Assembly (NCBI GenBank): GCA_036504735.1
Contig: DASXUQ010000009.1
Coordinates: 103,204 to 167,203 of the forward strand
From: a bacterium
GTDB taxonomy: Bacteria; Electryoneota; RPQS01
Length of the DNA: 64,000 bases
Reading direction: 5' to 3'
In this document: positions 1-64,000 of the stretch, in pieces
Layout of the letters: every line of letters starts with the position of its first letter
Position numbering within the stretch: position 1 is the stretch's first letter
Notes under the pieces: model-generated
Told to the model about the DNA's origin: nothing
The model's input: the letters and a program-made list of their open reading frames with translations, nothing else
The model's database searches: none
Program-made: the position numbers and the translations under genes

Positions 1-345
1 TCCGTCAGGCTGAGGCCGGATTCTGAGCAAATGAAGTCAAAACGGTAGATTGGCTCTAAGTCCATTGCAAGGACCGGAAGTGTCTTTGTCAAGCTGACAA
101 TTTCTTCCCTCACCTGTGCCCTATCCCCCAACGCCTGCTGTGTGAGCGATTTCTCTCTGCATGCCAGGCTGTAAGTCTGCCGGTTCTTTGATACACTGAC
201 TCGCACAACCTGCGAAGAGTGTTCATATCCATCTGCCTCAGATCTTCGCACTCACCGAGAGGAAGAACGCGGTCGACGTGAATATGATCGACACTGTGAG
301 ACATAAGACTCTGGTCTGCCCCCCATTTTGGTACCAGGTGCAATG

Positions 346-1146
346 TCACACTTTGGGGCTCTCCCTGCTTCCGGCGTAGCGGGGGAGCGGAGCCGGAAGC
401 AGGGTCAACACCGTTTTCGGCGCGGGCGGCCGGTAGCCCAGGCTGCTGTGGGGACGCTCGGTGTTGTAATGCACCCGCCACTGTTCGATCACGATCTGCG
501 CTTCTTTGACCGTATCGAAGATCTCGGTGGACAGAAAGAGCTTGAGCCTTGCGTTGTAGCTCTCGATGTAGCCGTTCTCCCAGGGACTGCCGGGGGTGAT
601 GAACAGCGTCTGCACGCCCAGCCCCGAAAGCCATTGGCAGACCAGCTTCGCCGTGAACTCCGGGCCGTTGTCGCTGCGGATGTACTCCGGAATGCCCCGC
701 TCCAGGAACAGTTCTGCCAAAAGCGCCAGGATATCGTCGGCGGTGATGCGGCACGCCACCAGGATCGCCAGGCTTTCCCGCGTGTACTCGTCCAGAATCG
801 ACAGTGCGCGGAAGGGACGGCCCCGCGCCGTCTGCCCCGTGACGAAATCGTAGCTCCACACATGGTTAACATGCTGCGGACGCAGCCGGATGCACGAGCC
901 GTCGTGTAACCATAACCGCCGCCTGCGCGGCTGCTTCCTCGGCACCTTCAGCCCCGCTTGGTGCCAGATCCGTTCTATGCGCTTGTGGTTCACTCGCCAG
1001 CCGGTCAGCCGGATCATGGCGGTGATGATGCGGTAGCCGTAGACCCCGTACTGGCCTGCCAGCGCGATCACCAGACTTTCCAGCGCATCCTCATCGTCCC
1101 GTCGCACCGGAGCATAGCGCTGCATCCGCCGCGACTGCCAAAGCAC
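346..1146 (-). CDS. IS3-family transposase OrfB (DDE/rve integrase core)
   Basis: 266 aa ORF. rve-type motifs (HSDNGPEF, SPWENGYIESYN) and a C-terminal basic tail. No own ATG context, consistent with an orfAB frameshift fusion. Confidence 0.85.
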   Translation of the reverse strand: MLWQSRRMQRYAPVRRDDEDALESLVIALAGQYGVYGYRIITAMIRLTGWRVNHKRIERIWHQAGLKVPRKQPRRRRLWLHDGSCIRLRPQHVNHVWSYDFVTGQTARGRPFRALSILDEYTRESLAILVACRITADDILALLAELFLERGIPEYIRSDNGPEFTAKLVCQWLSGLGVQTLFITPGSPWENGYIESYNARLKLFLSTEIFDTVKEAQIVIEQWRVHYNTERPHSSLGYRPPAPKTVLTLLPAPLPRYAGSRESPKV

Positions 1147-1212
1147 CCGACACCTTCTCCTCGCCCAGCGAACGGCGGACCGCCACCACGGTCTCCCGGC
1201 GCGCCGCTGGGC

Positions 1213-1497
1213 TCAGGATTTTCCCTTTAAGGCCTCGGACAGGATCTGCTTGTCCAAGGTCAACTCCGCCACCGCCCGCTTCAGGCGGCTGTTCTCCAGT
1301 TCCAGCTCTTTTAAGCGCTTGGCCTGGTCCAACTTCATCCCCCCGCACTCCCGCCGCCAGTGATAATACGTGTGCTCATGCACCCCCAGCTTGCGGCACA
1401 CCTCCCGCACCGACTTGCCTTGCCCGATCTCCACTTCCGCCTGCCGCAGCATCGGAATGATCTGCTCCGGTCGATACTCCGCCTTTGGCATAGCCAC
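1213..1497 (-). CDS. IS3-family transposase OrfA (HTH / leucine-zipper)
   Basis: 94 aa with HTH (VREVCRKLGVHEHTYYHWRR) and a C-terminal coiled-coil (LKELELENSRLKRAVAELT). Lies upstream of OrfB in the -1 frame. Confidence 0.8.
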   Translation of the reverse strand: MAMPKAEYRPEQIIPMLRQAEVEIGQGKSVREVCRKLGVHEHTYYHWRRECGGMKLDQAKRLKELELENSRLKRAVAELTLDKQILSEALKGKS

Positions 1498-1580
1498 CTC
1501 CTGCTCCCGTAATATACCACTTCTCTCTGACTTTCAAAGTGGTACCAATTCCGGGGGCTAGATCAATGCCGAGGCCTCGC

Positions 1581-1652
1581 ACTTTGGCACGTTTACGGCA
1601 CAGGAAACGCTGTCACAATCAGTCACAAGATGCAGGCTCCCCATCGCTGAGG
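1581..1652 (+). repeat. Intergenic repeat element C1 (TGGCACGTTTACGGCA core + tandem GTCACAA units + hairpin)
   Basis: About 70 nt, roughly 80% identical to 13296-13366. Contains a sigma54-like -24/-12 spacing (TGGCACG-N4-cgGCA at 1585-1600). Followed by GTCACAA-N3-GTCACAA and a GGCTCC...GGAGCC hairpin. Confidence 0.6.
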
Positions 1653-1736
1653 AGCCCGATCAGTTAGGACATTACTTTTTCAGCCGCTGACGCTTCAATA
1701 ACACCGCAGGCGGATGAGCGCGGACTGCGGCTGTAG

Positions 1737-4700
1737 TCACGGCTCCCTATTTGTTTGATGCGGTTCAACTCTCGTCGGTGGGGCTGACTGAGAACGGAGT
1801 GCCTGCTCTCTCTGCCGATTCGTCCGGACCGCACGGACTCTGAAGAAGGCCTTCGCGGGTAGGTTTGTTCGGCCCAATGCGTAATTGGAGGTGTCGGCTG
1901 ATCCAACAGTGCTCCAACCCACGAAGTCTGTGCTCATTTCAATCACATAGGAAATATCGCCGATAGGATTCCCGGAAGTATCCGTGAGCACCGGAGACCA
2001 GTCAAGTCTCACAGAATCAGGCTGCATTGTGACCACAACATCATTCACGGCACGCGGTGCAGCAACGAAAAGAACCGTCCATGTTGCCGCTGATGACATG
2101 ACTCCGCCGTGCCCATCCGTTGCGCTTACAAGGACATTGTGTATACCGGTGTCCGACAGCGCGGGGGTGAACTGGATCCACCCCGTTGAAGGTTCGACGT
2201 CAAACATGGCCGCATTGTCCGTGAACATCAGGGTATCCAAATCGATGTCATATGCTCCGACCGTCCACTCGAACATCTCGCCGACCAAGACGGTTGTGTC
2301 GGGAAGCGGATCAATTTCCGGCGAGGTGTTCGGAGTAATCGCGCTCACAGGCGCAGAATAAACCGAGCGCCCTGCCGAGTTCCAACTTCCTGCACGATAT
2401 TGGTAGGCGCGATGTCCTCGAACTGTTGAATCCATAAGGGAGACCGTGTTTGCAGGCACCGCGCCAATGTCCAAGAACGGTGCGGATTCTCCGTCCTGAC
2501 GTTGAATCACAAAACCCGATTCGTTCTGGGAGACGTCCGTCCAGTTGATTTGCACAACCGTGCTGGACTGAATCGCGGCCGTCACGCTTTGTGGAGCGCT
2601 CGGCGTGGTTTGGCTGGTTGTACTGAAATACCAGAGAGGACCTGAAGTTTGCGCCCCTTGGTTGTCTATAGCCGTCACTCTCCAGAAAATAAAGCGGCTA
2701 TTCTGCAGGCCCGACACGGCCTTAAACGTGTCAACGAGGGCGGTATCGATAACGGGAGGTACGGACGATGTCCCGAACTGCAAGCGATAATGTACCTGAT
2801 CTCCCGGGTCTTCATCGCCGCCGGAGTACCGGAGTGTCAAATCAAGTGGTTGATTGGTCGTCCCATTAAGAGGATGGGGCCGGGCCGGTACCCGTGGCGG
2901 TGTATTTCCCGTAACCACGACGACTTCATTGGAGCTTGGGGACAGATGCACGCCGTTGGATGCGTACACTCGATAAATGTGCCGTGTATTCGGGGGCAGA
3001 TTATCTAGCGTCAGCCCCGAAGAGTCCACCGACGTGACGCCGGCGATTACCCAAAGGGAATCTGAGCGGTCCTCGACCACAGTCATTACTGCCGAAGTTG
3101 GGTGGTTGCGCCAGGCTAGCCTGATTTGACTCGTGCCAAGCGGCCATCCCCTCAGGCTATCCGGTCCAGCGAGGACAGATGCCATAGTGAATTTCCAAAT
3201 AGGCCCCAGCACTGTATGATACGGATCATGGACTTCGATGCGCCAAAAATACGTTGTCCCTTCCGGAATCCCCTGTGACGCCCATGATGTGCTGTCTGTC
3301 GGGCCAGCCACATGCGTCAGGTTGATCGAGTCTGTGCCTGCCCAGACGTGGTACGACAAGTGATCAGCATCCGGATCTGTTCCCTGCCATGAAAGGATGG
3401 CCGGTGCCATCACATTAGAGGAGGCGTGCACGGGGACCGGCGCAAACGGCGGCAGGGGAGCCGCATTGGCTGGCATGATCGTCAGATAGGTCTGAGAGCT
3501 GTCTGTCACTTCGTTCCCTTGCCGGTCGCGTACTCGCACCACCACACGTGCGTTCGGGCTGGGCGCGCCCGTCGCGGTCCATAACAGGACAAAAGGAGTG
3601 TGTGCCCCCGCCGTCAGTATCTCGGGATCCGAAGAAGGAGTTCGCCGCAATAGTACATCGCATGACAGGGAATCTACCGGCGTGTAGTTGTCCGATGCTG
3701 TCCAACGGATGGTGTCGGCTTGTCCAATCACCCAATGCCCGCCTCCGTCTGGCGCCAGGAATTCTACCGTTGGCGCGCTGAGGTCGTGAATAGCAAACAC
3801 CGTTGGCGAAAGCGCCGTTCCGGTATTTCCGCCTGTATCGTGAACGATCAGCTTCATCAGGCAGGAATCGCTGCTTACGGCAGGCACAATCCAGCTTTGA
3901 GAACCTGTGTTGGCGGCCGAAGCCGCTAACAAAGTGAAGTTCCGACCCGAATTGGTCGAAAGGTAAATGTCCACTCCGGCGATGCCGATGTTGTCGGACG
4001 CTGTCCAACGCACTGTATCGGTGCATCCCATGGCTTTGATCTCGCCTCCAGTCGGGGCAAGCAATGACACCTGCGGTGGAGTGAAATCGCTGCTCAGATG
4101 GGCGGCCGAGAACTTCAGACAGTTCTCCACGGGATCGTTGTAGGCAAGATACGCAGAGTCGTCTGGCGTAATCACATACCCCAGCCTGGTACCCACGTTG
4201 CTGTTAGCCGTGAGTGATACGGCTGGACCCCACGTTACGTTATCACGGCGTCTCCATGTGAGGCGATCATTCTGTAAGAGGCTGGGCCACCCTCGGCTGT
4301 CCAGGGCAAGTGGCCCGTAGTAGATGGTGCCGGGCAGAGGTTCGATACTACCCCAGATTCCGCCCGTGCGTACACGGTATTGTGCCTGATCACCTCCCAG
4401 ACTCCGTGTACATACAAGATGTTCGGCACTATCCGCTGTGATGAGATAGTCAAAGAGATAGCCTCCGTCCACATAATAACCGGATGCCATACCGGGAATA
4501 AACGCAGCGCTTGTCCATAGCCCGCCGATGCGTGAGACCGTCGCCAACCCGTGGCCGGCAGTGGTAGAGTCCGGCGATTGATATGCAAAAAGTATCTTTG
4601 GTGATTGGCCGAGCATCTGGATCCTGACGCCGGCAACACTGGGGAATGCCCCTACTTGCTCAGTCGCCCCCCATGTTCCGCCTGACCACCGGGCTGCGCC

Positions 4701-7700
4701 TACTCGCCCCGTGGCATAGCCGGAGACGCCCCATGCGGCCCAAACATCTCCGGATGCCGTAGCTACGGCTTGTACATAATTCAGAGCAGGTTGACTGTCC
4801 AGTGAAACGGGGGCTTGCCAGCTGCTGCCGTCAAAATACCGAGCGCGGACATAGCGCATCGAATGATTGTAGTCGTTGTAGTCATAAACTACCATCGGAT
4901 GCCCGGGACTTGGTAGCACAAGAGTAGGAGAGTCACCAAGCGAATCCAGAGTGGTTTCAGAGCTCCAGTTCCCCGCCGGGCTTCGCTTCAAGTAGCGCAG
5001 CGTATAACCAGTGCCACGAGTGTATACCAGGTGCAGTGTGCCGTCGGTATCCCGCGCCATGGCTACTCGCGAGACACCACCCACCCCGCTTGCGAGGACA
5101 GCGCTCGGTGACCAGGGAGAAGGAAACTGAGTCGAGTTTGGAAGAATCCGGAACGTTCCATCGCTCCAGTCAGCCGCCTGCCCCCCGTGCCCGTCAATCG
5201 AGATATGGACTGCTATCGAGTCACCGGATGCGCTCCCCGGAACCGTCCATTGGTAACTGGTAGCCGGTGGCAGAACCAGTGAGGCAATGGTCATGTACTG
5301 TGGCGAGCCGACACCGGTATTGCTGTAATGGAGACTTGCCGATACCCAGTTCTGCGCCGTCCATTGAAGGGTATGGGTTTCTCCTACACGCCACACCTCA
5401 CCACCGTTCGGGGACAGGATCGTCACCGAGGGATTCGCAAAGTAAAGAACATGAACGCTATCGGATACCAGTGATGCGGAGTCTCCTGACACATCAATGA
5501 CAACCACCTTCAGACGTCCGGCGTCCGTCGTGTCTGCAACTGCTGGCGTCCAATCAAAGTGCAGCGACACGTCGTCATTGTAGGGTGGGGGTGTTTCTTC
5601 CCATGGACGGACAGTATGCCACGTTATTCCATTGTCCCGGCTGAAATCCCAGCGGAATCGTGCGATACCGGCCTGGTCAGACGCTTGCCCGCTCGGATGA
5701 TATGTCTGTCCGGCCTGAAACCACAGGGGCGAGTATCCCGGCATGTGTCCCCAGGACCAATAGGGATTCCCTTCAAACGTCACTAGCGGAAGATTTGTAT
5801 CCACCCAATTCACTTCATCAAGGGCGCGATTGTTCGTCAGCACCGGCTCTACCACCCCTTGAACATCGACAACGGCAATCAGGTAGCTGGTGCCAACGGT
5901 CACTTCTGGTAATCTGACCGTCTGGCTGACCACCACTGATTGTCCTATGGCCAGCGCAGGAAATACCGTCCAGCGCGGGTATAAGGCGGTACCGTTGGAT
6001 GCGGAATCCTGCGACCAGTACCAATAGACGGAACCGCCGGGCGCATCAAAATTACCGATGTTTCTGACCGTGACGGACATCGTGATACTGTCTCTGCGGC
6101 CGAACGTGCCGGTGTAGGAACAGTTGCTGGCTTGATAGTCTGGGAACTCATAGGCGGTGGTGAAACTCCACAGCGGGCTGGTCGCTATTGTTCCGGAGCC
6201 GTACGGATCCCAAGCCTTGACCTGCCAATAATATGTGCTGCCTCCCGAAAGACTATCCATGACGGCATGCGTGGTCGCGTCGCCGAACGGGCCCGTCGGG
6301 TAGAGTTCATTTGCAGACACGCCAAACCATGGCTGATACTGCAGCGCATCATTATCCGGATCAGATCCTGTCCAACTCAACACCACATGGGACCGCGAGA
6401 ACCCGGTCGCGGCATGCGCAGGTGAAGGCTGCGATGGTGACCAGGGCGGATGATTGACATGCCATCCAAAGTCAATGACATTGGACCATCCACTCTCGCC
6501 ATTGTTGTTAACCGCCTTTACGCGGAACCAGAAGTCGCCGTTGGGATGGTTGTAGAATGTGTATTCTGAGGCGCTCGTGGTCACCTGTGCCGGCGAAGAA
6601 AACGACGCGTTGTCATCCTCTTCCAGAACGTAATAGCTGACGTTGTTTGCGTTGCTCCAGTCAATAGTGTAATCAGGGTTCAGGCTGTAGAAACCGGGAT
6701 CGTTCAATTGGGGCACACCGGGACTTCCAGGAGTCCCGGTGATCATGATCTCCGTGGTGTAGGCGACATTCAGGTTGCCGGCGCCATCCTCTGCTACAAG
6801 CCGTATGGAAACCGCACCATTGAGCGTGTCTGGAACGGTCCAATCGTATGAGCCATTCACCTCTGTAGTCGCCACAAAGGGCGACAGATTGGCCATGGTC
6901 CTCCAGAACTGGGATGCCAGGCTCGACACTTGTAAAAACACACGGCGGAGCGTTCCGTTATCGCGGGCTGAAAACGGAACCGCAAGCATCTGATGAGGCT
7001 CAGCCTGGGCGTTCGCGCATACCATCGCAACCGGCGGGATATCGTCGCCATTGCAGGCTGGTGGAGCCTGAATCAATGCCTCTGTTATGACTTCGCCCTG
7101 TTCGTCAAAGCAACCCTGTCCCCATTCGATTTCCGATTGAGTGGCCTGAATCGCACTGGACCTCCGGTAGCCCATGGCGTCATAGACCGCGTCCGATTCG
7201 AACTGCCTCAACTTGCCGTGCTCCACGGCATACTTGTTGTGGGTCGGCGATTCCAGCAACGCTCCGTCCCTGAAGGAAATGCTGCCGCCCCATGGCAGAG
7301 ACGCGAGCGCGCAGCCCGGCTGCACGACTTGAGCAGAACCCCAATCATAGCCCCAGGAGCGTGCAATCGCCGGCGATGCCACGTTAAGCCGGCTCCCGTT
7401 CCTGGCCAGATAATGGTTGTTAAAGTTGTCTCCGGCGATGGTGAAGAAGGCGTCAAAAGCATCCAAGCTCACATCCGCACCGATTCCGCATCCCGATGCG
7501 CCACTTGTGTACGCCTCATACTCCGCCGTCGAAATGGTCACGATCTGGCAAGTTGCATAGCGATTGCCATTGAACACATCCATGTTGGGAATGTGGCGCA
7601 GGTGCGTACCTTCGATCACATAAATATCTGGCGAGGCCGCCTGCTTCACCAGTGTTCCGCTCGGATGCCAGGCAACTCGACCTTTCAGGTTATCCCATAA

Positions 7701-8546
7701 GTACTCATTCGTTGCCCGCGTATAGGGATCGGATCCACAACCTTGCCAGCCATATGGGTCGACAGGAATCCATCCATGGCCTGTCACGAACCGTCGTACC
7801 TCGAAATGAAGATGGGGCGCGCCAGGAGCTCCTGCATCGCCTGTGACGCCGATCTGTTGACCCTGGGTTACATGTCCTGGCTCGACCGTAATGTTTGTCA
7901 TGTGAAGATAGATTGATGCAAGCCCTGAGCCGTGATCAATCCATACTTCATGGTAGTTGCCATTGTAACCGCCGTTGGCCAGTGCATCGGTGTGCAGTGT
8001 GCCACTAGCCGCTGCATAGACTGGACTGCCGTAACCGCTCGGATGACCGTAAAGCGTGCTACGATAGTCAATCCCGGGATGCCCATTGTAACACAAGTGT
8101 TGTCTTGCAATCGTCGCGTCACCGCATTCCGCAGTCCCGCAGTAATGTCCGTTTGCAAGAAAAGCTTGCGCGTGTTCGCCTTCATAACAATCCTGGCATA
8201 CGGTTCCCCAAGTGGGGCGCGCTTCTTCACCCCACGCGTCAATAATCCGACTATCACTATCATAATCGTAGGTACACCTACCTTGAGTGCAGAGGACCGA
8301 GTGATCAAAGACGCTCACAATGGTCGCCTCGTCCGGACTCAAATTCGGGTCCAGCGGAAACCACAATCTCACCTGTCCCTGAGCCTCCACAGCTGCCAGC
8401 ATGACCAGAAGCAGGTATGCAATCCGAGTAGTGCTCTTCACGCGTGTTCTCCCATCTTCTCCCCGCAGCCATTCACGTGTATTTTGTTCAAGTGCCCGTT
8501 TTGTCTTCGAACATCGGTACCATCGCTCAACGTTCCCTTGAGGCAA
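1737..8546 (-). CDS. Giant secreted multidomain protein: N-terminal M23 peptidase domain followed by many Fn3/Ig-like and beta-propeller-like repeats
   Basis: 2269 aa ORF with an N-terminal hydrophobic segment. M23 signature (HPGIDYRS ... HLHFEVRR). Long Ser/Thr/Gly/Trp-rich repeats (WTASDN..., YxWxV Fn3-like). Confidence 0.6.
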   Translation of the reverse strand: MPQGNVERWYRCSKTKRALEQNTREWLRGEDGRTRVKSTTRIAYLLLVMLAAVEAQGQVRLWFPLDPNLSPDEATIVSVFDHSVLCTQGRCTYDYDSDSRIIDAWGEEARPTWGTVCQDCYEGEHAQAFLANGHYCGTAECGDATIARQHLCYNGHPGIDYRSTLYGHPSGYGSPVYAAASGTLHTDALANGGYNGNYHEVWIDHGSGLASIYLHMTNITVEPGHVTQGQQIGVTGDAGAPGAPHLHFEVRRFVTGHGWIPVDPYGWQGCGSDPYTRATNEYLWDNLKGRVAWHPSGTLVKQAASPDIYVIEGTHLRHIPNMDVFNGNRYATCQIVTISTAEYEAYTSGASGCGIGADVSLDAFDAFFTIAGDNFNNHYLARNGSRLNVASPAIARSWGYDWGSAQVVQPGCALASLPWGGSISFRDGALLESPTHNKYAVEHGKLRQFESDAVYDAMGYRRSSAIQATQSEIEWGQGCFDEQGEVITEALIQAPPACNGDDIPPVAMVCANAQAEPHQMLAVPFSARDNGTLRRVFLQVSSLASQFWRTMANLSPFVATTEVNGSYDWTVPDTLNGAVSIRLVAEDGAGNLNVAYTTEIMITGTPGSPGVPQLNDPGFYSLNPDYTIDWSNANNVSYYVLEEDDNASFSSPAQVTTSASEYTFYNHPNGDFWFRVKAVNNNGESGWSNVIDFGWHVNHPPWSPSQPSPAHAATGFSRSHVVLSWTGSDPDNDALQYQPWFGVSANELYPTGPFGDATTHAVMDSLSGGSTYYWQVKAWDPYGSGTIATSPLWSFTTAYEFPDYQASNCSYTGTFGRRDSITMSVTVRNIGNFDAPGGSVYWYWSQDSASNGTALYPRWTVFPALAIGQSVVVSQTVRLPEVTVGTSYLIAVVDVQGVVEPVLTNNRALDEVNWVDTNLPLVTFEGNPYWSWGHMPGYSPLWFQAGQTYHPSGQASDQAGIARFRWDFSRDNGITWHTVRPWEETPPPYNDDVSLHFDWTPAVADTTDAGRLKVVVIDVSGDSASLVSDSVHVLYFANPSVTILSPNGGEVWRVGETHTLQWTAQNWVSASLHYSNTGVGSPQYMTIASLVLPPATSYQWTVPGSASGDSIAVHISIDGHGGQAADWSDGTFRILPNSTQFPSPWSPSAVLASGVGGVSRVAMARDTDGTLHLVYTRGTGYTLRYLKRSPAGNWSSETTLDSLGDSPTLVLPSPGHPMVVYDYNDYNHSMRYVRARYFDGSSWQAPVSLDSQPALNYVQAVATASGDVWAAWGVSGYATGRVGAARWSGGTWGATEQVGAFPSVAGVRIQMLGQSPKILFAYQSPDSTTAGHGLATVSRIGGLWTSAAFIPGMASGYYVDGGYLFDYLITADSAEHLVCTRSLGGDQAQYRVRTGGIWGSIEPLPGTIYYGPLALDSRGWPSLLQNDRLTWRRRDNVTWGPAVSLTANSNVGTRLGYVITPDDSAYLAYNDPVENCLKFSAAHLSSDFTPPQVSLLAPTGGEIKAMGCTDTVRWTASDNIGIAGVDIYLSTNSGRNFTLLAASAANTGSQSWIVPAVSSDSCLMKLIVHDTGGNTGTALSPTVFAIHDLSAPTVEFLAPDGGGHWVIGQADTIRWTASDNYTPVDSLSCDVLLRRTPSSDPEILTAGAHTPFVLLWTATGAPSPNARVVVRVRDRQGNEVTDSSQTYLTIMPANAAPLPPFAPVPVHASSNVMAPAILSWQGTDPDADHLSYHVWAGTDSINLTHVAGPTDSTSWASQGIPEGTTYFWRIEVHDPYHTVLGPIWKFTMASVLAGPDSLRGWPLGTSQIRLAWRNHPTSAVMTVVEDRSDSLWVIAGVTSVDSSGLTLDNLPPNTRHIYRVYASNGVHLSPSSNEVVVVTGNTPPRVPARPHPLNGTTNQPLDLTLRYSGGDEDPGDQVHYRLQFGTSSVPPVIDTALVDTFKAVSGLQNSRFIFWRVTAIDNQGAQTSGPLWYFSTTSQTTPSAPQSVTAAIQSSTVVQINWTDVSQNESGFVIQRQDGESAPFLDIGAVPANTVSLMDSTVRGHRAYQYRAGSWNSAGRSVYSAPVSAITPNTSPEIDPLPDTTVLVGEMFEWTVGAYDIDLDTLMFTDNAAMFDVEPSTGWIQFTPALSDTGIHNVLVSATDGHGGVMSSAATWTVLFVAAPRAVNDVVVTMQPDSVRLDWSPVLTDTSGNPIGDISYVIEMSTDFVGWSTVGSADTSNYALGRTNLPAKAFFRVRAVRTNRQREQALRSQSAPPTRVEPHQTNREP

Positions 8547-8597
8547 TGATCGGTTCCGACTCGCACGCTTCGGCGCGACGATGTCCAGCAGATCATC

Positions 8598-11500
8598 TCA
8601 GTGCGAACCGGATACTACAGCCTTCACGCGGTAAAATCTCAGGTTCTCCGGCACCGCCTGCAAGCTCTCCGCAAATCCGGTTTGAGTTCCGGGCACCCTT
8701 CCAAGCAGCAGATAGGGACCGTCAATGCTGCTCGAGCCAAGAACCTCGTACTGCTGAATGACTTCCGGGCAATCGCCAATTGATCGCACCACGGGGTCCC
8801 AGTGGAGGGTCAAACCGTCACCCGCTATGGTTGCCGTGATCGGAGGCGATGCAGGAGTCCAATCCGAGCAGGGACTATCGGCGGCAATTTTCAGAACATA
8901 ATAGTCGTAGTAACCCGCGCCGTATGACTGTGTGTAGCCGGTTAACAGGAAGTCTCCATCTCGTGTTTGCAGAACGGCATTGAGTCCTTCATCGGATGGT
9001 CCACCATAAGTCCGCACCCAGAGAGTATCACCGTTCTGGTCGAGCTTGGCCAGTATCATGTCACCATTAAGGCCATTACCACCTACTAGAAAGCTGCCGT
9101 CGAAGAGCTGCTTTACACTGTTGCCGCGTCTGAACATTGGAGGCGGATACGATCTCATCCATAATGTGTCGCCGTCGGAGTTCGTCCGCACAACAAACAT
9201 CTTCCACATGTCGCCAAACGAGAACGTTTCGCCGACAATCACGTACCCGCCATCATGGGTCTCCGTGATTCCGTAGGCGCGGTCATAACTGGCTCCTCCA
9301 TATGTCCGCGTCCACAGAACATCACCCGCACCGCTGGTCTTTACGACGTACATGTCTTCAGCTCCGGCACCGAACGATCCCGTAGTTCCTGCGAAAACAT
9401 AGTCGCCACCGATTGTTTGCAGGACGGCATTGGCAACATCCATACCCCCGCCTCCATAGAAGCGGCTCCAGAGGGAATCGCCTGCCGCACTGACGCGCAC
9501 AAGTTCTGCATCGCCGCTTTGGCTCTGGCCCGCTCCAAGGTAGCCGCCGTCGTCCGTCTGAATACCCGCCCAAGCGACACCGCACGGGCCGCGCATCACT
9601 CGATTCCACATCATATCACCGGCAGCGTTAGTCTTTACGAAATACGGCCGTGATCCTCCCCAGTATCCGATCAGAATGAAGCCGCCGTCCGTGGTTTGCT
9701 GGACGGCAAACGCGGCTTCCGAATAGGGCGGGCCATTGTATCGCCGACTCCAGAGAGTGTCCCCCGCACTGTTCAACCGGATAAGCCACATGTCTTCGTC
9801 GCTGTTTCCGGGCAAGGTCGATCTTCCGGCGACCACATATCCATTGTCCGCTGTCTCATCCGCGCTCTGTGCCGCATCGTAGTTGGAAGATCCGAACGTT
9901 CGGGTCCACAGGACGCCCGGCGGCTGAATATCCGTGATCGTAAAGTCTCCGTCGGTCGTGTCCGTGAGCAGCGGATAGGAGGTCGTGGAAATCCTCACGC
10001 GAGCATGGTTGGAGACAGGTGGCGTCACCACCCAGGCGAAATTCCCGGTGTTGGGAGCAGCCGGAGTCAACACTTCCCAGGGGCCACCCGGATAACTCCG
10101 GTTCAACTCGATCATTACCGGGCAGTCCGCATACCAACTGGACCAGGTGACGCTGTGAACTTGGCCAGCATTCCACACCGTATTGGTCCAGGGTTGCTCT
10201 ATGGAAATGGCAGGTGTTGTGAAGTAGAAGTCGCTGTCGGATACCGTGTAAATTCCCGGGTAATACAGGCTGCGGATCTCGATGGACGCGCTCGCGGTAA
10301 GCGGTATTTCGTACCCCCAGGGAATCCGGATGATACAGGGTTCAGATCCATCGTTTGGAGTGCACTCCTGCAGGACTTGTGTGCCGCCGCCACCGAAATT
10401 ACTGAAGTAGTTCAGCGTGATTCGCACGTCTCCTGGAAGGTTATGGGTAGTCCAGGCGACATCGTAGGGAATCGCGGCCATCACGGTGTCGCCCGGCGCG
10501 GGACTGGTCAACTCCAACTCGGGTGCCAGAATAGTGAAGTCTGAATCCGACCAGTCGTTAATACACGATCCCTCGCCGCCGATGATCCGGATCCTTGCAT
10601 GGGAGGTGGCAGGGCCTGTAACGTACCACCAGGTTTCGCCATCATTCGGTGTTTGCAGCTCAATCGGTTCCCACTGGCCGTCCGGGTAACTTCGATTGAG
10701 TTCGATGCGGACCGGTGTCGAAGACTCCCACGCCGGATCCCAGGTAACGTGGTAAGTTCCGTTCCGTGCCACCAGCACTTCGCCGCCATTCGGTGAGATT
10801 ACTGCGGGAGCAATGATCGTGAGATCCGCATCCGAGACATCCCAAATTGTCGGATCGTAATTGCTGGTCACCTTGAACCGGGCGCGCTGAGTTGGGGGGC
10901 CAGTAACCAACCATGCGAAGAATCCGTTGTTTGGAGCATTATACGCCAGCGTCTCCCATTGACCTTCGGGGTAGCTCCGGTTCAACTCGATCCGCATCGA
11001 CTCCATGTATCCGGTGGTTGTCCACTGCACCGCCAGGCCACCGCAGGCGCCCACCTGGCTCATGGTCGGCCCCGTGACGTGAACTCCCGGCTGGTTCACC
11101 GCGATGAGGTGCTCCTTTTGCTCCTGGTCCCATCCGGCGACGTTGTGGGCGACTAGTGTTACGGTGTAATACCCTGCCACGGTATAGGTGTGGCTCGGAT
11201 TCTGGGCCATCGACGAACTCCCATCCCCGAAATACCACTCCCAAGATATCGGACTGCCTGTCGACAAATCCGTAAACTGGACATTCAAAGGTAGACTGCC
11301 CGACGTCGGATTCGCGCTGAAATCAGCCTGCGGCGCCGGAGCACCGACGTCGATCGTCATATCTCCCGTGACCGTGAACGTAGGAATAGTGACTTGCGCG
11401 CCGTTGATCACGGCATAGAATCCACTGTAGATTGAGCCGTTTACCAATTCGACCGGTGTGCCGAACCCGGTGACTGGGACTCCTGAACAATACACCCCGT

Positions 11501-12596
11501 CTTCATCACTGAGCAGGGAGGGGCCAACGAACGTGACGTTGTTCATCAGCAGGGGGATGCCGTTTTGGTACTCCACGTGTACGCTGCCGTTCACCCACCG
11601 GAAGATGCTGGTCAGACCATTCTGATAAAACATCTGTGCATGGTCCGGTGCATTCGGATCTTCATCCGTAACAGGAGCGCCGAAGTTTATCCAGCCATGA
11701 TGGTTGATCCAGTGATCCCAGAACCCCTCTTTCAAGAGGCAGACATTCCAATCCCCGACCTTGCGAATCAGTGCGGAGTACGGCAGGGTGAAATTGTTGT
11801 TGCAGCCTGAGAAGTCCTGCATGTACATGCCGTTCTGTTCATGCACGAAACGGCCCCCGGGACCATTATTCCAGGGAAAACCTAAATTATGGCTCGGATT
11901 GGCTGATTGCAATGCCTGATACTTGCTCAAAAAAGCCTGAGATATTCCATCGTTATGCCAGCCGTCCGAAAACTGCCCGACCGGGTTGGCCGCTTCGTAA
12001 TGCGTGTTCGCCGCCGGATGGTCTCGTATGAAATCCGAAGGGTCCCACCAATCGCTCAAGACACAATCGTTGGGGGAGTAACCCTCCCAAGCCCATCCAC
12101 CGTCACAGGGCATGTGATTAGCATGATCGTAGGAATCTCGATGGATACCGAAGTGAAAATGTGGATCATAGCCGCCGTTATGCTCTCGATCCGCAACATA
12201 GCCGATTACGTCTCCGCGACGGACTTGGTTAAATGGAGCGGTGGTTTTGACTTCCAAGGCAGGAGCACACAGGTGGGCATAGAGCGACACCACATGTTCC
12301 CCGGATGAAAGCAGGTGCTCGATCAAGACAATGCTGCCGTAACTATGTCCGGATTCCGCCATGCGAACGATGCCGTCAGCACACGCGTACACAGGACTTC
12401 TCACGGATAAAGCATAGTCTTCGGCCAAATGGTATTCACCGGGCGTGAGGCACTCCCCGAACCTGCCAAACTCGCACATCTGACGAGGATTACCCGTATA
12501 CGGGCTCTGAAATCCGTCTGCCACCGGAACCGTCTGTGACCAGGCACCGCTGCGGGCGGCAAGCAGGAGCATGAAAATCAGGAAGCATCGCGTCAT
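8598..12596 (-). CDS. Secreted M23 peptidase-PKD-beta-propeller repeat protein
   Basis: 1332 aa with a signal peptide (MTRCFLIFMLLLAARSGAWSQ). M23 motifs (HLAEDY..., HFHFGIH). A PKD domain (WEWYFGDGSSS...HTY). Multiple YGG..D..GY beta-propeller-type repeats. Confidence 0.6.
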   Translation of the reverse strand: MTRCFLIFMLLLAARSGAWSQTVPVADGFQSPYTGNPRQMCEFGRFGECLTPGEYHLAEDYALSVRSPVYACADGIVRMAESGHSYGSIVLIEHLLSSGEHVVSLYAHLCAPALEVKTTAPFNQVRRGDVIGYVADREHNGGYDPHFHFGIHRDSYDHANHMPCDGGWAWEGYSPNDCVLSDWWDPSDFIRDHPAANTHYEAANPVGQFSDGWHNDGISQAFLSKYQALQSANPSHNLGFPWNNGPGGRFVHEQNGMYMQDFSGCNNNFTLPYSALIRKVGDWNVCLLKEGFWDHWINHHGWINFGAPVTDEDPNAPDHAQMFYQNGLTSIFRWVNGSVHVEYQNGIPLLMNNVTFVGPSLLSDEDGVYCSGVPVTGFGTPVELVNGSIYSGFYAVINGAQVTIPTFTVTGDMTIDVGAPAPQADFSANPTSGSLPLNVQFTDLSTGSPISWEWYFGDGSSSMAQNPSHTYTVAGYYTVTLVAHNVAGWDQEQKEHLIAVNQPGVHVTGPTMSQVGACGGLAVQWTTTGYMESMRIELNRSYPEGQWETLAYNAPNNGFFAWLVTGPPTQRARFKVTSNYDPTIWDVSDADLTIIAPAVISPNGGEVLVARNGTYHVTWDPAWESSTPVRIELNRSYPDGQWEPIELQTPNDGETWWYVTGPATSHARIRIIGGEGSCINDWSDSDFTILAPELELTSPAPGDTVMAAIPYDVAWTTHNLPGDVRITLNYFSNFGGGGTQVLQECTPNDGSEPCIIRIPWGYEIPLTASASIEIRSLYYPGIYTVSDSDFYFTTPAISIEQPWTNTVWNAGQVHSVTWSSWYADCPVMIELNRSYPGGPWEVLTPAAPNTGNFAWVVTPPVSNHARVRISTTSYPLLTDTTDGDFTITDIQPPGVLWTRTFGSSNYDAAQSADETADNGYVVAGRSTLPGNSDEDMWLIRLNSAGDTLWSRRYNGPPYSEAAFAVQQTTDGGFILIGYWGGSRPYFVKTNAAGDMMWNRVMRGPCGVAWAGIQTDDGGYLGAGQSQSGDAELVRVSAAGDSLWSRFYGGGGMDVANAVLQTIGGDYVFAGTTGSFGAGAEDMYVVKTSGAGDVLWTRTYGGASYDRAYGITETHDGGYVIVGETFSFGDMWKMFVVRTNSDGDTLWMRSYPPPMFRRGNSVKQLFDGSFLVGGNGLNGDMILAKLDQNGDTLWVRTYGGPSDEGLNAVLQTRDGDFLLTGYTQSYGAGYYDYYVLKIAADSPCSDWTPASPPITATIAGDGLTLHWDPVVRSIGDCPEVIQQYEVLGSSSIDGPYLLLGRVPGTQTGFAESLQAVPENLRFYRVKAVVSGSH

Positions 12597-12995
12597 TGAA
12601 TTGGGCCTCTGTGTTACGCCAAATGCACATTATACGAGCGTACTGAGGGGAGCAGCATCAGACCGGAGTGCCAAAGCTCTTTACGTAGCCGTATTGCGGA
12701 CCACAACCAAAAGGACTGCGCGTTCGCAAACAAATAAGCGAGCCCTGCCACTGAATAGCGGAAGACTCGCTCGTCTGAAGGTGCTTGTCGGGATGAATCC
12801 TCGGTAAACCGGCATCTAATACATTCTAAGGTACTACTTCTTCAGCATGTTGTCAAGGTTTTCTATGGTCTGCAGCACTTCTGTTTGCATTCAGTATCTG
12901 CGGAAGCTTTTCTCTTCATAGGTTCTTGTCACTCGCAACTGCGCTTCCAAATCTCCTGTGCAGTAGACGACGAGTACTTTTCGCACGTCCGACTT

Positions 12996-13125
12996 GCCTT
13001 TCACAATCTCCGCAAGCAGTAAAAACAAGTACATAGAAAAGGCTCTCTCGAGATTGAGAAAGCCCCTGTGCCCACAACGTGCCACAACGCAGTCACAACG
13101 CGTCACACTTTTGTCGTGTAACATC
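12996..13125 (-). promoter_or_regulatory. Repeat element A: four phased GTTGTGRC units overlapping a sigma54-like -24/-12 core (rc TGGCACGTTGTGGGCA at 13069-13084) plus a conserved hairpin
   Basis: About 125 nt, roughly 80% identical to 16174-16295. On the minus strand it points into the 1332-aa gene (ATG at 12596, roughly 470 nt downstream). Confidence 0.45.
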
Positions 13126-13295
13126 TATATTATTGGCTGTTTGCAATCAATATTTCTTGTTCTACTCTGTAATCCAACAAATAATCTGTTTTTGTCTCTT
13201 TGACCTAAATCCAATACTTACAGATCCATGCGACATTCTCGCTACGGGTCAAGATGATTCTGTAAGTCTATATTTTGTGATGCCGAGTCCTCTCG

Positions 13296-13366
13296 ATTTG
13301 GCACATTCATGGCACAGGAAACGCTATCACATTCTGTCACAAAATACAGGCCCCCATCGCTGAACA
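13296..13366 (+). repeat. Intergenic repeat element C2 (copy of C1; TGGCACATTCATGGCA at 13299-13314)
   Basis: Alignable to 1581-1652: TTTGGCAC..GGCACAGGAAACGCT.TCACA...GTCACAA..CAGGC.CCCCATCGCTGA. Confidence 0.6.
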
Positions 13367-13517
13367 GCTTGTCCATAACCGCCCAACTTGTTATCACTTG
13401 CACATGGGGTTGGCTTCAATACCCTTGTGTCGCGGTCTGCTCGGGAACTGATTGGATGGCTTCAGACAAGAGAACTGTTACTCCTTCTTGCGAGCGCCAA
13501 AAGGATCCCAAATCGGA

Positions 13518-14081
13518 TTACCCATTCGATCCTCCTGATTCTTGCTGGGAATCCAACTTGTCACGGAAAAGGACTTCGCCGACAACGCGGAAGTATATTG
13601 TTCCGTTTTCTAAGTCACCACGTACTCCGACAGGGAACATTTCCGAGGCCCATAGCCGCACGTCTTCACCGAACGCTTTGTCTATGAATTTGCCACGGAA
13701 TGCTGCGTCATCGTCCTCGCACAGCCCTTCCATCATTTCAGAAAGCTTCAGCCCAACGACGACATCGAACTCATCACCATTCATGTATGGTGCGCGCTTT
13801 TCCGGTGAGTCCAAAGGCTGGGTGACAGGTCCGTGATAACTACGAAGCAAATCCTCCCGAAGGTGTTTGGTTTTGCTGGCAACGGACTGAGTGTTTTCCC
13901 GGATCTCATCAAATTCAACGAGTTCAGATTCAACATCGTTCATCAGTTTATGGGTTGCTTCAACGCCGGTTGTGCCAAGTAACACCAAATCTTTGGCATC
14001 TTCCAAGCTTTTCGCTTCGATGCCTTGATAAGTCGTTTCAACGCGGTAGGTTTCGATGGCTACAATGTCGTACTTGGGCAT
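13518..14081 (-). CDS. Hypothetical acidic protein, possible third gene of the AbiE-like module
   Basis: 187 aa ORF immediately downstream of the AbiEii-like gene, same strand. No recognisable motifs. Confidence 0.35.
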   Translation of the reverse strand: MPKYDIVAIETYRVETTYQGIEAKSLEDAKDLVLLGTTGVEATHKLMNDVESELVEFDEIRENTQSVASKTKHLREDLLRSYHGPVTQPLDSPEKRAPYMNGDEFDVVVGLKLSEMMEGLCEDDDAAFRGKFIDKAFGEDVRLWASEMFPVGVRGDLENGTIYFRVVGEVLFRDKLDSQQESGGSNG

Positions 14082-14177
14082 AGAGATTTTCCCGTTCGGT
14101 TCGTGTGTGCACTGATGATCGCAAGGGCTCTTTTCGTGCTAAGCATCGTGGATAATCGCTTAAACTTTCCTTGGCAT

Positions 14178-15035
14178 TTACCGCATGCCGGCCAGCAGCT
14201 CGCGAATTAATAGCAGGGCCTTCGCCAGACTATCCTCGCTGCCGAGTAGTAGTTGCTCACGGGCCATGTTCATAGCAAGCAGCATCGATCCGTCCGTGCG
14301 GGCTTCTTCAATCAGAATCCTCTCGAGTATTGTGCGAGTTGAGGTGCTCGCAAGGCTTGCAATATGTCTTCCCAGAAGCCGAGCACTGGCTTCTTCGAAT
14401 GGCCTCTCTTCGGACCAGATATCGGAGTCATCACCACGTGGATGGATTTCGGGAACATTCAAGTACTCACGCATGAGAAACAGCAAGTCCACCGCATCCT
14501 TTTCACCCCCACGCGTTTTCCGGTCCGCCCAACTGATCAGCTTCAGAATAGCCATTCCCACTGGTGAACAAACCTTGATGTCCAAGCTGGGATCGGATCG
14601 AACACGAAGGGTTACGGCGTTATCCATGGCTTCACGCATACCTACCGCCTGCATAACGAAGCCTCCATCCGGCGGCCAAGCAATGGCGCCTTTGGCGTCT
14701 TCAATGCCACCGAAAGGGATCAGGTCAACAACGGTTCCTGGGTGATGAAAGAAACGCTGGCGCTGCTTCGTGTCCTTCGTGAATTTCTTTCCGACAACCA
14801 AGGCTGACGCCATGGCCTCATAGTTCACCCAAGCCGCAACTTGCACTGAGAAGTCCACGTCTACCGTCTTCCGTCCGGTATGAATGTTGAACACGGACTG
14901 GAAGATTGCATCCCTCGCGGCGGCTCCTACCAGCATGTACTCGATGCTCAGAGGCCGAAGCACGGCGTCAAGATCCGCGATCAATCCTGCAGTTGCGGGG
15001 TCAATGGTCGCGGAGATGTCTTTCCAGATGCTCAT
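14178..15035 (-). CDS. abiEii: AbiEii/DUF1814-like nucleotidyltransferase (putative type IV TA toxin)
   Basis: 285 aa. Polbeta-type NTase motif (LVGAAARD...RKTVDVDFSV, i.e. G[GA]..R...D.DF). Overlaps the upstream HTH gene by about 35 nt, as in AbiE pairs. Confidence 0.5.
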   Translation of the reverse strand: MSIWKDISATIDPATAGLIADLDAVLRPLSIEYMLVGAAARDAIFQSVFNIHTGRKTVDVDFSVQVAAWVNYEAMASALVVGKKFTKDTKQRQRFFHHPGTVVDLIPFGGIEDAKGAIAWPPDGGFVMQAVGMREAMDNAVTLRVRSDPSLDIKVCSPVGMAILKLISWADRKTRGGEKDAVDLLFLMREYLNVPEIHPRGDDSDIWSEERPFEEASARLLGRHIASLASTSTRTILERILIEEARTDGSMLLAMNMAREQLLLGSEDSLAKALLLIRELLAGMR

Positions 15036-16095
15036 CGTAGATCAGCTTGGCGGTTTCGACATTGCGGGGATCTGGATGCGCCATCAAATCGGCGTAGATG
15101 AGCAGCGGCGGGACAATGCCGGGCACTGCGGTCTCATAGGGAAAGTCCCAGAAGAGTTCGCGTAGTTCAACATCCCCTTCAGGATGGGCCACCAGTTTGT
15201 ATTCGATCACCAGTTCTTTTACGGGACGGCGCAGATAAATGGTTGTGATGGCAGGCTTCAAGTAGCTGGTGAGTTTTGCTGCAGCGGTCTCGCCTCCCCA
15301 CAAAGCGTTGTGATGTGGCACATCGAGATTCGCCCAATCTATCGCTTTGCCGGCCCGGTATGTCCCTATCAGTTGTTTTGGCCGCAGCTGCTCCGCGTAG
15401 GCGATGATCCAGCGTTCGAAGAGCTGTGCCGTGTTGAGTAACCGGCGGCCTTGGGTCCCTGTATCTGCCAGGAAAGCTTGGCGCTGTAGTCCCTTCAACA
15501 CACGGCTGATCGTTTCCAAGCCGACATCCGCAGCCCGTGCGATCTCGCGATAGGCCGCATTCACAAGATCTGGGTTGCAGAGTAGGGTATAGATGACCTT
15601 GGTTCCTGCCGGAGTGAAAATTCCCTTCTGTGCTTTGCCAGCGTTTGCTCGCAGAGGCTTGTTCCCGTGAAGAAACAGGTAAGCTCCCGGTGCATTCAAG
15701 AAAGCATTGCCAGCGGTGTCGAGGAATTGAATGCCCAGATCACGCAGCTTCGTCGCCTGAGGTGGCGGCACATGCCGCGCAATCAACAGCGCCTGGTGCT
15801 GGACTCTACGGAATTGCTGCGTCACGCGGCCAATAACTACGTCGTTGACGTTAGGCTTCACTTCCACCCAGTAAGTCTGCAACTGGCCATTCCACTCCAG
15901 CCCCAGTTCCGCGTCGAAATCTTGATCTTTGTCTTTTCGCTCGTGGAGGGCATGCCTTATCCTTAGCCGCGCATGCACGCGCAGCGCCTCAACGGCTTCC
16001 TCGATCAAGTCCATATGCTGGGTTGCGCGATCCATGACCTGCCTGTTCGAACCTCGCGTGTTTGTAGTTATCGAACATACGAAATAATCGAACAA
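15001..16095 (-). CDS. abiEi: AbiEi-like transcriptional regulator/antitoxin (wHTH N-terminus + C-terminal domain)
   Basis: 364 aa. wHTH-like segment (AAYREIARAADVGLETISRVLKGL). Lies upstream of and overlaps the NTase gene. The assignment is based on architecture. Confidence 0.4.
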   Translation of the reverse strand: MFDYFVCSITTNTRGSNRQVMDRATQHMDLIEEAVEALRVHARLRIRHALHERKDKDQDFDAELGLEWNGQLQTYWVEVKPNVNDVVIGRVTQQFRRVQHQALLIARHVPPPQATKLRDLGIQFLDTAGNAFLNAPGAYLFLHGNKPLRANAGKAQKGIFTPAGTKVIYTLLCNPDLVNAAYREIARAADVGLETISRVLKGLQRQAFLADTGTQGRRLLNTAQLFERWIIAYAEQLRPKQLIGTYRAGKAIDWANLDVPHHNALWGGETAAAKLTSYLKPAITTIYLRRPVKELVIEYKLVAHPEGDVELRELFWDFPYETAVPGIVPPLLIYADLMAHPDPRNVETAKLIYDEHLERHLRDH

Positions 16096-16173
16096 GAGTC
16101 AAGCCTTGACCAATGTACAACCCGTAAGGCTCTTCTTGAGGTAGGACGCGGGCATTTTTGTTTCGTCCTACGC

Positions 16174-16295
16174 ACCTTTCACAAACTCCGCAAGCAGTAA
16201 AATCAAAGACATAAAGAAGGCTTTCCTGACATTGAGAAAGCACGTGTGCCCAAAACGTGCCACAACTCGGTCACAACATATCACACTTTACGCTT
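16174..16295 (-). promoter_or_regulatory. Repeat element B: copy of element A with sigma54-like core (rc TGGCACGTTTTGGGCA at 16247-16262), about 155 nt upstream of the abiEi-like start
   Basis: Four phased units (GTGCCCAAAAC GTGCCACAAC TCGGTCACAAC ATATCACAC) and a GCTTTC..GAAAGC hairpin. Preceded by the GTAGGACG...CGTCCTAC inverted repeat (16141-16171). Confidence 0.45.
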
Positions 16296-16665
16296 GTATA
16301 GTCTATAGACATAACAAATTACGAACGTCTGTCATCATTTTACTCTGGAATCGAACTTGAGTCCTTACCCTTTGTGAATCACTCTAACATCAATAGGAAC
16401 AATACCTGTAAGTATTACCCAGTTTACCCATTCTTCATAGCTAAGTTCAGTATTTTGCTCGCGGATTTTGGGGTGTTTAGGACAGAATTAGGCCACCTTT
16501 TTGGATGTCACATGGATCACAAAGTCGTTGTTTGCGGGGTTCTTGGAAGGAGATTCGGGCAGTACTTTCACAGGCAGTCGTGGCAGACTTGGCCCATATG
16601 TCGATGGCCAGCAAGGCTCGATTGATGGTCATGAAGTCGACGTTATCTTGACAGGTTCGAGCCGG

Positions 16666-17331
16666 TCATTCCTGACCCAGTCGGTCAAGCTCATTTGATG
16701 TGCCGATCAGAAAGATCTTCGCTTCGCTTTGCAAGGATGTGAGGAAGTGGTTACCACCTTTTAGGCGGGCTCGGTATTCATCCGCAGGGTACACAATCGG
16801 ATTGAGCTCACGGTTCAGCGAGTCTTGGACGCTGTTCAGTACACCCACCAAATCACGCATGCTAATGTCACCAATGATCAGCACGTCCACGTCACTCTTG
16901 ACGTTCTCACCGCCGCGAGCAAACGATCCGAAGATAAAGGCGACTTGAATCTGATCCCCAAAAGTCTTCAGCGCATCGCGCAGTGCGATGGACACGCCCA
17001 TTGTTTTAGCCACCAGAGATCTTAGCTCTGTGAAAATCGGGCAGTCTTTGTTCGCCCGATACACCGGCTGTAGATCCCGCAGTTCTCGCAGAATGATTCC
17101 AGCTTCAGTCAGTCGCTGAAGTTCTCTTTGAATGGTCCCTTGTCCGATCCCCACCTTGCGAACGATTCCCCGGAAATGATATGAAGTGTCGGGATTCGTG
17201 AACAACAAGCCGAGGACTGCCTGCTGTGTTTTCGTGAAAAGCGCATCCGAAAGCTGGCTATAAAAGATAGTTGAACCCATATAGGGTGCCAATATACCCA
17301 CTTTGGGTGCTAAGATCAAGCAATCGGGCAA
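16666..17331 (-). CDS. wHTH-fused minimal nucleotidyltransferase (MNT-like), no HEPN partner detected
   Basis: 221 aa. N-terminal wHTH. C-terminal Polbeta NTase motif (FGSFARGGENVKSDVDVLIIGD). No ORF of at least 60 aa downstream on the same strand. Confidence 0.6.
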   Translation of the reverse strand: MPDCLILAPKVGILAPYMGSTIFYSQLSDALFTKTQQAVLGLLFTNPDTSYHFRGIVRKVGIGQGTIQRELQRLTEAGIILRELRDLQPVYRANKDCPIFTELRSLVAKTMGVSIALRDALKTFGDQIQVAFIFGSFARGGENVKSDVDVLIIGDISMRDLVGVLNSVQDSLNRELNPIVYPADEYRARLKGGNHFLTSLQSEAKIFLIGTSNELDRLGQE

Positions 17332-17517
17332 ATATCAACGCACGCTCCTGACTTAACTTTATAATTCACATAATATTGTAGCATTTTGGGAGAGATGGTT
17401 GTGGTTACCGTTAACCGGATTGTCGGCTGACCTACGGATCAGGATTCCAACGCGACGCGCATTGAAATCAACTTCGAGGCACAACTTACGCTTGACTTTG
17501 CGGGTCTTGTTTCGTAA

Positions 17518-17542
17518 CTTATTAACCACTTTGGTTAATAAG
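17518..17542. promoter_or_regulatory. Perfect 11-bp inverted repeat CTTATTAACCA-ctt-TGGTTAATAAG, candidate HigA operator
   Basis: Palindrome about 10 nt upstream of the higB start. Typical position for TA autoregulation. Confidence 0.45.
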
Positions 17543-17552
17543 TGCATTCAAG

Positions 17553-17891
17553 TTGAATATTCAGTTTGCCGATAAGAAGATGCTGAAGAGTTGCTCCGAT
17601 CCCCTATTAGCCTCGAAGGCATGGGGTCAACGAGGAGCCAAGATTCGTCAGCGCCTGGACGAATTCCGTGCTGCGGTTTCGCTCAAAGACATCGCGATGC
17701 TGCCAGCGGCACGCTTACACCCCTTGAAGGGAAACCGGTCCGGGCAGTTCGCCGTTGACATCATACACCCCTTTCGACTGGTGTTCGAGCCGGTTGGAAG
17801 TCCGAATGATCTCAACGACGTGCGCGGCAACTTGGACCTGAAAAAGGTAAAGACGATTCGCATTCTGGAGGTAGTTGATTATCATGATTGA
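17553..17891 (+). CDS. higB: HigB-family toxin (plasmid maintenance system killer protein, RelE/ParE superfamily)
   Basis: 112 aa. IQFADKKMLK...LKGNRSGQFAVDI..FRLVFEP..VVDYHD resembles COG3549 HigB. TTG start in the track; an alternative ATG lies at 17580. Confidence 0.75.
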   Translation: MNIQFADKKMLKSCSDPLLASKAWGQRGAKIRQRLDEFRAAVSLKDIAMLPAARLHPLKGNRSGQFAVDIIHPFRLVFEPVGSPNDLNDVRGNLDLKKVKTIRILEVVDYHD

Positions 17892-19005
17892 TCATAGCCT
17901 GAACCAATACCATCCCATCGAAGTCACGTTGCCCGGCGCCACGCTCTTGGAGACTATCGAATCATTGGGAATTCCTCAAGTTGAAGTAGCGCGTCGAACG
18001 GGGTTCACGCCGAAGCATATTAATAGTATCATCAGCGGCAAAGCCAGTATCACTCCCGAGACAGCACTGCGCTTGGAACGTGTCCTTGGAGTTTCGAGCC
18101 ATTTCTGGCTGAACCTTGAGCAGAATTATCAAGCATCTGTTGAACGACAGCGTGAACGTGAAATGATCGAACAGCGTATAGTGACCTACACGAAATGGGT
18201 GGCGCAGTTCCCGATTGCCGCCATGATCCGGCTTGAATGGCTGCCCAAGACCTCTGATCAGATTGACCGAGTGCGTTCATTGCTGGACTTCTTCGGCATT
18301 GCATCCGAAGAGCAGTGGTCGTGGGACAGGGTTCTTGGTACCAATACGGCGTTTCGACAGTCGCAGGCATTGAAGGCAGACAAAGGATCTGTAGCTGCCT
18401 GGGCGTGGAAAGGTTACTCTGAGGCACAACGCCTGGTATGCAGTCAGTTTAGTGCGACCAAGTTCAAAGCTGCGTTGAACGAGGCGCGCAATTTGTCTCG
18501 CAACCCATTGTCCGAATCATGGCCTGTTTTAAGAGCTCTCTGCGCTGACGCCGGTGTTGCGCTGCTAACAGTTCCAAGTCTGCCTGGACTTCACATGTAT
18601 GGGGCTGCGCGCTGGGTGAATCCTCAACGAGCGATGATCCAGTTAAGCTTCCGTGGCAAGACCAATGACCAGTTCTGGTTCAGCTTCTATCATGAAGCAG
18701 GACACATTCTTCTTCACGGCAAGACAGAGACCTTTATTGATTCTGTAGGTGCACAGGAACATACCAAGGAAGAGAACGAAGCCAACGCGTTCGCTAGTGA
18801 TGCTTTGATACCACGGGATCAGTGGAAAAGCTTCTTGGCCAGCAACGCTTCTTTCACCGGCAAGTCTATCAACAGCTTCTCAGTGAAACTTGGCATCGCT
18901 CCCGGCATCGTTGTAGGTCGGCTGCAAAAGGAGAAATTACTTCGCTACGATCAATTCAATGGCTTGAAGCAGCACGTAGATCTCTTCGATCTTACAACAC
19001 ACTGA
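17884..19005 (+). CDS. higA: HigA-like XRE-family HTH antitoxin fused to ImmA/IrrE (COG2856) zinc metallopeptidase domain
   Basis: N-terminal HTH (VARRTGFTPKHINSIISGK). C-terminal HEAGHILLH HEXXH motif. The ATG at 17884 overlaps the higB stop (ATGATTGA). Confidence 0.7.
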   Translation: MIDHSLNQYHPIEVTLPGATLLETIESLGIPQVEVARRTGFTPKHINSIISGKASITPETALRLERVLGVSSHFWLNLEQNYQASVERQREREMIEQRIVTYTKWVAQFPIAAMIRLEWLPKTSDQIDRVRSLLDFFGIASEEQWSWDRVLGTNTAFRQSQALKADKGSVAAWAWKGYSEAQRLVCSQFSATKFKAALNEARNLSRNPLSESWPVLRALCADAGVALLTVPSLPGLHMYGAARWVNPQRAMIQLSFRGKTNDQFWFSFYHEAGHILLHGKTETFIDSVGAQEHTKEENEANAFASDALIPRDQWKSFLASNASFTGKSINSFSVKLGIAPGIVVGRLQKEKLLRYDQFNGLKQHVDLFDLTTH

Positions 19006-19030
19006 TTTCTACAATCCAATAAATGAGTAA

Positions 19031-19056
19031 AGCCGGTAGCGATACCGGCTTTTCCA
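19031..19056. terminator. Rho-independent terminator hairpin (AGCCGGTA-gcga-TACCGGCT + TTT), bidirectional between convergent genes
   Basis: 8-bp perfect stem with a GNRA loop followed by a T-run, immediately after the higA stop. Confidence 0.6.
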
Positions 19057-19331
19057 TTAACTCCACACAATGGACCATTCCCCTGGCGCTGGATAGACCG
19101 ACATTACGTACGCCCTCCAGCTATCCGGTAATGCAACTGGGTCAACTGTCCCGTGCTGACGACGAACAAGATGCCGAATCAAAGCTAGATCCAGTGTGTT
19201 CAAGAGTAGTACTTGCGCGAAGAGGAGAAGATTCTACATTTGCAAATCCACTTCTCCATCATAATCGCTACCATTGCTACCAGGTCATGTGTGTCACATT
19301 CGCAGTTAGACAACACTTTTTAGCAAGTTCG

Positions 19332-21443
19332 TCATAAGTATCTGCGCAGAATCGCCTGGCGTTCGTCGGACAAATTGTCCGAAGCAGTGTTTCTGAGAGC
19401 CGACCTCAAAGATTTCAGATACGCCTTGCCCGTTCGCTCATGGGAAATCACGTTTGCAGCGTGCTCCAGTGCGTTGAGACTACGTATAGTGGCAAAGAAT
19501 TCTGTGTCTGGAGACTGCGCCTGCAACAATCGAGTGCTGACGGCTGCCGTAATACGCTCGCACTTATCCCAATCCTTCCACCTATGGCGAACTGGGGCGT
19601 ATCTCTCAACCCACGCCCAAACCTCAAATTCATGAGCATCGTCCCATAACGCATCAAACACATCCTGAAAGAACCCGCTCAGTAGATTGCTGAATGTTGG
19701 TAATGCGAGACCGAGGGCCAAACCAAACGCTGCGATACGCGGATTGTGCGGTCGATTCTCGCCGACAGTAGCAAGGTACGTTTTCCAAACTGGAGAAGTT
19801 CTCTTGGCGGTCAGTTTATCACGAGGATCCAGCACACGCGCTGCGACCATCATTGCAGAGTCGTCAATCGAAGATTGCTTCTCGACCCATTCCAGAATCG
19901 GAACTTGTTGCCCTTGAAGCGCCTGCCTCCATATCCATGTACATTCCATCCGCTTTTCCCGAATTGCGTCGAGAATTAGTGGTACGGCGACCCCGCCCAA
20001 GTCAGAGCATAGGATATCTGCGACATCCTCGGCGGGTGAGGTAAGGATACTTGCTACTAATTGACGTGCATAATCCTTATCCTGCCTCATGTCTTCGACC
20101 AACTCGGACAGAAGTTCCCGTTTTCGAGGCCCGACCCCGCTCCAAAGCCACGGCGAGCAGGCAAGAAGGCGATTTGCTTTTACCAATGTGGCCGTAAGCT
20201 CGGGATGGGTATTGACAATCTGTAAGGCATCTTGGACATCAACGTGGGCCAGAATTCTCGTCACGATCTCCTCCCCGAGTGGTTCGAGATCAGCCTTCAA
20301 CAAATCAGTTAGCAAGTCCAGTACTTGGCTTTTGCCTGCATCGTACAAACGACTGATCTCTTCCTCGATCTCTGGAATACAGAAGCTGAATAGAGCCAAT
20401 TCGTCGATAGACGCCAGCGCTCTAAGAATAGGAGTAACTCCGTCGGAGTCCGTTTGTGATTGATAGCGGCTAAATACTTGGTCAAGGAGCTTTGACAACG
20501 ACTTTGATCGTATCGTTTCGGGCGATAGGCTGCGTGATATTGTGCGAAGTAAATGGATCGGATCCGTAGACGCAGTGTCTGTCCAGTCGCCGAAAATTGT
20601 AGCCACTGAAGGCATCAGGTTGCGTGAAGACTCACTCGTGATCCAGCTATCGACCCAATAGCGAAACGACATAGGCGAGTGATCCGTAAGGTCTCTTCGG
20701 AGAACTGCCACCCAATCGCTTCTTTCGTGGGAAGTTCCTATACGGCGCGGATCAATAACCGCCGCCCCACTTGACAATCTTCGCTGCAAGGAAAGCGAAG
20801 TTGTTCGGGGGACGACTTGCACGTCAATGGTCTTTTCTAGGACAGCGCGCGGGCTAAGTGCACCGCTGCAGAAGCCGAATCTCGATCTGAGGTTTGGCCA
20901 CTGCTGCAACCAAAGAGCGAATAGAAGACCTTCAAATTGTTCGGCATTGTCACCCAAAATTAGGACAGGGCTACTGCTCTCTGAGTAAATCGACTTGATA
21001 ATGCAGTCTACCGCACTTTCCTCATCCGTCAGAAAATCGTCATCGTTGGTGCCAGTCCAAGGCTTACAGCTTGTCAACGGCTCCAGGCTTGGACCAGACG
21101 CTACGCTCTCCATGGTAGGTCTGCTAAACAGTCGCGTGATGAATTGTCGGCTTGAGATACCACGAAGTGCCGAGTTATCGAGAAGGAGAGAGTGAGTCCA
21201 CACACAGCCTGGTCTGCGCATTTCGCTTGCATACCAAGTCTTAGCCAAAACATATTGCTTTCCGTTGGGTAGCGGATAAGCAGTAACGTATTGCTCGAAT
21301 CCTGGCTCCATAGAGGGACCCGACATGTCACTCATAACCAGAAGTATTCGGTTCACCTCTGAGTCGATGCTCGTCGACGCTTGGAGTAGACGATGTCCTT
21401 CACGATAGCCGTGGACGAATTGATGAATGACAAAATTCTCCAC
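19332..21443 (-). CDS. Large (703 aa) predominantly helical protein with conserved N-terminal region (IHQFVHGY...), last gene of the 5-gene operon
   Basis: Long ORF, 3-nt gap from the upstream gene. No P-loop or nuclease motif recognised. Confidence 0.5.
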   Translation of the reverse strand: MENFVIHQFVHGYREGHRLLQASTSIDSEVNRILLVMSDMSGPSMEPGFEQYVTAYPLPNGKQYVLAKTWYASEMRRPGCVWTHSLLLDNSALRGISSRQFITRLFSRPTMESVASGPSLEPLTSCKPWTGTNDDDFLTDEESAVDCIIKSIYSESSSPVLILGDNAEQFEGLLFALWLQQWPNLRSRFGFCSGALSPRAVLEKTIDVQVVPRTTSLSLQRRLSSGAAVIDPRRIGTSHERSDWVAVLRRDLTDHSPMSFRYWVDSWITSESSRNLMPSVATIFGDWTDTASTDPIHLLRTISRSLSPETIRSKSLSKLLDQVFSRYQSQTDSDGVTPILRALASIDELALFSFCIPEIEEEISRLYDAGKSQVLDLLTDLLKADLEPLGEEIVTRILAHVDVQDALQIVNTHPELTATLVKANRLLACSPWLWSGVGPRKRELLSELVEDMRQDKDYARQLVASILTSPAEDVADILCSDLGGVAVPLILDAIREKRMECTWIWRQALQGQQVPILEWVEKQSSIDDSAMMVAARVLDPRDKLTAKRTSPVWKTYLATVGENRPHNPRIAAFGLALGLALPTFSNLLSGFFQDVFDALWDDAHEFEVWAWVERYAPVRHRWKDWDKCERITAAVSTRLLQAQSPDTEFFATIRSLNALEHAANVISHERTGKAYLKSLRSALRNTASDNLSDERQAILRRYL

Positions 21444-21446
21444 GTA

Positions 21447-22316
21447 CTACCCTTGTTGATCTAATAGCCAAGATATTGGTGCAGTAATGTCATGCGGAGG
21501 ACAGTTAAGCCCTTCCACTTGTATCCGATCCGACGCAGACATTGTTTCCACCAACTTGGTGTGGTCTCGTTTCAAATCGCCACCTTGGGCGCTTACCCCA
21601 ACGACACTGTAGTTGATGATGTCGTTGTTCGATTCGAGAAATTGGTGCAATAAGGGTAAGTAGGTGCGCAGGACCTCATCCGGATTGCCTTGTGGGATTA
21701 GGTCCCACGCAGAAATGATGACGACTGTATTCAACCCTTTGTCAGAACCACGGCGTTCTAACAAGAACTGCAACAACTCCACGTAGCCAACTTGGGTCGG
21801 CATATCGTCATATGTCCATGGCTTTGGCTTGTCGTCATTGTTTCCTTCGGCTGACGATGTGTCGTTCGCTTCCTTAATGGTGATTGCCAGGATGTTGGCA
21901 ATATCTAATCTTGGACCTAAGTTCAACTTGCCAGGATGGACGAAAAGTAGAATCCCGTCTGCGGATTGAGCCATAGCCTCGTACTCAGGAGACCATCGTC
22001 TCTCGCTTAGTTGAAGTTGAAAGACCTCGCCGAAATGGTCAGGGATTATGACCTGAATGTGCCGACCGTTCTTATCATTCAAAGATAATTTCACGGTCTG
22101 CATGTCGTTCAAGTTGGTCCTTCCGATCTCACTACAGGAAAGCCAACTCTTGTGTATCCGGTTTAGATATGTCCGATCACCCTCGAGACCCGATAGTTCC
22201 AGCAACGACTCTGTACTATTGTCCTGCACTATGTGCCATAATCCAGCAAGAAATGTTGTCTTTCCGGTCTTAGGGAGTCCAATCAGGAGTGCATGTAGTT
22301 GTGGAACTTCGGTCAC
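21447..22316 (-). CDS. Ras-like P-loop GTPase-like protein (paralogue 2)
   Basis: G1 GLPKTGKTT, G3 DHFGE, G4-like SAWD, G5-like VSAQ. 289 aa. Confidence 0.55.
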   Translation of the reverse strand: MTEVPQLHALLIGLPKTGKTTFLAGLWHIVQDNSTESLLELSGLEGDRTYLNRIHKSWLSCSEIGRTNLNDMQTVKLSLNDKNGRHIQVIIPDHFGEVFQLQLSERRWSPEYEAMAQSADGILLFVHPGKLNLGPRLDIANILAITIKEANDTSSAEGNNDDKPKPWTYDDMPTQVGYVELLQFLLERRGSDKGLNTVVIISAWDLIPQGNPDEVLRTYLPLLHQFLESNNDIINYSVVGVSAQGGDLKRDHTKLVETMSASDRIQVEGLNCPPHDITAPISWLLDQQG

Positions 22317-22345
22317 TTGCGTTCTCCGTTGATGTTGTATTCAGA

Positions 22346-23302
22346 CTATCGGAATCGCGCAATCTCGCGCGCATTTTGTACCCTTGAAACCACGCTTTCG
22401 GATTCAGTTATGGTAATTGCAGACGGCACCGCAAGCCAGTCTATGAATGCCTCTTCAACCCCATACGCTAAAGGCAAGTCCTCGCCAACGGGCCGAGCAG
22501 CCACCTCACGAACCTTAAGCGTCGGCAGGAGCGAGGAGAATGCTACATTGAGTCTCTTCTTGGTCATATTAGCGAAATCTTCCGCATCTTGTCCCCCGCG
22601 CCGAATACAATCATACTTCGATATGAGGTACTCTACTCGGGTACTGGTCCCTATCATGTTAGCATCGAGAAAGCTACGCAACATTTGGATAGCAGAGTCA
22701 AGTTCATATGCACGCGTGTCAGCATTGGAGAGCTTCTCCCCGTTGATGAGAATCGCGAGTACATCGGCTCGTCTCAGAAACACAAGCGCTCTGCAATCAT
22801 CAGCGGAATCACATGCGAGTTCATACAACTCACCAGACGGTACAGCAAAGATAACCTGCTTCTGCAATTTATCGCATTGAGTACTATGCTGTTTCAGGGA
22901 TAAGTGGTAGTAGTAGGCTTCATCCGATCCTTTCGTGCGCTCTGTCTCTGCAGTAGACAGTCCAGAAGCGAATCTGTTCAAGTGGCATACCCGTTCGTAT
23001 CCAACGAGTGTCTTGGAGCCTGCGAAGGCGAATCCGCCGAACGGTCCTTGGAGAAACTCTTCGTAAATCGAGGTCAACAGAGTCGTCTTTCCGCTTGCTA
23101 CATTTCCAGCGAACACTACAACCGTCGTCCTATCGCGGTTAGTTATTGTGTCGCACTCGGAGGCAATAAGAGCGGTGCCTGGTAGCAACCCAACATAGCC
23201 GCTCGATGCAGTGGACTCGAGCACGCCCTCCTCCGGCTTCGACTTAACGTCGTCTGGAACACTGGCGCTTGGTGGTTGATCAGAATTTGGCACTGCGACC
23301 AT
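22346..23302 (-). CDS. P-loop GTPase-like protein (paralogue 1) with N-terminal unstructured extension
   Basis: Walker A GNVASGKTT and an NKxD-like SKYD. Same domain order as the adjacent paralogue, with degenerate G3. 318 aa. Confidence 0.5.
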   Translation of the reverse strand: MVAVPNSDQPPSASVPDDVKSKPEEGVLESTASSGYVGLLPGTALIASECDTITNRDRTTVVVFAGNVASGKTTLLTSIYEEFLQGPFGGFAFAGSKTLVGYERVCHLNRFASGLSTAETERTKGSDEAYYYHLSLKQHSTQCDKLQKQVIFAVPSGELYELACDSADDCRALVFLRRADVLAILINGEKLSNADTRAYELDSAIQMLRSFLDANMIGTSTRVEYLISKYDCIRRGGQDAEDFANMTKKRLNVAFSSLLPTLKVREVAARPVGEDLPLAYGVEEAFIDWLAVPSAITITESESVVSRVQNAREIARFR

Positions 23303-23305
23303 ATC

Positions 23306-24403
23306 CTACTTCTCCTCAGCAAGTGTTTTAAGCAATGTAGTTTCGTTATACATCTGAACCGAAAGCTGATCGGCTGGCATGGACATGTCGGTCGGCAGAC
23401 CAGTCGAGGACTTGACAAAGGCAGACCATGTCTCAGCATCGCGAGCAGATCTCCGTTTCATTATAGCATTCCAGATTGGCGTCAATTCAGAGGCATGCTT
23501 GGATACAGGCGTTGCGGTGTATGCGTCAATAGTCTCAATCGGGACAGAATTGATTGCATCCGCAATCGTCGCTGTCTCTGGCCGTACAGATGTGGCAACG
23601 TGTTTCAGTAGGGTAATAGCGTATTTGGGGCCAGGCAAGAAGTGAGTCAGATCAGCGAGTTCTTTGGCCGACACTAACGGGATGGCAGAAGGCACGACCT
23701 CAGTCCACTTCCGACTAAGATCACGGCTGTATTCTGACTGGAACCACCAGAGCATATTGCACTCTTCATCGCTTCGCAGTTGGTTATCGAGCAAAAGGGC
23801 ATAGGAGGACAAGAGAGCCTTCTGTTTTGCGTCCAGATCTTTGACGACGGCCAAGATGCTTGCGTGAAAGTCAGCTGGCTGCTCGGTCGGATTGACTTTC
23901 TCGAGTTGCGCAATCAAGGGTTGGAGTTTCTTGCTCGCATCTTTAAGTACGACGTTGGCGTTGTCGCGCTCTCGAATTGTTACGGATGCACTGTCAATGT
24001 ATTGTTGGGCAAGCGTGATGACTTCCGCATAGACCTCGCGCGGGGCATTGTGAGAGATCGGCTTGGTGGAAATAAGCGCGAGCGCCGACGCGAGTCGTAA
24101 CCAGGTATCGTCACCGCTCGAAAAACAATTTACAAGCGAACTCCCGGCCAATACTTGAATCTCAAAACGGTTTCGTTGCGAAAATGCAGAATCAAACTCT
24201 TTTATGCTGGTGGTGAACTGGATCGCGGTATCGGAGTTCTCTAAATCCGTGCCGATGAAAATGCGCAAAGTGTCAAAGAGTAGCTTGTGGCTGGCCCTAA
24301 TCTGAGAGCACCACTTCTCGACTCCTGTCCATCTGCGTTTCAGCAGGTCATCATTCGGGACGATAGATGCAATGCGGTACCACTCAGAAAAATCACGATG
24401 CAT
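23306..24403 (-). CDS. Helical protein of unknown function (365 aa) in the GTPase operon
   Basis: ORF overlapping the upstream metallophosphoesterase (MPE) gene by 11 nt. No motifs recognised. Confidence 0.45.
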   Translation of the reverse strand: MHRDFSEWYRIASIVPNDDLLKRRWTGVEKWCSQIRASHKLLFDTLRIFIGTDLENSDTAIQFTTSIKEFDSAFSQRNRFEIQVLAGSSLVNCFSSGDDTWLRLASALALISTKPISHNAPREVYAEVITLAQQYIDSASVTIRERDNANVVLKDASKKLQPLIAQLEKVNPTEQPADFHASILAVVKDLDAKQKALLSSYALLLDNQLRSDEECNMLWWFQSEYSRDLSRKWTEVVPSAIPLVSAKELADLTHFLPGPKYAITLLKHVATSVRPETATIADAINSVPIETIDAYTATPVSKHASELTPIWNAIMKRRSARDAETWSAFVKSSTGLPTDMSMPADQLSVQMYNETTLLKTLAEEK

Positions 24404-25760
24404 GATTAGCCTCGGTTCCTTCTTGGTTGGATGAGAAAGGATTATCTACGGCGTCAATCCCATGGCGTTTCGCAGTCTCTTCCCACAATCTAGCAAGCAT
24501 GCCCTTTGATTTCGCCCGCGAGAAAGCGAGCGCAAGTAGCTTGGCGTTTGCTAAGAGCTTATCTGATTCCTCCAGCAGGCCGAGCTCAAGCAGGATATCT
24601 ATTTGGTCAGGAAAAGGAAGCGACATAAAGAGATAAGTCAGACGGCGTTCGTTATCCACTATGTCTCCTTCACGGCTAACTTCGACAGGAGTCGGCGCGG
24701 GATTATCATTCGACGGTGTCTCATTAGATGGAGCAATAGTCACAATCACATCACTAGTTGCACGGAGAGTGTCAGCTCTCATGGGAGCCGCGTTTTCCCA
24801 AATGGCCTCAGAGAACAAGTCGCCACTTATTGGATCAGGATAGGGCTGAAACTTCAGGGTAGTCTTGTTCAACTGTCTCGCGTAGCTCCGAATCCTAAGC
24901 CGCTGTTCGTCCACACGTCCTATCTGCAAAAGATTGTACATGGGAAGCCACTCTGGCTCGCGCCTATCAGGATGAGTCGCTCCCGCTATCAACCGCAGGC
25001 CACCGTTAATGTGCGTGACTTCCGGCGCATGCTTATGACCGTACAATTGTAATCGAGCACGCGATTCGGTAGGTCTCACGATTCTATTTTTGTCACGAAA
25101 CCAGTCTAATGGATGATGGCACAAGAAAACAAACTCCGTGTGCGCGGCGTTTTCATATTGTGCCTGAAGGCTTCCCAGGATCAAGTTACTTTCTTGATCA
25201 TCCGAGTCCGAAATAAGGACAGATGTACCACCGCGAAGAACAATTCGTGTTCCGCAGGGTAACACCAATGGCTTTTCCCAAAATGGCTTGTCTGCAGTAA
25301 TATCGCAGGAATACTGCATTGCGAAGGTGTTGTAATTTGTCAACGGCGACATTAGCGCTTCAGCGAGTGGATGATCTTCCGCCGCGTCCCACAATTCTTG
25401 ATCAATTTCGCCCACTGCTAGCTTTCGAAAGCGCTCGTGTAAAATGCGGGTTGTCTTGCTGCTTTCTATCACGGTGCGATCTACGTCGTGATTTCCAGGA
25501 ACTGTCCACACATGCTCGTCAGAACATCCGAGCTCCGCATTAAGATGCTCAATCCATTGCTGCGCCTTTGTGTATTCCGCTTCCTTCCCAGAATAAGCGA
25601 TGTCTCCTGTAATCAGCAAGCCACTGACTTGGCCCAGGTCCGCCGCGTTCGACACTGCGTCGTGCAACAAATTGTCCCGCAGGACCTTGTCAAGGTCGTG
25701 AAGCGAGGTGTCAGAGCGCTTGGTGAAATGGATATCCGACAGGTGAACGAAAGTCAGCAT
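24393..25760 (-). CDS. Calcineurin-like metallophosphoesterase with C-terminal helical extension, first gene of the operon
   Basis: MPE motifs: LSDIHF (D-x-H), GDIAYSG (GDxxDRG-like), GNHD, and a downstream CHHP/GHKH. 455 aa. Confidence 0.7.
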   Translation of the reverse strand: MLTFVHLSDIHFTKRSDTSLHDLDKVLRDNLLHDAVSNAADLGQVSGLLITGDIAYSGKEAEYTKAQQWIEHLNAELGCSDEHVWTVPGNHDVDRTVIESSKTTRILHERFRKLAVGEIDQELWDAAEDHPLAEALMSPLTNYNTFAMQYSCDITADKPFWEKPLVLPCGTRIVLRGGTSVLISDSDDQESNLILGSLQAQYENAAHTEFVFLCHHPLDWFRDKNRIVRPTESRARLQLYGHKHAPEVTHINGGLRLIAGATHPDRREPEWLPMYNLLQIGRVDEQRLRIRSYARQLNKTTLKFQPYPDPISGDLFSEAIWENAAPMRADTLRATSDVIVTIAPSNETPSNDNPAPTPVEVSREGDIVDNERRLTYLFMSLPFPDQIDILLELGLLEESDKLLANAKLLALAFSRAKSKGMLARLWEETAKRHGIDAVDNPFSSNQEGTEANHAS

Positions 25761-26077
25761 TGTACATGTTCCAGTGAAGCCGAGCTTCGGTGATCACTAT
25801 ATCTTACTAATGTATTCGGTCGCAATTCGTGTACGTCATCGGGCCATAGGCACACTTGCGCATAGGCCTAACGAAGGCTCTAACAGCAGCGCCATGTCTT
25901 CTCCTGAATGTTCATATGAGTATACGATGTCGAAGCGGAGGCTTAGCTAACAGACCCGAATGGTTTGATACGGGACAAGCGAACCCTGCCACTTCATCAG
26001 CGGAAGATTCGCTCGCACATAAGTTGCCCGCCATGATGAATCTGTGGCCGCAAGTAATTGTGCTATAAGCTACTAAA

Positions 26078-26095
26078 TTGACAGGAACATGTCAA
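26078..26095. promoter_or_regulatory. Palindrome TTGACAggaacaTGTCAA in divergent intergenic region (candidate operator / overlapping -35 boxes)
   Basis: Lies between the minus-strand operon start (25760) and the plus-strand HTH gene (26372). Confidence 0.3.
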
Positions 26096-26371
26096 CACGC
26101 CGTATTGGCAACATAATATGATCAACCGTGTCTGATTGTAACCTATTTTCCGGGTAGTTAGCACTCGCCGTTCTGGCATAAGATAATAGAAATTATGGAT
26201 CCACGCGGCTCAACTTGTTCCTTGTCCCCGCCTACCATGACCCTATCGCTTCCCGTATCTTTGGGAGCCCTTCCGTTGACTCGGTTGCTGGCTGGTGAAA
26301 TTGGCCGCCAGCCAGCGGATGGAGCGCTCATGCATTTATCTCCGGTGCGAACATCAAACTAAAGGAAATCC

Positions 26372-26632
26372 ATGAAAACGTTGTTGACTGCTAAGCAGAC
26401 GGCAGTCTACCTGAATGTCAAGCTGAGCACGATCCGAAAGTGGACGCATCTCGAATTCATTCCTGTTGTAAAGATGAGAGGCGCTGTACGATATGACCAG
26501 GCGAAGCTTGACGTCTGGATCGAAAAGCGATCCGCTGAAGGACGGACCAGGCTAAGGAAATCCGTGCACGAGAATGGTGCCGGACTTCCTCGACGCGATC
26601 CCACGAAGCCTGTCTCTTTTGAATTGGATTAG
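26372..26632 (+). CDS. Excisionase/AlpA-like HTH DNA-binding protein
   Basis: 86 aa with a MerR/Xis-type HTH (KQTAVYLNVKLSTIRKWTH). Good RBS (AAAGGAAATCC-ATG). Preceded by the GCTGGCTGG...CCAGCCAGC inverted repeat. Confidence 0.6.
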   Translation: MKTLLTAKQTAVYLNVKLSTIRKWTHLEFIPVVKMRGAVRYDQAKLDVWIEKRSAEGRTRLRKSVHENGAGLPRRDPTKPVSFELD

Positions 26633-26821
26633 AAGAAAGCCCCGTGATCATCTGGTCACGGGGCATTATTTCATCGAGTTTGGGTCTTGAAATCGCAATC
26701 TGAACAGGTCAAATTCAATGACAAGACATACTTGTGAGATTCAAGTGCGATACACAATACTGCGAATAAAGTACTTGCGAAATCGCTTGTACTGGACTGG
26801 CTAAAAGGTCTATCGACTGTA

Positions 26822-28165
26822 TCACCGAGCTTTCTCCACACTGGATCTGGCCCAGCGCATCTGCCTTTGTGAGTATTGCTGTTCTTCAATGTGCCGAATT
26901 AAAGCATGTTGCCGAACATCGTTTACCATCAACGAGACCTTTCGTGATTCGGCCACATTTAGCTTCAGAGAGGCCGGATTTACAAGCACAGCACCGTTCT
27001 TCAGTGCAAGGCCGAAATCGGCGTTAACGACCGCTAAGGATGATCGAAAGTAGTCAACAAAAGTGCGCATATCGAACCGGTCGAGATGCGTTGCGACGTG
27101 GATGTTCAAGATATCTGTTTCGTCCGGTGATCGGGTGATATCGATTATCAGCCTACATACCCTCTCCCCTGTAATAGCAAAGTGATCATCACATATTGCC
27201 TGGATGTCGACTGGGAACACAATAGCACTCCCAGCAATGAAGACCGAATCTGTACGCCCCAATACACGGTACCTTGGCGCCATCCTTCCGCACACGCATC
27301 GGTCAGGTAGCACAACTCCCAAATCGCCAAGCTTATATCTGATTAAGGGCATGAGATCACGGAACGTAGTCACGATGATCTCCCCGAGTTCATAGTCCCT
27401 TGCAGGTTCCTCCGTGACCGGGTTAATCAATTCGATGAAAGTCCCACGCGAAACTGCATGGACCCCTTCACACTGTGGTGAGCCAAAGCCAAGCATCATT
27501 GTCTCTACGCTACCGTATAGCTCGGATATGTCGTTGGTCCTCCAAAGATGAGACAATAACCTTCGCGTTCCATTCGTGATAAGCTCGCCGCAGACAATTA
27601 GGGATTTGACATTGCTGAGTCCGGATTCGAAGTACTTTCGGCCCAATGGTAACAATGTTGTCGGCATGCCAAACAACGTACAAGTGTCTAACGATGGCAA
27701 CAGAGCCACGACTGAATCTGCCTCATGAACAGAAATGGGTAATGTTATCACCCCCAGTCTCTCGGCAGCATCAAGTAACTCCGCTGAACCACTATGGCTG
27801 TAGCTCAAGATTGGAATAAAGTACGTACTTTGATCGACCCGCGATAAAGCGAGACCTTCGCTCAGATTGAGAGTCCATTCTTCGACATCTTCTCGTGACA
27901 GGAGTAGTTTCTTGTGCGCCCCCGTAGTGCTGGATGAAAGAAAGACTCGCCGCGCATCCGAAAGATCGCCGCATACAAGTTGCCTAGATGCTTGCTGCAC
28001 TTGGCCTGGCGTAATGTAGGGCAACTGTCTAAACGATGCGTATTCGAAACTCGCAGAATCTTCGAGGTCCAAGCCATCATAGATTGAATGATAGAATTCA
28101 GATCGAGCGAAGGCTCGACGAACAAGCTGGAGTGACGGTTGTGCAGGAAAGTTATGCAATCGCAA
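26822..28165 (-). CDS. PaaK/CapK/F390-synthetase-like adenylate-forming enzyme
   Basis: 447 aa. SSSTTGAHKK (SSGTTG-like P-loop of ANL enzymes) and YGSVETMML (YGSTE). AT-rich codon usage unlike the surrounding genes. Confidence 0.6.
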   Translation of the reverse strand: MRLHNFPAQPSLQLVRRAFARSEFYHSIYDGLDLEDSASFEYASFRQLPYITPGQVQQASRQLVCGDLSDARRVFLSSSTTGAHKKLLLSREDVEEWTLNLSEGLALSRVDQSTYFIPILSYSHSGSAELLDAAERLGVITLPISVHEADSVVALLPSLDTCTLFGMPTTLLPLGRKYFESGLSNVKSLIVCGELITNGTRRLLSHLWRTNDISELYGSVETMMLGFGSPQCEGVHAVSRGTFIELINPVTEEPARDYELGEIIVTTFRDLMPLIRYKLGDLGVVLPDRCVCGRMAPRYRVLGRTDSVFIAGSAIVFPVDIQAICDDHFAITGERVCRLIIDITRSPDETDILNIHVATHLDRFDMRTFVDYFRSSLAVVNADFGLALKNGAVLVNPASLKLNVAESRKVSLMVNDVRQHALIRHIEEQQYSQRQMRWARSSVEKAR

Positions 28166-28172
28166 ATCCTTA

Positions 28173-28766
28173 CTATTGCGCCGTGAGCTTTTGGTAGAAT
28201 ACTGGATCGCAGAGTTGGTCCTTTTTCATTGCGGACCGCCTGCATTTGACAAAAGAACAAAATGCCGCTAGGAACACGACTATCGAGATCACCAATAAGA
28301 CCTGGAGGCTGTCGGATATTGAGTCTATGGTCGAATTGCTCACCACGACAAATGTCAGATTGCTAGCTGTAATCCAGAGGATGCTTAGTACGAAGACCAA
28401 CATGAGAAAGAGTTGACCTATGATTCGCAGTGTTCTCATCACGAGAATTTGGTACTTCCAATAACGCCAATCTGCAATTCCGTCTAGCACAATGAGGTTG
28501 GCACTGTGTCGCACTAGCTGTCCGACAAGAGAAGTATTTTTTAGGGTCGCTGCAGCTGCTTCGCCGGGGCTTGCATATTCAGTGGTTACCGGTGTTGGAA
28601 GCTCCTTGACCGAATTGATGATTCGTTCCCTAATGCGCTGCAGCATCTGCATGTGAACTTCAAAACTCTCCAAAGATGCCTTCAGCCTATCCACAAAGGC
28701 ATCGAGGGCCATGAACATTGCCAACGTGATTGTCATGACCGCCAATACGGATCTGATGTCAAGCAT
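28173..28766 (-). CDS. Integral membrane protein, unknown function
   Basis: 197 aa with several hydrophobic helices. Overlaps the symporter gene by 8 nt. Confidence 0.4.
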   Translation of the reverse strand: MLDIRSVLAVMTITLAMFMALDAFVDRLKASLESFEVHMQMLQRIRERIINSVKELPTPVTTEYASPGEAAAATLKNTSLVGQLVRHSANLIVLDGIADWRYWKYQILVMRTLRIIGQLFLMLVFVLSILWITASNLTFVVVSNSTIDSISDSLQVLLVISIVVFLAAFCSFVKCRRSAMKKDQLCDPVFYQKLTAQ

Positions 28767-30210
28767 TACTCAATACCTTGACTGACTTACCCTTACGTGT
28801 CCGCTTGCCGAAAATGAAATAGATTCCACCCGTCACCAATACCGCGATTATCGGTGAAATCGCCGCCCATCTACCATGATCCATTACTATCATTGGGAAC
28901 ATTATCGTTAAGCCGACCACAACAGCAGTGAGCGCCACTCTGGGGCTCTTGTAGTCATCCTTAACACTGCCAATTAGGAGTGGTACGAGAATCAGCTGTG
29001 CGCCTGCGAATAGAAATGCGCCTTCGATAACACCAGGAAGCACAAATGCAAGGGCAACCCCGAGAACGCCCATGACCGCAACAATTAGTCGGGACTGCAT
29101 CATGCTCACCTCGATCCCCGGCTTCATGCTGGGCAGAAAATCTTGGTAAACAACCTGCGCGGCGGTGATCAAACATGTGTCGGCAGTAGAAAGTGCAACC
29201 GCAAATATCAACACCAAAAAGCTGCCAATAATCCCTTGCGTTGCTGGCCCGGATCCATTTGTAAACTTGATAAGACTAGGAAGAACTCCTTCGAAGCCCT
29301 CAGCCTGAACTGGCAAAATGTTGTACGCCAACAAGCCGACACTCAGAATACCAAGAAAGAAGATACTACCCAACACGCTCCATATTAACCCTGATTTGGG
29401 CTCACTGAGGTTTCTGCTCGCATTAGCAGCTTGGGTACGAACCCACATGTCCATTGCGGTTATCTGGAAGGCCACCCCAATTACCACCAGTAGCACGATA
29501 ACTCCAATGCTCTCGCTGATCGGAATAGTGCGTGCAGCAAATAGGGTAGACACAGGAACCGGATGAGCGGCAAATACCGAATAGCTGAACCACACCACGG
29601 AAATTCCTAGTATGCCTGTCTGAATCCCATCGGTGAGAAACACACTCTTGTAGCCGCCGATAATCGTGTAGAAAACACATATGAGTCCGCCAAGCAAGAT
29701 CAGCCAGTATGCGTCATCTGCCCAGAATGGACCGAGTATCTTCGCAACCGCGAGAAGCTCTGCCGAAAAGGTTGCCCAATAGCTTACTATTATGGCGACA
29801 CTCACGACAGTAGTAAGTTTGCGTGTGTCTTTGTCCGCTTCATAATTGTTAGATATGAATGATATGATACTGTAATTTTCTGTTTCGGAGAAGAAAGCTC
29901 TGACTTTTAGCACCTTCGAAATGAATCGTCTATATACTATTAACCCAATTATGAAGGATCCCAAGATTCCGATTCCGATTGACCAGCCATATCTGTAAGC
30001 ATAAGCAATGGTCAGTACAAGCCCTCCAGAGACAGAAATATTAGTTCCAATCGTATTAAGCGCGAAATGATACCAAGTCATGTCGCGTGCAAATAGGTAG
30101 TCTTTTGCTGAGACCATACCTCTGCGACTTAGAAAACCGACAATGAGGCTTCCAAATAGCAATACGGCAAGTAAAATAATCGCGAAAAGAGCTTCAAAAG
30201 ACATTGCCAT
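28759..30210 (-). CDS. Sodium:solute symporter (SSS) family transporter
   Basis: 483 aa, about 13 TM segments. SSF-like pattern (GGLVLTIAY..., YKSVFLTDGIQ). Confidence 0.7.
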   Translation of the reverse strand: MAMSFEALFAIILLAVLLFGSLIVGFLSRRGMVSAKDYLFARDMTWYHFALNTIGTNISVSGGLVLTIAYAYRYGWSIGIGILGSFIIGLIVYRRFISKVLKVRAFFSETENYSIISFISNNYEADKDTRKLTTVVSVAIIVSYWATFSAELLAVAKILGPFWADDAYWLILLGGLICVFYTIIGGYKSVFLTDGIQTGILGISVVWFSYSVFAAHPVPVSTLFAARTIPISESIGVIVLLVVIGVAFQITAMDMWVRTQAANASRNLSEPKSGLIWSVLGSIFFLGILSVGLLAYNILPVQAEGFEGVLPSLIKFTNGSGPATQGIIGSFLVLIFAVALSTADTCLITAAQVVYQDFLPSMKPGIEVSMMQSRLIVAVMGVLGVALAFVLPGVIEGAFLFAGAQLILVPLLIGSVKDDYKSPRVALTAVVVGLTIMFPMIVMDHGRWAAISPIIAVLVTGGIYFIFGKRTRKGKSVKVLSNA

Positions 30211-30862
30211 AGTGTATCCTGCGATTCCTATCGGTCAAGTTTCGAACAGATAGCGTGAAGATCTGAAGGCCGTGCTTGTGCCAGATCCGTGATAGCACAC
30301 AATTGGGAAGGTGAATCACTCTGAGAATGATATCGGCCAATGAAGATGAAAGGAGATAATGTGATGTATTTCGTGACAAACACAAAAAGAGCGAACCATT
30401 CTGCCTATTGAAACAGGGGCTTCGCTCGTCTAAGGTGCGCGTCGGGAGAACCCCCGGCCATCGTGAAAGATGCTTTCAAGTTAGTAATTTATCAGTAAGG
30501 TGTCAATTTCCCCATTTCATGAATCACTAGGATTTGATTAACTTATGTTGTTGATTAATTATATCTTCCAAAGTTATTTCAACACATGTTCAGATGTTCA
30601 TGGTTTGAGGGGAGGAGTTGTTGCTGCAGGAAGCGTTGCACAAGAACCGTAGAGCGCATTGTGCTATCGAATTTTTCACTTAGAGATCTGTAGAAAGTAC
30701 TTCACCTTTTGACGAACATTCCTCAGTCGGTATGAACGACAGGCTCGGTATTATCACTCTACGAAGCCTGCGGCTCTCAAACCAAGCTAAAGCAAAGGCC
30801 CTCGGACTACTCACTTTGGGGCCCACGCTTCAGGTGTGCGGCGCATTGCTCGCAACAGATAA

Positions 30863-31972
30863 TCAGGTTTCTTCTCCAATCGGTATCTCCAGCCGTCGGG
30901 CTTGCGCCTGAAGTTGTCCCGGAAGCAGATTGGTGTATCGTTGCGTTTGGAGGATGGAAGCATGTCCGAGCCACTGTTGAACCACGCGAATGTCGATGCC
31001 GGATGCCAATGCGTTTGTCGCGTACGTGTGCCTGAATAAATGCATACCCGTCATATGATCGCCCTTCGCAATCCTCACTCCTTCCTTGCGCTCTATCCGC
31101 CTTAGGCAGCTTATCCAGGCGTTGCGATTGTTGCTTCGCGGTCCGCCCGAACGTCCCGGAAATACAAAAGGGCTTTCGCCCCTTCGTCTGTTCTTCAACC
31201 GATGAAACAACGCGATTGCCGCTGGACAGAGTGGCACCGCTCGGTCTCGTCGGTTCTTTGTAAGGTGAACCTCATTGCTGCGAATCTTGATATGCTCGCC
31301 GCCCGGTGTCAGCACAACGTCTTTCCACTGCAGGTGCCTGGCTTCCCCATCTCGCATTCCTGTGTACAACAGTGCCTTGTAGAAATCGGCAGATCCCTTA
31401 TTTGCATGCTTGAAGATGAGTGCCAACTCCATCGGGGTATAGACCTCAACGGAATGGATTGGTACACGTTGCCGGCCAATTTGGGTAGCTGGACTGTGGG
31501 TTAGATACTCCCGATCAACCGCAAATCTGAAGTAACGCTGGATTATGTTTAACTCGTCGTTCCAACTCTTCGGAGACAGCGTTTTGCTTCGCTCTTGCAG
31601 ATGAGCTTCAATATGGCTCGTTCCAATCCGCGCCAGGTTGTTGAACTTGTGACTCTGCAGGTAAAGCATGAACGGCTTGAGTTGCTGATGCATCCGCTTT
31701 GCCTGGCTTTTGGATTTCAGCAAGATCACCGCCCGCTTGAATTCTTCATATACTCGATAGTAGTCCACAAAGCTTTGCGGCAGTCCTGCCACCCCTCGTT
31801 CAAGATTGCTTTCTATCTCCGCCTTCATCTGCTCAGCGATCATCTGGCTTGTCACTTTCAGTGACCGCTGGACCTGCCTCCCATCCTGTATGTAGCTAAT
31901 CCACCAAACCTTCCCTCGTCGCTTTCCTCCAGTCTTAGAGTCAGGCAATAGTCGCTTGAAAAGTGATGCCAT
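30863..31972 (-). CDS. int: Tyrosine recombinase / phage-type integrase
   Basis: 369 aa. Catalytic box residues (R...HLFRHTYAT...LGHASILQTQRYT). Confidence 0.85.
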   Translation of the reverse strand: MASLFKRLLPDSKTGGKRRGKVWWISYIQDGRQVQRSLKVTSQMIAEQMKAEIESNLERGVAGLPQSFVDYYRVYEEFKRAVILLKSKSQAKRMHQQLKPFMLYLQSHKFNNLARIGTSHIEAHLQERSKTLSPKSWNDELNIIQRYFRFAVDREYLTHSPATQIGRQRVPIHSVEVYTPMELALIFKHANKGSADFYKALLYTGMRDGEARHLQWKDVVLTPGGEHIKIRSNEVHLTKNRRDRAVPLCPAAIALFHRLKNRRRGESPFVFPGRSGGPRSNNRNAWISCLRRIERKEGVRIAKGDHMTGMHLFRHTYATNALASGIDIRVVQQWLGHASILQTQRYTNLLPGQLQAQARRLEIPIGEET

Positions 31973-32198
31973 AGAATCTCCTGAGTTTCATGTACTCTCT
32001 TATTCCATGACACCATTATTCTGCCGCGCTACTAATCCGGAAATGGACTTCGTCCGGCTACGAAACTTTCAAGCTCAATGTTCAGCTTCCGAGAGGTTTC
32101 TGCGGCATCGCCTGGTATTATCTTCTGGCTTCTTCGCTCCTCGTATTCATTGTGCCCCCTCTGCCTTGGCTCTCTTGCAAAGGTGTCCTTGCAGGCAA

Positions 32199-32849
32199 TC
32201 AAGCGCGTTTTAGCCGCTTCTTAAGGTGGTAGACTGCGACCTCACAGTACTCTGGCAACTTCCCCATGGCGTCTCTTGACTGCCAATCCCGTAGCAAGTC
32301 TTCAAGCTCTGCTTTTGTACGAGTCGTCCCTTTAGGCCTATCCAAGTCTGCATAGAGGTTTCGGATAAGGAGCTCGCGATTGCGCTTCAGAATAGGGTGA
32401 TTCAAATTCAGAATATCATTCAATTCCTTGTCAAAATCCGCCCGGCTCGAACTGACTATTCCATCGCCCATGTACCTTATCAACTGATCAAAGTCTCGGG
32501 CGGGATCTGCAGGATTGTAGAGTAAGTCATCGTCGCCTTTGCGGTAATCGCAATGCTGTAACTTGTATGGTTGTTTTTGGCCGCCTGGACAGGCTGCCAA
32601 AAGGTTTCTATAATCGAGGCTCTCACCATCGTATTTGGTTTGGCAGTGCCAATGCTCGATCCTGCATGTCTGCTCATCAACTCGGGACATGCAGTAGCAG
32701 CACAAGTAGCCCTGCTCTGCCAAGAGGCTGGCTCTGAGTTCTTCTTTGGCCGCAGGATTGCTATTGAGATCTCTTTTGTAATTTGTTCCAGGTTTGTTTC
32801 TAATTTCTTGTAGGCTTCTGGGTTCCTTTTGTTTGCTGATATTTCTCAT
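32199..32849 (-). CDS. ptuB: Septu PtuB-like HNH endonuclease (TIGR02646-type)
   Basis: 216 aa. HNH core (CCYCMSRVDEQTCRIEHWHC). Overlaps the upstream ATPase gene by 4 nt (ATGA). Confidence 0.7.
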   Translation of the reverse strand: MRNISKQKEPRSLQEIRNKPGTNYKRDLNSNPAAKEELRASLLAEQGYLCCYCMSRVDEQTCRIEHWHCQTKYDGESLDYRNLLAACPGGQKQPYKLQHCDYRKGDDDLLYNPADPARDFDQLIRYMGDGIVSSSRADFDKELNDILNLNHPILKRNRELLIRNLYADLDRPKGTTRTKAELEDLLRDWQSRDAMGKLPEYCEVAVYHLKKRLKRA

Positions 32850-34135
32850 TTGTCAGTCCGTGGGCCCTCAAGCGAGAAGATCATGGACATGGCTTGTCGA
32901 GTCTCTGGAATCTGGTAACCAATTTCCTTCTCGATTTGTACTACCAATTCCTTCGCTTCCTCCAACTTGTCCTCATCAATTAGAGAGAACACCTGTTTCA
33001 ATTTCGCAGATACTTCAGGATCCCTGTCCTCTGTCCGCATTAACAGTGTCAGCAGCAAGTTGGAATCCAGCCCTTTCGCGTACTCTGGGAAAAAGCATTC
33101 TATCTCGTGTGATTGTGGGTTCCGGTTCAAGATTCTAACTTCAGTGTTATGCAACTCGCCAAGAATCTGCGGTGAATGTGTTGATAGCACGAATTGGCAA
33201 TTAGGAAAGGTACTGCGTAGCCGAGGGATCACGGTCCACTGCCACGCCGGATGCAAATGCAAATCGATCTCGTCGATTAGTACGATGGCCTCGCTACGAA
33301 GCGGATTCTTTATATTCGGATTGGCAGTAGCAAGCCTTCGTGCTATGTCGCCAACCATGGCCAACAAGCATTTTTCGCCATCCGATAGTTGATCAACGCG
33401 CAGGGTTTCCGCGGCTTTCTCAATCGTCATTTGATTCGGTGAACGGCGAACGCGAAGACCCTTGTAACCTGGCATCATCTTCTCGACCGCTGATCTCACA
33501 GCATCAAGTTGGCGGTCAGAATAGCTTCTGCCACCCGAGGGACCGTGACGTACTCCTTGCTGATCGCGAAGCATTTCATTTTCCAAATCCTCCCTTGTTC
33601 GGAACCACTGGAAGAAACTGCGAAAGTTGTTTTGCCCATACAAAGCCCCATCGTAGGCTGCCAATTGGTTCTTCAGTTGGCTCTTCAACGGTGCCAGTGG
33701 AACGTCGATCACGTTCCTATTTACTGAATAGTGAACAATAAGAGGGAAACTGGCGTTCGGATCGGCTTGGAATCCATCCAAAACTACACCAGCGAGATCT
33801 TTTGCTTCCTGGGTATTAGAATACACAGACGGTTTCTTTCCAGGACGAGGCTTCGCAAGAATCCAACGATAGCGTTTATCGTAATGCGAGACCTGGAGGG
33901 ATAGTACCGCTTCGCTGGAATCGTTATTTATATCGTAGCTAGATATATGCTTCCCAGAACTCCGTTGTGTTGTTATCCAACCCTGAAGCCGTGAAGCCAT
34001 CTTCGATATTGCATCCAGCACACTTGACTTGCCTACACCGTTCACGCCAACAAGTACAGTCACCCGCTCCGGGAACTCCAATACTAATTCCCTGACGCCG
34101 CGGAAGCCACGAATCTCTAATTGGTCTATCTTCAT
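32846..34135 (-). CDS. ptuA: Septu PtuA-like ABC-type ATPase (AAA_21/AAA_15)
   Basis: 429 aa. Walker A GVNGVGKSS, ABC signature LSDGEK, Walker B/H-loop IVLIDEIDLHLHP, STHSP. Confidence 0.7.
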   Translation of the reverse strand: MKIDQLEIRGFRGVRELVLEFPERVTVLVGVNGVGKSSVLDAISKMASRLQGWITTQRSSGKHISSYDINNDSSEAVLSLQVSHYDKRYRWILAKPRPGKKPSVYSNTQEAKDLAGVVLDGFQADPNASFPLIVHYSVNRNVIDVPLAPLKSQLKNQLAAYDGALYGQNNFRSFFQWFRTREDLENEMLRDQQGVRHGPSGGRSYSDRQLDAVRSAVEKMMPGYKGLRVRRSPNQMTIEKAAETLRVDQLSDGEKCLLAMVGDIARRLATANPNIKNPLRSEAIVLIDEIDLHLHPAWQWTVIPRLRSTFPNCQFVLSTHSPQILGELHNTEVRILNRNPQSHEIECFFPEYAKGLDSNLLLTLLMRTEDRDPEVSAKLKQVFSLIDEDKLEEAKELVVQIEKEIGYQIPETRQAMSMIFSLEGPRTDK

Positions 34136-34281
34136 TGAAGTATGCCTCTGGCCATATGTGAAATCTAGATTGGAGTGAAGCGAAACTCAGGTGTCGATAC
34201 AAGTTACCTATGAGCACACATCGTTGCTAGTGGTGACTTGAGTAGGTTTGCCGTCAACGGAAAGTCCGAGGAATGTGGCTT

Positions 34282-35226
34282 TCAAAGGTGACTGTTTCGC
34301 CACGGAGGAAGAATCCCGAGCCTTTCAAGGATATCTTCTGCCTCTTGGCGCTCACGGCTGACTTTGGCGTTCGCTCCTGCGGCTGCAATCCAGCCCTGCG
34401 CAACAGCGATCTCCATTGCATTGTCAATTCTGCCCTGTACGGTCGCACGGATGAGCTCTATCATCGGGGAAGCCAATATCATAGCATTAAGACGATAGTC
34501 TAGGAATGCTTCCCATGTAAGCGGACACCATCTTGATACTATTTCATTCCCGATAATGTCCGCGTATTGCCGGATTTCTATTTGAGCGTGTGAGTCCATC
34601 CGCAGGTGGAGAAAGTGAAGCAGGTTATGAAGATCAATCTTCCAGTAGGCCTCGGTGTAGGTTGACAACGGCAGATCTTTCCGCGCCTGCTCACGTGTCA
34701 CCCCAGCCTGTATCCGTGCATCATATATCTGACGACAATGCTGGTGCAGTAGCACTTCATCATTTGTAAGAGTTTGGCCGATAGTATCAGTCAATTTTCC
34801 TTTGCTCCCTTGCCGATTGTCGGATGTCTGGAGCCGCCATTGATCCGGTTTGGTCTGATGAGCTGAGTCGATGGCTATCGAATATCTGGTTGAGTACTCG
34901 TTCACATTGGCAGTCCGATGCCGTATCCACTGGCGCCATGTATCCATCGGAACGCGGATATGCAGCTTGATTTCGCACATCTCAAAAGGCGTCGTGTGCC
35001 GGTGCCGCATCAAGTACCGGATCAGGCCTCGGTCTTCATGAATTTGTTTCGTTCCTTGGCCGTAGGACACACGAGCAGCCTGAACGATGGCATGATCGGA
35101 TCCCATGTAATCGATAACACGGATGAACCCATCATCAAGGACCTTAAGCGGCACACCCAGCAGGCCGTTTAGTGATGTACAATCTGCCCGGCTAGTATTC
35201 TCGATTTCGACCATGTTGGGAGTCAT
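34282..35226 (-). CDS. thyX: Flavin-dependent thymidylate synthase ThyX
   Basis: 314 aa. ThyX signature (IRHRTANVNEYSTRYS = RHRxxxxxxxS.RY). Confidence 0.75.
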   Translation of the reverse strand: MTPNMVEIENTSRADCTSLNGLLGVPLKVLDDGFIRVIDYMGSDHAIVQAARVSYGQGTKQIHEDRGLIRYLMRHRHTTPFEMCEIKLHIRVPMDTWRQWIRHRTANVNEYSTRYSIAIDSAHQTKPDQWRLQTSDNRQGSKGKLTDTIGQTLTNDEVLLHQHCRQIYDARIQAGVTREQARKDLPLSTYTEAYWKIDLHNLLHFLHLRMDSHAQIEIRQYADIIGNEIVSRWCPLTWEAFLDYRLNAMILASPMIELIRATVQGRIDNAMEIAVAQGWIAAAGANAKVSRERQEAEDILERLGILPPWRNSHL

Positions 35227-35281
35227 GGGGCGATCTCTCCTCTGCTTGCATCAAACGATGAAAGATTGAAACAAAAGCTCT

Positions 35282-36271
35282 TCACGCAAACAAACTGCGC
35301 AAATCGAGCAGATACGCATTCGTGCCAGGCTGTGAGTACTCTGCATAGTTGTACAACCACGCCTGTGCATAGCACAGCTGTACAGATTCGTCTGCCAAGT
35401 TGACCAGAGCACTACCCAACGTAGACATCTTCGTATTCATGGGGGCTATCGCATGGTTATGCTTTGGGGTCTGCCGCACTTGCAGCATGATGGCATCGCG
35501 TGCATCCACCGGATCGCAACAGGAAAATGCGAACTCGCGAACATCCGGATGCGTAGCGTATGCTTGCTTCACCAGTTCGTGAAACCGCCGATTGGTTGTT
35601 TCACCATCGCCTGATGACGTGTGGGTGCCAGGTGTTCCGTACCCCAGCGACAATACCTCCGGTTCGTAGGCTTGAATGAGTGACATAGCACGATCATCCT
35701 CGTATCCAACAAGTACAATCAAATGAGTCTTATTTGTTGGCATCATCTTGCCAGGGTATCCAAGGACAGATCGAACCTGTCGCACCCCGCGGCTAAGCCA
35801 TCCACTGCACGGGTCTGTCTCTGGGCTATACGTGGCCCCAGTATATACTAGATCAATATGTACGTTCTCCGCAAAATGCCTCAGCAACACCTGCAACAGA
35901 ATCAGCAATCCTTCGTGAGTGAACGTGGTCATGTCCACGACTACGTGACGCTCGCAGGTAGCCTCCCATTGCACCTGTCGCGAAGTTAGCATTCTTCCAA
36001 ATGCGTCTGCGGTGATGATTGGGTCCACTGTCGAAGTCTCAACAATGCTTGGATTTGGAAGTAGGGCGCTCAGTGCTTCCGCGCTTGCACGTACATGCTC
36101 CAGAAGATTTGAATTCATTACCACGAAGGCGGACTTTACTTTGGCGAGATCGAGATTCTGAGCGACTGCAAGCGATCTGCTTTCGTAGCTAGAACAACAA
36201 ATAAACAAGTCTATCGGGTACTTGAGTGTTTCTGATAGGCGACTCAATGACAGTTTCGTCACCATTCTCAA
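35282..36271 (-). CDS. Hypothetical protein (329 aa), third gene of HD-NTPase-unknown operon
   Basis: Overlaps the upstream NTPase gene by 4 nt. Acidic patches (VGYEDDRA, VVVDMTT) could be a nuclease/Toprim-like site but are unverified. Confidence 0.4.
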   Translation of the reverse strand: MRMVTKLSLSRLSETLKYPIDLFICCSSYESRSLAVAQNLDLAKVKSAFVVMNSNLLEHVRASAEALSALLPNPSIVETSTVDPIITADAFGRMLTSRQVQWEATCERHVVVDMTTFTHEGLLILLQVLLRHFAENVHIDLVYTGATYSPETDPCSGWLSRGVRQVRSVLGYPGKMMPTNKTHLIVLVGYEDDRAMSLIQAYEPEVLSLGYGTPGTHTSSGDGETTNRRFHELVKQAYATHPDVREFAFSCCDPVDARDAIMLQVRQTPKHNHAIAPMNTKMSTLGSALVNLADESVQLCYAQAWLYNYAEYSQPGTNAYLLDLRSLFA

Positions 36272-38058
36272 TCCTCTCCTTCGAACAGCGCCAACTGCTG
36301 AGTATCTAACAGTATGTCAGGGTTCTCTTTTGCCTTTCGTAGAACAGCATTCGGATTGCTCATTGCTTCCTCCATCCGCTCGTTCGTCACAAATAGGTAA
36401 CCTGCAAAGCTTGTGGGATCCAATCTAAAATGTGGTGCCAGCTGGCGCGTTAGGACATAGAGCCTTGTTCTGCCGGTGCCCATCTTGTTTCCTATAGAGG
36501 ATACATGGAAATACCCTAGGTCTCTTCCCAATCGGAGTATTTTCTCCACATCCCGGCTTGCGTCGTTGCTAAAGGCAATGGAAAACACTCGACGCTCGGC
36601 TTTGTCCGATACCAGTATCTGGTGGAAGACTCCTCCAAGCACCCGAATCATATTGTGGAGTCGGCGTAGATCCTCTGGATCGAGTCTGAAGCGGCTCTGA
36701 TCCTGGCTTTCCTTTTCAAGCTCCCAAAATGCAAGCTTGTCGGAAAGCTTGCGGATTTCTCGGTCTTGAATGCCTGCCGGAATCGCCGATATTGGTTGCG
36801 GTAAGCCTGCCACCGTCGCTTCGCTATACATCATTGCTGCAGCGTCGAGAAAGATACGGATCACGCCTGAGGAAATATGAGTCAGTTGTTCGAAACCGGC
36901 ATATGAATAAGTTGATCCCGACTTGCTTATCCCTTCGAGTCTCTTGATGAAGTCAGGTCTAGCATAGCGCTTTGCGTCGTCAATTCCCTTATAATCTCTC
37001 TGATCGCTGGTCGCCCGTTCTTTGTAGCTTTCAGCAATTGCCGTGATCTGGCGCTCCTGGTCGAGATCGGGAGGGAAGAAATCATCCGGTTCAACATCTA
37101 TGTCCAGCAACTGAAGTCGTCGCCGGACGATTTCGCGAAGACGTTTCTTGTAGCGGCCATGGGATGTTGTATAGATCTCGGAAATATCAATTTCTGAGAA
37201 ATCGTGTGGAACGTCAATTCTTCTTCCTGAACCGGTCCTGAATGTTTTGTAGTCGTATTGAGTGGACACCTTTATACTTACGTCCGAACTCGTACGTGAG
37301 CTAACCCACGAGTTCAGCACCATTGTTTGAGAGAGGTTAAAGTGCCCTGCATCGTCAATTAGCAGGTATACCGGCTTCGCTCCAATATACGGAAGCTTCT
37401 TGAGGTCCATTAGTGTCGGAAGCAGGAAATCTCCGTACCCAAGCAAAGGTCCGTCATATGGGTGCGGCCCCGGATTAAATAGTCGTTTCACGTACTGCAG
37501 AAACTCTGCATAGATAGTGCTTAGGATGTCGATGAGTATCCTAAAAGACATAGTGTGGTCATTGCTTTCAATCACACCATCGTCGCCCTTCCACCCGCTG
37601 AGTCGTAGTCGATTGAGCACGCCCTTCACGAAGGCCGCATTAGCTTCCTTGCCTTCCTGCGTACCAGAGTCGGGTATGTTCAGCGCAGAAAGTGCTTCGA
37701 ACGCCTTTGAGGCAATGTACAGAATCATGAAATGTTCGTTCAGCACTAGGCTGCTGTGCTCATCCTTAAGACGATCCAGCTCGGACAAGCAGAGTTCGGT
37801 GTTCTTCACCTGCACCCAAATGCTCAGGAAATCGAGATTCGTGATAGTTGTGTTATTAGAAAGACATTGACAGTCCGGCTCCAAGAAACGGAAGATCATA
37901 CTCTTGCCAGATCCTCGGGGCCCATGAATGAAACAATGCCCTTGTTGTGCCACTTTCGGAAAATCACTGAATACATCCACGAACAGCCTTACAGCATCGT
38001 CAGCCGGCAACTTTTCAGGAGAACGAATGGTGAATGGATTCACGTTAGTGTGTGGCAT
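36268..38058 (-). CDS. P-loop NTPase (Walker A GPRGSGKS, Walker B LLIDDAGH), ABC/OLD- or AAA-like, defence-associated
   Basis: 596 aa. The N-terminal ATPase motifs resemble the AAA_21 pattern (G.NG.GKS, IDE..LH). Confidence 0.55.
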   Translation of the reverse strand: MPHTNVNPFTIRSPEKLPADDAVRLFVDVFSDFPKVAQQGHCFIHGPRGSGKSMIFRFLEPDCQCLSNNTTITNLDFLSIWVQVKNTELCLSELDRLKDEHSSLVLNEHFMILYIASKAFEALSALNIPDSGTQEGKEANAAFVKGVLNRLRLSGWKGDDGVIESNDHTMSFRILIDILSTIYAEFLQYVKRLFNPGPHPYDGPLLGYGDFLLPTLMDLKKLPYIGAKPVYLLIDDAGHFNLSQTMVLNSWVSSRTSSDVSIKVSTQYDYKTFRTGSGRRIDVPHDFSEIDISEIYTTSHGRYKKRLREIVRRRLQLLDIDVEPDDFFPPDLDQERQITAIAESYKERATSDQRDYKGIDDAKRYARPDFIKRLEGISKSGSTYSYAGFEQLTHISSGVIRIFLDAAAMMYSEATVAGLPQPISAIPAGIQDREIRKLSDKLAFWELEKESQDQSRFRLDPEDLRRLHNMIRVLGGVFHQILVSDKAERRVFSIAFSNDASRDVEKILRLGRDLGYFHVSSIGNKMGTGRTRLYVLTRQLAPHFRLDPTSFAGYLFVTNERMEEAMSNPNAVLRKAKENPDILLDTQQLALFEGED

Positions 38059-39160
38059 TCGGAGCCTCTTGTTGGGTCTCGGGCCAGAGTTTAGATTTCA
38101 GCGCTTCCCCGGACGGCAAATCGTGATTGGGAAGTAGTTCTTGAATCGTCTTACCGGAGTAATCCGGATAAGCGGTCGGTTCTTCAAGCGTATAGCCAAT
38201 TTGTTCCCTGGGCACAAGAAACGTATTGCTGTCATAATTATCAAACACATCAATCTTGACACGCACACGGTCTACCGTAATAAGCGGCCTTAAGAACCGC
38301 ATGCAATACACCGTTTCCTGTTGCACCTTCAGTGTTCGCTTATATATTTCTTCCAAAAGATAGACTGAGCCCTGCTCCTTCGCCAATGTTCGATCTGCAT
38401 ACTTTTTCAGCAACTCGAAGTCCAAATATATGTCCGGAGGTTCTACGATTGCACTCTGAAGGGCAAACGAGTAAGCATGATAGATTTCGCTTCCCGCAAG
38501 CAATTTCTCATTGTGCTCAAGTATAAATCTGTTGGCTCGCTCGCGCTCATCGGCAAGTTCATCAGACAGACGGAGCAAGGCCGCGAGAACTTGCACGCGC
38601 ACATGCTCGCCCAGAATGCGCGTTCGAAAATCCAAATTCCTTATCGTGTCCTTCTCCCCTGTAGGCGTCAGTCCGCCATGCGATTGTGCAATACGCACAA
38701 TGATAAGCTTCTCAATCACGTCGTCGCCGGCCCGTGACCCTAAGGTCGCAAGAACTTCGTGACATTTGAGCTCGTGCTCCTTTCTGCCATACACGATGCC
38801 GACATCATGTAAATATGTCGCCGCCAGGAGTACATAGGTTTCATATGGCGTGAGAAGAAGATGAGAATGATTCAAGAGATCAGTCATTCGTCTCAACACA
38901 CACAGGATATGACCTTCGCCGTGGTCATTCAAAAAGAGCGGTGACTTGTCCACAGTCTGGGATGTCGCCAACGCAGCCGTAACTGTTCCCGGCCAAACAT
39001 CTCGCCGAAGATAGTCCGATATGCTCTTCAGTCTCGAAACGTAATCGGCGTTGCTTGGGAATCTGCACTCGGGCGCTCGACTATAGAACCACTCGTCTAA
39101 ACGTTTTTCTTGATAGTATGATCGAGCGTTCTCGGTGGGTGGAGGATTCATAACGAACAT
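38045..39160 (-). CDS. HD-domain phosphohydrolase family protein
   Basis: 371 aa. H...HD motif (GHILCVLRR...AATYLHDVG). First gene of the three-gene overlapping operon. Confidence 0.55.
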   Translation of the reverse strand: MFVMNPPPTENARSYYQEKRLDEWFYSRAPECRFPSNADYVSRLKSISDYLRRDVWPGTVTAALATSQTVDKSPLFLNDHGEGHILCVLRRMTDLLNHSHLLLTPYETYVLLAATYLHDVGIVYGRKEHELKCHEVLATLGSRAGDDVIEKLIIVRIAQSHGGLTPTGEKDTIRNLDFRTRILGEHVRVQVLAALLRLSDELADERERANRFILEHNEKLLAGSEIYHAYSFALQSAIVEPPDIYLDFELLKKYADRTLAKEQGSVYLLEEIYKRTLKVQQETVYCMRFLRPLITVDRVRVKIDVFDNYDSNTFLVPREQIGYTLEEPTAYPDYSGKTIQELLPNHDLPSGEALKSKLWPETQQEAPNATH

Positions 39161-39253
39161 CCGGCGCGGTTGTTAGCTTGATTTACGAGCGTGTTGTGAC
39201 CCTTGGAATAGTGCACTTGGAATAAAAGCGAACCTAGCCACATCAGGACCAGT

Positions 39254-39475
39254 CTACTGAAGCTCTTGGCGTTTTGCATCGACCAAATGCTCAATTTCAT
39301 CGAACGTCCGCTGGGTTAATGACGCAATTAGTGACATGCAGTTGTCCCTTACTGCATCGGCCATGATGTTGCCATTGTCTGACCACTGCAGGGTCAGGGC
39401 GGACAGCAACGCGTCTATCAGTAGCGTCTTCTCATCGTCCATTTCTTCTGTCTCCTTGGGCTGGATTCCACTCAT
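39254..39475 (-). CDS. Small hypothetical protein (73 aa)
   Basis: ORF between the AIPR and HD genes, same strand. Acidic. Confidence 0.3.
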   Translation of the reverse strand: MSGIQPKETEEMDDEKTLLIDALLSALTLQWSDNGNIMADAVRDNCMSLIASLTQRTFDEIEHLVDAKRQELQ

Positions 39476-39482
39476 TCCTTCC

Positions 39483-41606
39483 CTACGCGCTGGGTTTGAG
39501 CATGTCGGATGCTTCTTCGACTTTCCGAAGTATTTTCATTCCCGATTTTGCCTGCGCAGGTGACGGTTTCTTATTCCATCCCTGTAGCGCGTATAGGCTT
39601 AACGACTCTGCGATGCTACATTGTCTTGGATAGAGATTGCTGGTTTCCCTTCCCCACTTTGCGATGCGAGACCACATCTCGGCACCGACTTCCATAACAC
39701 GAGCCGTGTTCTCCCTATCCTCGAATGAAAGCGGGATGTGTTCGCTGTTTGCTGGCTCACCGTCACCGTTGTGTTCCAGAGGGGTGCTTTCAATTTGACG
39801 CTTCAGGGAATCGGGCAGATTCAGATCCAGTGATCTAATCGCCTGCCAGCAGTCTTCGCGCTTGCACCATTGGGTAACGTTCCGGCCAGCCGCAGACCCG
39901 ACAATAGCATTGTATATTTCTTCGGCCCATAGATTGAGTGCATCCAGCACGCCAGATCCGATGTCCTGTTGCTGCCATACATTCACGAAATCGATCAGTC
40001 CTGAGGTCCGATGCGATAGGTAGGCAACCAAGTACGTAACAATGTTAGCACGATATGCTGGAAAGTCCTTTTCTCGCACTAGTTTCTTTGCCGACCGATA
40101 TAAGATGGCTTTCCCTATCATTTGCTTGAAATACACGTCGTCCGGCAACCAACCCGTTTCGAGTTTCACTCTTAGCGCTTCCATGAACGCGACAAAGTTA
40201 GCCTGTTCTCCACGGCTTACGAGTTGCGGCAATTTGTCCCAGCTGTTAAGGAACTTGGCAAGATCGGTCTTGGTGAACTTCTGAGACGGTGGACATGCCT
40301 CTTCGAATTTCCGTAACTGCGCTGGCGTAGCGCCCTGCCTTTGCTTCGCGACTTGATACTGACCTCTTGCTCGTTCGTAGAACCAGCGGCTGCGCTCTCC
40401 CGGATTCCATAGTCGCTCGGAGAGATGCTGGATTCGGACGTGGAAGGGGTTATTTGCAGAGAAGTCAGATTCGCTTATCTTGTTCTGGCTGTTAGCATAC
40501 AATGATATGTGTCTTACGACCTCTTCCCTGTCGTTGTCACCGATGAGGCAGATCTTTGCTGGTACAAATACCTCCCGCAAGTCCACCTTATCCACAAAGT
40601 GGGCGCGATGGATAGACGCCATGGTTTGTCCACCGTTCACCACTTGAAATCCTTGCATCCGAACAACCGCTCCTCCGGATTGATTATCGGTGACGTCTAG
40701 CATGTCTACTACGGCAGTAATGCCGTTGTTGTACGCGAGAAATCGTTCTGGACTCGTGCGGAGTGTCTCTCGAATCTTGGCGTTGACCTTTCCTTTAACC
40801 TGTAAGAAAGAGCGAACGTTCAAATCCAAGAGCCGTGTGCCGTGTTCCTCATATAGATCGGCAAGTAGTCGTCCCGGTAGGACTGCCAGGTACGCTTTGT
40901 AGTCTACGCTCGCTGTAGGAGCAACCAGACACGGAATAGCTGTTGCACCATCATTAGAAAGGTCGACAACAATTTGCGAGTGCGGATCTCCCACGCTTCT
41001 GAATAGTCGTCTCAGATCCCAGACGATAGTCCTCACAGAGTAGGGAAGTTCGCCATCGACTTGTATGTCGGATGTGGTCGCGATGCCATCTACGAGAAGA
41101 AAGACTCGTGCCTGTGAGAGGTTTGAGCTGCAATCGCTGATTTGCTGAAACATGCTGTATTGGTCAGACGCTGGCTCCAACAGATGGTACTCTCCTCGCG
41201 AAGCGAACTTCAGAAGCCGGACCGCCCGCTTGGCAGCCTTGATGAGTTCCTCGCGCCCGACCAAGTCGGAAGATCTCGTTGCATCACACAGCGAGATGAA
41301 GATGTCGATGCGGCAACCGTCTTCATCCAAGAAGTACGCGTTCGATTTCAGCTGACCGCGTGTTGTGTCCTTGAAACAATAGCAGATTTCGGCATCGTCA
41401 ATTTCGCCGATCTCAGTCAAGTACTCGGTAAATAACTGGGTAAAAGCGTTTTCTTTGAAATCCGAGTCGGACCCATCACTTGTCGCGTCTGCGACTCCCC
41501 TGGCGCGTTCCATGACTTCCGCTCGGAAATTCAGAACGTACTCTTCAAGCTGTCTATCGGTTGGCATGGCCGGCCCTATGGATTTCCCTTTGCGCGTCCT
41601 CATCAC
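39483..41606 (-). CDS. AIPR (abortive infection phage resistance) family protein
   Basis: 707 aa. AYNNGITAVVD...VVNGGQT motif region typical of AIPR/DGQHR-like proteins. Partner of the upstream PD-(D/E)XK gene in a conserved cassette. Confidence 0.55.
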   Translation of the reverse strand: MMRTRKGKSIGPAMPTDRQLEEYVLNFRAEVMERARGVADATSDGSDSDFKENAFTQLFTEYLTEIGEIDDAEICYCFKDTTRGQLKSNAYFLDEDGCRIDIFISLCDATRSSDLVGREELIKAAKRAVRLLKFASRGEYHLLEPASDQYSMFQQISDCSSNLSQARVFLLVDGIATTSDIQVDGELPYSVRTIVWDLRRLFRSVGDPHSQIVVDLSNDGATAIPCLVAPTASVDYKAYLAVLPGRLLADLYEEHGTRLLDLNVRSFLQVKGKVNAKIRETLRTSPERFLAYNNGITAVVDMLDVTDNQSGGAVVRMQGFQVVNGGQTMASIHRAHFVDKVDLREVFVPAKICLIGDNDREEVVRHISLYANSQNKISESDFSANNPFHVRIQHLSERLWNPGERSRWFYERARGQYQVAKQRQGATPAQLRKFEEACPPSQKFTKTDLAKFLNSWDKLPQLVSRGEQANFVAFMEALRVKLETGWLPDDVYFKQMIGKAILYRSAKKLVREKDFPAYRANIVTYLVAYLSHRTSGLIDFVNVWQQQDIGSGVLDALNLWAEEIYNAIVGSAAGRNVTQWCKREDCWQAIRSLDLNLPDSLKRQIESTPLEHNGDGEPANSEHIPLSFEDRENTARVMEVGAEMWSRIAKWGRETSNLYPRQCSIAESLSLYALQGWNKKPSPAQAKSGMKILRKVEEASDMLKPSA

Positions 41607-42570
41607 TCATTATGTAATCGTGCCCTGCTTTCAAGTCAAGTGTATATGCGACGTCTTCTATTCCAAAAGGCAAGTGGTTCTCGACTAACCGCGGAAAACC
41701 ATCGGTGACCATAAAGAAGGTATGATTGCGGACATGATACCCCCTACCGGCATATCTCTCGGATTGAGAGTCTAAGTACCCTGCCGCCAGTAAGCCCTCG
41801 TCAAATAGCTGGCCAGCCGATGGGTCATTTTCAGCCAGTGTTGTGCGAATAGCGTCTATGACCTGATTCAGCGTCTCGCCACTGCCACTCCGCAACTCTG
41901 TTGAGATGTGGATCAAAATCAGGGATGCTAACCCTGCGCCGTCGAGTTGTCTTATATTGCTAATGTGAACCGTTGCGAGCGTGACCGTAGTAGTCTTGAC
42001 CTCTAAGGCGCATGCACCTATTTGAAAGTCCTGATTTGATCCATAAGGGGCAGTCCATGCTCGAATGGCATCAAGGGGCAGCATTGACGGAAGTAGATGC
42101 TTGGATAGGAACCACAACTCGCCAAACAGACCAATTTGTTGGTTCTCAGAGAGCCCCTTGGGCTGAAATGACTGTAGAAGCAACTGCCATCTCTTTAGGC
42201 GCGAAATCAATTGCTGTACAGCAGACTTCGCGTCAAAAGTCTCGGCCACCACCTTCACAAGATCCTCTCCCAGAACACCGAATATATCTGAGTAGCTATT
42301 GTCCACCAACTCGATTGTAATCTGTACTGTGGCCTTAGCCATGACGTACGAAGGAAAGATACTCAACCCCTTGGCAACGGGATACCTGATAGCTGCTGGT
42401 ACAGCTGATGACGGCGCCTCTATAATCAATGCCCGAGCGTCCCCTGGCATATGCACCGCTGCATAGATGGCTACAGGTGCGTCGGGCATAACACGCTGGC
42501 AATGCCATCCGGTTCTACGTTCTGCTTGTTTGGAGAGACTATCCCATGTCGATTCGAGACTGATCTCCAT
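41554..42570 (-). CDS. PD-(D/E)XK nuclease-motif protein of the Dcm-linked cassette
   Basis: 338 aa. ...DFQIGACALEVK (D...E.K). Overlaps the AIPR gene by 53 nt. Confidence 0.5.
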   Translation of the reverse strand: MEISLESTWDSLSKQAERRTGWHCQRVMPDAPVAIYAAVHMPGDARALIIEAPSSAVPAAIRYPVAKGLSIFPSYVMAKATVQITIELVDNSYSDIFGVLGEDLVKVVAETFDAKSAVQQLISRLKRWQLLLQSFQPKGLSENQQIGLFGELWFLSKHLLPSMLPLDAIRAWTAPYGSNQDFQIGACALEVKTTTVTLATVHISNIRQLDGAGLASLILIHISTELRSGSGETLNQVIDAIRTTLAENDPSAGQLFDEGLLAAGYLDSQSERYAGRGYHVRNHTFFMVTDGFPRLVENHLPFGIEDVAYTLDLKAGHDYIMSDEDAQREIHRAGHANR

Positions 42571-42573
42571 GAT

Positions 42574-45354
42574 TCACAGCTCTTGAGTCTGTTCGAATAC
42601 ATTGTTCACGACATAACGTAGAGGTTGACTCTCCGTGTCGTTCGGAAAACTGAGGGCAAATCCGACAACTGGATTCTCTGATTCCGGTGCGATTATCGTC
42701 GGGTCAAGAGGATATATTATTAGCAACCCACGCGATGTCGAACGTTGCATTCGCACCTCCTCGCCGGTCAGAATCCCAGCTCTCCGATACTCGTCATCTG
42801 TTAAGTCAATACGTTCGTCACGCGGTGTCAGCGTAGACCGCGTCCAGAAATAGCCGAGGTCAGCCTTTTGCTCGTCTGACAAGCCGCTTCGCCAGTCACG
42901 CTTCACTGTGTGCAATCGCGCAGGAGCGCACACATGTTCCGTAGTTCCGTCTCCCGATCTTATTAGTACATCCCAGCTAGCAAGCTTCTCGGCACTGATC
43001 TCGTTGGTAATGTATTGCGTTAGCAGGGTCGTTCGAATGTGGAAATCCTCGGGGTGCGACCTGTATGATCTCAAGAACTCAATTACTCTCATTGGGCTCA
43101 CGTTGCTAAGCCGTATGCTGTTGCGCCATTCCTCGCGCCGTCCGTCCGGCCACTGACGTACGGGACTTACCACCTGAATTGCCCCATCCTGACGAGCGCC
43201 ATTCAATAGCTCCTGCATCGCACTGTAGTTCAGCGCGTTCTCTGGCCCGATTCTATGATATCGAAGTGTCTGAATGAGTCGTCCATGGCAAGTGTATTCA
43301 AGTTCGGTTCCGTGCCTCATCTTGACACGTGACGTGACAAGCAGCGAAGGGTGCGACCTGACACGCAAGCCATATTCGAGTGGAGTAGCCCCGACCGCCG
43401 CCATGTGGTCAAATTCCTCACGGAGCTCTTCCTCAGCCTCAGCAATGTGCTGAAACCAGTTGGCCAACTCTTCGGTTGTAAATAGGCGGCAAATATCAAT
43501 GTACCCGTGTCTATATCCAAACCAACGCCCCATCTGCATCAGCGTGTCGTACATCCGTGACGCGCGAAGGAAGTAACTTACACTCAGACCTTCAAGAGTC
43601 AGTCCGCGCGACAGTTTATCTCCTCCTATCGCGATGATCGTTCGAGCATCGGGCAGTGTGTAGTCGAGAACATCCCGGCTCGTACCGTTTATTTGTCTTA
43701 CCTCGACTGCTAGCAGCACCTCCATTACGTGTTGGACCACCTCCTGCCAAGTAATTGGGGCACAGTAAGCATCTTCAATCGCCTCGATTGTGGGAACAAA
43801 ATCGCGTATCCACATGTCCTCAAGCTCTTCTCTCAGCGTACCAACTGACTCGGTTGTCTCGCGCTGAAAGCGAGTGCGATAAGTCTGAAGAGTCTCGACA
43901 ACCTGATCATACACTCTTCGTTGAACATCGACGAAGCGTGTGACATGAATGAGCATCGACTTGTGTCGGTGCATCTGACCGCGCGCATTTCTCGCTGCAC
44001 AAGATAGGATGAACGACAGAAGTGCACGGCGCAAGGAAGGCGGCAATTCAGGGCGACCATCGATAGTCGGAACATGTCCAGCGCTGTGCCGGGGCGGCAT
44101 CCAGCCGTCGATTTCGTCCACGTCATCGGTCCAAGCGTCGGCTATTTCCCTGATAACCGGTAGTGGTTGGAACTCTTCCTGGCCGACTGACCCTAGTCCA
44201 AAAAGCTCGCGCGGTCCTGTGTAATTAGATGGTGCCGGTAGATTCATAATGAAGCTGCGCGGGAAGAGATCATCGCCTTCTTCACGCGTCGCGGCTCTTT
44301 CATGGATGAATATGTTGGCAAACGGTGTCGCTGTATACCCTACATAGGCACTCTTTTCAAACGCATAAAGTAATCTACGTATTCTCTGGTTGATTACAGT
44401 TGGGTCATGGTCTAGATCCGGCTGACCGTTCGACTCAAATCTCAGCTCTGAGGTGTCTATCGATCCGTAGTCGGCCTCGTCATCGATCAAGAGCAACGGG
44501 ATACCTCGCACTATAGCGCGTTGCCCCGCGTCGCCGCCGTGTGCAGACCATTCTACCCAGTTCAGAAGATTTCGCAGAACACTTCCGTTCTTCTTCACGA
44601 CAAAAAGCAACGGATTCAAGCCAGGCGAAATATGAAAGTTCTGCGCTACATCAGTCTTGAAATCTCCATTATCGGCTCTGGTCGTGATAGTATCTGGGCT
44701 TGGAATGAATTGAGCAATGCGGCCTACGCCGACAGTATGCCGACCGTGAGTTCCGAGCTGGTCAATGCTGTCATACCCCAGGAATCCTTCATCAAGTCGA
44801 ATTTGTGTTTGGCTCCTAAGACTATTGTGAACGCCAGCAAGTACGACTATCAACTTATAGCCGGCGTCTACCGCTTTATTGATCAAGCCGATGTAGTTGG
44901 CGGTTTTGCCAGATTGAATTCTGCCCACTACCATTCCTCTACGGTCCCAGGCATTTTCGCGTTGCGGATCCTCCAGTAACCCGAGAATGTCCGTGCACAT
45001 ACTGTCCAACTTGTCAATGGTGGCGTCGGCCCATCCCCGCTCCTGAAGAAAACTTCGGTATCGTGACCAGAAGCGCCAATTGATTTCCTGAGCACGTCGA
45101 TCAAGCCACCGCACGTGATCGCGGTTATCCTGGAGTGTCGTAGCGTCGCCGATCCAAAAACGGAACACGGTTTCAAGTTCTGCTATTAGTCTGGCGCGAT
45201 CCAATTCTGTCCACTCGGGTCGCATTCCCAAGACTCCGCTGACCTCTCTCTCAATTACATCACGCGTAATAGCCTCACCATTCTGGTCGCGAACATACCG
45301 AATTAGATTTCCAGCGACGGCAAACGCCGTTTCAAATGCGGAGTCTTGAGACAT
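42574..45354 (-). CDS. Z1-domain protein (P-loop NTPase)
   Basis: 926 aa. Walker A GRIQSGKTANYIGL. Size and position typical of Z1 proteins in Dcm/Vsr cassettes. Confidence 0.6.
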   Translation of the reverse strand: MSQDSAFETAFAVAGNLIRYVRDQNGEAITRDVIEREVSGVLGMRPEWTELDRARLIAELETVFRFWIGDATTLQDNRDHVRWLDRRAQEINWRFWSRYRSFLQERGWADATIDKLDSMCTDILGLLEDPQRENAWDRRGMVVGRIQSGKTANYIGLINKAVDAGYKLIVVLAGVHNSLRSQTQIRLDEGFLGYDSIDQLGTHGRHTVGVGRIAQFIPSPDTITTRADNGDFKTDVAQNFHISPGLNPLLFVVKKNGSVLRNLLNWVEWSAHGGDAGQRAIVRGIPLLLIDDEADYGSIDTSELRFESNGQPDLDHDPTVINQRIRRLLYAFEKSAYVGYTATPFANIFIHERAATREEGDDLFPRSFIMNLPAPSNYTGPRELFGLGSVGQEEFQPLPVIREIADAWTDDVDEIDGWMPPRHSAGHVPTIDGRPELPPSLRRALLSFILSCAARNARGQMHRHKSMLIHVTRFVDVQRRVYDQVVETLQTYRTRFQRETTESVGTLREELEDMWIRDFVPTIEAIEDAYCAPITWQEVVQHVMEVLLAVEVRQINGTSRDVLDYTLPDARTIIAIGGDKLSRGLTLEGLSVSYFLRASRMYDTLMQMGRWFGYRHGYIDICRLFTTEELANWFQHIAEAEEELREEFDHMAAVGATPLEYGLRVRSHPSLLVTSRVKMRHGTELEYTCHGRLIQTLRYHRIGPENALNYSAMQELLNGARQDGAIQVVSPVRQWPDGRREEWRNSIRLSNVSPMRVIEFLRSYRSHPEDFHIRTTLLTQYITNEISAEKLASWDVLIRSGDGTTEHVCAPARLHTVKRDWRSGLSDEQKADLGYFWTRSTLTPRDERIDLTDDEYRRAGILTGEEVRMQRSTSRGLLIIYPLDPTIIAPESENPVVGFALSFPNDTESQPLRYVVNNVFEQTQEL

Positions 45355-45358
45355 GGGC

Positions 45359-46891
45359 TCAGTTCTCTTTAGCGGTTAGTCTTTCAGCCAGCGATGCATA
45401 TGGTCGGAAGGCGTCCATGTGCGAGACTGTCTCGCGCGCTTGAGTTTCGGTCAATGTGCCGCTGGACAGGAGACGATTGAACACTTGCTGCATAATATCT
45501 TGAATCTCAGGTTTGTCATAGCCTTCAAATGGTTGCGCAGGTGCTTTGCTTCCATCTGCAACATCCAGCCAAATTCGCTCTACAGGCACAGTCTCTTCAA
45601 GAATACGCACCAACAACTCTACCTCACGCCGTTTCCCAAAAGTGCCGATAGCGGCCTTCACAATTGGATGGCCACGATCAATCCGGTACTTGAATCTGTT
45701 TCGAGCTGGATCCAGTTGCGGAATCCACAGTCGGGTGAGTGATTCATCTCGAGGCCTGGGTCCATATGCGCCGCGATGAACGAACACCTCCCTCGCGCGT
45801 CGTCGAATTTCACTTGCCAGCTGTATTAAGCGTGGACGCATCGAGCTGGGGGGCCGCGCAGTGGATTTCTTGACATCTATTTGCCATTCAAAGTCGGCTG
45901 ACGTGGGTATGTCAAGTCTTATTCGAGCAAGCTTATAATGCTCCTCTTTCACCCACGTTCGGCCAATCCCTAATCCGAGCCAGTGTCCCGGCACCAAAAG
46001 CCTCTCGTTCCGATAGACGTAAAAACCCTGCTGGGCAAACCATCCGTACGGTCCTCCGAAAAGCTCATAGGCTGCGTCATCCAACTTGTCTCGGTGCGGC
46101 AGAACAGAGCCCTGAAGGGTTACTGTGCCGCACGATCCAGATATATGTTCAACGGGTGATGGATCCGTTGCTGGATGATTAATCGCAAAGGGATCCCATG
46201 CGCTAATTTCCTTTGACTCTTCGGAATGATTACTGTTGACGTAGATCTTCAGCCGCGGACTTACGCCAGCCAAAAAGCGGTGGAATACCATACCCAGATG
46301 CCGCTCTACCTCGTCTGTCAACGCCCAGAATCGGTCCCTCGAAATCGATGTCAGACCGTTATCTTGTCCAAGAATACGATCTAGTATTTGCCATACGACC
46401 GCCGTACCATGCGCCAGATTCGACAGGCGATCAACTACACCCTCGACTCCTGGTCGCAGATTCTTGAGAAGATTCCACGTATTGGTTTGACTCACAAAGT
46501 CAAGGTCCCATCGCCGAATGCATATGTCCGTTGAATTCTTCTTGCTTGCTACAGTACAGCTTCTGCACTGAGAGAACGAAGCCGTCTTAAGCCCGAGACC
46601 GAACCTGCCAAGATCTGTTGGTTCCCGCTTATCACTACGACTCTGTGTTCCTGGTCGCATGGCTTCCACTAGTTCAGCTTGATCCATACCAATGCCATCG
46701 TCCAAAATGGCGATGTAAGATTCTCCTTCACGCCAGACAAATTCGAGCCAGACACGTGTCGCACGTGCAGAAATGCTATTGTCAATGATGTCAGCAATAG
46801 CGGTTTGTAACGAATAGCCGTACGCGCGAAGTGATTCAACCATTGAGGCTGCTTTCGGCGGAACAGGCTCGGCAATCTCGGGGTTACCCAT
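45359..46891 (-). CDS. GHKL/HATPase_c-family ATP-binding protein
   Basis: 510 aa. Bergerat-fold boxes: DIIDNSISA (N box), DDGIGM (G1), GRFGLGLK (G2). Confidence 0.65.
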   Translation of the reverse strand: MGNPEIAEPVPPKAASMVESLRAYGYSLQTAIADIIDNSISARATRVWLEFVWREGESYIAILDDGIGMDQAELVEAMRPGTQSRSDKREPTDLGRFGLGLKTASFSQCRSCTVASKKNSTDICIRRWDLDFVSQTNTWNLLKNLRPGVEGVVDRLSNLAHGTAVVWQILDRILGQDNGLTSISRDRFWALTDEVERHLGMVFHRFLAGVSPRLKIYVNSNHSEESKEISAWDPFAINHPATDPSPVEHISGSCGTVTLQGSVLPHRDKLDDAAYELFGGPYGWFAQQGFYVYRNERLLVPGHWLGLGIGRTWVKEEHYKLARIRLDIPTSADFEWQIDVKKSTARPPSSMRPRLIQLASEIRRRAREVFVHRGAYGPRPRDESLTRLWIPQLDPARNRFKYRIDRGHPIVKAAIGTFGKRREVELLVRILEETVPVERIWLDVADGSKAPAQPFEGYDKPEIQDIMQQVFNRLLSSGTLTETQARETVSHMDAFRPYASLAERLTAKEN

Positions 46892-46930
46892 GGTCCTCGG
46901 CTTGGAAAGAAATGCGCCCGCACATATAAG

Positions 46931-47344
46931 TTAGCACGCTCGCTTAGTAAGGATACTTTCAATGCGCATAATGCATTTGTCAAAGTTGTTCTTTAACTGG
47001 TGCTCCCAGAATCGGATGACTGTCCAACCGGATCTTCGTAGCGACCGGTTCACTTCTTTGTCGCGTTGTTTGTTGTGTGCGAGTTTCGGAATCCAGTAAC
47101 GCCGATTTGCTTTTGGCACGTTTGAGTGACGCGGACACTGATGCCAGAAGCAAGAATCGAGAAATACCGCGACCTTACGGGAGACAAACACTATATCAGG
47201 CTTGCCGATTAGCCGGGAGTAATTCTTCCGATATCGAAAGCCTCGGCGGTGGAGTTCGGAGCGGAATCGAGTCTCCATCTTTGTGTCGGTGCCCCGAATA
47301 TGTTGCATTGCTCTTCGGCGCTGCGATGGTGTCAGATTGTCCAC
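46931..47344 (-). CDS. vsr: Very-short-patch repair endonuclease Vsr
   Basis: 137 aa. PDIVFVSRKVAVFLDSCFWHQCP motif. Confidence 0.8.
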   Translation of the reverse strand: MDNLTPSQRRRAMQHIRGTDTKMETRFRSELHRRGFRYRKNYSRLIGKPDIVFVSRKVAVFLDSCFWHQCPRHSNVPKANRRYWIPKLAHNKQRDKEVNRSLRRSGWTVIRFWEHQLKNNFDKCIMRIESILTKRAC

Positions 47345-47415
47345 AATATGAATCTCTGTCCAGGCGCTCGATTAATCGTGGTGGCGAAATCCTTCTGCGC
47401 CTTGCGAAGTCTTTC

Positions 47416-48645
47416 CTATCTCTTTTGCGGCTGTGGCGTAATATGTGGCAAATTCGTCTCGACAGATCGATACGGCACGCCTGCAATCGTGTTCAATATG
47501 GCCCTGAAGATCACTTTGGCAGCACGGGGCGGCACAGCCATTCCGACTTGTCTTCTGACACTGTCCTTCTTGCCTTCAAATACAAACTTGTCAGTAAAAG
47601 TCTGTAATCGCGCTTTCTCGCGATTGGTGAGGGCCCTATTCTCTTTCCAGTGGTACACATGGGTTCCGCCGCCACCACTTCCGGTAACCGTATATGAGGG
47701 GAGTCTAGAGTCTAACCTTCGGTAGATCTGGCTGATCCACGCGCCCTTAACATGAAGTTTCAGGTGACGAGGCAAATTCGCGTTCCATGCATTCTCCCCT
47801 GGCTTGATGTGACTAAGCCGATCAATCACAGTCTGTGATTGAATTGTACGTTCGTGGTTCGGCGTGTCCGGTTTGATTGGGTATTTTTCAAGGGCGTGCT
47901 TGCACGAAACATGTTTGTGATGAGTCGGGGCCGGAATTTTGAATGTATGCTTTAGATCAGATCTCACACCGACAATAATGATACGATGACGCGCCTGTGG
48001 CACGCCGTAGTCTTCAAAATGGTACAGGTGGGGGACAAGTTTGTAGCCTGCAGCAGCAAACTCTTTGAACACCGCCGATAAACCGTCGCCGTTGGACAGT
48101 AGCTTGAGGCCATGCACATTTTCAGCGACAAAGAACATGGGACGAAAGTACTTGAGTGCGCGAGCAGCATGCTTATAGAGAGAGCCGTAATTGCCTTTCA
48201 GGCCGCGTTGCTCACCCAGAGTGCTGAAGTCATTGCAGGGAAAGCCAAACGCAAGGATGTCCACGCTGCGTAGCTGAGTGAACTTCAGTTTCCGAACATC
48301 GCTGTGATACACGCTATCAGGGTCTTCGGGGCAAATATTCCTGCGATAAGTCTTGCAGGCATCGAGATCAATATCGCTCGCCCATGTATGTTCTATTCTA
48401 TACGTCCTACCGTGGGCGCTATGTGCCTTGACTTGGGTCGCCCCGCAGGCCATGCCACCCGGGCCGCAGAATAGTTCGCCGTACGTCAGGACTCGATCAG
48501 TCTTGGTTGTCATCATGCTAATGAGGTGATTACTGCGTTGGTAAGTGATCAATGCTCTTCGAACTATGTAGTCCACAAAACCCGTTAATTTCGGCCCGGG
48601 GTTTCCGTTCCAGTGATCTGACGGAACGCTGTATAAGAGGGGCAT
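47416..48645 (-). CDS. dcm: DNA (cytosine-5)-methyltransferase
   Basis: 409 aa. Motif I FCGPGG, motif IV GFPCNDFS, motif VI ENV, motif VIII QARHRIIIVG. Confidence 0.85.
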   Translation of the reverse strand: MPLLYSVPSDHWNGNPGPKLTGFVDYIVRRALITYQRSNHLISMMTTKTDRVLTYGELFCGPGGMACGATQVKAHSAHGRTYRIEHTWASDIDLDACKTYRRNICPEDPDSVYHSDVRKLKFTQLRSVDILAFGFPCNDFSTLGEQRGLKGNYGSLYKHAARALKYFRPMFFVAENVHGLKLLSNGDGLSAVFKEFAAAGYKLVPHLYHFEDYGVPQARHRIIIVGVRSDLKHTFKIPAPTHHKHVSCKHALEKYPIKPDTPNHERTIQSQTVIDRLSHIKPGENAWNANLPRHLKLHVKGAWISQIYRRLDSRLPSYTVTGSGGGGTHVYHWKENRALTNREKARLQTFTDKFVFEGKKDSVRRQVGMAVPPRAAKVIFRAILNTIAGVPYRSVETNLPHITPQPQKR

Positions 48646-48945
48646 AGATCGTCCCGATTAATTAACGAATTAATAGTGACATAGTCAAGTGTAGATCACC
48701 GCGATTCGTGTTTGAAATATTGATGAAACAATCTCTTACAGATTAACCTCGCAATCTGGTACAGCTTCACCAGAGGTAGCTAAGTGATTCCCAATCGAAC
48801 CCGTCATCAAATTCTCTTCAAATTGTCACTCTTGACCAGCCGCGATACTTCCGCATAACGTATAACCGATGACGCATCAGAATGTCATTTCGATGCGCCG
48901 GTACGGGCGATCCCCAGCGGAAATGGCCTATAGTGCCGCAATAGG

Positions 48946-49650
48946 ATGGCCCGATCCGCAATCTATGTGGTTGATTATACACTGCTTATGACGCAAATTG
49001 GTTCGGTTGGCGCGCCCGGCTTCCGGAAATTCTGCCATATCAATGGCTTAGAGGGAGGCATTCTGGGGCATTTAGGGTGGACTTACGCCTTCGTCCCAGC
49101 GATCCCCGCTTACAGCCCAGAAAATGAGACATTCGTCCTACGTTGCGGCCAAATAAGAGAGACATTCTGGCATAAGAGGCAGAAAGCAATCTCAATCCTC
49201 TGGCCAAAGGAAAACCCCATGGAAGACGAACAGAACGAAGTCAGCGACGTGAACTATGAGATCGTGAAGGATGCCAACATCGAGCGGTTCTTCAACTACG
49301 AGTTACAGCAGGACGAAGACGGGTTCTGGTACGACGATAATGAGAACCTGATGGGTGCGGTCGTTCATTTCGAGTCGTACCCGACCCACGACACGCTGAC
49401 CGCCACTTTCGACGACCTCCTCGTGAAGGCCGTCATGCAGACCTGCGATGTTGAGGAAGATGAGGCCCACGAGATGATCGATGACTGTGACGACGAGGAT
49501 GATTTCCCGGACGAGTTCGACATCTCGAACACGTTCAGTCTCCTGTTCACGGTCGAAGGACATCGTGGGCTCTATCGAACCCTCCTCGACTCGAACGACT
49601 ATTGGACCGGCCATAGTACAGGTCGGCGCGATGATCGCTGGGATATCTAA
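48946..49650 (+). CDS. Hypothetical highly acidic protein (possible internal start at the MEDEQNEV methionine)
   Basis: 234 aa ORF with a C-terminal polyacidic region (EEDEAHEMIDDCDDEDDFPDEFD). Followed by a terminator. Confidence 0.4.
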   Translation: MARSAIYVVDYTLLMTQIGSVGAPGFRKFCHINGLEGGILGHLGWTYAFVPAIPAYSPENETFVLRCGQIRETFWHKRQKAISILWPKENPMEDEQNEVSDVNYEIVKDANIERFFNYELQQDEDGFWYDDNENLMGAVVHFESYPTHDTLTATFDDLLVKAVMQTCDVEEDEAHEMIDDCDDEDDFPDEFDISNTFSLLFTVEGHRGLYRTLLDSNDYWTGHSTGRRDDRWDI

Positions 49651-49677
49651 TCACAGATGATTTCGACGTCAATGCAA

Positions 49678-49706
49678 ATCGGGGTAGGCGGCACCCCGAT
49701 TTCTTT
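49678..49706 (+). terminator. Rho-independent terminator (ATCGGGGT-aggcggc-ACCCCGAT + TTCTTT)
   Basis: 8-bp perfect stem and a T-rich tail 28 nt after the stop. Confidence 0.6.
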
Positions 49707-49807
49707 AGCTGGTACAAGCCCACGACCATCGAAATGAAATCCTGATATGGCCCGGAGATCAGATTCCGAATCATACCCATCCGCGAAAATATTTTTCATT
49801 TACCCCC

Positions 49808-49836
49808 TTGACATTTTCTGCAAAAGTGTGTATATT
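49808..49836 (+). promoter_or_regulatory. Near-consensus sigma70 promoter TTGACA-17 nt-TATATT
   Basis: TTGACA at 49808-49813, 17-nt spacer, TATATT at 49831-49836. Followed by direct repeats ATGAAATAGAaTTCCC (49873, 49929) and palindromes. Confidence 0.5.
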
Positions 49837-50177
49837 TGTATATCGGGGAATGATTCTATCGTTACTTCCGATCCCATATATGAAATAGAATTCCCTTTCG
49901 GAATTCACCAATTACGACCGACGCAAAGATGAAATAGATTCCCTACGGGCGAATGCCCGTTTGGGAACGTATCTTCTTTTGTCGGTTTTTTGTTGCCGAC
50001 AAAATTCACCGTAATAGTTTCGCGGGAACGGTGCCCGCTGCCAAGATATAGAATGAAAATGGCCCCAGTTTCGGGGAAGAAAATACGATGTAGAAAGCTA
50101 TTTCGCTATCGAATTTTGTCCCCAAGCCAGGTCGCCGACTTGGCTTTTTGTTAATCAAAAATAGGAAAGGATCGACA

Positions 50178-50627
50178 ATGAGGAAGTACTTGAAGCGAGA
50201 AGCCCTAACCAATGCCCAGGTTATTCTCGTGAAGCAACGCGCAGCAGACATTTGGTCAGAAATTGCAGGTAAGGGTGACACGTGCTATAGCTATGGCGGC
50301 GACTACCATTTCTGGTGGGACGGGCTTCCCCATGGCCATCCGCTGATGAACACTGTTCGCGGTGGCTTAGTGAATCTGGATGACGACGAGGATGCTTGGT
50401 TATCTCTAAGCTACTTCGGGTATCTGAAAGCAGACGAACGAACATATTGGAAAGTCATCGCTAAAGAATTCCAGGATATCGCGCAATCACATTGCTACCC
50501 AATACCAAACGATCCGCGCTTGGATATAGGGCTGCTGCACTGTCGGAGCAAGCATATGAAACACATTACTGCGATGAACTACACATGGGAATGGTTACAC
50601 GACACTCACACGACAATGACAATCTGA
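50178..50627 (+). CDS. Hypothetical protein (149 aa)
   Basis: ORF with a strong RBS (AGGAAAGGAtcgacaATG). Confidence 0.45.
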   Translation: MRKYLKREALTNAQVILVKQRAADIWSEIAGKGDTCYSYGGDYHFWWDGLPHGHPLMNTVRGGLVNLDDDEDAWLSLSYFGYLKADERTYWKVIAKEFQDIAQSHCYPIPNDPRLDIGLLHCRSKHMKHITAMNYTWEWLHDTHTTMTI

Positions 50628-50639
50628 AAGGAAACTAAG

Positions 50640-50936
50640 ATGACGACTACAAAGACGAAAGACTTCGGACTGGCTGCTATGCTGGTCGCGAAGAACACAA
50701 AGATGACCGGCTATACAACCGATGAATTAGGAAATCTGTGGTTTGAGTTTGCCACAGATGAGAACGTTGCGGCACTGGAAGAAGGCTTTTACCGCAACAC
50801 CGTGGATGTTCGCATCCAAGATTTTCTGGCAGCACAAAAGATGCTGAAAGCCTTGATCTTTGAAACTAAGAGAAATATGTATGAAAATAGAATCAGAAGA
50901 TTTAACCCAACCAACACTAACACAATTGCCGTCTAA
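50640..50936 (+). CDS. Hypothetical protein (98 aa)
   Basis: ORF starting 13 nt after the previous stop, with RBS GGAAACTAAGATG. Confidence 0.4.
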   Translation: MTTTKTKDFGLAAMLVAKNTKMTGYTTDELGNLWFEFATDENVAALEEGFYRNTVDVRIQDFLAAQKMLKALIFETKRNMYENRIRRFNPTNTNTIAV

Positions 50937-53466
50937 GAACGGCACTCGTCCAGAAAGCTCAGTCCGCGAAAACGGATTCACCATTTCGCTGTCAATTTCG
51001 AAGGACAAGATTCGCACGAAGGCACAGGGAGAAACAGTCACCGAGTACATCGAGTGCGATCTGTTATCAAGCGACAAGGAAGACATTCAGGAACTCTTCA
51101 CAACAAGAAACTACTCTACCAACGTTTGGGATGGCCCAAGGCATGGCGTAAACTACGTAGGCATGACCGGCGTATCGCTGGATTTTGACAGCGGCATGAC
51201 TATTGAAGAAGCAAAAGCAGCATTTGCTGACTACAACTACGTTCTTCATACCAGTACTTCCCATCAAGTGGACAAAGATGGATTTGTCGCGGACAGATTT
51301 CGCGTGATTTTGCCTTTCATGCCTAACGGTCTGCGCTTCACGACGCAGGCTGACTGCAAGAGAGTCTATCAGAAGCTGCTTACAAAGTATCCGCAAATGG
51401 ATGCCGCGTGCACCGACGCGGGAAGACAGTTCTTTCCTTTCTGTGATGACAAGGGCGCCAAGTTCGAGCTTTACACAAATGACACCGGTTGTTACTTCGA
51501 TGTGGACATCAGCGATATGCCGGATGTCTTCGTACCAGAAGCTTTTGAAGAACGGGAATGGGACGGACATCTTCGGCCACGAAACGAGCTTGAACGCATT
51601 CTGAAGTTCTGCCCTTTCGTGAAGTGGATGGACCACCATATTGGCAATCCAAAGACAGAGATGCATGAACCACTAAGATTTGCGTTGATTTCGAATCTAT
51701 GCTGGTATGAAGGCGGGCGCGAGGAGATTCATCGCATCCTCAGCCGTGATTGTAGGCCGGGGAAGTACTATCCAGGTTTGGTGGATGAGAAGATCGACCG
51801 AATTCTCGAAGCCTACAATCCCCAGACTTACGAATTGATTGTAAGGTTGGGATGGCCGGGACCGGCGCTATGCAAACCACTATCGCCTTCCGGATGGGGG
51901 CGGGTAGGCACGAAGGCCGCACGGGAATTCGTGCAGATTGACTGGGATGACAACGTGATAGTGGACTTGAACGGTGCGTGGGTCGTTGTTGGTCTGGAAG
52001 ATCTGAAGGCAGACCTACTACCTGTGAACAAGAAGATGGCGGCGATCTGCCCCGTCTGTGGGGCCGAAGCTGTAGTGAAGCTCGACACGTTCCACTTTGC
52101 GAACATATGGTGCGAACAATGCCAGAAGGCATTCTATGAAGCCGCGCTTTCGCCTGGGATGTTCACTTACAAGAACAAACTCCTACGAGTAGAACGACGC
52201 GCCGGTCAGTTCATCAGCATGGAAGTCCTGGAGGAAGAATCTTTCCGTACAGGAGATGAATTCAAGTTCGCTAAGAAGAAGCTTCTGACGGATCCAAACA
52301 GAAGATTTCTGGATGATGGCTTTCAGATCCGAAGAATCGGAAGCGCGGACTTCGGGAAGCTGGTGTATGAATTCCGCATGCAGGAAAACGCATTACTGTT
52401 CAAATACCCAGCCATTCCGGTCAGAATCAAAGACAACGCCTTCATCAACAACTTTCTTGACCCGATGTTCGGCCAGTATGTAGACTTCATCAAGGACTGG
52501 ATGGCGGTGTTCTGCTACACAAACTATCAGACCCTTCCGGTGATCGTACTTACCAGCGAACGCAGTTGCGGAAAGGGCACTTTTGCTAACATGCTATCGG
52601 CGATCTTTCCGACATTGGTCGGACAGTGGGACGGTGTGAAAGAGTCATTCAACGATCAGTACAAGAACAAGCTGCTGTTCGTGGACGAAAACCCGAACGC
52701 CGAGAAACCTATGCAGTACACGGAAATCAAGAAGATCACGGGCAACCGCCTGCTGCGTATAAACGAGAAGTATACACCGGCCTATTATGCCCCCAATAAC
52801 ATCAATATTATTATTGCAACTAATGATCCACGGCCCATGTTCTTGAAGGCCAGGGAAGAACCGAAATCTGAAAACACTAACAACTTCTTTATTCACCGCG
52901 TGCCGGATGTTAATCCGGACAGGATTGACAAGACCCTGGGCAACAAATTGGAGGACCGAATCGGCTACTATGTCCGAACCGAACTGAAGGAGCGTTACCA
53001 GAGGCTCCTGGCGGAAGGCAATACGAATAACCGTTACACTCTGGCAGCACCAATCACTCCGCTTGCACGTGATCTGTTCGCTTCAAGCAAATCAACGGTT
53101 GAAATCGAAGCAGATGAACTTGCGCGCTATCTTGTGTGCGGCGTGGAAATGCCAGATCCCTATGGAGACGGTTATTCTTCGAAGATCAAGTTCACGGCAA
53201 CCGAGTACAACGGCGCCAAGTACGTGCAGCTTGCAGAGATCAGACTGCTGATCTCCCGGCTACGCTTCAAGGGAAGCTCGAATCCGAAGGCATACATCAG
53301 TGTTCTGCAGGATTTGGGCGTGCTATCATTTGACGCATCGGCACGCAGCAACGTACGACATCTTGGCTACAAGATTCTGCGTGATCAAAAGTACTATGAT
53401 CCACAGCAGCCTTCAATCACCGGCACGCCAGGCGTCAGCAGCAATGGAAATGTGGTTTTCGGGTGA
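50860..53466 (+). CDS. Bifunctional primase-polymerase / P4-type (SF3, D5-like) replicative helicase; N-terminal start uncertain
   Basis: 868 aa. C-terminal P4-family NTPase motifs (Walker A SERSCGKGTF, Walker B LLFVDEN). N-terminal prim-pol-like region. Confidence 0.7.
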   Translation: MKLREICMKIESEDLTQPTLTQLPSKNGTRPESSVRENGFTISLSISKDKIRTKAQGETVTEYIECDLLSSDKEDIQELFTTRNYSTNVWDGPRHGVNYVGMTGVSLDFDSGMTIEEAKAAFADYNYVLHTSTSHQVDKDGFVADRFRVILPFMPNGLRFTTQADCKRVYQKLLTKYPQMDAACTDAGRQFFPFCDDKGAKFELYTNDTGCYFDVDISDMPDVFVPEAFEEREWDGHLRPRNELERILKFCPFVKWMDHHIGNPKTEMHEPLRFALISNLCWYEGGREEIHRILSRDCRPGKYYPGLVDEKIDRILEAYNPQTYELIVRLGWPGPALCKPLSPSGWGRVGTKAAREFVQIDWDDNVIVDLNGAWVVVGLEDLKADLLPVNKKMAAICPVCGAEAVVKLDTFHFANIWCEQCQKAFYEAALSPGMFTYKNKLLRVERRAGQFISMEVLEEESFRTGDEFKFAKKKLLTDPNRRFLDDGFQIRRIGSADFGKLVYEFRMQENALLFKYPAIPVRIKDNAFINNFLDPMFGQYVDFIKDWMAVFCYTNYQTLPVIVLTSERSCGKGTFANMLSAIFPTLVGQWDGVKESFNDQYKNKLLFVDENPNAEKPMQYTEIKKITGNRLLRINEKYTPAYYAPNNINIIIATNDPRPMFLKAREEPKSENTNNFFIHRVPDVNPDRIDKTLGNKLEDRIGYYVRTELKERYQRLLAEGNTNNRYTLAAPITPLARDLFASSKSTVEIEADELARYLVCGVEMPDPYGDGYSSKIKFTATEYNGAKYVQLAEIRLLISRLRFKGSSNPKAYISVLQDLGVLSFDASARSNVRHLGYKILRDQKYYDPQQPSITGTPGVSSNGNVVFG

Positions 53467-53920
53467 GAGAAGTGATAGAAGTAGTAATAGTAGTAGTGGA
53501 AACATCACCCCTTCGGGGTGAGCAATAACAACAACTTAGAAAACCAAAGTGATGAAAGTGATGGAAGTGATACTGATTTTCGAAAGAGTTTTCCAGGATT
53601 TTGCTTAGCACGACCAGCGGGTTACCATAGAAAGACTTTTCGAAATCCTTCTCACTTTCATCACTACTATCACCAGTACTTCAAAGACAATATTCTTAAG
53701 GGGCCGAAAGGCCCTTTATCTTTGAGACCCGAAAATCACTTCTTGCTTCGGTGATAACTGTGGACAAGAAGAAAAAGTAGTATTAGTGGTGTTATTGGCC
53801 CTTCGGGCCGAATTCATCCGGAAAAACGAACCGATCCTGAATTTCGATTCCCGCTTTTCGATTCCCGAAAACGGGCCGTCGCTACTTCTACTACTATTAC
53901 TACTACTTCTTTTCTTGATA
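53467..53920. other. Highly structured iteron-rich non-coding region immediately downstream of the primase-helicase gene (candidate origin of replication and/or structured ncRNA)
   Basis: About 20-nt inverted repeat arms at 53488-53508 and 53885-53906. A nested inverted repeat at about 53550-53590 and 53636-53680. Tandem GTGAT(G/A)GAA and AGTAGTA units. Three tetraloop hairpins (CCCC-ttcg-GGGG, GGGCC-gaaa-GGCCC, GGCCC-ttcg-GGGCC). Duplicated TTTCGATTCCCG. Confidence 0.5.
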
Positions 53921-54416
53921 GGAATTCTGGACTAAGACGCTTTCAAGTCCAGATCGAAGCTGGGGGGGGCAGCACGATGCGTACGGGTGAGCTGATTGCT
54001 CCGCATAGTATCAAATGTTATGCGTTGACAGACCCCGCAACAACGATTCAACATTCGATCTACGGAGATCGCTTCACTTCCCGATGCTCTTTGAGTCGAG
54101 AATCTGAGCGGAGGTTCGACATACCCCCCACCACTCAACAAAGCATGCTTACCACAAAGTACTGTAGTGGAGATAATTGTGTTCGCATCTCCTAACAACG
54201 GGCGGCTCGCGATTCTGCGACGCCCACCAAGAGGAAACGGCAATTGACCTGGGAAAAGCCCCCGTCCAAAATTTTTTTGGGATTTTTTGAAAGTTGACCA
54301 TTAGGGCTCGCATTCACTCCCTGATCGGGATCTGCTGGGCTGTTGCATATGGTAAAGAAGAAGCCGATGATTGTTCACCGGCTTCATTCTACTATGCGTG
54401 TCGCGAGTTGATGCTG

Positions 54417-56696
54417 CTATTCACGCTGTCCTGCTGAGCCGTGCTGTTGCAGCGCAGATCCCGCTTCGACATCCGCTGTCACCTGATAGAAATACGCTGG
54501 CTGAGTATTCAGGATGAAGGCGTGCACGTACGAGTTGGTTGTAGCGTATCCGAAGGGCACAAACGGACCGGAGGCCGTCATCGAGCCATAAATCACGTAG
54601 ATTACGTTTTCGACCGGCTGTCCGCTGATCGAGTGGGTAACAGGCGCCCAATCCAGTCTAATTCCGTTCGTAGGGCCTTTCTGAACAACCAGGCTGTCGA
54701 CTGAAGGCAAAATCACCTGGGCCTCGCCAAACAGCGGAATGCGAATGATGCTATCTATTTGCTGAGTGGCCATTATCACAATCGTATCTGGGAAACTGCC
54801 TGCACGCGTTGGAGTAAACGTCACGGGCAACTGATGCCCTGAATACGGCGCGACTACACCGTCGAAACCGTTGGTGCCAACAGTAAAGGCAGTCGAGGCG
54901 CAGCTCACTCCGGTGACTGGGATTGCCTGTGCTGTCGGATTGAACATCGTCAGTTGCATGGTTGAGTCAACGCCCAGGTCAATAAGCCCGAAATTGAGCG
55001 CGACGGGACTGACCATCAATGTGGTATGGATGAAGGGAACAGCCCCCATATCAGCCCGAGTTGAATCCGGACCACGTGGAGAATTCGGATCTCCGGTATC
55101 AATGCAAGGAGAGGCTGACTGCAAGTGGAAGTTGCCGTTTACTGGATCAATCAGCAACGGATCAGCATCGATGTTCCCAAGGCCTTGGTAGTTTCCGGCG
55201 ACATCCGACCATGACACGGTTACCGCCGAATTCCAGAGGTGGATTTCTGGGGAAGTACTGGCTTGGTTATTCCACAGAATGCAGTTACGAAGCTCAGCAC
55301 TGCTGTTGCCAGTCAGGCAAAGCGCGCCTCCTTCCGCGCTCGTGAGGTTCTCGCTGAAGGTACAGTTGACAAACAGCCCACCACAGCCCTCTTCAAACTG
55401 TGCTCCCGCTCCACACCAAACCGAGCTATTACCGGCTATCACGCAGTGATCAAACGTTGGAACTGCGTACAGATAATCGTGCACGCCGCCGCCATATCCA
55501 TAAGTTGCTGCGTTGTTCAGAATCCGGCAGCGCTGAAAGAGCGGCATCGAATACAAACGACAAATAATTCCGCCGCCGAAAGCCGCCGAATTACCGAAGA
55601 TATCGCAGTCACGAATGGTCGGAGAGGAGTGATCGATGCACACAATTCCACCGCCATCACTGTCGGCCACGTTGTTCCGGATGCTCGAGTACTCGATTAA
55701 TGGAGAACACTGCGATAAGAGGATGCCTCCGGCGCTGTTGTCATTATCTCCTCCGCTTGCATGACCATTCTCGACCACGCAGTAGGCCAGATGCCCATCA
55801 GCGCTCGTACCCTGAAAGCGAATTCCCCACCACTTCAATTCTTCAGCCGGATAAGCTCGCGTGAACACAATCGAGTCCTGCTCCGTTCCAGTCGCCTGGA
55901 GGTTGCCGTACACATTGAATTTGTAGTGCCCGGTAAACAACACACGTACGCCGGGTCTGATTTCAAGAGTCTGACCCAAGGGCACGGTTATCTCACACGT
56001 AACATAGTATGGCGATCCTGTCGAGTCCCAGACGCCGGAAACATCACCGCATACATTGGTGCCTTGAAGGGGATCAACGCGAAAGTAGTCGAAGTCTGCG
56101 GGAATATTCGGGCCATCTGGTGGCCAATTGTAAGCATCGAAGCCATACTTTATCGGTGCCTCTGAGCCTGAAGTTCTATGCCATGTGGCCATATAGGTCC
56201 ACGCGAGAGAGTCGGGAGATGCAAACGCTGAATAGGCGGTGCCCCGTTTTTCGATTCGAAGGAAACAAGGATTCCACGATTGCCCTATTGCAGCGGTTTC
56301 GAGTTGCCCGTCAGTCCAGAAGTGAGTTCGAATTCCTCCATCCGGTTGACGCACAACATTGATATTGTCCGTGCCATTGAACCACACATAGAGACCGGCT
56401 CCACCGTATGCCCCAGTCTCTATCTCAAGTTTCGTCTCAATTCTGAAGCAACTATCCGTGATCACCCGTTGCAAATAATTCTCACCGCCGACATTGCTGG
56501 TCCACATCCTTAGCCACCATGGCCTTTCTGTCAGACTCCACCCGCTCGTGTCTTCATTGATCCAAGTCCAACAGGAATCCAGCGACGGGGAATCAAAATT
56601 CTCGGCAAACGGAAGCGAAGCAGGTGAGCAGATCTGGGCAAAGCAGATTACGGTCGCCGTCAGTAACGCTGAAGAAAGTACTATCAGGCTTCTCAT
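54417..56696 (-). CDS. Secreted right-handed beta-helix (pectin-lyase-fold) repeat protein
   Basis: 759 aa with a signal peptide. Repeated GG..NS/GN.A.. beta-helix turns (NSAAFGGGIIC, NAATYGYGGGV, NSSVWCGAGA). Confidence 0.6.
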   Translation of the reverse strand: MRSLIVLSSALLTATVICFAQICSPASLPFAENFDSPSLDSCWTWINEDTSGWSLTERPWWLRMWTSNVGGENYLQRVITDSCFRIETKLEIETGAYGGAGLYVWFNGTDNINVVRQPDGGIRTHFWTDGQLETAAIGQSWNPCFLRIEKRGTAYSAFASPDSLAWTYMATWHRTSGSEAPIKYGFDAYNWPPDGPNIPADFDYFRVDPLQGTNVCGDVSGVWDSTGSPYYVTCEITVPLGQTLEIRPGVRVLFTGHYKFNVYGNLQATGTEQDSIVFTRAYPAEELKWWGIRFQGTSADGHLAYCVVENGHASGGDNDNSAGGILLSQCSPLIEYSSIRNNVADSDGGGIVCIDHSSPTIRDCDIFGNSAAFGGGIICRLYSMPLFQRCRILNNAATYGYGGGVHDYLYAVPTFDHCVIAGNSSVWCGAGAQFEEGCGGLFVNCTFSENLTSAEGGALCLTGNSSAELRNCILWNNQASTSPEIHLWNSAVTVSWSDVAGNYQGLGNIDADPLLIDPVNGNFHLQSASPCIDTGDPNSPRGPDSTRADMGAVPFIHTTLMVSPVALNFGLIDLGVDSTMQLTMFNPTAQAIPVTGVSCASTAFTVGTNGFDGVVAPYSGHQLPVTFTPTRAGSFPDTIVIMATQQIDSIIRIPLFGEAQVILPSVDSLVVQKGPTNGIRLDWAPVTHSISGQPVENVIYVIYGSMTASGPFVPFGYATTNSYVHAFILNTQPAYFYQVTADVEAGSALQQHGSAGQRE

Positions 56697-57347
56697 CTCA
56701 TAATTCTCCCAAGAATTGTTCGTCTACCCTCTTATGCCAGACACATAGACAAAAAAGACCCCTGGCGTTCGTTTGGCTGACCTGTCTGTTCCTACGCAGA
56801 CGAAGCTCGCACAACACAAAGCACCAGAGGCCTGAATCCCAACATGGGAAACAGGCCAGCCACGAAAAATATGTGTGTTGCGAGCGATAATGCCCGTCTG
56901 CGTAGGTACCCCCAAGATACGGAGAAAATGATGCGAAAGCAAGTATTATTGGTGGGTTAGAATAATTTCTTGATGACGTTCAGTTCTTGTCCATATTTTG
57001 TCCCCAGATCGGTCCAGATTGGCACTTCACTGGAGCTAAATATCTATTATATTTAAGAATAGGACCGCGACACAGCTTCCTTGACCCAGTGAAAAAGAAC
57101 ATTCAGGATCCCCGCCCAAAGACCCTTTCACGAGCCGATTTCACCCCGTTGAAATACCGCCGAATCATCGAGCGTCAAGAGCCAATAATGCCGCTCAAGA
57201 CGAGTCTGACAGAGAACTTACAGCCCCACTAAGCTAAAAGAGCAGACGTTGCCGCCTACTCTCCTATGTCCAGGGTGATGTCAGAACCACCTCTTCAATA
57301 TGCGCCTTGCGAACCTGTAGATCAGCGGACCGAGCTGCAGGACGCAA

Positions 57348-57653
57348 TCAGTAGGAATTCTCATGTATCACCTCCTTCCCGATTCGCTTCTTATGACGTT
57401 GGCGAAGGAGTCTGTTTAGCCTCCGTTCGCTTTCGATAACCTTAACCTCGCCGGCATCTTCAATGGTCACGCGGATAATGCGGTGCACTTCGAGTTTTGG
57501 AGATCTTTCGCGAAGGCTTCGCTCGTCATATTCGACATCGCCCGCAAGTATCCGTTGGAGGCTATCTTCGATAGTGAGAGCCTCAACACGATACTGAACC
57601 TCGTACTCCCACCGCTCTACGGTTTCGACTTCGAATGTAGGCATAGGCATCAC
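57348..57653 (-). CDS. Hypothetical protein (101 aa) co-transcribed downstream of the E1 gene
   Basis: Overlaps the E1 stop by 4 nt. Confidence 0.35.
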   Translation of the reverse strand: MMPMPTFEVETVERWEYEVQYRVEALTIEDSLQRILAGDVEYDERSLRERSPKLEVHRIIRVTIEDAGEVKVIESERRLNRLLRQRHKKRIGKEVIHENSY

Positions 57654-58306
57654 CCCATCATTGTGTATGTCGCCAAGTCAACAACGACTCGACCAGGAAC
57701 CGCTTCGTCATTGACATAGCGCTTAACCATGTTGCAGATCACCGCAACGGCCATAAGTGGCGTGTAGCACACAGAACGCGCTGTACAAGGTTCGGAGAGT
57801 GAATCGCCATCGGTGTGCAGCGAATCCCAATAGCGGCTTCTTTCTTCGCGAACCTGCGGGTGAAGAGTGTAGACGATGAGAGTGTCGAGTCCCATGCGTG
57901 CATCCAAGTACAGTTTGACCGTCGGCTGACCGCGAACGGCACGAAAGATCGTATTTCGTGAAACCATCGAATCCACTGCCGAGATGACTACCTCGGTTAG
58001 TGGCTGATCGTCGTACCTAGCGGCAATTGCATTTGGCGTATGCCCACCGAACTGCTGCATTACCTCGGACAAGGCCGTGCACTTCAGCTTGCCAATGTCT
58101 TCGTCACGGTACATCTGATTCGACCAGTTGTGATCTTCCACTGAGTCTGGGTCATAGATCGTCAGGCCACAGGAGCCCATCTTCCCGAGATACACAGCGG
58201 AAGCACTTCCTATTGCACCGGCACCGATTAGGGTGATGCCGAGGCTGGTGAGACGGCTCATGTTGACCGCGTCTTGCTGGCGGAGGAACCGAAGATCGTT
58301 GTTCAT
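57650..58306 (-). CDS. ThiF/MoeB-type E1-like ubiquitin-activating enzyme (BilD-like)
   Basis: 218 aa. Rossmann GxGxxG (IGAGAIGSASAVYLGKMG) and ThiF-like core. Confidence 0.7.
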   Translation of the reverse strand: MNNDLRFLRQQDAVNMSRLTSLGITLIGAGAIGSASAVYLGKMGSCGLTIYDPDSVEDHNWSNQMYRDEDIGKLKCTALSEVMQQFGGHTPNAIAARYDDQPLTEVVISAVDSMVSRNTIFRAVRGQPTVKLYLDARMGLDTLIVYTLHPQVREERSRYWDSLHTDGDSLSEPCTARSVCYTPLMAVAVICNMVKRYVNDEAVPGRVVVDLATYTMMG

Positions 58307-59031
58307 TAGAAGGGCCTTTCTTCACGGTCAAGATCCTCCGGATAGTACCAATCGAGTTCTTCCTGCAGCTCTTCCATTGTCAGCGCTCCACGATCATGAG
58401 CAGCCCGTAGATCTTGAACATGATCCTGAGTATCACGAGCCAATTGCCGATGCCCGTTCACCCCGTGAGTATCTTCCAATACCTTGGCCTTGAACTCCGT
58501 CAGACATTGCTCGGCAAGCCCATCAATCAACGGGTAGTGAACATCCCAGACAATGTCCGTCAGATACAGATGACAGGGGTGGTATTGATCGAGTCGCATC
58601 ATCGTATCGCGCTTGCGATTCACGACCAACGACAACAAATAGTCGCCATTTGCCAGTCCCGAAATACAGTCATCATCGGTCCCGCTCCAGAAGACCGACA
58701 TGGATCCGTGACTATGCACCCAACATCTCAACTTGCGACTGTCAATACCCTTGTTCTCCAGATCGAGCATGAGTTGGGAGACCGCGACGACATCCATCGT
58801 CGTCTCGTCCGCGGAGCATTGCTGCTTCACCAAGAATAGATCCGTCACGAGAAGAGCGCTGACAGCACCCGAATCGGCATCTCTGATCTCCTCGACGGTA
58901 CCGAGACAGGAGACTTCACCCTTGGCGATGTCAACCCAGTTCCAAAACTTCGCCATTGCGACAGCTTCCACCTGAACACGAATGCCCAATTGCACCGGCT
59001 CACGCCGCGACTTGTTCTGCCACTGATTCAT
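58306..59031 (-). CDS. JAB/MPN (JAMM) metalloprotease / deubiquitinase-like (BilC-like)
   Basis: 241 aa. Exact JAMM motif HSHGSMSVFWSGTDD (H-x-H-x7-S-x2-D). Confidence 0.7.
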   Translation of the reverse strand: MNQWQNKSRREPVQLGIRVQVEAVAMAKFWNWVDIAKGEVSCLGTVEEIRDADSGAVSALLVTDLFLVKQQCSADETTMDVVAVSQLMLDLENKGIDSRKLRCWVHSHGSMSVFWSGTDDDCISGLANGDYLLSLVVNRKRDTMMRLDQYHPCHLYLTDIVWDVHYPLIDGLAEQCLTEFKAKVLEDTHGVNGHRQLARDTQDHVQDLRAAHDRGALTMEELQEELDWYYPEDLDREERPF

Positions 59032-60139
59032 GGCTTACCTCCTCAGTTTCTTCTTTGGGTCTGTTGGGGCAGTCTTCCTCATCGTGATCAACATACTCGT
59101 TACAATGATCGCACCACCAACATGAGTCGCACTCGCTTATCGTGTGACCATAGTCGTCACAATACGAGCAGTACGGTTCATCATCATCCTCGGGCTCTTC
59201 GTAATCAGGGTCCCAACGTTCGATCTTCTGATAGGGGTCACTGGAATTGTAGGAGCTCAGGAACTGATGCACTAACTGAAACAGACCGAAGAGATCGAGC
59301 TCACCTGCAAGACGACTCACGAGATGGCCGCAATTACCCCAACACACATTGCTTCGTTCATCAGTCACATGCGGGTGGACATACCCATTGATATTCGTTC
59401 CACCACCAATGAGTACTTTTCCCTGTCGAAGGTTAACCTCGACTTCGTAAGGGTCGAAGCGATAATCGTAGCCATCGTAGTTGATGATGATCTCATGCGT
59501 AATGCCAACCACGGATTCATCCTCGATCCTGAAACTCGCATACGTGCTCGGCACCAGCTTCATGAGATCGACGAATGAGTGGTTAGCACGATTACGAATC
59601 CATTCCGGCGACTTCTGAAACATCTCCAGCAGATGCCGATCCGTTTCCAACTTTCGGGAGAGTTGCATGACCTGCAAGGACAAGCGTTCAAGCTCGTAGC
59701 TATCTTCTCGGATGGATGCTTGGAGTTCACGCTTGCGATCAGACACACACCCAGCGATGCTCTCGATAAGGGCATCCTTCTGTTGATGACGGTACTGTCG
59801 GCAGATCTTCGGCAGATGCTGATCAATCAGCTTTCGAACAAATGACAGCGCAGACGGGTTCTTTGGCCAGATCAGCAGAACTAGCCATGCCTTACCGACC
59901 CGTGCCACGGGTACGTCGTCACAGGTAATCAGATCGCCCAGCAGGAACTTGGCAAAACCCGGCTCGTGAAGCACCTGCATGTCCGCAATCGTCTTCGAAG
60001 TTGAGCCGTTGCCAGGAAAGGCGACAGCTAGACCTTCACGACCCCAGGATTCTGCTTGCCAAGAATCGGTCAGGTCGGTAATGGGCACATGGTAATTCTG
60101 CGCATAGAAGCGCAATAGATCCTGAATCTGTTGAATCAT
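59000..60139 (-). CDS. E2/UBC-like conjugating enzyme with C-terminal Cys-rich zinc ribbon (BilB-like)
   Basis: 379 aa. HPHVTDERSNVCWG resembles the UBC HPN...C active site. C-terminal C..C..C..H..C cluster. Confidence 0.5.
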   Translation of the reverse strand: MIQQIQDLLRFYAQNYHVPITDLTDSWQAESWGREGLAVAFPGNGSTSKTIADMQVLHEPGFAKFLLGDLITCDDVPVARVGKAWLVLLIWPKNPSALSFVRKLIDQHLPKICRQYRHQQKDALIESIAGCVSDRKRELQASIREDSYELERLSLQVMQLSRKLETDRHLLEMFQKSPEWIRNRANHSFVDLMKLVPSTYASFRIEDESVVGITHEIIINYDGYDYRFDPYEVEVNLRQGKVLIGGGTNINGYVHPHVTDERSNVCWGNCGHLVSRLAGELDLFGLFQLVHQFLSSYNSSDPYQKIERWDPDYEEPEDDDEPYCSYCDDYGHTISECDSCWWCDHCNEYVDHDEEDCPNRPKEETEEVSHESVAEQVAA

Positions 60140-60239
60140 AGATTGTTCCTCCGGAGGAAGAAGAGCCCCGGCAGATCACTCTACCGAGGCTCTCCTCATA
60201 TCTGATAGCGGTGTAGGAAGGACCGCCAGCAGATCCTCC

Positions 60240-60452
60240 TTAGATGCCACCCTTCACCTGGGGCACTAGGGTGAGAACCGCCCCTTCCTGCAGCACATCA
60301 CTGTCGAACGCCGGGCTGCCGTTCACATGCCGAGTATACGAACTGTCCTTGGGGAACCCGGCCTGGGAGATCGCCTGCTCTACCGTGGTGCCGTCCGAGA
60401 TGTCTATCTCTTTGGCCGAACGTCCTAAACACAAAACCTTGCACTTCATGAG
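60240..60452 (-). CDS. Ubiquitin-like beta-grasp protein ending in Gly-Gly (ThiS/MoaD/BilA-like); start taken at the ATG encoding MKCKV
   Basis: About 70 aa (MKCKVLCLG...LTLVPQVKGGI) with a C-terminal GG plus one residue. First gene of the operon. The track ORF extends to a TTG at 60515. Confidence 0.55.
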   Translation of the reverse strand, partial: LMKCKVLCLGRSAKEIDISDGTTVEQAISQAGFPKDSSYTRHVNGSPAFDSDVLQEGAVLTLVPQVKGGI

Positions 60453-60699
60453 TCGCTCCTTGCGAGGGTTGATCAACTTTGCCGCCCAATTTCTATGGGG
60501 CGAACCTTGGTTCAACCTCTTATGCCAGAAAGCGAAATCCCTGTTCTAAGCCGGGCCAATCACAGGCAAGAACTGTAAATTGGAGCCCATGCGTCTAATT
60601 ACATGACTTTGTCTCAAGGGCGATGTAAGTATTGAAAATCATCTGTGGAATTATTACATTTACATTAACAGATCATCACACTCATCAAGAGTACCTACC

Positions 60700-62496
60700 A
60701 TGCGATTTCGGCAGGTCGAGACCGTAAAACGGACCACAAATGATTCTCTTCTGCCCGTCAAGGTTACTTACGAAGACACGACGCCAGTAGTCGAAGAAGA
60801 CGAAGAAGAGGAAGTAGAATACTCTTCGGGAATCGTTGACCGGGCCAGGCAGGTGAAAGATGCCATCGCCGAGAGACTGTTTGGGTCATCCTACGATGAC
60901 GAGGAAGAGGAGGACGATGAAGACGAGGGGGAAGAAGAATCGTGCTTCGATGTGCGCTTCTATGACAGAGCGTCTCCTGAACCAAAAAGTCGTAAGAAGA
61001 GTGATGATGAGGTCTTCTGCTTCGACGGATATGTGTTGACGCCGGGTCTGGCGCGGGCAATCAAGGCTGTGGCACCGCATGCCATCTTTAACGAGCCGAT
61101 ATTGATTGAAGGAGCGGAGGGAACCGGGAAAGATACGCTCGCTCATTCAATTCATCAATGTTCGGGTTTGTCCGGTCCCTTCATAACCGTAGATTGCGGA
61201 AGTTATCGTCCAGACATGTTTGAGGATGAATTGCACGGGACGCGAACTCGAGTCGGACTTATTGATCAGGCAGAGGGCGGAGTGCTCTACCTCAAAGACA
61301 TCGATAAACTGACCGTGCCGATGCAGGAGATCCTGCTCGCGGAACTTGAATCCCTGTTGGTTTCCGATGACGAGGAAGAGGAAGTGGACGACGAGGACGA
61401 AGAATCTGAAGAAGAAGCTCAGGATGAGAGCGAGGAAGAACCAACGACTCAACTGATTGCTTGTTGCAGTCCGAGGATCAAAACACTATTGTCCAGAAGA
61501 AGATTCAGCCAAGAACTGTATACGAGTCTCAAGGTTGGCTATGCCGCGCTTCCTTCACTCCTGGACCACCCCAACGCAATCTTACCTCTGTTGAAGCTCT
61601 TTGTTAATGCCGCAGAATCGAAACGATCTGGGACGACGAAGACGAGGAAGGCGCCCACTGCCATAGACCAATACTCTTATGCGAAGGACGTCAGGGCGAC
61701 CTTGACTCGCTTGAAGTGGCCGGGCAATTACGATGACTTGATCCGATGCGCCGAACGAGTAAGACAGGAGGTTACCGAGAAGCCGGGCCCGATCACCGGA
61801 GCCATGATAAAGCGGTGCCTCACCGGGCCGACAAAGTCACAAGCGAAGAAGGGAACTCGGGCCGTCGAAAGGTCCACCGCGAGCCCTACGCCTTCTTCAA
61901 CTGCAAAGCCCGGCCTCGTTGGCCACTCTGAAGCTCAAGTCTCGGAATCGCCCACAAGCATTGGTAAGAAACCGCCTATAAACCAGCTCATTAAGACCTC
62001 TCATCCGATGATTGTAATCGTGCCGGACAAGCAGCTTGGCCCTGTGAGCGGCGTCAGCATGTCTCGCGCCTGGACACAGCAGCACGAGACTGAGTATCAA
62101 CAACTGAGGTTAGACGACCGAGAGTGGGAAAATACCGTTCGGGCTGTCGAGCAGGCAGCGCGGGCTCTGTGCAACTCCATGTTTAGCGGAAAGTCTGGGG
62201 TCTTGAAGCGGGCACTCAAAGACAATTGGAAAGGTGAGTTCAAACGCGTTTTGATTGCACGATGGGTCATCTTAGCCATGGAGAAGCATGAGTGTGACCA
62301 GGCGACGAGGCTGCACAGGTTAGGATGGCTTGAAGAACCTAAACCGGGAAAAGACTACCAGAAGAAGTGTGAAAGCTACCGGCAGTATTGCTACCAGCTC
62401 GGATTCGTTCAACCGAAACAAGGAAACGTGCTCGAGAGAAGCTTCGTATGGCCAGAAGAACAGGCCTGGCTGGACGACTATATACCACCGCGCTAA
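60700..62496 (+). CDS. bEBP-like AAA+ ATPase (sigma54-interaction-domain homolog) lacking the GAFTGA motif, with long poly-acidic tracts
   Basis: 598 aa. Walker A EGAEGTGKD and Walker B GGVLYLKDID resemble sigma54 activators. Where GAFTGA is expected it reads GTRTRVG. Glu/Asp runs at residues about 30-45, 65-80 and 215-245. No clear C-terminal HTH. Confidence 0.5.
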   Translation: MRFRQVETVKRTTNDSLLPVKVTYEDTTPVVEEDEEEEVEYSSGIVDRARQVKDAIAERLFGSSYDDEEEEDDEDEGEEESCFDVRFYDRASPEPKSRKKSDDEVFCFDGYVLTPGLARAIKAVAPHAIFNEPILIEGAEGTGKDTLAHSIHQCSGLSGPFITVDCGSYRPDMFEDELHGTRTRVGLIDQAEGGVLYLKDIDKLTVPMQEILLAELESLLVSDDEEEEVDDEDEESEEEAQDESEEEPTTQLIACCSPRIKTLLSRRRFSQELYTSLKVGYAALPSLLDHPNAILPLLKLFVNAAESKRSGTTKTRKAPTAIDQYSYAKDVRATLTRLKWPGNYDDLIRCAERVRQEVTEKPGPITGAMIKRCLTGPTKSQAKKGTRAVERSTASPTPSSTAKPGLVGHSEAQVSESPTSIGKKPPINQLIKTSHPMIVIVPDKQLGPVSGVSMSRAWTQQHETEYQQLRLDDREWENTVRAVEQAARALCNSMFSGKSGVLKRALKDNWKGEFKRVLIARWVILAMEKHECDQATRLHRLGWLEEPKPGKDYQKKCESYRQYCYQLGFVQPKQGNVLERSFVWPEEQAWLDDYIPPR

Positions 62497-62526
62497 CCAC
62501 TAATTTCACCATCGAATGCCTATGTG

Positions 62527-62553
62527 CTCGGGTAACCCCCGGGCATTTTTTTT
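62527..62553 (+). terminator. Rho-independent terminator (6-bp GC stem, 5-nt loop, T8)
   Basis: CTCGGG-taacc-CCCGGG (one G-T wobble pair) followed by cattttttttg, 30 nt after the stop at 62496. Confidence 0.55.
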
Positions 62554-62793
62554 GTTCGGTTTCTAACCGGTTATCTAACGAATAAGGCCGTTAGCTAACA
62601 AGTAATTTCGTGACAAAATTGAATTTAACACGTATCATAGGGTGAACGTTCGACAGGAATACGGCGTTGGCCACGCATCAAGAATACGGCCACCGGTAAC
62701 AACTAGCTAATCACGAATTCGACCTGGCCAGGTCGTGTCAGCCAACCGCTCGATGCGGAGGGATGAGCACGGCCTATTCGTGTTTGTGCCCTT

Positions 62794-63327
62794 TTGCATC
62801 CGCAGAAAGGTCACAGACTCATGGCCAGCGCGAACACGCAGGTAGGATTACTCAAGGAGTGTACTGCCCGTCCGAAGCATGCCAAGAAGGTGAAGTACCC
62901 ACGGGTCGGTCGCCGAACCTTGAATCACGTCAGGATGGGATTCAGCATCGCGGGGCTGGACAGAGAAGTCACCCGCTCGGATATCGATGACCAAATCGAA
63001 TTATCAGACACTCCGGTATCGAATCCACACCGGAACGAGGATGTTCTGATTTCCCTGCTGGACGGGGAGCAACCGGAAGACGATAAGTACTTCGATTTGC
63101 TGGAGCGCCGTCTGGAGTTCCTGCGATGGGCCATCAGCGAGCTCACAGAGCGGCAGGCCATAGCCCTCGGATACATGTTGCAGGGTGCATCCGAGTATGA
63201 GGGGGCGGAAGCGATGAATGTCAAGCAACCTACGTTCCACGAGACACTTTACGGCAAGGATGGCAAGGGGGGCGTAATCAAGAAGTTGCGAAAGCTGGTG
63301 GCGAAATACCCTATCACTCTTTCTTGA
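62794..63327 (+). CDS. Sigma-70 region-4 / LuxR-type HTH regulator (start possibly at 62821)
   Basis: C-terminal LTERQAIALGYMLQGASEYEGAEAMNVKQPTFHE resembles the sigma-70 r4 HTH. Confidence 0.45.
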   Translation: MHPQKGHRLMASANTQVGLLKECTARPKHAKKVKYPRVGRRTLNHVRMGFSIAGLDREVTRSDIDDQIELSDTPVSNPHRNEDVLISLLDGEQPEDDKYFDLLERRLEFLRWAISELTERQAIALGYMLQGASEYEGAEAMNVKQPTFHETLYGKDGKGGVIKKLRKLVAKYPITLS

Positions 63328-63480
63328 TGTGATGGGGTTGCAGAACGCTCTTTGAAATATCCAAATATCCGACCGGGACGGATTCCCGGATCTGCTTCTG
63401 GAAGTGTGAACGTCTCACCATCAGCCCATCGATGGTGTACCGGAAGGTCAACCGATTTGACTATCAGAAAGAAGGTTGAT

Positions 63481-63939
63481 ATGGATACCAACCAGATCAT
63501 CCCTTTGCGCAGGGCGCTCGAGGAGTTCGGCATCCGCGACTTCGAGACCATGCGGAAAGCCGCCAAGAAGTTTGGTGCGCTCATCACCGTGGCCGGCATC
63601 GAGTACATCGATAAGGCACGGTTCGAGAGTGGACTCCAGACCGAACTTCAGGCGAAGGTCGATCAAGCGGCTCGCCGTGGTAGCGTCAAGGCTACCAGCG
63701 GTCGTCAACTGGGCTTGCTCAAGGCCCGGATCGAACTCGCCCCGTCGCGGATTGCGGCCAAGGAAGGTGCAATTGTCGCGGCACGTAAAAAGGTTGAAGA
63801 AGCTCAGAACAAGTACGAGAAGACTCGTGCGAAGAAAGCCCTGACGGAGTTGGAAGCAGGCTTGAAACGTCTGCAGGACAACCTCGCCAAAGACCAGGCT
63901 GAGCTGGATCGCCTGCTGAACGAAGGATCTGCGGAGTAA
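63481..63939 (+). CDS. Hypothetical coiled-coil protein (start taken at the ATG encoding MDTNQIIPL)
   Basis: C-terminal heptad-rich lysine/glutamate region. RBS AAGGTTGATATG. Confidence 0.4.
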   Translation: MDTNQIIPLRRALEEFGIRDFETMRKAAKKFGALITVAGIEYIDKARFESGLQTELQAKVDQAARRGSVKATSGRQLGLLKARIELAPSRIAAKEGAIVAARKKVEEAQNKYEKTRAKKALTELEAGLKRLQDNLAKDQAELDRLLNEGSAE

Positions 63940-64000
63940 TCCTCGGATCAAGTGGGACCCAGACGCCGTGTGGGTGGCTTTGTTATATTCACCATCGCCG

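Follow-up and report, generated by a model that had tools for sequence, protein, structure and literature searches.

The repeats C1 and C2 form, with the upstream elements A and B, one family of modular, regulatory-looking elements, as the first-pass annotation of this DNA had suggested. We tentatively interpret C1 and C2 as copies, of which at least three are known, of a composite operon-end boundary module spread by recombination. In the window, by which we mean the whole 64-kb stretch of DNA that was analysed, and immediately to its left, a tail element (C1, C2 or C3) follows the last gene of each of three neighbouring minus-strand operons and a head element (A, B or A3) precedes each operon; the layout is therefore head-cargo-tail, three times.

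Extent and copies of the tails

The similarity between C1 (1566-1650) and C2 (13280-13363) is genuine and extends over about 85 nt at 80-85% identity, beyond the 65-70 nt originally claimed. The 85 aligned nucleotides contain a single 1-nt indel. Mean column identity is 86% in a wider alignment (A1) and 83% over a 76-nt ungapped repeat (D3), blastn gives 84.7% over 85 nt, and nhmmer recovers the two repeats in the 64-kb window with E = 1e-28 and 1e-27. The tails, heads and cargo are as follows.

Tail C1: 1564-1664, plus strand, 101 nt; truncated, without the extension and the junction motif (three-copy profile E 2.4e-31)
Tail C2: 13171-13376, plus strand, 206 nt; full copy, an 85-nt unit plus a 110-nt extension (profile E 4.5e-66)
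Tail C3: L043 13168-13373, 1.7 kb left of the window
Head A: 12963-13178, minus strand, 216 nt, upstream of the 1332-aa M23 gene; core 17-mer 13069-13085 (E 2.5e-59)
Head B with upstream X arm: 16141-16559, minus strand, 419 nt, upstream of AbiEi; core 17-mer 16247-16263
Details of head B: minus strand; junction motif 16349-16356, heptamer pairs starting 16285 and 16521
Head A3: L043 11678-12096, left of the window, from the profile search
Unit 2 cargo: 1737-12596, minus strand; two giant M23-peptidase/Ig-repeat genes (1737-8441 or 8546; 8598-12596)
Unit 3 cargo: 13518-16035, minus strand; AbiEi 15001-16035, AbiEii 14178-15035, 187-aa gene 13518-14081
IS3-family insertion sequence: 329-1547, minus strand; in a GC hairpin, 17-18 nt from C1 and outside the repeat

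The kinship of A and B with C1 and C2 covers roughly 45 nt of core sequence, oriented as previously described, with A and B read on the minus strand. Allowing at most two mismatches, the core TGGCAC-N6-GGCACAGG has four matches against 0.39 expected, a number reached in 0 of 100 shuffles; these are C1, C2, A on the minus strand (13065-13084) and B on the minus strand (16243-16262). Additional copies, whose absence would have spoken against a family, do exist: a profile search of the source region recovered a third head and a third tail, A3 and C3, both left of the window (E 3e-34 and 1e-17). C2 and C3 are homologous over 188 nt at 75% identity, B and A3 over 416 nt at 80%, and head A shows 75-80% identity. 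A partial fourth tail copy occurs in a different metagenome, so that the known tails amount to three copies and one fragment. Their lengths are about 100-200 nt and the copies are 71-85% identical.

All head and tail copies of the source genome lie within 18 kb of one contig, and neither a further 55 kb of that genome nor the syntenic loci in two relatives yielded another. A search with the shared-core pattern returned 16 matches in genome contigs, 21 in metagenome contigs and 1 in viral contigs, all of them single, unrelated and attributable to chance, with several in coding sequence; as the pattern misses two of the six source-genome copies, it is too strict for absence elsewhere to be more than weak evidence. 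Family-specific blocks had 0 matches in viral contigs, and blastn of the C2/A junction against plasmids and phages returned none. Logan contigs were 100% identical to the window, and the NCBI MAG record offered no separate locus for comparison.

It is close to negligible in likelihood that the repeat is a small protein-coding gene or fragment, either as 27/33-codon plus-strand ORFs starting from ATGCCGAG or as a cysteine-containing frame on the minus strand. One ORF does cover C2 exactly (ATG 13280 to TGA 13363), and one codon phase takes 8 of the 13 substitutions, a bias that is not significant once the choice among three phases is allowed for (about P=0.1, binomial estimate). In the ATG-to-TGA frame every change is non-synonymous by hand count, C3 lacks the ATG region, and gene callers predict nothing there. 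We reject the coding reading because amino-acid identity (about 65-70%, hand count) is below nucleotide identity (80-85%) in all frames examined and the 1-nt indel breaks the frames.

Layout of the array

The order along the array is head B, the abiE and 187-aa genes, tail C2; head A, the two M23 genes, tail C1; IS3; head A3, a SnoaL-like gene, tail C3; and finally TetR. The third head/tail pair thus brackets a third, unrelated gene. The 187-aa gene (13518-14081) has no homologues, and the unit 2 cargo has a GC content of 56-57%, against about 50% over the greater part of the window on its right. The three neighbouring operons were probably acquired horizontally.

Position and orientation of the tails relative to the operon ends are constant. 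As first noted, they face into the 3' ends of minus-strand operons, and the distance from stop codon to tail start is 73 nt for C1, 142 nt for C2 and 103 nt for C3. C1 was described as lying directly at the 3' end of the 2269-aa gene (2269 or 2234 aa); it does lie downstream of this gene, 73-87 nt beyond the stop and not abutting it. Nor does C1 abut the IS3 end at 1547, as had been stated: it begins 17-18 nt away. The IS3 element is single-copy, and since its two flanks rebuild one GC hairpin, truncation of C1 by an IS3-mediated deletion is unlikely.

Relatives offer a view of the same cargo in other surroundings. In L050 the SnoaL gene is accompanied by about 155 nt of upstream sequence and a terminator at the same position, without head or tail; similarity stops inside the terminator hairpin, and the L050 terminator is a textbook one. 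The SnoaL gene of L053 likewise has no head. L052 and L053 stop about 65 nt past the gene, too short for a tail to show, and L051, from a different sample, retains the gene-tail junction.

Parts of a tail and their conservation

Read on the gene strand, a tail has four parts: a terminator-like hairpin, a tandem heptamer, the inverted head core and, in full copies only, the 110-nt extension, which ends in GTT(C/G)GATT. The tail core is the head core, TGGCAC-N6-GGCACA, in inverted orientation.

C1 core: 1584-1600, plus strand, 17-mer TTGGCACGTTTACGGCA, sigma-54-like with GG-N10-GC (9.62 bits, rank 18)
C2 core: 13298-13314, plus strand, 17-mer TTGGCACATTCATGGCA (9.85 bits, rank 14)
C1 15-nt block: 1597-1611, plus strand, GGCACAGGAAACGCT, identical in 3/3 tails, second GG-N10-GC register
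C2 15-nt block: 13311-13325, plus strand, GGCACAGGAAACGCT, the invariant run across three tails
C1 tandem heptamer: 1612-1627, minus strand, TGTGAC-TGAT-TGTGAC (pattern match)
C2 tandem heptamer: 13326-13341, minus strand, TGTGAC-AGAA-TGTGAT (pattern match)
C1 hairpin: 1629-1661, minus strand, followed by UGCAUCUUGUG (-24.6 kcal/mol, z -4.6, 0/200 shuffles)
Junction motif of C2/A: 13171-13178, minus strand, GTTGGATT, where C3-type tail homology stops and B/A3-type head homology starts

The tandem heptamer follows the pattern TGTGAY-N3-5-TGTGAY on the gene strand. In the 145.6 kb of strand scanned there are seven such pairs, where about 0.1 would be expected (estimate). Each of them lies within an X, head or tail element and is read on the gene strand, so that three otherwise non-homologous element types have this motif in common, on one strand only. 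The units described earlier as plus-strand oriented GTCACAA-N3-GTCACAA are the reverse complement of this motif and are co-oriented with the heads.

The GGCTCC..GGAGCC hairpin reported in one repeat is present in C1, and also in C3, and absent from C2, where it has been lost (z 0.07). At the inner edge of the C1 and C3 tails it is GC-rich, about 11 bp long and followed on the gene strand by a U-rich run, and the two stems are conserved though the loops differ. On the plus strand the C1 hairpin reaches only -15.8 kcal/mol (z -2.0); the C3 hairpin has z -2.7 on the gene strand, with plus-strand z of about -2 for both. A terminator scan calls C3 and leaves C1 uncalled, its hairpin being strong and its U-run weak. 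To judge from its fold and position, the C1 hairpin is probably the intrinsic terminator of the M23 operon. As C2 has no hairpin, termination by tails is not universal.

These observations also bear on the earlier proposal that the repeats might be sRNA genes. The tails are probably not stand-alone sRNA genes: no plus-strand structure is conserved, the gene strand folds into by far the stronger hairpin, and Rfam gives no gathering-score match in the window, none at E<=1 over the junction and chance-level matches only elsewhere in L043.

Could the tails simply be functionless by-products, decaying copies of an ancestral promoter/terminator region that was duplicated, on one occasion in reverse orientation, as the island was assembled? 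The confinement of all copies to 18 kb, with none in the further 55 kb or at the two relatives' syntenic loci, is in keeping with such a history, as are the identities of 71-85%, the truncation of C1, the lost C2 hairpin and the lack of matches in public collections. With three copies and one fragment in a single 18-kb stretch, local duplication could account for much of the conservation. The conservation is, however, clustered: the longest invariant run across the tails is 15 nt (P=0.0045, column shuffle), GG and GC are retained across a variable spacer, the stems of C1 and C3 persist with different loops, heptamers occur on a single strand in three element types, and position and orientation relative to the operon ends are constant. 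We regard pure decay as improbable. The first-pass suggestion of mobile-element relics stands in so far as three heads, three tails and a recombinant joint give the elements the look of parts distributed by recombination, and decay is only one rival among several.

Sigma-54-like cores

The six head and tail cores all have GGCA(C/T) as the -24 element (TGGCAC in four, TGGCAT in C3 and CGGCAC in A3), and the GG-N10-GC spacing is kept in all six with a variable spacer sequence; the tails have a second register of equal spacing. This geometry upholds one part of the claim that these are candidate sigma-54 promoters. The other part, the -12 element, does not hold: the base before the GC is G in all six cores, so that TGC is found in none. 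Among 135 ChIP-seq-bound sigma-54 sites of E. coli this base is T in 127, C in 7, A in 1 and G in 0 (PMC4591121). With a weight matrix made from those 135 sites (leave-one-out 5th percentile 9.7, median 13.9 bits), and thus from a distant organism, the cores score 4.8-9.9 bits, at or under the 5th percentile, and rank 14-244 of 145,600 source-region positions. It is the G where bound sites have T that places the cores within background; when it is changed to T, scores rise to 12-17 bits, which puts five of the six cores in first place and head A in third. Because the cores are inseparable from background by the E. coli matrix, binding of the holoenzyme is conjecture.

We consider it unlikely that the tails are stand-alone sigma-54 -24/-12 promoters on the plus strand, which would produce antisense RNA against the operon 3' end or a short sRNA ending at the hairpin. 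Starts of such transcripts, some 11 nt beyond the -12 GCA, would be predicted at about 1611 and 13325 in the first register and about 1622 and 13336 in the second. The case for such promoters draws on TGGCAC with GG-N10-GC, on the single change that lifts the cores to the top ranks, on the invariant block, which constitutes the second register, and on the homologous head cores, which lie 212-590 nt upstream of operons as expected for promoters. There is also precedent in E. coli, where sigma-54 occupies 8 intergenic-antisense and 27 intragenic-antisense sites in vivo, and a role in antisense regulation was proposed for them (PMC4591121). Against these points stand the G before the -12 GC and the low scores, the missing Rfam match and unconserved plus-strand fold, and a hairpin that is weaker on the plus strand, has no adjacent U-run there and is absent from C2. 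No true activator was found nearby either: the one protein with a sigma-54-interaction domain at 60700-62496 was considered and rejected, as GAFTGA is absent. No RpoN-family match was found among the ORFs scanned with Pfam/NCBIfam, a subset of those in about 73 kb of the genome. Being downstream of operons and pointing inward, the tails are not promoters of the adjacent gene.

The joint at the 8-nt motif

At the boundary between C2 and head A, tail-type and head-type flanks have been exchanged at GTT(C/G)GATT, as in a recombinant joint. C2-C3 homology stops at 13171 and head homology begins at 13178, and binned identities place the arm switch exactly on the 8-nt motif. The four joints read X-O-H' twice, T'-O-H' once and T'-O-Y once. 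Neither the reciprocal joint (X-motif-Y) nor an empty site was found; a search for the latter in relatives showed only the TetR-proximal 110 nt to be conserved. As to the origin of the motif, a tRNA-derived attachment site was rejected: it is T-loop-like (GTTCGATTC), but the flanking stem is unpaired and ARAGORN finds 0 tRNA in the window.

One reading, in our view quite unlikely, is that the tails are arms of site-specific recombination sites. The 8-bp GTT(C/G)GATT would be the core at which cassettes leave and enter, each of them running from a motif through head, cargo, tail and extension to another motif. The GGCAC and TGTGAY pairs would then be arm-type sites for a recombinase or accessory proteins. 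At the C2/A joint the GGCAC pairs lie in inverted orientation on the two sides of the 8-bp core, at distances of 87 and 121 nt, and the switch of arms exactly at the motif is how attL, a tandem joint and attR would look. GTTGGAT conforms to GTTRRRY, the core of integrons, and all heptamers have one orientation. Cargo occurs elsewhere without heads or tails, and the same island has a tyrosine recombinase and an HTH_17 Xis-like gene. This recombinase is, however, 14 kb off and generic Xer-like, with 68 bits against a cut-off of 265 for integron integrase. There are four joints only, the reciprocal product was never found, C1 has no motif, inverted core-type repeats are missing beside the motif, and deletion between two 8-bp direct repeats could give the same pattern. 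A further motif copy at 16093 overlaps a sigma-70-like promoter, perhaps by coincidence.

A related proposal, to which we give similarly little weight, is that heads and tails may be the arms of an undescribed, non-integron cassette-exchange system, belonging to an uncultured, Calditrichota-like lineage of the FCB group, in which promoter-bearing cassettes are joined in tandem at GTT(C/G)GATT. The oriented TGTGAY pairs and inverted GGCAC pairs would again serve as arm-type sites. Each captured gene would come under an existing regulated promoter and gain a terminator together with an inward-facing site that insulates it.

The tails as putative boundary modules

For the boundary module that we prefer, the parts of a tail suggest the following division of labour. 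The hairpin would end transcription of the operon, and the heptamer and GGCAC pairs would be protein-binding sites, the heptamers probably bound by a single regulator that recognises the heads as well; the fused HTH/M78 regulator at 17875-19005 and AbiEi are candidates for binding the TGTGAY pair. The core, facing back into the operon, would probably bind RNA polymerase holoenzyme (of an atypical sigma-54 type) or another factor. The boundary might then oppose transcription across cassette borders, through a roadblock of bound complex or through convergent antisense transcription. Common heads and tails, with the short motif at the outer edge, would allow cassettes to be added or swapped by recombination. 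Weighing against this interpretation, no regulator or recombinase is linked to the motifs, and the function of the core as a boundary is putative.

If the interpretation is correct, these are compact natural plug-in gene units, in which a toxin-antitoxin pair, giant secreted peptidases and a small enzyme-like protein, all acquired and unrelated to one another, are wrapped alike in a regulatory head and a boundary tail, and they would illustrate the domestication of foreign genes in a poorly known lineage. The cores would be a test case for binding of a sigma-54-type site with GGC at -12, and the array may point to a new route of cassette exchange, should that reading hold. If the elements are mere decaying duplicates, the finding is an ordinary one.

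Comparison with known systems

Putative mobile promoters are homologous non-coding sequences of 50-100 nt that precede non-homologous genes of the same genome and share at least 80% identity; spread by recombination, inverted-repeat-linked elements or horizontal transfer was proposed for them (Matus-Garcia, Nijveen & van Passel 2012, PMC3488235). Heads A, B and A3 fit this description, with B/A3 (80% over 416 nt) inside the definition and A (75-80%) borderline. The tails share the head core and, being downstream of genes, fall outside the definition. That survey has no paired head and tail around a cargo, terminator or junction motif as seen here (PMC3488235), and our own limited searches, with strict patterns, found no comparable modular layout. 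With sigma-54 promoters the cores have in common TGGCAC at -24, GC at -12 and the exact GG-N10-GC spacing, and differ from E. coli sites in having GGC in place of TGC at -12; in E. coli, inactive holoenzyme is often bound at antisense or non-promoter positions (Bonocora et al. 2015, PMC4591121).

The inner edge of C1 and C3 resembles an intrinsic terminator, a GC-rich hairpin of about 11 bp and then a U-rich run, at the position of the L050 terminator. The tails differ from plain terminators in that their strongest conservation is found past the hairpin; in addition, C2 is without a hairpin and C1 has a weak U-run. MITEs and transposons with terminal inverted repeats would have such repeats at the element ends, a target-site duplication and copies dispersed in unrelated contexts. 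Here the head and tail cores are inverted relative to each other over about 40 nt on the two sides of each cargo, but homology runs outward past the cores and the copies are undispersed in the 73 kb examined.

In lambda-type att sites, direct-repeat protein-binding sites lie in arms beside a short crossover core, and pdif modules of Acinetobacter plasmids have oppositely oriented boundary sites and carry toxin-antitoxin or accessory genes. Arm repeats beside a short core, oppositely oriented boundaries and toxin-antitoxin or accessory cargo are all seen here at the level of sequence, without a cognate recombinase or inverted core-type half-sites beside the motif. Unlike Xer half-sites, the GGCAC arms are direct repeats.

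Integrons combine IntI with attC sites of 60-140 nt, in which the R''/L''-L'/R' palindrome contains the core GTTRRRY and the inverse core RYYYAAC. The array recalls them in its tandem unrelated cassettes and recombinant joints, with GTTGGAT fitting GTTRRRY at the C2/A joint only, the other motif copies being GTTCGAT. There is no IntI here, the only tyrosine recombinase being the distant one with 68 bits on TIGR02249, and neither an inverse core nor an attC palindrome was found by eye in the tail extension. The cassettes described here differ from those of integrons in having their own large promoter-like head and terminator, with conserved flanks of 200-400 nt.

Repeat copies and their core

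C1 and C2 align over 85 nt (1566-1650 with 13280-13363, from ATGCCGAG through CATCGCTGA); blastn shows 12 substitutions and a single 1-nt indel, and profile searches of the window return them at E-values of 1e-28 and 1e-27, which confirms and extends the similarity noted in the first-pass annotation. The kinship proposed there with the minus-strand elements A and B ("heads", as opposed to the C-type "tails") also holds: the core TGGCAC-N6-GGCACAGG is present in all four, matching four times with at most two mismatches against 0.39 expected, a count that no shuffle reached. The stretch common to A and B is 159 nt long; the one they share with C1 and C2 is only about 45 nt. The pattern scan places the core as follows.

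Core matches in the window
in C1, tail
in C2, tail
13065-13084, minus strand, in head A
16243-16262, minus strand, in head B

A fifth TGGCAC-N6-GGCA site (37937-37952, minus strand) lies in sense orientation within an ORC/CDC6-like gene, with G preceding the GC; chance alone could account for a single additional site of this kind.

A protein-coding reading of the repeat was rejected. It is highly improbable that a small protein-coding ORF overlaps the repeat: the substitutions do lean to one codon phase (8 of 13), but in none of the frames examined does amino-acid identity (about 65-70%, counted from translations) reach nucleotide identity, every change in the ORF spanning C2 is non-synonymous, and the indel disrupts the frames.

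An array of heads, cargo and tails

A third head and a third tail were found in locus L043, which adds 8.8 kb of sequence on the left of the window (reached through an IS3 OrfA look-up) and was scanned with profiles of both families.

Additional copies in L043
about 11678-12096, head A3, A/B-type (profile E 3e-34)
13168-13373, tail C3, C-type (profile E 1e-17)

A3 and C3 have the same relative orientation as the other units and enclose a gene for a 157-aa SnoaL-like protein. Read along the minus strand, the order is head B, AbiEi/AbiEii/187-aa genes, tail C2; head A, genes for 1332-aa and 2234-aa M23 proteins, tail C1; then IS3; head A3, SnoaL, tail C3; and TetR. Tails start 142 nt (C2), 73 nt (C1) and 103 nt (C3) after the last stop codon. 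Heads B and A3 are full (about 420 nt, 80% identical) and A has 216 nt, while tails C2 and C3 are full (about 207 nt, 75% identical across 188 nt) and C1 has 101 nt.

Tentatively, we prefer to read C1 and C2 as composite boundary modules at operon ends which, together with heads, enclose acquired cargo genes. Each module would combine a terminator, an oriented heptamer pair predicted to bind a regulator, and an inward-facing promoter-like core, and copies of tails and heads would have spread through recombination. That C1 and C2 are instead decaying duplicates seems to us doubtful.

Anatomy of tails and heads

On the gene (minus) strand, a tail begins with a hairpin and a U-rich run, scored terminator-like in C3. 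The gene-strand fold reaches -24.6 kcal/mol in C1 (z -4.6) and -22.3 in C3 (z -2.7), while on the plus strand these hairpins get no further than about -16 (z about -2), since the G.U pairs form in the gene-strand RNA alone; the hairpin is gone from C2 (z 0.07). Next comes a tandem heptamer, TGTGAY-N3-5-TGTGAY. A search of 145.6 kb of strand finds it seven times where an estimated 0.1 or so would be expected, always on the gene strand and always inside heads, tails or the X arms upstream of heads B and A3. The GTCACAA units previously described as a plus-strand feature are this motif read backwards. The third part is the inverted core, where conservation among the three copies is clustered: GGCACAGGAAACGCT, 15 positions long, does not vary in any tail (P=0.0045, column shuffle), although the copies are 71-80% identical. 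Finally, C2 and C3 carry a 110-nt extension terminating in GTT(C/G)GATT.

In heads, the GGCACA core is immediately followed by a 9-bp hairpin, and there are short ORFs beginning M-x-L-[IF]-L-L-[LF]-A-E-[FI]-V-K-G.

Head features
13041-13064, minus strand, hairpin of A
16220-16241, minus strand, hairpin of B
L043 about 11990-12020, plus strand, hairpin of A3
12891-13034, minus strand, short ORF
about 16168-16212, minus strand, short ORF
L043 about 12010-12095, plus strand, short ORF

Pairing in the hairpin survives three double changes that compensate for each other (paired cells 92.6%, versus 44-59% in slid controls), and a U-rich run follows, the B version being scored terminator-like. As the hairpin straddles the start site predicted for a sigma-54 promoter, it would halt incoming transcripts and not head-initiated ones, a placement compatible with an insulating design. 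The ORFs, which diverge past their common start (47, 14 and 28 codons), could be a leader peptide or the relic of a gene 5' end.

Sigma-54 promoter potential

The earlier suggestion that the repeats are sigma-54 promoters stands as regards geometry, GG-N10-GC being found in all six cores although the spacer varies. It fares worse at the base preceding the -12 GC, which is G in 6/6 cores; in 135 ChIP-seq-bound E. coli sites this base is T in 127, C in 7, A in one and G in none (Bonocora et al., PMC4591121). A matrix built from those sites gives the cores 4.8-9.9 bits and places them 14th to 244th within the source region; the bound sites themselves have a median score of 13.9 and a 5th percentile of 9.7. 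Changing the G to T in silico brings five cores to first rank and head A to third. An accidental origin of the otherwise near-perfect match appears unlikely, yet G at that base in every copy is without precedent among bound E. coli sites, and binding of the sigma-54 holoenzyme to the core is therefore plausible but unproven.

It is unlikely that tails act as stand-alone sigma-54 antisense promoters. Their invariant geometry speaks for such a role, but the unprecedented G, the weak scores and the low ranks speak against it, as does the window's one protein with a sigma-54-interaction domain, a 598-aa AAA+ protein (60700-62496, plus strand) that has no GAFTGA loop (..ELHGTRTRVG..). This protein also has two long acidic D/E tracts, visible as DNA repeats. 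Tails contain a second register, (C/T)GGCAC-AGGAAA-CGCT, coincident with the invariant block and not present in heads.

Junctions between modules

Four sites were compared, anchored on the 8-nt motif GTT(C/G)GATT. On the left, B and A3 have matching arms (X), as do the C2/A junction and C3 (T', the tail extension). On the right, the arms match in B, A3 and at the C2/A junction (H', head), and C3 has a unique one (Y) that runs to TetR. Cross pairs show random-level identity. C2-C3 homology stops at 13171 and head homology starts at 13178. The resulting combinations, X-O-H' twice, T'-O-H' once and T'-O-Y once, are the residue expected of tandem site-specific insertion, so that heads and tails could be arms of a new site-specific cassette system. 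We consider this improbable: deletion between two 8-bp repeats could yield an equal result, the reciprocal joint and the empty site were both looked for and neither was found, and the sole nearby recombinase is a generic Xer-like enzyme 14 kb off, not an integron integrase.

X arms (about 210 nt, 80% identical)
16349-16559, minus strand, upstream of head B
L043 11678-11888, plus strand, upstream of head A3

Each arm contains a TGTGAY pair of its own, and the stem AATAC/GTATT is conserved around a loop that varies.

Cargo and its neighbourhood

Returning to boundary modules around acquired cargo, comparisons with three other loci show that cargo is separable from heads and tails. A relative (L050, 82.5% nucleotide identity) has the SnoaL gene, about 155 nt upstream of it and a terminator in the same place, with neither head nor tail; its similarity to the source ends within the terminator hairpin, at the tail start. 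In a third metagenome (L053), no head is present and the initial 95 nt of an X arm run straight into the SnoaL 5' region. Another metagenome (L051, 89% nucleotide identity) retains the junction of gene and tail and, up to the contig end, 64 nt of tail, a partial fourth tail copy. Because SnoaL homologues at 70-75% are proteobacterial, the GC content is 56-57% in the M23 operon and about 50% in most of what lies rightward of it in the window, and the 187-aa gene (13518-14081, minus strand, 3' of AbiEii) has only a self-match in a 5.8-billion-cluster protein collection, we infer that the cargo was horizontally acquired.

Other features of the array and its surroundings
16074-16102, minus strand, sigma-70-like TTGACT-17-TATGTT at the 3' edge of head B, overlapping an extra junction-motif copy with left context unchanged (GACTCttGTTCGATT); probably the AbiE operon's own promoter
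L043 about 13500-13545, plus strand, canonical terminator GCAGCCCCT-ATCA-AGGGGCTG then TTTTAT, about 130-175 nt beyond the C3 junction motif, with the array end on one side and the TetR promoter on the other (sigma-70-like TTGCAT-17-TATATT, kept in relative L045)
329-1547, IS3-family element, single-copy by look-up, which has split a GC hairpin (GCCCCC / GGGGGC) and is flanked by the triplets TTT and ATT, hence no clean 3-bp target duplication
19332-48645, dense defence or mobile island: GAP1-N1/DO-GTPase/GASH/GAAD-metallophosphatase system, ThyX, AAA_15/21 ATPase, ORC-CDC6-like + HD-CE, AIPR, DUF4420, Z1, HATPase_c_3, Dcm methylase and an HTH_17 Xis-like gene
30863-31972, Xer-like integrase within this island

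Source organism and comparison with known elements

The window comes from a 365-kb JGI metagenome contig (Ga0376481_000051) and is matched at 100% identity by Logan contigs of SRR11794808. The nearest named relative of a flanking radical-SAM enzyme is from a Calditrichota MAG (75%), and the source is an uncultured FCB-group organism, since relatives carry T9SS sorting domains. No other head or tail copies were found in 72.8 kb of the source genome or, in two relatives, at the syntenic TetR/radical-SAM loci. When genome, metagenome and viral collections were scanned for the shared core, the matches were chance ones only, which is weak evidence of absence because the strict pattern misses two of six source-genome copies; block-specific scans of the viral collection and blastn against plasmids and phages returned nothing. 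In a limited literature search, no account of comparable heads combined with tails turned up. For the heads, the nearest described concept is the 'putative mobile promoter' (PMC3488235).

Follow-up and report, generated by a model that had tools for sequence, protein, structure and literature searches.

Five co-directional genes spanning 6.4 kb (19332-25760, minus strand) of the window, by which we mean the whole 64,000-nucleotide stretch of DNA analyzed, are on sequence grounds an intact copy of the GAP1-N1-type DO-GTPase conflict system, already predicted computationally by Kaur, Burroughs, Iyer & Aravind (eLife 2020, PMC7159879). We regard it as probable that this cassette is an intact, horizontally mobile DO-GTPase conflict system, most likely providing anti-phage or anti-mobile-element immunity through the switch mechanism proposed below. 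From the first gene of the operon to the last, its components are:

24393..25760, minus strand: effector gene, 455 aa, metallophosphoesterase of the calcineurin-like type, GAAD adaptor at its C-terminus (Pfam Metallophos, 8.4e-10; GAAD, 2.4e-8)
23306..24403, minus strand: GASH, GTPase-associated system all-helical protein, 365 aa (PF19994, 1.5e-23)
22346..23302, minus strand: DO-GTPase2, divergent paralogue, 318 aa (PF19993, 2.7e-34)
21447..22316, minus strand: DO-GTPase1, fully equipped TRAFAC GTPase, 289 aa (PF19975, 2e-67)
19332..21443, minus strand: GAP1, GTPase-associated protein 1, 703 aa (GAP1-N1, PF20012, 4.3e-30)

All five proteins lie above Pfam gathering thresholds (Metallophos plus GAAD, GASH, DO-GTPase2, DO-GTPase1 and GAP1-N1), and every one falls into a curated family of this one conflict system; the families of the published system are PF19975, PF19993, PF20012, PF19994 and PF19976 (PMC7159879). 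Its components and gene order all match those of the window operon, with a calcineurin-type, GAAD-tagged effector followed by GASH, two paralogous DO-GTPases and, immediately downstream of the GTPases, GAP1-N1. The two also share a Glu after the Walker-B Gly in both DO-GTPases, the lack of transmembrane segments and a distribution mostly among non-multicellular bacteria. Phosphoesterase plus GAAD is the most frequent effector configuration of the system (PMC7159879). The original prediction regarded the system as undescribed, which the exact match and the dedicated Pfam family for each component contradict; the loose resemblance that it saw to predicted GTPase-centric systems is real and was understated. 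Because the Pfam E-values of GASH, DO-GTPase2, DO-GTPase1 and GAP1-N1 range from 1.5e-23 to 2e-67 and the gene order recurs in 59 of 80 genomes, the operon is not a chance finding.

We found no experiments on any DO-GTPase/GAP1 system in the searchable literature, so its immune function is argued from guilt by association and from the published prediction. No solved structures of the four core proteins (GASH, DO-GTPase1, DO-GTPase2 and GAP1) were found, and neither PADLOC nor NCBIfam has models for them. No PADLOC model matched these four, in keeping with the earlier view that the operon does not fit Septu, Lamassu, Gabija, Eleos or Kiwa. A system that spans many phyla and has its own Pfam families is absent from PADLOC; if it were shown to work, bacterial immunity would gain a class of GTPase switches beside the STAND and AAA+ switches. 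As the window copy is compact, soluble and complete and carries the commonest effector, it is a reasonable test case, as are the enterobacterial orthologues.

Operon architecture and genomic setting

All five minus-strand ORFs lie at the coordinates first proposed, and gene calling done independently for the source contigs returned identical lengths; all are full length relative to their homologues, with no frameshifts. From gene 1 to gene 5 the junctions measure -11, +3, +29 and +3 nt. The packing is therefore tight, and the spacing of 11 nt or less claimed for the whole operon holds at three junctions but fails at the 29-nt DO-GTPase2/DO-GTPase1 junction, which is preceded by GGAG. GASH matches PF19994 over its full length (profile positions 3-398 of 398). 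PGAP annotates one gene of the operon as “GTPase-associated system all-helical protein GASH”. Two candidate regulatory features lie outside the coding region:

25796..25825, minus strand: candidate sigma-70-like promoter, TTGCGA-18-TATAGT, 9/12 matches; weak
19029..19052, minus strand: candidate intrinsic terminator, 10-bp stem AAAGCCGGTA...TACCGGCTTT

The candidate promoter is immediately 5' of the effector gene, and such sites are not above shuffle expectation in this region. The candidate terminator, about 280 nt 3' of GAP1, would be common to the convergent HTH/M78 gene; counts of intrinsic terminators likewise do not exceed shuffle expectation.

The surroundings are those originally described. 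One flank of the operon holds a weak HigB-like match and an HTH/M78 gene, and the opposite flank an HTH_17 excisionase-like gene and an integrase. Defense genes in the window comprise AbiE, PDC-M05A, Septu PtuAB and Mza, so that the proposed defense-island setting stands, and the operon itself sits between two validated defense systems, Septu and Mza.

Distribution, mobility and effector exchange

The gene order is conserved well outside the source genome: 59 of 80 other genomes carry the identical five-gene arrangement, in loci from Spirochaetota, Myxococcota, Acidobacteriota, Planctomycetota, Chloroflexota, Bacteroidota, Pseudomonadota, Elusimicrobiota and CPR bacteria. The effector is the first gene in at least 59 of the 80 loci, GASH keeps its position in at least 69, and GAP1 directly follows a DO-GTPase gene in nearly all 80, as it does in the window (3-nt gap). 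No sixth conserved gene was found across these loci, whose flanks are unrelated. Plasmids carrying the cassette number 26, of which 19 are conjugative; conjugative carriers include Klebsiella and Aeromonas plasmids, and on an IncFII/IncR plasmid of K. pneumoniae it lies between IS26 copies. It was also detected on a Leptospira phage (a plasmid-prophage) and on 5 IMG/VR contigs. Defense neighbors elsewhere include BrxL, GajB, PD-T4-6 and mad6, seen in a sample of loci without a background control.

The effector position also varies in content. At one locus (L082) it is occupied by a PNP phosphorylase with GAP1-EAD1, and at another (L078) by a 1205-aa protein that is unrelated to the phosphoesterase yet carries the same GAAD tag. 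At two more (L043 and L046) no metallophosphoesterase gene was detected and a gene for an ENPP-type phosphodiesterase, which may be a mere neighbor, directly follows GAP1.

Such mobility could also mean that the cassette is a maintenance or competition module of mobile elements, acting by addiction or by exclusion of rival plasmids and phages and serving its carrier rather than host immunity. Carriage on conjugative plasmids, the IS26-flanked copy, the Leptospira plasmid-prophage and the integrase and excisionase adjoining the operon in the window all suit this reading, but the copies are mostly chromosomal with unrelated flanks and are rare on viral contigs. Bona fide defense systems typically ride mobile elements too, so this explanation, which we consider improbable as the whole account, overlaps with host immunity and does not exclude it.

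The metallophosphoesterase effector

The effector joins its Metallophos and GAAD domains on a single polypeptide:

25023..25754, minus strand: metallophosphoesterase catalytic domain, aa 3-246, with conserved catalytic motifs
24474..24647, minus strand: GAAD, GTPase-associated adaptor domain, aa 372-429 (Pfam PF19976, 2.4e-8)

The identification of the first gene as a calcineurin-like phosphoesterase with intact catalytic motifs is borne out by the Metallophos match and by the presence of the quoted DIH, GDIAYSG and GNHD motifs. D9-x-H11, G52-D53, G89-N90-H91-D92, H215/H216 and G241-H242-x-H244 are each kept in at least 90% of the family. When the phosphoesterase family profile was compared with the PDB, the best matches were to the phosphodiesterases GpdQ (7e-9), Lmo2642 and Rv0805/Icc, followed by SbcD (8e-3). 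The effector also matches positions 1-235 of the NCBIfam profile DS8_antiphage (E 3.4e-29), at the level of the domain only. In PADLOC, only generic effector and PDC-S models matched the phosphoesterase. The nearest relatives of solved structure thus act on small molecules, as phosphodiesterases, and we predict that the effector is a metallophosphodiesterase of the GpdQ, class-III PDE or DS-8 type and is catalytically competent.

With the same system and switch, the effector might instead be a nuclease akin to Mre11/SbcD, breaking down the DNA of the invader or the host. This variant is suggested by the best PADLOC match of the N-terminal 129 residues of the effector, the model PDLC00736 (“Effector - Endonuclease”, 2.4e-16), and by the weakly matched SbcD chains. 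However, the phosphodiesterases outscore SbcD, the prediction of Kaur et al. is likewise a nucleotidyl phosphodiesterase (PMC7159879), and DS-8, to which the domain matches, has been linked by its authors with the cGAMP phosphodiesterase SMPDL3A (PMC13092281). The ENPP-type nucleotide phosphodiesterase that follows GAP1 at two loci points the same way, though perhaps only as a neighbor. We therefore judge a nuclease to be unlikely, and retain a nucleotide-directed phosphodiesterase as the preferred assignment.

The two DO-GTPases

The Pfam matches to both proteins substantiate the proposed pair of adjacent, paralogous small P-loop GTPases, and the sequence motifs quoted for them are present: the 289-aa protein carries GLPKTGKTT, DHFGE, SAWD and SAQ, and the 318-aa protein carries GNVASGKTT and SKYD. 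DO-GTPase1 carries G13-x4-G18-K19-T20-T21, R66-T67, D93-x-x-G96-E97, S202-A-W-D205 and S242-A-Q, whose residues are 96-100% conserved in the alignments; E97 (in D93-H-F-G96-E97) is Glu in 79 of 79 sequences. Its AF2 model (pLDDT 86.5) matches Arl13B, Arl6, RagD, EF-Tu and MglA in Foldseek at probability 1.0, in keeping with a TRAFAC fold. New relative to the published description is the Arf/Rag/MglA-like G domain modeled for DO-GTPase1.

DO-GTPase2 retains its P-loop (GNVASGKTT), G157-E158 and S-K229-Y-D231, and the E158 position is Glu in 71 of 75 relatives. Family logos and per-locus states reveal two changes: V154 at the Walker-B Asp position, which upholds the claim that one GTPase has a degenerate G3, and Asn in place of Asp187, a residue that is Asp in 74 of 75 sequences, the Asn being unique to the window copy. 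The Walker-B Asp is lost (to Ala, Gly or Val) in a clade of 16 of the 75 DO-GTPase2 sequences. These changes set the window protein apart from the published system, as does the missing zinc ribbon. An N-terminal zinc ribbon on one DO-GTPase was given as characteristic (PMC7159879), whereas the 65-residue N-terminal extension of the window DO-GTPase2 has a single Cys. The four-Cys motif occurs in 22 of 75 relatives, none of them in the clade of the window copy, and hence is not universal in the family. That the zinc ribbon is missing from this clade, as is the Walker-B Asp, is a new observation. Since DO-GTPase2 of this clade has lost the Walker-B Asp but still has its P-loop and the guanine-specificity motif KxD, it is probably a GTP-binding, hydrolysis-impaired regulatory partner.

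Together, V154 and the unique N187 mean that the window copy could be impaired, and the entire operon might be in decay and no longer functional. We think this improbable: the five full-length reading frames are free of frameshifts, all other conserved motifs are intact, and the loss of the Walker-B Asp, being common to the whole clade, looks like a tolerated clade feature. We accordingly continue to treat the operon as an intact copy.

GAP1 and the proposed switch

GAP1, for which we collected 189 full-length homologues, gave an AF2 model with pLDDT 89.5 and pTM 0.79 that divides into three parts:

21129..21443, minus strand: GAP1-N1 domain, aa 1-105, the most conserved part of GAP1, modeled as longin-like
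20739..21020, minus strand: second alpha/beta domain, aa 142-235, possible DENN-core-like lobe
19335..20717, minus strand: alpha-solenoid, aa 243-703, all-helical in the AF2 model

PF20012 matches aa 6-100 (104 bits against a cut-off of 27) and is matched by 45 of 45 GAP1 homologues. The operon had been said to encode two large helical proteins, which is correct for the all-helical GASH but not for GAP1, given this conserved alpha/beta domain. GAP1-N1 has a modeled longin-like topology, beta-beta-alpha-beta-beta-beta-alpha-alpha, and two invariant motifs, S38-D39-x-S41-G42 and R77-P-G-C-V-W-T83, with R77 in the beta4-beta5 loop. No Pfam match was found in aa 102-703, so that, relative to the published system, GAP1-M and GAP1-C go undetected by Pfam in the window protein; 2 of 45 homologues give a weak GAP1-M match (E 0.1), and in the model an alpha/beta domain lies in the middle of the protein and helices make up the C-terminal region. 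Foldseek returned just weak HEAT/ARM-type matches for the alpha-solenoid, and a near-invariant W625-D626-x-C628-E629-R630 lies close to the C-terminus. In the model, the N-terminus of GAP1 appears to be a longin/DENN-type GTPase-regulator module, and Arg77 is, speculatively, a candidate arginine finger.

We propose the following mechanism. DO-GTPase1 and DO-GTPase2 would form a heterodimeric guanine-nucleotide switch, as their paralogy, strict co-occurrence and translational coupling suggest, in which DO-GTPase1, which retains every catalytic motif, would be joined by DO-GTPase2 as the probable hydrolysis-impaired regulatory partner. The conserved N-terminal longin/DENN-like module may dock GAP1 on this pair, much as FLCN-FNIP, GATOR1, C9orf72-SMCR8, DENN proteins and MglB dock on Rag, Arf, Rab and MglA, so GAP1 could be a GAP, a GEF or an effector platform. 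An invader-derived cue would be sensed by the more variable GAP1 alpha-solenoid, the all-helical GASH or both. As Kaur et al. inferred (PMC7159879), the GAAD tag would tether the phosphoesterase to GAP1, and switching of the GTPases would release or activate the enzyme. Its putative cleavage of a nucleotide-type substrate, with the catalytic motifs observed in place, would then arrest the infected cell or the invader. The original idea of a GTPase switch gating the effector agrees in its logic with the published prediction.

More tentatively, GAP1 may be a regulator of the longin-DENN type in bacteria that controls a Rag-like GTPase heterodimer inside a mobile immune operon, possibly as a GAP with the invariant Arg77 as its arginine finger, and thereby gates a nucleotide phosphodiesterase. 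If so, the GTPase pair and longin/DENN platform of eukaryotic and Asgard Rag/Arf signaling would also be a widespread bacterial conflict switch, in a bacterial version arising by common descent or by convergence. The longin/DENN-like model gives the “function unknown” GAP1 a specific hypothesis, a GAP or GEF platform with Arg77 as the candidate residue, and connects the proteins that regulate Rag, Arf and Rab GTPases with the conflict systems of bacteria.

The same resemblances could indicate a housekeeping or signaling GTPase module, akin to MglA/MglB polarity or Rag-type nutrient signaling, combined with a cyclic-nucleotide phosphodiesterase and having no role in conflict: the GTPase fold is nearest to Arf, Rag and MglA, whose regulators GAP1 resembles, and the phosphoesterase resembles cNMP phosphodiesterases. 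We find this highly improbable in view of the patchy cross-phylum distribution with different flanks in every genome, the carriage on plasmids and IS elements, the swappable effector slot, the embedding of the window copy among Septu, Mza and AbiE, and the presence of the system in only 262 organisms (PMC7159879). A conflict role thus remains the preferred reading.

Comparison with known systems

Among experimentally validated systems, DS-8 (metallophosphatase-NACHT) and DS-9 (metallophosphatase with HAD) from DefensePredictor share a homologous metallophosphoesterase effector domain and a P-loop NTPase switch that controls it, and catalytic mutants of the DS-8 and DS-9A metallophosphatases lose defense (PMC13092281). 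Control there lies with a fused STAND ATPase of the NACHT type or with a HAD partner, in contrast to the GTPase pair, GAP1 and GASH seen here, and the Pfam search of the operon revealed neither a NACHT gene nor a HAD gene. Full-length identity with either system was rejected; the scores of 101 and 66 bits are far below the curated cut-offs of 790 and 420 bits, and therefore only the domain is shared. Eleos (LeoA/LeoBC) resembles the operon as a GTPase-based anti-phage defense with several GTPase genes per operon, but its GTPases are of the dynamin family and it has no GAP1, GASH or phosphoesterase. It was rejected as a candidate, as no PADLOC Eleos model matches any of the five proteins.

The GAP1-N2-type DO-GTPase systems (PMC7159879) have the same core of DO-GTPase and GAP1, and differ in their GAP1-N2 domain, in FNIII-repeat proteins replacing GASH, in their transmembrane segments, in tubulin, HSP70 or kinase effectors and in their association with multicellular bacteria. 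MglA/MglB of Myxococcus is likewise a bacterial small GTPase under a platform protein of the roadblock/longin class, and MglA matches the structure of DO-GTPase1, but this polarity module is chromosomal, contains one GTPase only, has a roadblock rather than longin topology, and lacks an effector enzyme, GASH and GAAD. The eukaryotic and Asgard longin-DENN regulators and their GTPases, such as FLCN-FNIP/RagC, GATOR1 (NPRL2-NPRL3)/RagA, C9orf72-SMCR8/Arf and DENND1/Rab35, share with the operon a paralogous pair of small TRAFAC GTPases reminiscent of the Rag heterodimer, a partner whose N-terminus is modeled as a longin domain plus an alpha/beta lobe, an invariant Arg in the longin-like domain, and a DO-GTPase1 model that matches the G domains of RagD and Arl proteins.

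Identity and layout of the operon

Each of the five proteins encoded by the operon matches Pfam above the family gathering threshold: Metallophos (8e-10) and GAAD (2e-8) for the effector, GASH over its full length (1.5e-23), DO-GTPase2 (2.7e-34), DO-GTPase1 (2e-67), and GAP1-N1 (4e-30) for GAP1. The matched families were established in the eLife paper of Kaur, Burroughs, Iyer and Aravind (2020, PMC7159879). There, "GTPase-centric subsystem 1: GAP1-N1-containing systems" comprises GAP1, GASH, two DO-GTPase genes and a variable effector, most commonly a calcineurin-superfamily phosphoesterase, and fusion of the effector to the GAAD adaptor is "a frequent configuration". The window operon has the same configuration, a calcineurin-type effector fused to GAAD, and almost certainly belongs to this GAP1-N1 DO-GTPase system. 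The original prediction sensed a resemblance to predicted GTPase-centric conflict systems, which is borne out; it also called the system undescribed, which is wrong, since this effector-GAAD configuration was already published.

Genes of the operon (window coordinates)
24393-25760, minus strand, ORF: calcineurin-like metallophosphoesterase effector with GAAD, 455 aa
23306-24403, minus strand, ORF: GASH, 365 aa
22346-23302, minus strand, ORF: DO-GTPase2, 318 aa
21447-22316, minus strand, ORF: DO-GTPase1, 289 aa
19332-21443, minus strand, ORF: GAP1, 703 aa

The five ORFs lie exactly where the original prediction placed them, and the same five products were obtained from independent gene calls (JGI metagenome 3300035523, contig Ga0376481_000051, 365 kb; Logan assembly). 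Spacing within the operon is -11, +3, +29 and +3 nt, so that the claim of gaps or overlaps of 11 nt or less holds at three junctions and fails at one, which is wider (29 nt) and has a GGAG ribosome-binding motif. In pattern scans for promoters and terminators, counts in the operon region did not exceed shuffle expectation, leaving a candidate promoter at 25796-25825 and, from the terminator scan, a candidate hairpin at 19029-19052, both weak. No convincing transmembrane segment was found in the five proteins, and a membrane-associated system was rejected on that ground.

Conservation and mobility

Homologues of DO-GTPase1 number approximately 950 at E<1e-5, the closest non-self one sharing only 48% identity. 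A sample of 80 genomic loci with 10-kb flanks was scanned by iterative HMM searches seeded with the five window proteins. Conservation of the gene order outside this genome, a check proposed with the original prediction, was found at 59 of these loci, where phosphoesterase, GASH, DO-GTPase2, DO-GTPase1 and GAP1 follow in exactly this order, all on the same strand and either slightly overlapping or separated by small gaps; the exceptions are for the most part loci at contig ends or in frameshifted assemblies. Among the hosts are Spirochaetota, Myxococcota, Acidobacteriota, Planctomycetota, Chloroflexota, Bacteroidota, Elusimicrobiota, a CPR bacterium, and Alpha-, Beta- and Gammaproteobacteria, among them Salmonella enterica subsp. 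arizonae; in complete E. coli genomes, no DNA nearly identical to the cassette of this subspecies was found. No gene family recurs beside the cassette: the largest flanking cluster occurs in 6/80 loci, which led us to reject a sixth conserved component and indicates that the five genes form a self-contained unit placed in unrelated contexts.

The cassette is also present on 26 PLSDB plasmids, 19 of them conjugative. The conjugative IncFII/IncR plasmid pRHBSTW-00510_3 of Klebsiella pneumoniae, of wastewater origin, bears the full five-gene cassette (NZ_CP056434.1, 23174-29294) flanked by IS26 copies, with PGAP naming its products "metallophosphoesterase", "GTPase-associated system all-helical protein GASH" and, three times, "hypothetical protein". 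Related copies are found on plasmids of other Klebsiella, Aeromonas salmonicida and Pantoea. Carriage by phages is rare (one Leptospira phage and five IMG/VR contigs).

Genomic neighborhood

Within the window, G+C falls from approximately 0.57 to approximately 0.50 at roughly 12.6-13 kb, and the operon lies in the lower-GC island beyond this point.

Genes surrounding the operon (window coordinates)
1737-12596: genes for two very large proteins (2269 aa, 1332 aa) with M23 peptidase, PKD, fn3, Big_7 and CARDB domains, directly ahead of the island in higher-GC sequence
14178-16095: AbiEii/AbiEi
16666-17331: PDC-M05A nucleotidyltransferase (Polbeta/NTP_transf_2), PADLOC candidate match 6e-71
17553-19005: HigB-like gene and HTH/M78 gene
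26372-26632: HTH_17 excisionase-like gene
26822-30210: AMP-binding-like enzyme (weak match), 197-aa hydrophobic protein and sodium:solute symporter-family protein, between the excisionase-like gene and the integrase
30863-31972: tyrosine integrase
32199-34135: complete Septu, PtuB 216 aa and PtuA 429 aa (PADLOC E 3e-71 and 9e-140), immediately beyond the integrase
34282-39160: ThyX thymidylate synthase, 329-aa protein without Pfam match, and ORC-CDC6-like ATPase (2e-95) overlapping an HD-CE protein
39483-48645: MzaE, DUF4420, MzaC, MzaB and C5 methylase
50860-53466: 868-aa protein with DUF5906 primase/helicase-type domain

With AbiE, PDC-M05A, Septu and Mza around the operon, the guilt-by-association argument for an immune role made in the original prediction is sound. 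The ORC-CDC6-like and HD-CE pair, for which Pfam families exist and PADLOC has no model, may be another predicted conflict pair, and the genes at 26822-30210 look like metabolic cargo within the island. DUF5906 primase/helicase-type domains are typical of integrative elements, and the gene carrying one suggests that the defence-rich region is part of one or more integrated mobile elements. At other loci, a batch PADLOC scan of the nearest large flanking ORFs found BrxL, GajB, PD-T4-6 and mad6 homologues at two loci each, as anecdotal examples.

A 159-nt direct repeat (77% identical; 12971-13129 and 16149-16307) brackets AbiEii/AbiEi and two small ORFs. It contains iterated CACAAC-type motifs, has no Rfam or tRNA match, and may represent either an att-like site or a duplicated regulatory element (promoter or operator). 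No other repeat came up when the surroundings of the integrase were searched for att-like repeats, and scanning the window for tRNAs and Rfam families gave no match.

The effector and its replacement at other loci

All metal-binding and catalytic motifs of the phosphoesterase are present (D9-x-H11, G52-D53, G89-N90-H91-D92, H215/H216 and G241-H242-x-H244), with conservation of at least 90% within the family. Against solved structures, the family profile ranks GpdQ (7e-9), Lmo2642 (4e-5) and Rv0805/Icc (3e-3 to 6e-3) ahead of the nuclease SbcD (8e-3), an order that favors a small-molecule or nucleotide phosphodiesterase. We consider the effector to be probably a nucleotide phosphodiesterase; the PADLOC "Endonuclease effector" match of the protein speaks for a nuclease, which is the less likely reading. 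Residues 6-251 also match positions 1-235 of the NCBIfam DS8_antiphage profile (E 3e-29), and DS9_1 is matched too.

The effector slot varies among loci. The Leptospira phage has a PNP/UDP phosphorylase gene after the core, and its GAP1 carries a C-terminal EAD1 domain. In Hansschlegelia quercus (locus L078, 4403-8020) the product of the first gene is 1205 aa long, with a C-terminal GAAD (2e-16) as its sole Pfam match, and its N-terminal part of approximately 1100 aa is a putative effector of unrecognised type. At two Vicinamibacterales loci, the gene next after GAP1 encodes a type I (ENPP-like) nucleotide phosphodiesterase (L043, 13121-14662; L046, 12674-14521), and no calcineurin-type effector gene was detected at either. 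The effectors listed in the available portions of Kaur et al. (PMC7159879) do not include an ENPP type. This gene might be only a neighbor; if it truly belongs to the system, the calcineurin gene has given way to a nucleotide phosphodiesterase that is not its homologue, which points to a nucleotide as substrate. Enzymatic cargo that changes while the regulatory core stays constant is what marks a conflict system.

The GTPase pair

Invariant or near-invariant in DO-GTPase1 are the P-loop GxxxxGKTT, R66-T67 (candidate switch I), D93-x-x-G96-E97, S202-A-W-D205, the equivalent of NKxD, and S242-A-Q. Its AF2 model (pLDDT 86.5, pTM 0.85) retrieves the G domains of Arl13B, Arl6, Arl2, RagD, RagC, EF-Tu and MglA in Foldseek with probability 1.0 at 10-15% identity, which identifies this GTPase-like protein as a P-loop TRAFAC GTPase. 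Absence of a P-loop NTPase fold, which the original prediction named as a refuting result, is thus not what the model of this protein shows. DO-GTPase2 retains the P-loop, G157-E158 and [ST]-K229-x-D231. At its Walker-B position, 51 of 75 relatives have Asp, 8 Glu, and 16, forming the window's clade, Ala, Gly or Val; the window copy has the only Val (residue 154), its clade relatives having Ala or Gly. The degenerate G3 noted in the original prediction is thus correct. Residue 187 is a unique Asn where Asp is conserved in 74/75. The four-Cys zinc ribbon (Cx4C-x6-GxC-x8-10-C), called characteristic by Kaur et al. (PMC7159879), is present in 22/75 relatives and, unlike in that description, absent from the window copy. 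From these motifs we reasonably infer that the GTPases would pair asymmetrically, one subunit being catalytic and the other regulatory.

A possible longin-like module in GAP1

The AF2 model of GAP1, built from a 45-sequence alignment, is confident (pLDDT 89.5, pTM 0.79) and has three parts.

Parts of the GAP1 model
aa 4-105: N-terminal part, beta-beta-alpha-beta-beta-beta-alpha-alpha
aa 142-235: second alpha/beta domain
aa 243-703: all-helical solenoid

In the predicted structure, strands and helices of the N-terminal part follow the longin order. The comparison list for GAP1 contains, with figures, FNIP2 (8.1), NPRL2 (7.8), C9orf72 (7.5), T6SS TagF (7.5, 208 residues), NPRL3 and DENND10 (7.2, 212 residues), and a second group of LAMTOR5, TRAPPC2L, folliculin, Fuzzy, the RagC C-terminal domain and Ykt6. 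Foldseek of the model against the PDB returned only weak generic HEAT/ARM solenoid matches, and lenient Pfam searches of aa 102-703 and all 45 homologues gave no longin or DENN signal, with GAP1-M marginal only. Within GAP1, conservation is highest in N1, where 38 positions reach 90% or more, those of the motifs S38-D39-x-S41-G42 and R77-P-G-C-V-W-T83 among them, as would be expected of a surface binding conserved GTPases.

The longin-DENN heterodimers FLCN-FNIP2, NPRL2-NPRL3 and C9orf72-SMCR8 are arginine-finger GAPs for Rag/Arf GTPases (PMC12290439, PMC8213707). On the basis of this precedent, the longin order and the conservation of N1, we propose that GAP1 may act on the DO-GTPase pair as a platform of GAP or GEF type, R77 being a candidate arginine finger and the solenoid a possible sensor or docking surface for GAAD. 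TagF is a caveat to this likeness, as a bacterial DENN-like fold need not regulate GTPases. A heterodimeric GTPase switch gated by the longin-like module of GAP1 is thus a tentative model, somewhat doubtful as it stands. The fold assignment offers a concrete mechanism open to test in a class known only by prediction.

Comparison with known systems

PADLOC v2 and NCBIfam r20 contain no models matching the four core proteins, sequence searches of the PDB with DO-GTPase1 and GAP1 gave no significant relative, and in the searchable literature we found no experimental work on DO-GTPase/GAP1 systems, only the 2020 prediction paper (PMC7159879). Membership in Eleos or dynamin systems was rejected; in the DefensePredictor supplements, DO-GTPase profiles appear solely where short P-loop stretches of Eleos proteins match them. 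DS-8 (metallophosphatase-NACHT) and DS-9A are validated in E. coli, where metallophosphatase catalytic mutants lose defence, and their authors regard the cGAMP phosphodiesterase SMPDL3A as a relative of the domain (PMC13092281). The effector shares only this metallophosphatase domain with them; because its scores fall far below the curated cut-offs, the homology is at the domain level, and membership in DS-8 or DS-9 was rejected. By analogy with this validated homologous domain, and considering context, mobility and the variable effector, a conflict or immunity role is likely. Kaur et al. (PMC7159879) make no mention of longin, roadblock or DENN. The window copy is a new instance of their computationally defined kind, recognisable at once from Pfam, and its clade is set apart, as judged from sequence, by a DO-GTPase2 without zinc ribbon and without the Walker-B Asp.

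Follow-up and report, generated by a model that had tools for sequence, protein, structure and literature searches.

The block at 30.2–54.4 kb of the analysed stretch (64,000 nucleotides of one contig, hereafter the window), which a preliminary description had delimited as a satellite- or ICE-like element of roughly 24 kb running from a tyrosine integrase (int1) to a primase-helicase with its origin, probably forms the central part of an integrative unit that measures about 50.7 kb and is inserted at the 3' end of ssrA, the gene for tmRNA. Within a tandem array of att-bounded units, this one would lie closest to ssrA. This sequence-based reading is derived from a second integrase (int2) at ssrA beyond the window end, matching end repeats, synteny of the modules, a shared 14-mer, conserved non-coding DNA and low GC content, as well as from the differing cargo upstream of the primase in relatives and from the pairing of int1 with an excisionase-like gene (HTH_17a). 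The earlier view that the region is part of an integrative element, and a mobile one with stacked anti-phage systems, is upheld; its proposed boundaries are replaced by those of a unit of about 51 kb.

int2, ssrA and the proposed ends of the unit

The DNA beyond the window end is revealed by a contig (L014) that is identical to the window across the whole 13,301-nt overlap. Past the window end lie an excisionase-like gene, HTH_17b (window-equivalent positions 65401–65661), and, starting 1.8 kb out, int2 (65764–66891). Directly next to int2 is the 3' terminus of the tmRNA gene (67033–67392; ARAGORN; Rfam, 171.6 bits); this gene is intact and matches the full Rfam model (positions 1–374). int2 and int1 are paralogues with 58% identity. 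An ssrA-targeting island is indicated by the intact tmRNA gene, the position of its 3' end at the integrase-proximal junction and a distal core repeat. In agreement with the preliminary description, no tRNA gene was found in the window; BLAST of the ssrA 3' end against it gave nothing beyond matches of 10–12 nt.

The proposed attL of the int2 unit (16149–16495, plus strand) is composed of copy 2 of a repeat termed D2 (16149–16307), a core (16341–16356) containing GGAATCGAAC (16347–16356) and an int2-type arm repeat of the TAGGACA type, GGTGTTTAGGACAGAATTAGGCCA (16472–16495). At the right end, a core identical to the left GGAATCGAAC lies inside ssrA (window-equivalent 67047–67056), and the cognate arm repeats are positioned beside HTH_17b and int2 (window-equivalent 66940–66963). 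The arm repeats of the two ends are identical at 22 of 24 positions, the right copy being 72 nt from the ssrA 3' end; this repeat type occurs only at 16472 and 66940, and the intergenic DNA in between is devoid of it. The core-to-arm spacing at the left end (+116 nt) agrees with that of other tandem junctions. The left core has merely 10 nt in common with ssrA and forms a weaker distal repeat than those of related loci; it is preceded by D2 and not by a displaced ssrA 3' end, in which it differs from the junctions of L096, L100 and L112. Neither an excised form nor an empty site was observed. Further outward, a distal att-like junction A (12971–13345, plus strand) consists of copy 1 of the 159-nt repeat D2 (12971–13129), a core-like site TACTCTGTAATCCAAC (13163–13178) and tandem arm repeats of the TGGCACA type (13297–13345), with the arm repeat 119 nt from the core as at the L096, L100 and L112 junctions. 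The AbiEii/AbiEi cassette (14178–16095, minus strand; Pfam) between junction A and the proposed attL (junction B) is an att-flanked unit without an integrase of its own.

Neither in composition nor in structure does the block stand out as a unit of its own: the low GC content (45–54% from 12.6 kb to window-equivalent 66.9 kb versus 56–60% in either flank) runs far past both of its proposed ends. The suggested search for an att direct repeat yielded, for 30211–30862 against 53467–54416, a longest common word of 10 nt, which is at chance level (shuffled controls: mean 9.2, maximum 13 nt), and across 12–64 kb no direct repeats above chance were found. Remnants of tRNA-Asp, tRNA-Val or tRNA-Glu, the L010 flanks and generic arm-type repeats were absent near int1, at 48.6–49.2 kb and at 53.4–54.4 kb. 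Two candidate att sites were discarded: the two copies of TTCGATTCCCG at 53843–53867 are inverted and have the wrong orientation for an att repeat, and an 11-nt match to the ssrA 3' end at 48793 (E = 2.8) has dissimilar flanks. The motif TGGCAC...GGCACA is read as an integrase arm site; as a sigma-54 promoter it was rejected, the -12 GC being missing or misplaced and the motif pointing into antisense ssrA.

Modules to the right of the primase

Secreted structural proteins had been thought to resume from position 54417 onward, which is true for one gene only. This gene, encoding a secreted beta-helix protein (54417–56741, minus strand), itself has the 14-mer of the primase operon upstream (56728–56741, 32 nt before its start) and is followed by conserved element modules. 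Large secreted T9SS-type proteins are also encoded in relatives, on the right-hand side of the primase (L003, L005, L008) or left of the T module (L011). Two non-coding segments are conserved: 56750–56882 is 77% identical to DNA right of the primase in L008, and 57097–57245 is 73.5% identical to its L003 equivalent.

The T module (57348–60529, minus strand; 14-mer upstream at 60516–60529) encodes a 98-aa protein, a ThiF-type E1, a JAB/JAMM peptidase with the motif HSHx7SxxD, a 379-aa protein and a ThiS-like ubiquitin-like protein with C-terminal GGI. A fold search with the 379-aa protein gave weak UEV/E2-like matches only (E about 0.5, none significant), and an IMG/VR scan returned no relatives of it. 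The adjoining S module (60700–63939, plus strand) comprises a gene for a sigma-54-interaction-type AAA+ protein (60700–62496) and small genes at 62821–63327 and 63481–63939; it goes on past the window with a 274-aa gene, HTH_17b, int2, the arm repeats and ssrA.

Replication module

The primase-helicase (DUF5906) and the small plus-strand genes ahead of it were correctly recognized in the preliminary description, the better start of the former being 50881 and its end 53466. Together with the small genes (49219–49650, 50148–50627, 50640–50936) it makes up a replication module (49166–53466, plus strand) that is syntenic in L002–L009. The protein has a DUF5906 helicase domain and phage-primase PHROG matches; the helicase domain resembles the 'Primase' entries 6k9c/6k9e, and the N-terminal primase domain exhibits remote similarity only to phage primases. 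Scans of IMG/VR with the primase and the primase alignment revealed no relatives of this family.

The putative origin is backed by 9-nt iterons (GTGATnGAA) at 53463–53911, arranged in direct and inverted clusters and accompanied by GC-rich hairpins. The same iteron and hairpin architecture follows the primase stop in L002, L005 and L007, and a non-coding stretch of 0.5–1.9 kb with 37–49% GC comes after the primase in all six primase loci measured; primase-helicase and origin form a conserved replication module. Concerning the consensus promoter assigned to this region, a near-consensus sigma-70-like site is present at 49808–49836 (11 of 12 positions), but such sites occur at chance frequency in the region. 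The conserved 14-mer TCTGGCATAAGAGG (49166–49179) occurs without mismatch ahead of three units (primase operon, beta-helix gene, T module), and in the same position in L003 and, with one mismatch, in L002. TCTGGCATAAGAGG is read as a putative promoter or operator; a sigma-54 promoter was rejected (-12 GC missing or misplaced).

Defence slot between int1 and the primase

The DNA between int1 and the primase is indeed a variable slot for defence cargo: relatives hold other systems at the same position (BREX, type I R-M, or SNF2 with MmeI-like genes), and the cargo upstream of the primase module is different in nearly every relative (L002–L009). The Septu call was corroborated by PADLOC, with PtuB (HNH; 32199–32849, 2.9e-71) and PtuA (ATPase; 32846–34135, 8.7e-140) adjacent on the minus strand and overlapping by 4 nt. 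The thyX gene (34282–35226) is present as described, but is not a defence gene as such; likewise, the genes of the HD-NTPase-unknown operon (35282–39160; PADLOC: 'CARF6' 4.8e-79, ORC-CDC6-like 2e-95, HD-CE 1.7e-22) exist, but their defence status is only that of a predicted conflict system. With a gap of 55 nt between thyX and the CARF6-like gene, thyX and the CARF6-like, ORC-CDC6-like and HD-CE genes (34282–39160, minus strand) may represent one four-gene operon. The Dcm-Vsr-GHKL-Z1-PD(D/E)XK-AIPR cassette could be identified as Mza with Dcm and Vsr (39483–48645, minus strand; MzaE/D/C/B 39483–46891, Vsr 46931–47344, Dcm 47416–48645). According to PADLOC, MzaB (GHKL, 1.2e-135), MzaC (Z1, 1.6e-235), MzaD (DUF4420, 2.6e-24) and MzaE (AIPR, 1.2e-110) are encoded in one operon; the upstream Dcm matches type II methyltransferase models and no specific MzaA model.

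int1 and the left-hand cargo

As originally called, int1 (30863–31972, minus strand; Phage_integrase, 4.7e-23) is an intact tyrosine integrase that retains the family-invariant residues of its recombinase core. Most likely it goes together with the left-hand cargo because it is paired with the convergent HTH_17a at 26.4 kb (26372–26632, plus strand; AlpA/excisionase-like, PF12728; PHROG excisionase, 1.2e-09). HTH_17a is 76% identical to an HTH_17 gene located 40 nt from the int1 orthologue in L010; the homology with L010 upstream of int1 ends 36 nt before the ATG, at 32008. The integrase/HTH_17 pairs of L016 and L102 are likewise convergent, with the target tRNA 5' and HTH_17 3' of the integrase. 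Twelve comparator loci have the family integrase beside an HTH_17 excisionase-like gene, and in 11 of these 12 att lies on the integrase side, away from HTH_17. In the window the HTH_17 partner sits to the left of int1, which speaks against int1 as the left end of the block; the alternative named beforehand as incompatible with such a block, namely that the integrase belongs with the cassette to its left, is the one favored by the evidence.

A recognisable att site is present on neither side of int1. The most plausible reading is that int1 served an element, once separate and including the left cargo, which accreted in tandem and whose junction has become unrecognisable. Between the convergent int1 and HTH_17a lies a three-gene cassette (26822–30210, minus strand) for an AMP-binding-like protein, a 197-aa protein and an SSF-like membrane protein, which is missing from L010. 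The left-hand cargo (16666–25760) comprises a PDC-M05A nucleotidyltransferase (16666–17331), an HTH-M78 protein, PD-Lambda-2_B-like (17875–19005), and a GAP1-N1/DO-GTPase1/DO-GTPase2/GASH/metallophosphatase-GAAD operon (19332–25760).

Synteny in relatives

In KSB1/Calditrichota metagenomes the primase module is again found to the left of the ubiquitin-like/E1/JAB cluster, which in turn recurs together with an AAA+ gene, an excisionase-like gene, an integrase of the int2 type and ssrA. The synteny of the primase module with right-hand modules that end in int2 at the tmRNA gene speaks against both the 24 kb extent and the pairing of int1 with the primase. Linkage of the primase module to the T module was observed in L005/L006 and L007, and linkage of the T and S modules to HTH_17 and integrase in L011, L101 and L105; in L112 the T module is accompanied by HTH_17 and integrase with no S-module match. 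The T module itself is syntenic in L005, L007, L011, L101, L105 and L112, and five further primase-bearing contigs are equal in size to contigs with the T-module protein. The primase loci of the relatives were followed up to 10 kb toward their own left end; within 10 kb of the primase, neither an integrase nor an att or arm motif was detected in any of L002–L009, and their cargo would be situated inside the elements. Since several long primase-bearing contigs (220 kb, 711 kb and 1.9 Mb) did not turn up among the contigs with a family integrase, the modules are shuffled and not always tied to this integrase family.

int2-type loci abutting ssrA number eight (L011, L013, L014, L105, L111, L117, L120, L121). 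Tandem junctions are marked by ssrA 3' fragments without a tmRNA gene in L017, L096/L097, L100 and L112, the order in L017 being integrase, ssrA fragment, AbiEi-AbiEii. In all ssrA-type loci, a pair of arm-type repeats is located some 70 nt away from hairpin and ssrA end, and tandem junctions have a second pair about 120 nt beyond the core on the other side; the type of arm repeat follows that of the integrase, with at least five specificities in the integrase family. A scan of a genome collection with the integrase alignment returned mostly unrelated tyrosine recombinases, the only family members being L016 and L017.

Alternative explanations

The same DNA could be divided into two still-separable tandem elements that meet at a junction immediately upstream of int1, each with an integrase of its own for excision: E1 (about 16.35–32.0 kb) with int1 and HTH_17a at its ssrA-proximal end, and E2 (about 32.0–67.05 kb) from Septu to int2. 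The intact state of int1, the break of L010 homology 36 nt upstream of it and the existence of junctions joining different arm types in L096, L100 and L112 are in line with this division, and the order att, integrase, HTH_17, body of 11 of the 12 comparators predicts an att site at 31973–32198. However, that interval contains no ssrA fragment, hairpin, core or arm-type repeat, the intergenic DNA of 16.5–66.9 kb is equally free of them, and the arm repeat at 16472 is of the int2 type; we therefore regard two elements as rather unlikely. Less still is to be said for a decayed, immobile defence island, in which vertical inheritance within this KSB1/Calditrichota lineage would have preserved integrases, primase and att-like sites as relics and defences would be swapped by hotspot recombination. 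Full-length int1, int2, HTH_17b and primase, the agreement of the end arm repeats at 22 of 24 positions, the conserved iteron origin and the intact ssrA fragments at tandem junctions, which are common in the family and imply recent integration, render such decay improbable, even if both long assemblies (434,659 and 365,086 bp) run uninterrupted through the island, the distal core is degenerate, the long contigs of L005 and L007 have primase and T modules without the family integrase, and transfer genes were not found.

The self-contained P4/PICI-like satellite or ICE-like element of about 24 kb, from int1 to primase and origin with att sites in 30211–30862 and 53921–54416, is already disfavored and very improbable. 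Its gene content suits a layout of integrase, cargo and replication genes, and the defence cargo upstream of the primase is variable in relatives; on the other hand, the proposed ends are not linked by any direct repeat beyond chance level, int1 has its HTH_17 partner on its far side, outside the block, relatives show conservation of the DNA right of 54.4 kb, which also has the upstream motif of the element, a second integrase is located at ssrA, the relatives have no integrase within 10 kb of the primase, and packaging and conjugation genes were not found.

Proposed organization and comparison with known elements

In the preferred 50.7-kb unit, the order from the left would be the left cargo (PDC-M05A, PD-Lambda-2-like, GAP1 GTPase); HTH_17a, the three-gene insert and int1; the variable defence slot at about 32.0–49.2 kb (Septu, thyX with CARF6/ORC/HD, Mza with Dcm/Vsr); the replication module of small genes, primase-helicase and iteron origin; the secreted beta-helix protein; the ubiquitin-like/E1/JAB module; the AAA+ regulator-like module; and finally HTH_17b with int2. 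int2, with HTH_17b as directionality factor, would recombine the two cores and excise a circle, which would be replicated from the iteron origin fired by the primase-helicase; the cargo would guard the host against phages, and defence systems would be swapped among relatives in the slot upstream of the replication module.

The labels 'satellite' and 'ICE' were not supported, as capsid, terminase, sid/psu-like, relaxase and T4SS genes were all not found. By Pfam, the long ORFs of 13–64 kb and the small backbone genes revealed no relaxase, coupling protein, T4SS or oriT with relaxase (ICE/IME). PICI genes for packaging or capsid redirection (terS, ppi, cpm, capsid) gave no matches, the sole 'terminase small subunit' PHROG match (1.6e-05) being merely the HTH domain of HTH_17a; nor did any small backbone gene give a Pfam or PHROG match, be it to the P4 helper-exploitation genes psu, sid, delta and epsilon or to other families. 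Of the P4 features, a tyrosine integrase at a tRNA-type att is represented by int2 and not by int1, and an AlpA-type HTH regulator/excisionase by HTH_17a and HTH_17b.

The island comes closest to tycheposon- or P4-like defence islands. Tycheposons carry a tyrosine recombinase with or without an excisionase, a small primase/helicase module and variable cargo, integrate at tRNA genes including the tmRNA gene, and form islands of several elements with partial tRNA remnants (Hackl et al., bioRxiv 10.1101/2020.12.28.424599). Recombinase, replication module, cargo, tRNA/tmRNA site and multi-element islands are shared, the likeness being one of layout. In contrast to the nutrient-acquisition cargo of tycheposons in marine picocyanobacteria, the cargo here is anti-phage and the hosts are KSB1/Calditrichota; moreover, the unit is much larger (about 51 kb), and its backbone also has the ubiquitin-like/E1/JAB module and the AAA+ gene. 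P4-like satellites and their defence hotspots have reportedly been treated by Rousset et al. in 2022 and are also a topic of PMC13586616. They have the integrase, AlpA-like HTH protein and defence-swapping hotspot in common with the island, and the primase-helicase with adjacent iteron origin may be a further parallel; the latter island differs in lacking psu, sid, delta and epsilon homologues, and no helper phage is known.

Within accreted integrative elements, integrase-less att-flanked cassettes are familiar as CIMEs of the ICESt1/ICESt3 family. The tandem arrays at one att site and the hybrid junctions between neighbours are the same, and CIME-like units with att but no recombinase are the AbiE cassette (13.2–16.35 kb) and possibly 1.6–13.2 kb; the island differs in that it has no conjugation module, targets ssrA and involves at least five arm-repeat specificities within one integrase family. 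The T module resembles Bil, which, like Bub, is an operon for bacterial ubiquitin-like conjugation (PMC11601596), in its ubiquitin-like protein ending in GG plus one residue, its JAB/JAMM peptidase with full HxHx7SxxD motif and its ThiF-type E1. It deviates in that the E1 (218 aa) has a single adenylation domain, whereas BilD has two, one inactive and one active, plus a cysteine domain (IAD-AAD-CYS), in that a clear E2 is missing (the 379-aa partner is weakly UEV/E2-like), and in that the module behaves as a conserved backbone component instead of swappable cargo.

Significance

Defence islands that carry an integrase and reside at a tRNA or tmRNA gene are well known, and the present island is ordinary in kind, a familiar element type in a little-studied lineage. 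Tentatively, and as a possibility we would not yet favor, the loci might constitute a hitherto undescribed family in KSB1/Calditrichota, whose integrative elements target tmRNA/tRNA genes, replicate themselves and are distinct from P4, PICI, ICE and tycheposons. Their backbone might combine a primase-helicase replicon with a complete ubiquitin-like conjugation module (Ubl, JAB, E1 and the novel 379-aa partner) and with genes for T9SS-secreted beta-helix proteins and a bEBP-like AAA+ protein. At least five integrase/arm-site specificities would be a further hallmark, and integrase-less att-flanked cassettes (AbiE, possibly giant secreted proteins) would travel in the same array. If so, the ubiquitin-like module would either serve the life cycle of the element itself or be a fixed anti-phage arm.

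The corrected map places the att site in the tmRNA gene, 3 kb outside the window, and gives the element about twice the proposed size and two integrase modules. For KSB1/Calditrichota, candidate phyla whose genetics is little characterised, it also provides a way into mobile defence islands: the code of att and arm sites is readable, and with the defence slot directly upstream of the replication module, new systems can be mined by position. Uncharacterised cargo candidates in or next to the slot are the three-gene cassette at 26.8–30.2 kb, the thyX-CARF6-ORC-HD operon and the GAP1 GTPase operon.

Gene content and coherence of the integrase-to-primase block

The preliminary description had proposed a single element of roughly 24 kb (30211-54416), satellite- or ICE-like and filled with stacked defence systems; its observations were partly confirmed and its interpretation was partly supported. 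The genes that it named are present where it placed them: the full-length tyrosine integrase int1 (30863-31972, minus strand), PtuB and PtuA of Septu (32199-34135), ThyX (34282-35226), an operon encoding a protein matching PADLOC 'CARF6', an ORC-CDC6-like NTPase and an HD-CE protein (35282-39160), MzaE/D/C/B (39483-46891) followed by Vsr and a Dcm-type methyltransferase, and, on the plus strand, small genes and an 861-aa DUF5906 primase-helicase (best start 50881). The third gene of the HD-NTPase operon, previously left as unknown, encodes the CARF6-like protein (PADLOC 4.8e-79). Since thyX is located 55 nt downstream of these three genes on the same strand, the thymidylate synthase may belong, as fourth gene, to a predicted conflict operon (34282-39160). 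No tRNA genes were found in the window.

The block itself does not stand as a unit. Its flanks, represented by the giant secreted-protein genes (1737-12596) and the gene beyond the tmRNA gene ssrA, have a GC content of 56-60%, against 45-54% throughout the DNA from 12.6 kb to window-equivalent 66.9 kb (coordinates beyond the window end are carried over from an overlapping contig). Defence genes are also present to the left of int1, namely AbiEi/AbiEii, a PDC-M05A nucleotidyltransferase, an HTH-M78 protein resembling PD-Lambda-2_B, and a GAP1/double-GTPase operon. The latter comprises five genes (19332-25760; GAP1-N1, DO-GTPase1, DO-GTPase2, GASH and a metallophosphatase-GAAD protein), of which only the last has a PADLOC match, and is a predicted conflict system. 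Furthermore, the direct repeat expected at the block ends as attL/attR was not recovered: the longest word common to 30211-30862 and 53467-54416 was 10 nt (shuffled sequences: mean 9.2, maximum 13).

Replication module and variable defence slot

The C-terminal helicase domain of the primase-helicase resembles the solved 'Primase' entries 6k9c/6k9e, and its N-terminus matches phage primase PHROGs. Directly after the stop codon, 9-nt iterons (GTGATnGAA) are arranged in direct and inverted clusters (53463-53911); the same primase-then-iteron architecture is present in three loci of relatives (L002, L005, L007), and a low-GC non-coding stretch of 0.5-1.9 kb follows the primase in all six loci measured. 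The iteron region is a putative origin that would be fired by the primase-helicase.

A protein on a 434,659-bp MAG contig matches the window primase with 100% identity; the primase has 36 homologues at 21-64% identity, and those that carry a name are labelled candidate division KSB1 or Calditrichaeota. A common primase module was found in seven independent loci (the window and L002, L003/L004, L005/L006, L007, L008 and L009 of relatives). It comprises the primase, a gene of 91-98 aa that overlaps the primase start, and between one and four small genes on the plus strand. The cargo divergently upstream of this module differs from locus to locus: BREX in L002, an SNF2 helicase and an MmeI-like enzyme in L003, and type I R-M systems in L007 (accompanied by an RtcR-like gene and an AEP-TOTE protein) and L008 (accompanied by Fic). 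L009 combines an Eco57I-type methylase with two helicases, SNF2 and DEAD/MZB, and L005 has no cargo there. In consequence, the variable defence slot beside the replication module, as postulated before, is real. We infer that the cargo lies within the elements of the relatives. No integrase is located within 10 kb of the primase in the loci L002-L009.

Continuation of the element to ssrA

The right end previously placed at 54.4 kb is not an end, as conserved modules continue rightwards. Homologues of the window ThiF, 241-aa and 379-aa genes (51-58% identical to the window genes at 57650-60139) lie no more than a few kb beyond the primase in L005/L006 and L007, and the 379-aa family is tied to five further primase-bearing and three integrase-bearing contigs (contigs equal in size). 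A look-up of the AAA+ protein (60700-62496) led to L014, from a 365,086-bp contig, which is identical to the window across the entire 13,301-nt overlap and carries, past the window end, three small genes, an HTH_17 gene, a second tyrosine integrase, int2 (window-equivalent 65764-66891; 58% identical to int1), and a complete tmRNA gene, ssrA (67033-67392, minus strand; ARAGORN tag ANNSYALAA; Rfam 171.6 bits). L011, L101 and L105 repeat the succession of Ubl/E1 cluster, AAA+ protein, small genes, HTH_17 and integrase; in L112, the Ubl/E1 cluster, HTH_17 and the integrase are present and an AAA+ match is missing. The tmRNA gene ssrA directly follows the integrase in eight int2-type loci.

Three places in the window have the exact 14-mer TCTGGCATAAGAGG upstream: the primase operon (49166), the Ubl cluster (60529) and the beta-helix gene (56741) (chance expectation 0.43 even with two mismatches allowed). 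It precedes the primase module exactly in L003 and with one mismatch in L002; in other relatives, backbone genes have upstream copies that differ at one or two positions. The distance to the backbone operon that follows (HTH_17, primase module, beta-helix gene or Ubl cluster) is about 25-200 nt. The motif is probably a promoter or operator common to these operons; a sigma-54 site was rejected because the spacing does not fit. Two non-coding segments (56750-56882 and 57097-57245) have conserved counterparts to the right of the primase in L008 and L003; they had no Rfam match at gathering thresholds and may be small RNAs or regulatory sites. On the basis of the right-hand synteny, int2 and ssrA on L014, the 14-mer and the conserved non-coding DNA, the element therefore extends beyond 54.4 kb and terminates at ssrA.

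The conserved 14-mer motif is also present at window position 26172 (HTH_17) and in L010, L011 and L016. Runs of 25-30 identical bases occur in the two non-coding segments, with a hairpin in the first. The AAA+ protein is of the sigma-54-interaction type, its RtcR/PspF-like PADLOC matches being confined to the AAA+ core; CARF and HTH_8 domains were not detected in it, and it has two Asp/Glu-rich stretches (60792-60948, 61365-61434).

Affiliation of int1

In the comparator loci, the family integrase adjoins an excisionase-like HTH_17 gene. The int2-type order is body, HTH_17, integrase, ssrA; in L016 and L102, integrase and HTH_17 are convergent, the 5' end of the integrase has a tRNA gene (Asp or Gly) close upstream, and its 3' side faces HTH_17 and the body. 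The integrase of L010 is 82% identical to int1 and convergent with HTH_17 (40 nt between the stop codons), and the L010 HTH_17 is 76% identical to HTH_17a (26372-26632), which is convergent with int1. According to this gene order, the body of the int1 element would lie to its left and its att site at 31973-32198; this is the alternative named beforehand as refuting the proposed block. Between HTH_17a and int1 lie a three-gene cassette (26822-30210) and an AT-rich spacer of 650 nt. The homology to L010 upstream of int1 ends after 36 nt, which is compatible with a junction there, and no att feature survived at the predicted junction (31973-32198). Given the leftward partner and a homology break lacking an att feature, int1 is treated as an integrase module of an accreted element, possibly still separately mobile or not.

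The three-gene cassette encodes an AMP-binding-like protein (447 aa), a 197-aa protein and an SSF-like membrane protein (483 aa); it has no PADLOC match and is a candidate for uncharacterised cargo.

Att sites and arm-type repeats

Every int2-type locus contains a pair of arm-type repeats, spaced by 11 nt and located about 70 nt short of the terminator hairpin and the ssrA 3' end, the repeat sequence varying with the integrase (TAGGACA, TGGCACA, TAGCACA, CAGGACA or CAAGACA). A 20-21 nt ssrA 3' fragment without a tmRNA gene occurs in L017, L096/L097, L100 and L112; in the last three, a second arm-repeat pair of different type lies about 120 nt away on the opposite side of the core, and these sites are junctions between tandem elements. 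The int2-type repeat GGTGTTTAGGACAAAATTAGGACA (66940) has a single other copy in the window, at 16472 (identical in 22/24 positions), 116 nt right of GGAATCGAAC (16347-16356), a segment common to the ssrA T-arm. A second att-like site of TGGCACA type and the same spacing is present at 13163-13345; a 159-nt direct repeat, D2 (77% identity), precedes both sites, which together bracket the AbiE cassette. No arm-type repeat, ssrA fragment or core was found in the intergenic DNA of 16.5-66.9 kb. The simplest reading is an ssrA-anchored tandem array, the proximal unit of which (16,347-67,056, about 50.7 kb) contains the whole block and would be excised by int2 and its partner HTH_17b.

A third TGGCACA-type arm, at 1583 beside an IS3-family element, may be a further, IS-disrupted array junction; in that case, the array would include the giant secreted-protein genes (1737-12596). 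The IS3-family element (1-1560) comprises orfA (1213-1497) and orfB/rve (346-1146), both on the minus strand, and GTCACA repeats follow the arm repeat (1583-1630). Flanked by direct repeats of about 210 nt (D2 and core-like sequence) and devoid of an integrase, the AbiEi/AbiEii cassette (12971-16356) has the appearance of a cis-mobilisable unit between att sites; in L017, an integrase is followed by an ssrA fragment and then by AbiEi-AbiEii. The 42,564-nt Logan contig SRR11794808_37507 corresponds to window 16466-59029, its left end being 6 nt before the 16472 arm repeat, which may reflect population heterogeneity at the left end of the unit or coincidence. Array accretion is seen in compact form in L096 (6585-9820), where two divergent family integrases, less than 3 kb apart, enclose an ssrA 3' fragment and arm repeats, and one of the integrases has HTH_17 genes on both sides.

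Kind of element and the Ubl/E1 cluster

The labels 'satellite' and 'ICE' were not upheld: no capsid, terminase, sid/psu-like, relaxase or T4SS genes were detected by Pfam or PHROGs, and the primase family has no relative in IMG/VR. By analogy, the element would work in the manner of a tycheposon or P4-like island. It combines a replicon built on a primase-helicase with a tyrosine recombinase, an excisionase-like gene and a slot for cargo, and it targets tmRNA/tRNA genes.

The conserved Ubl/E1 cluster (57348-60529) encodes a ThiS-like Ubl ending in GGI, a JAMM peptidase (HSHx7SxxD), a short ThiF-type E1 of 218 aa, and proteins of 379 aa and 98 aa; because of the first three, it is similar in composition to Bil (Ubl, JAMM peptidase, E1). 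The 379-aa protein, with a Cys-rich C-terminus, gave only weak UEV/E2-like matches in fold searches; its family has 85 members and co-occurs with primase and integrase contigs.
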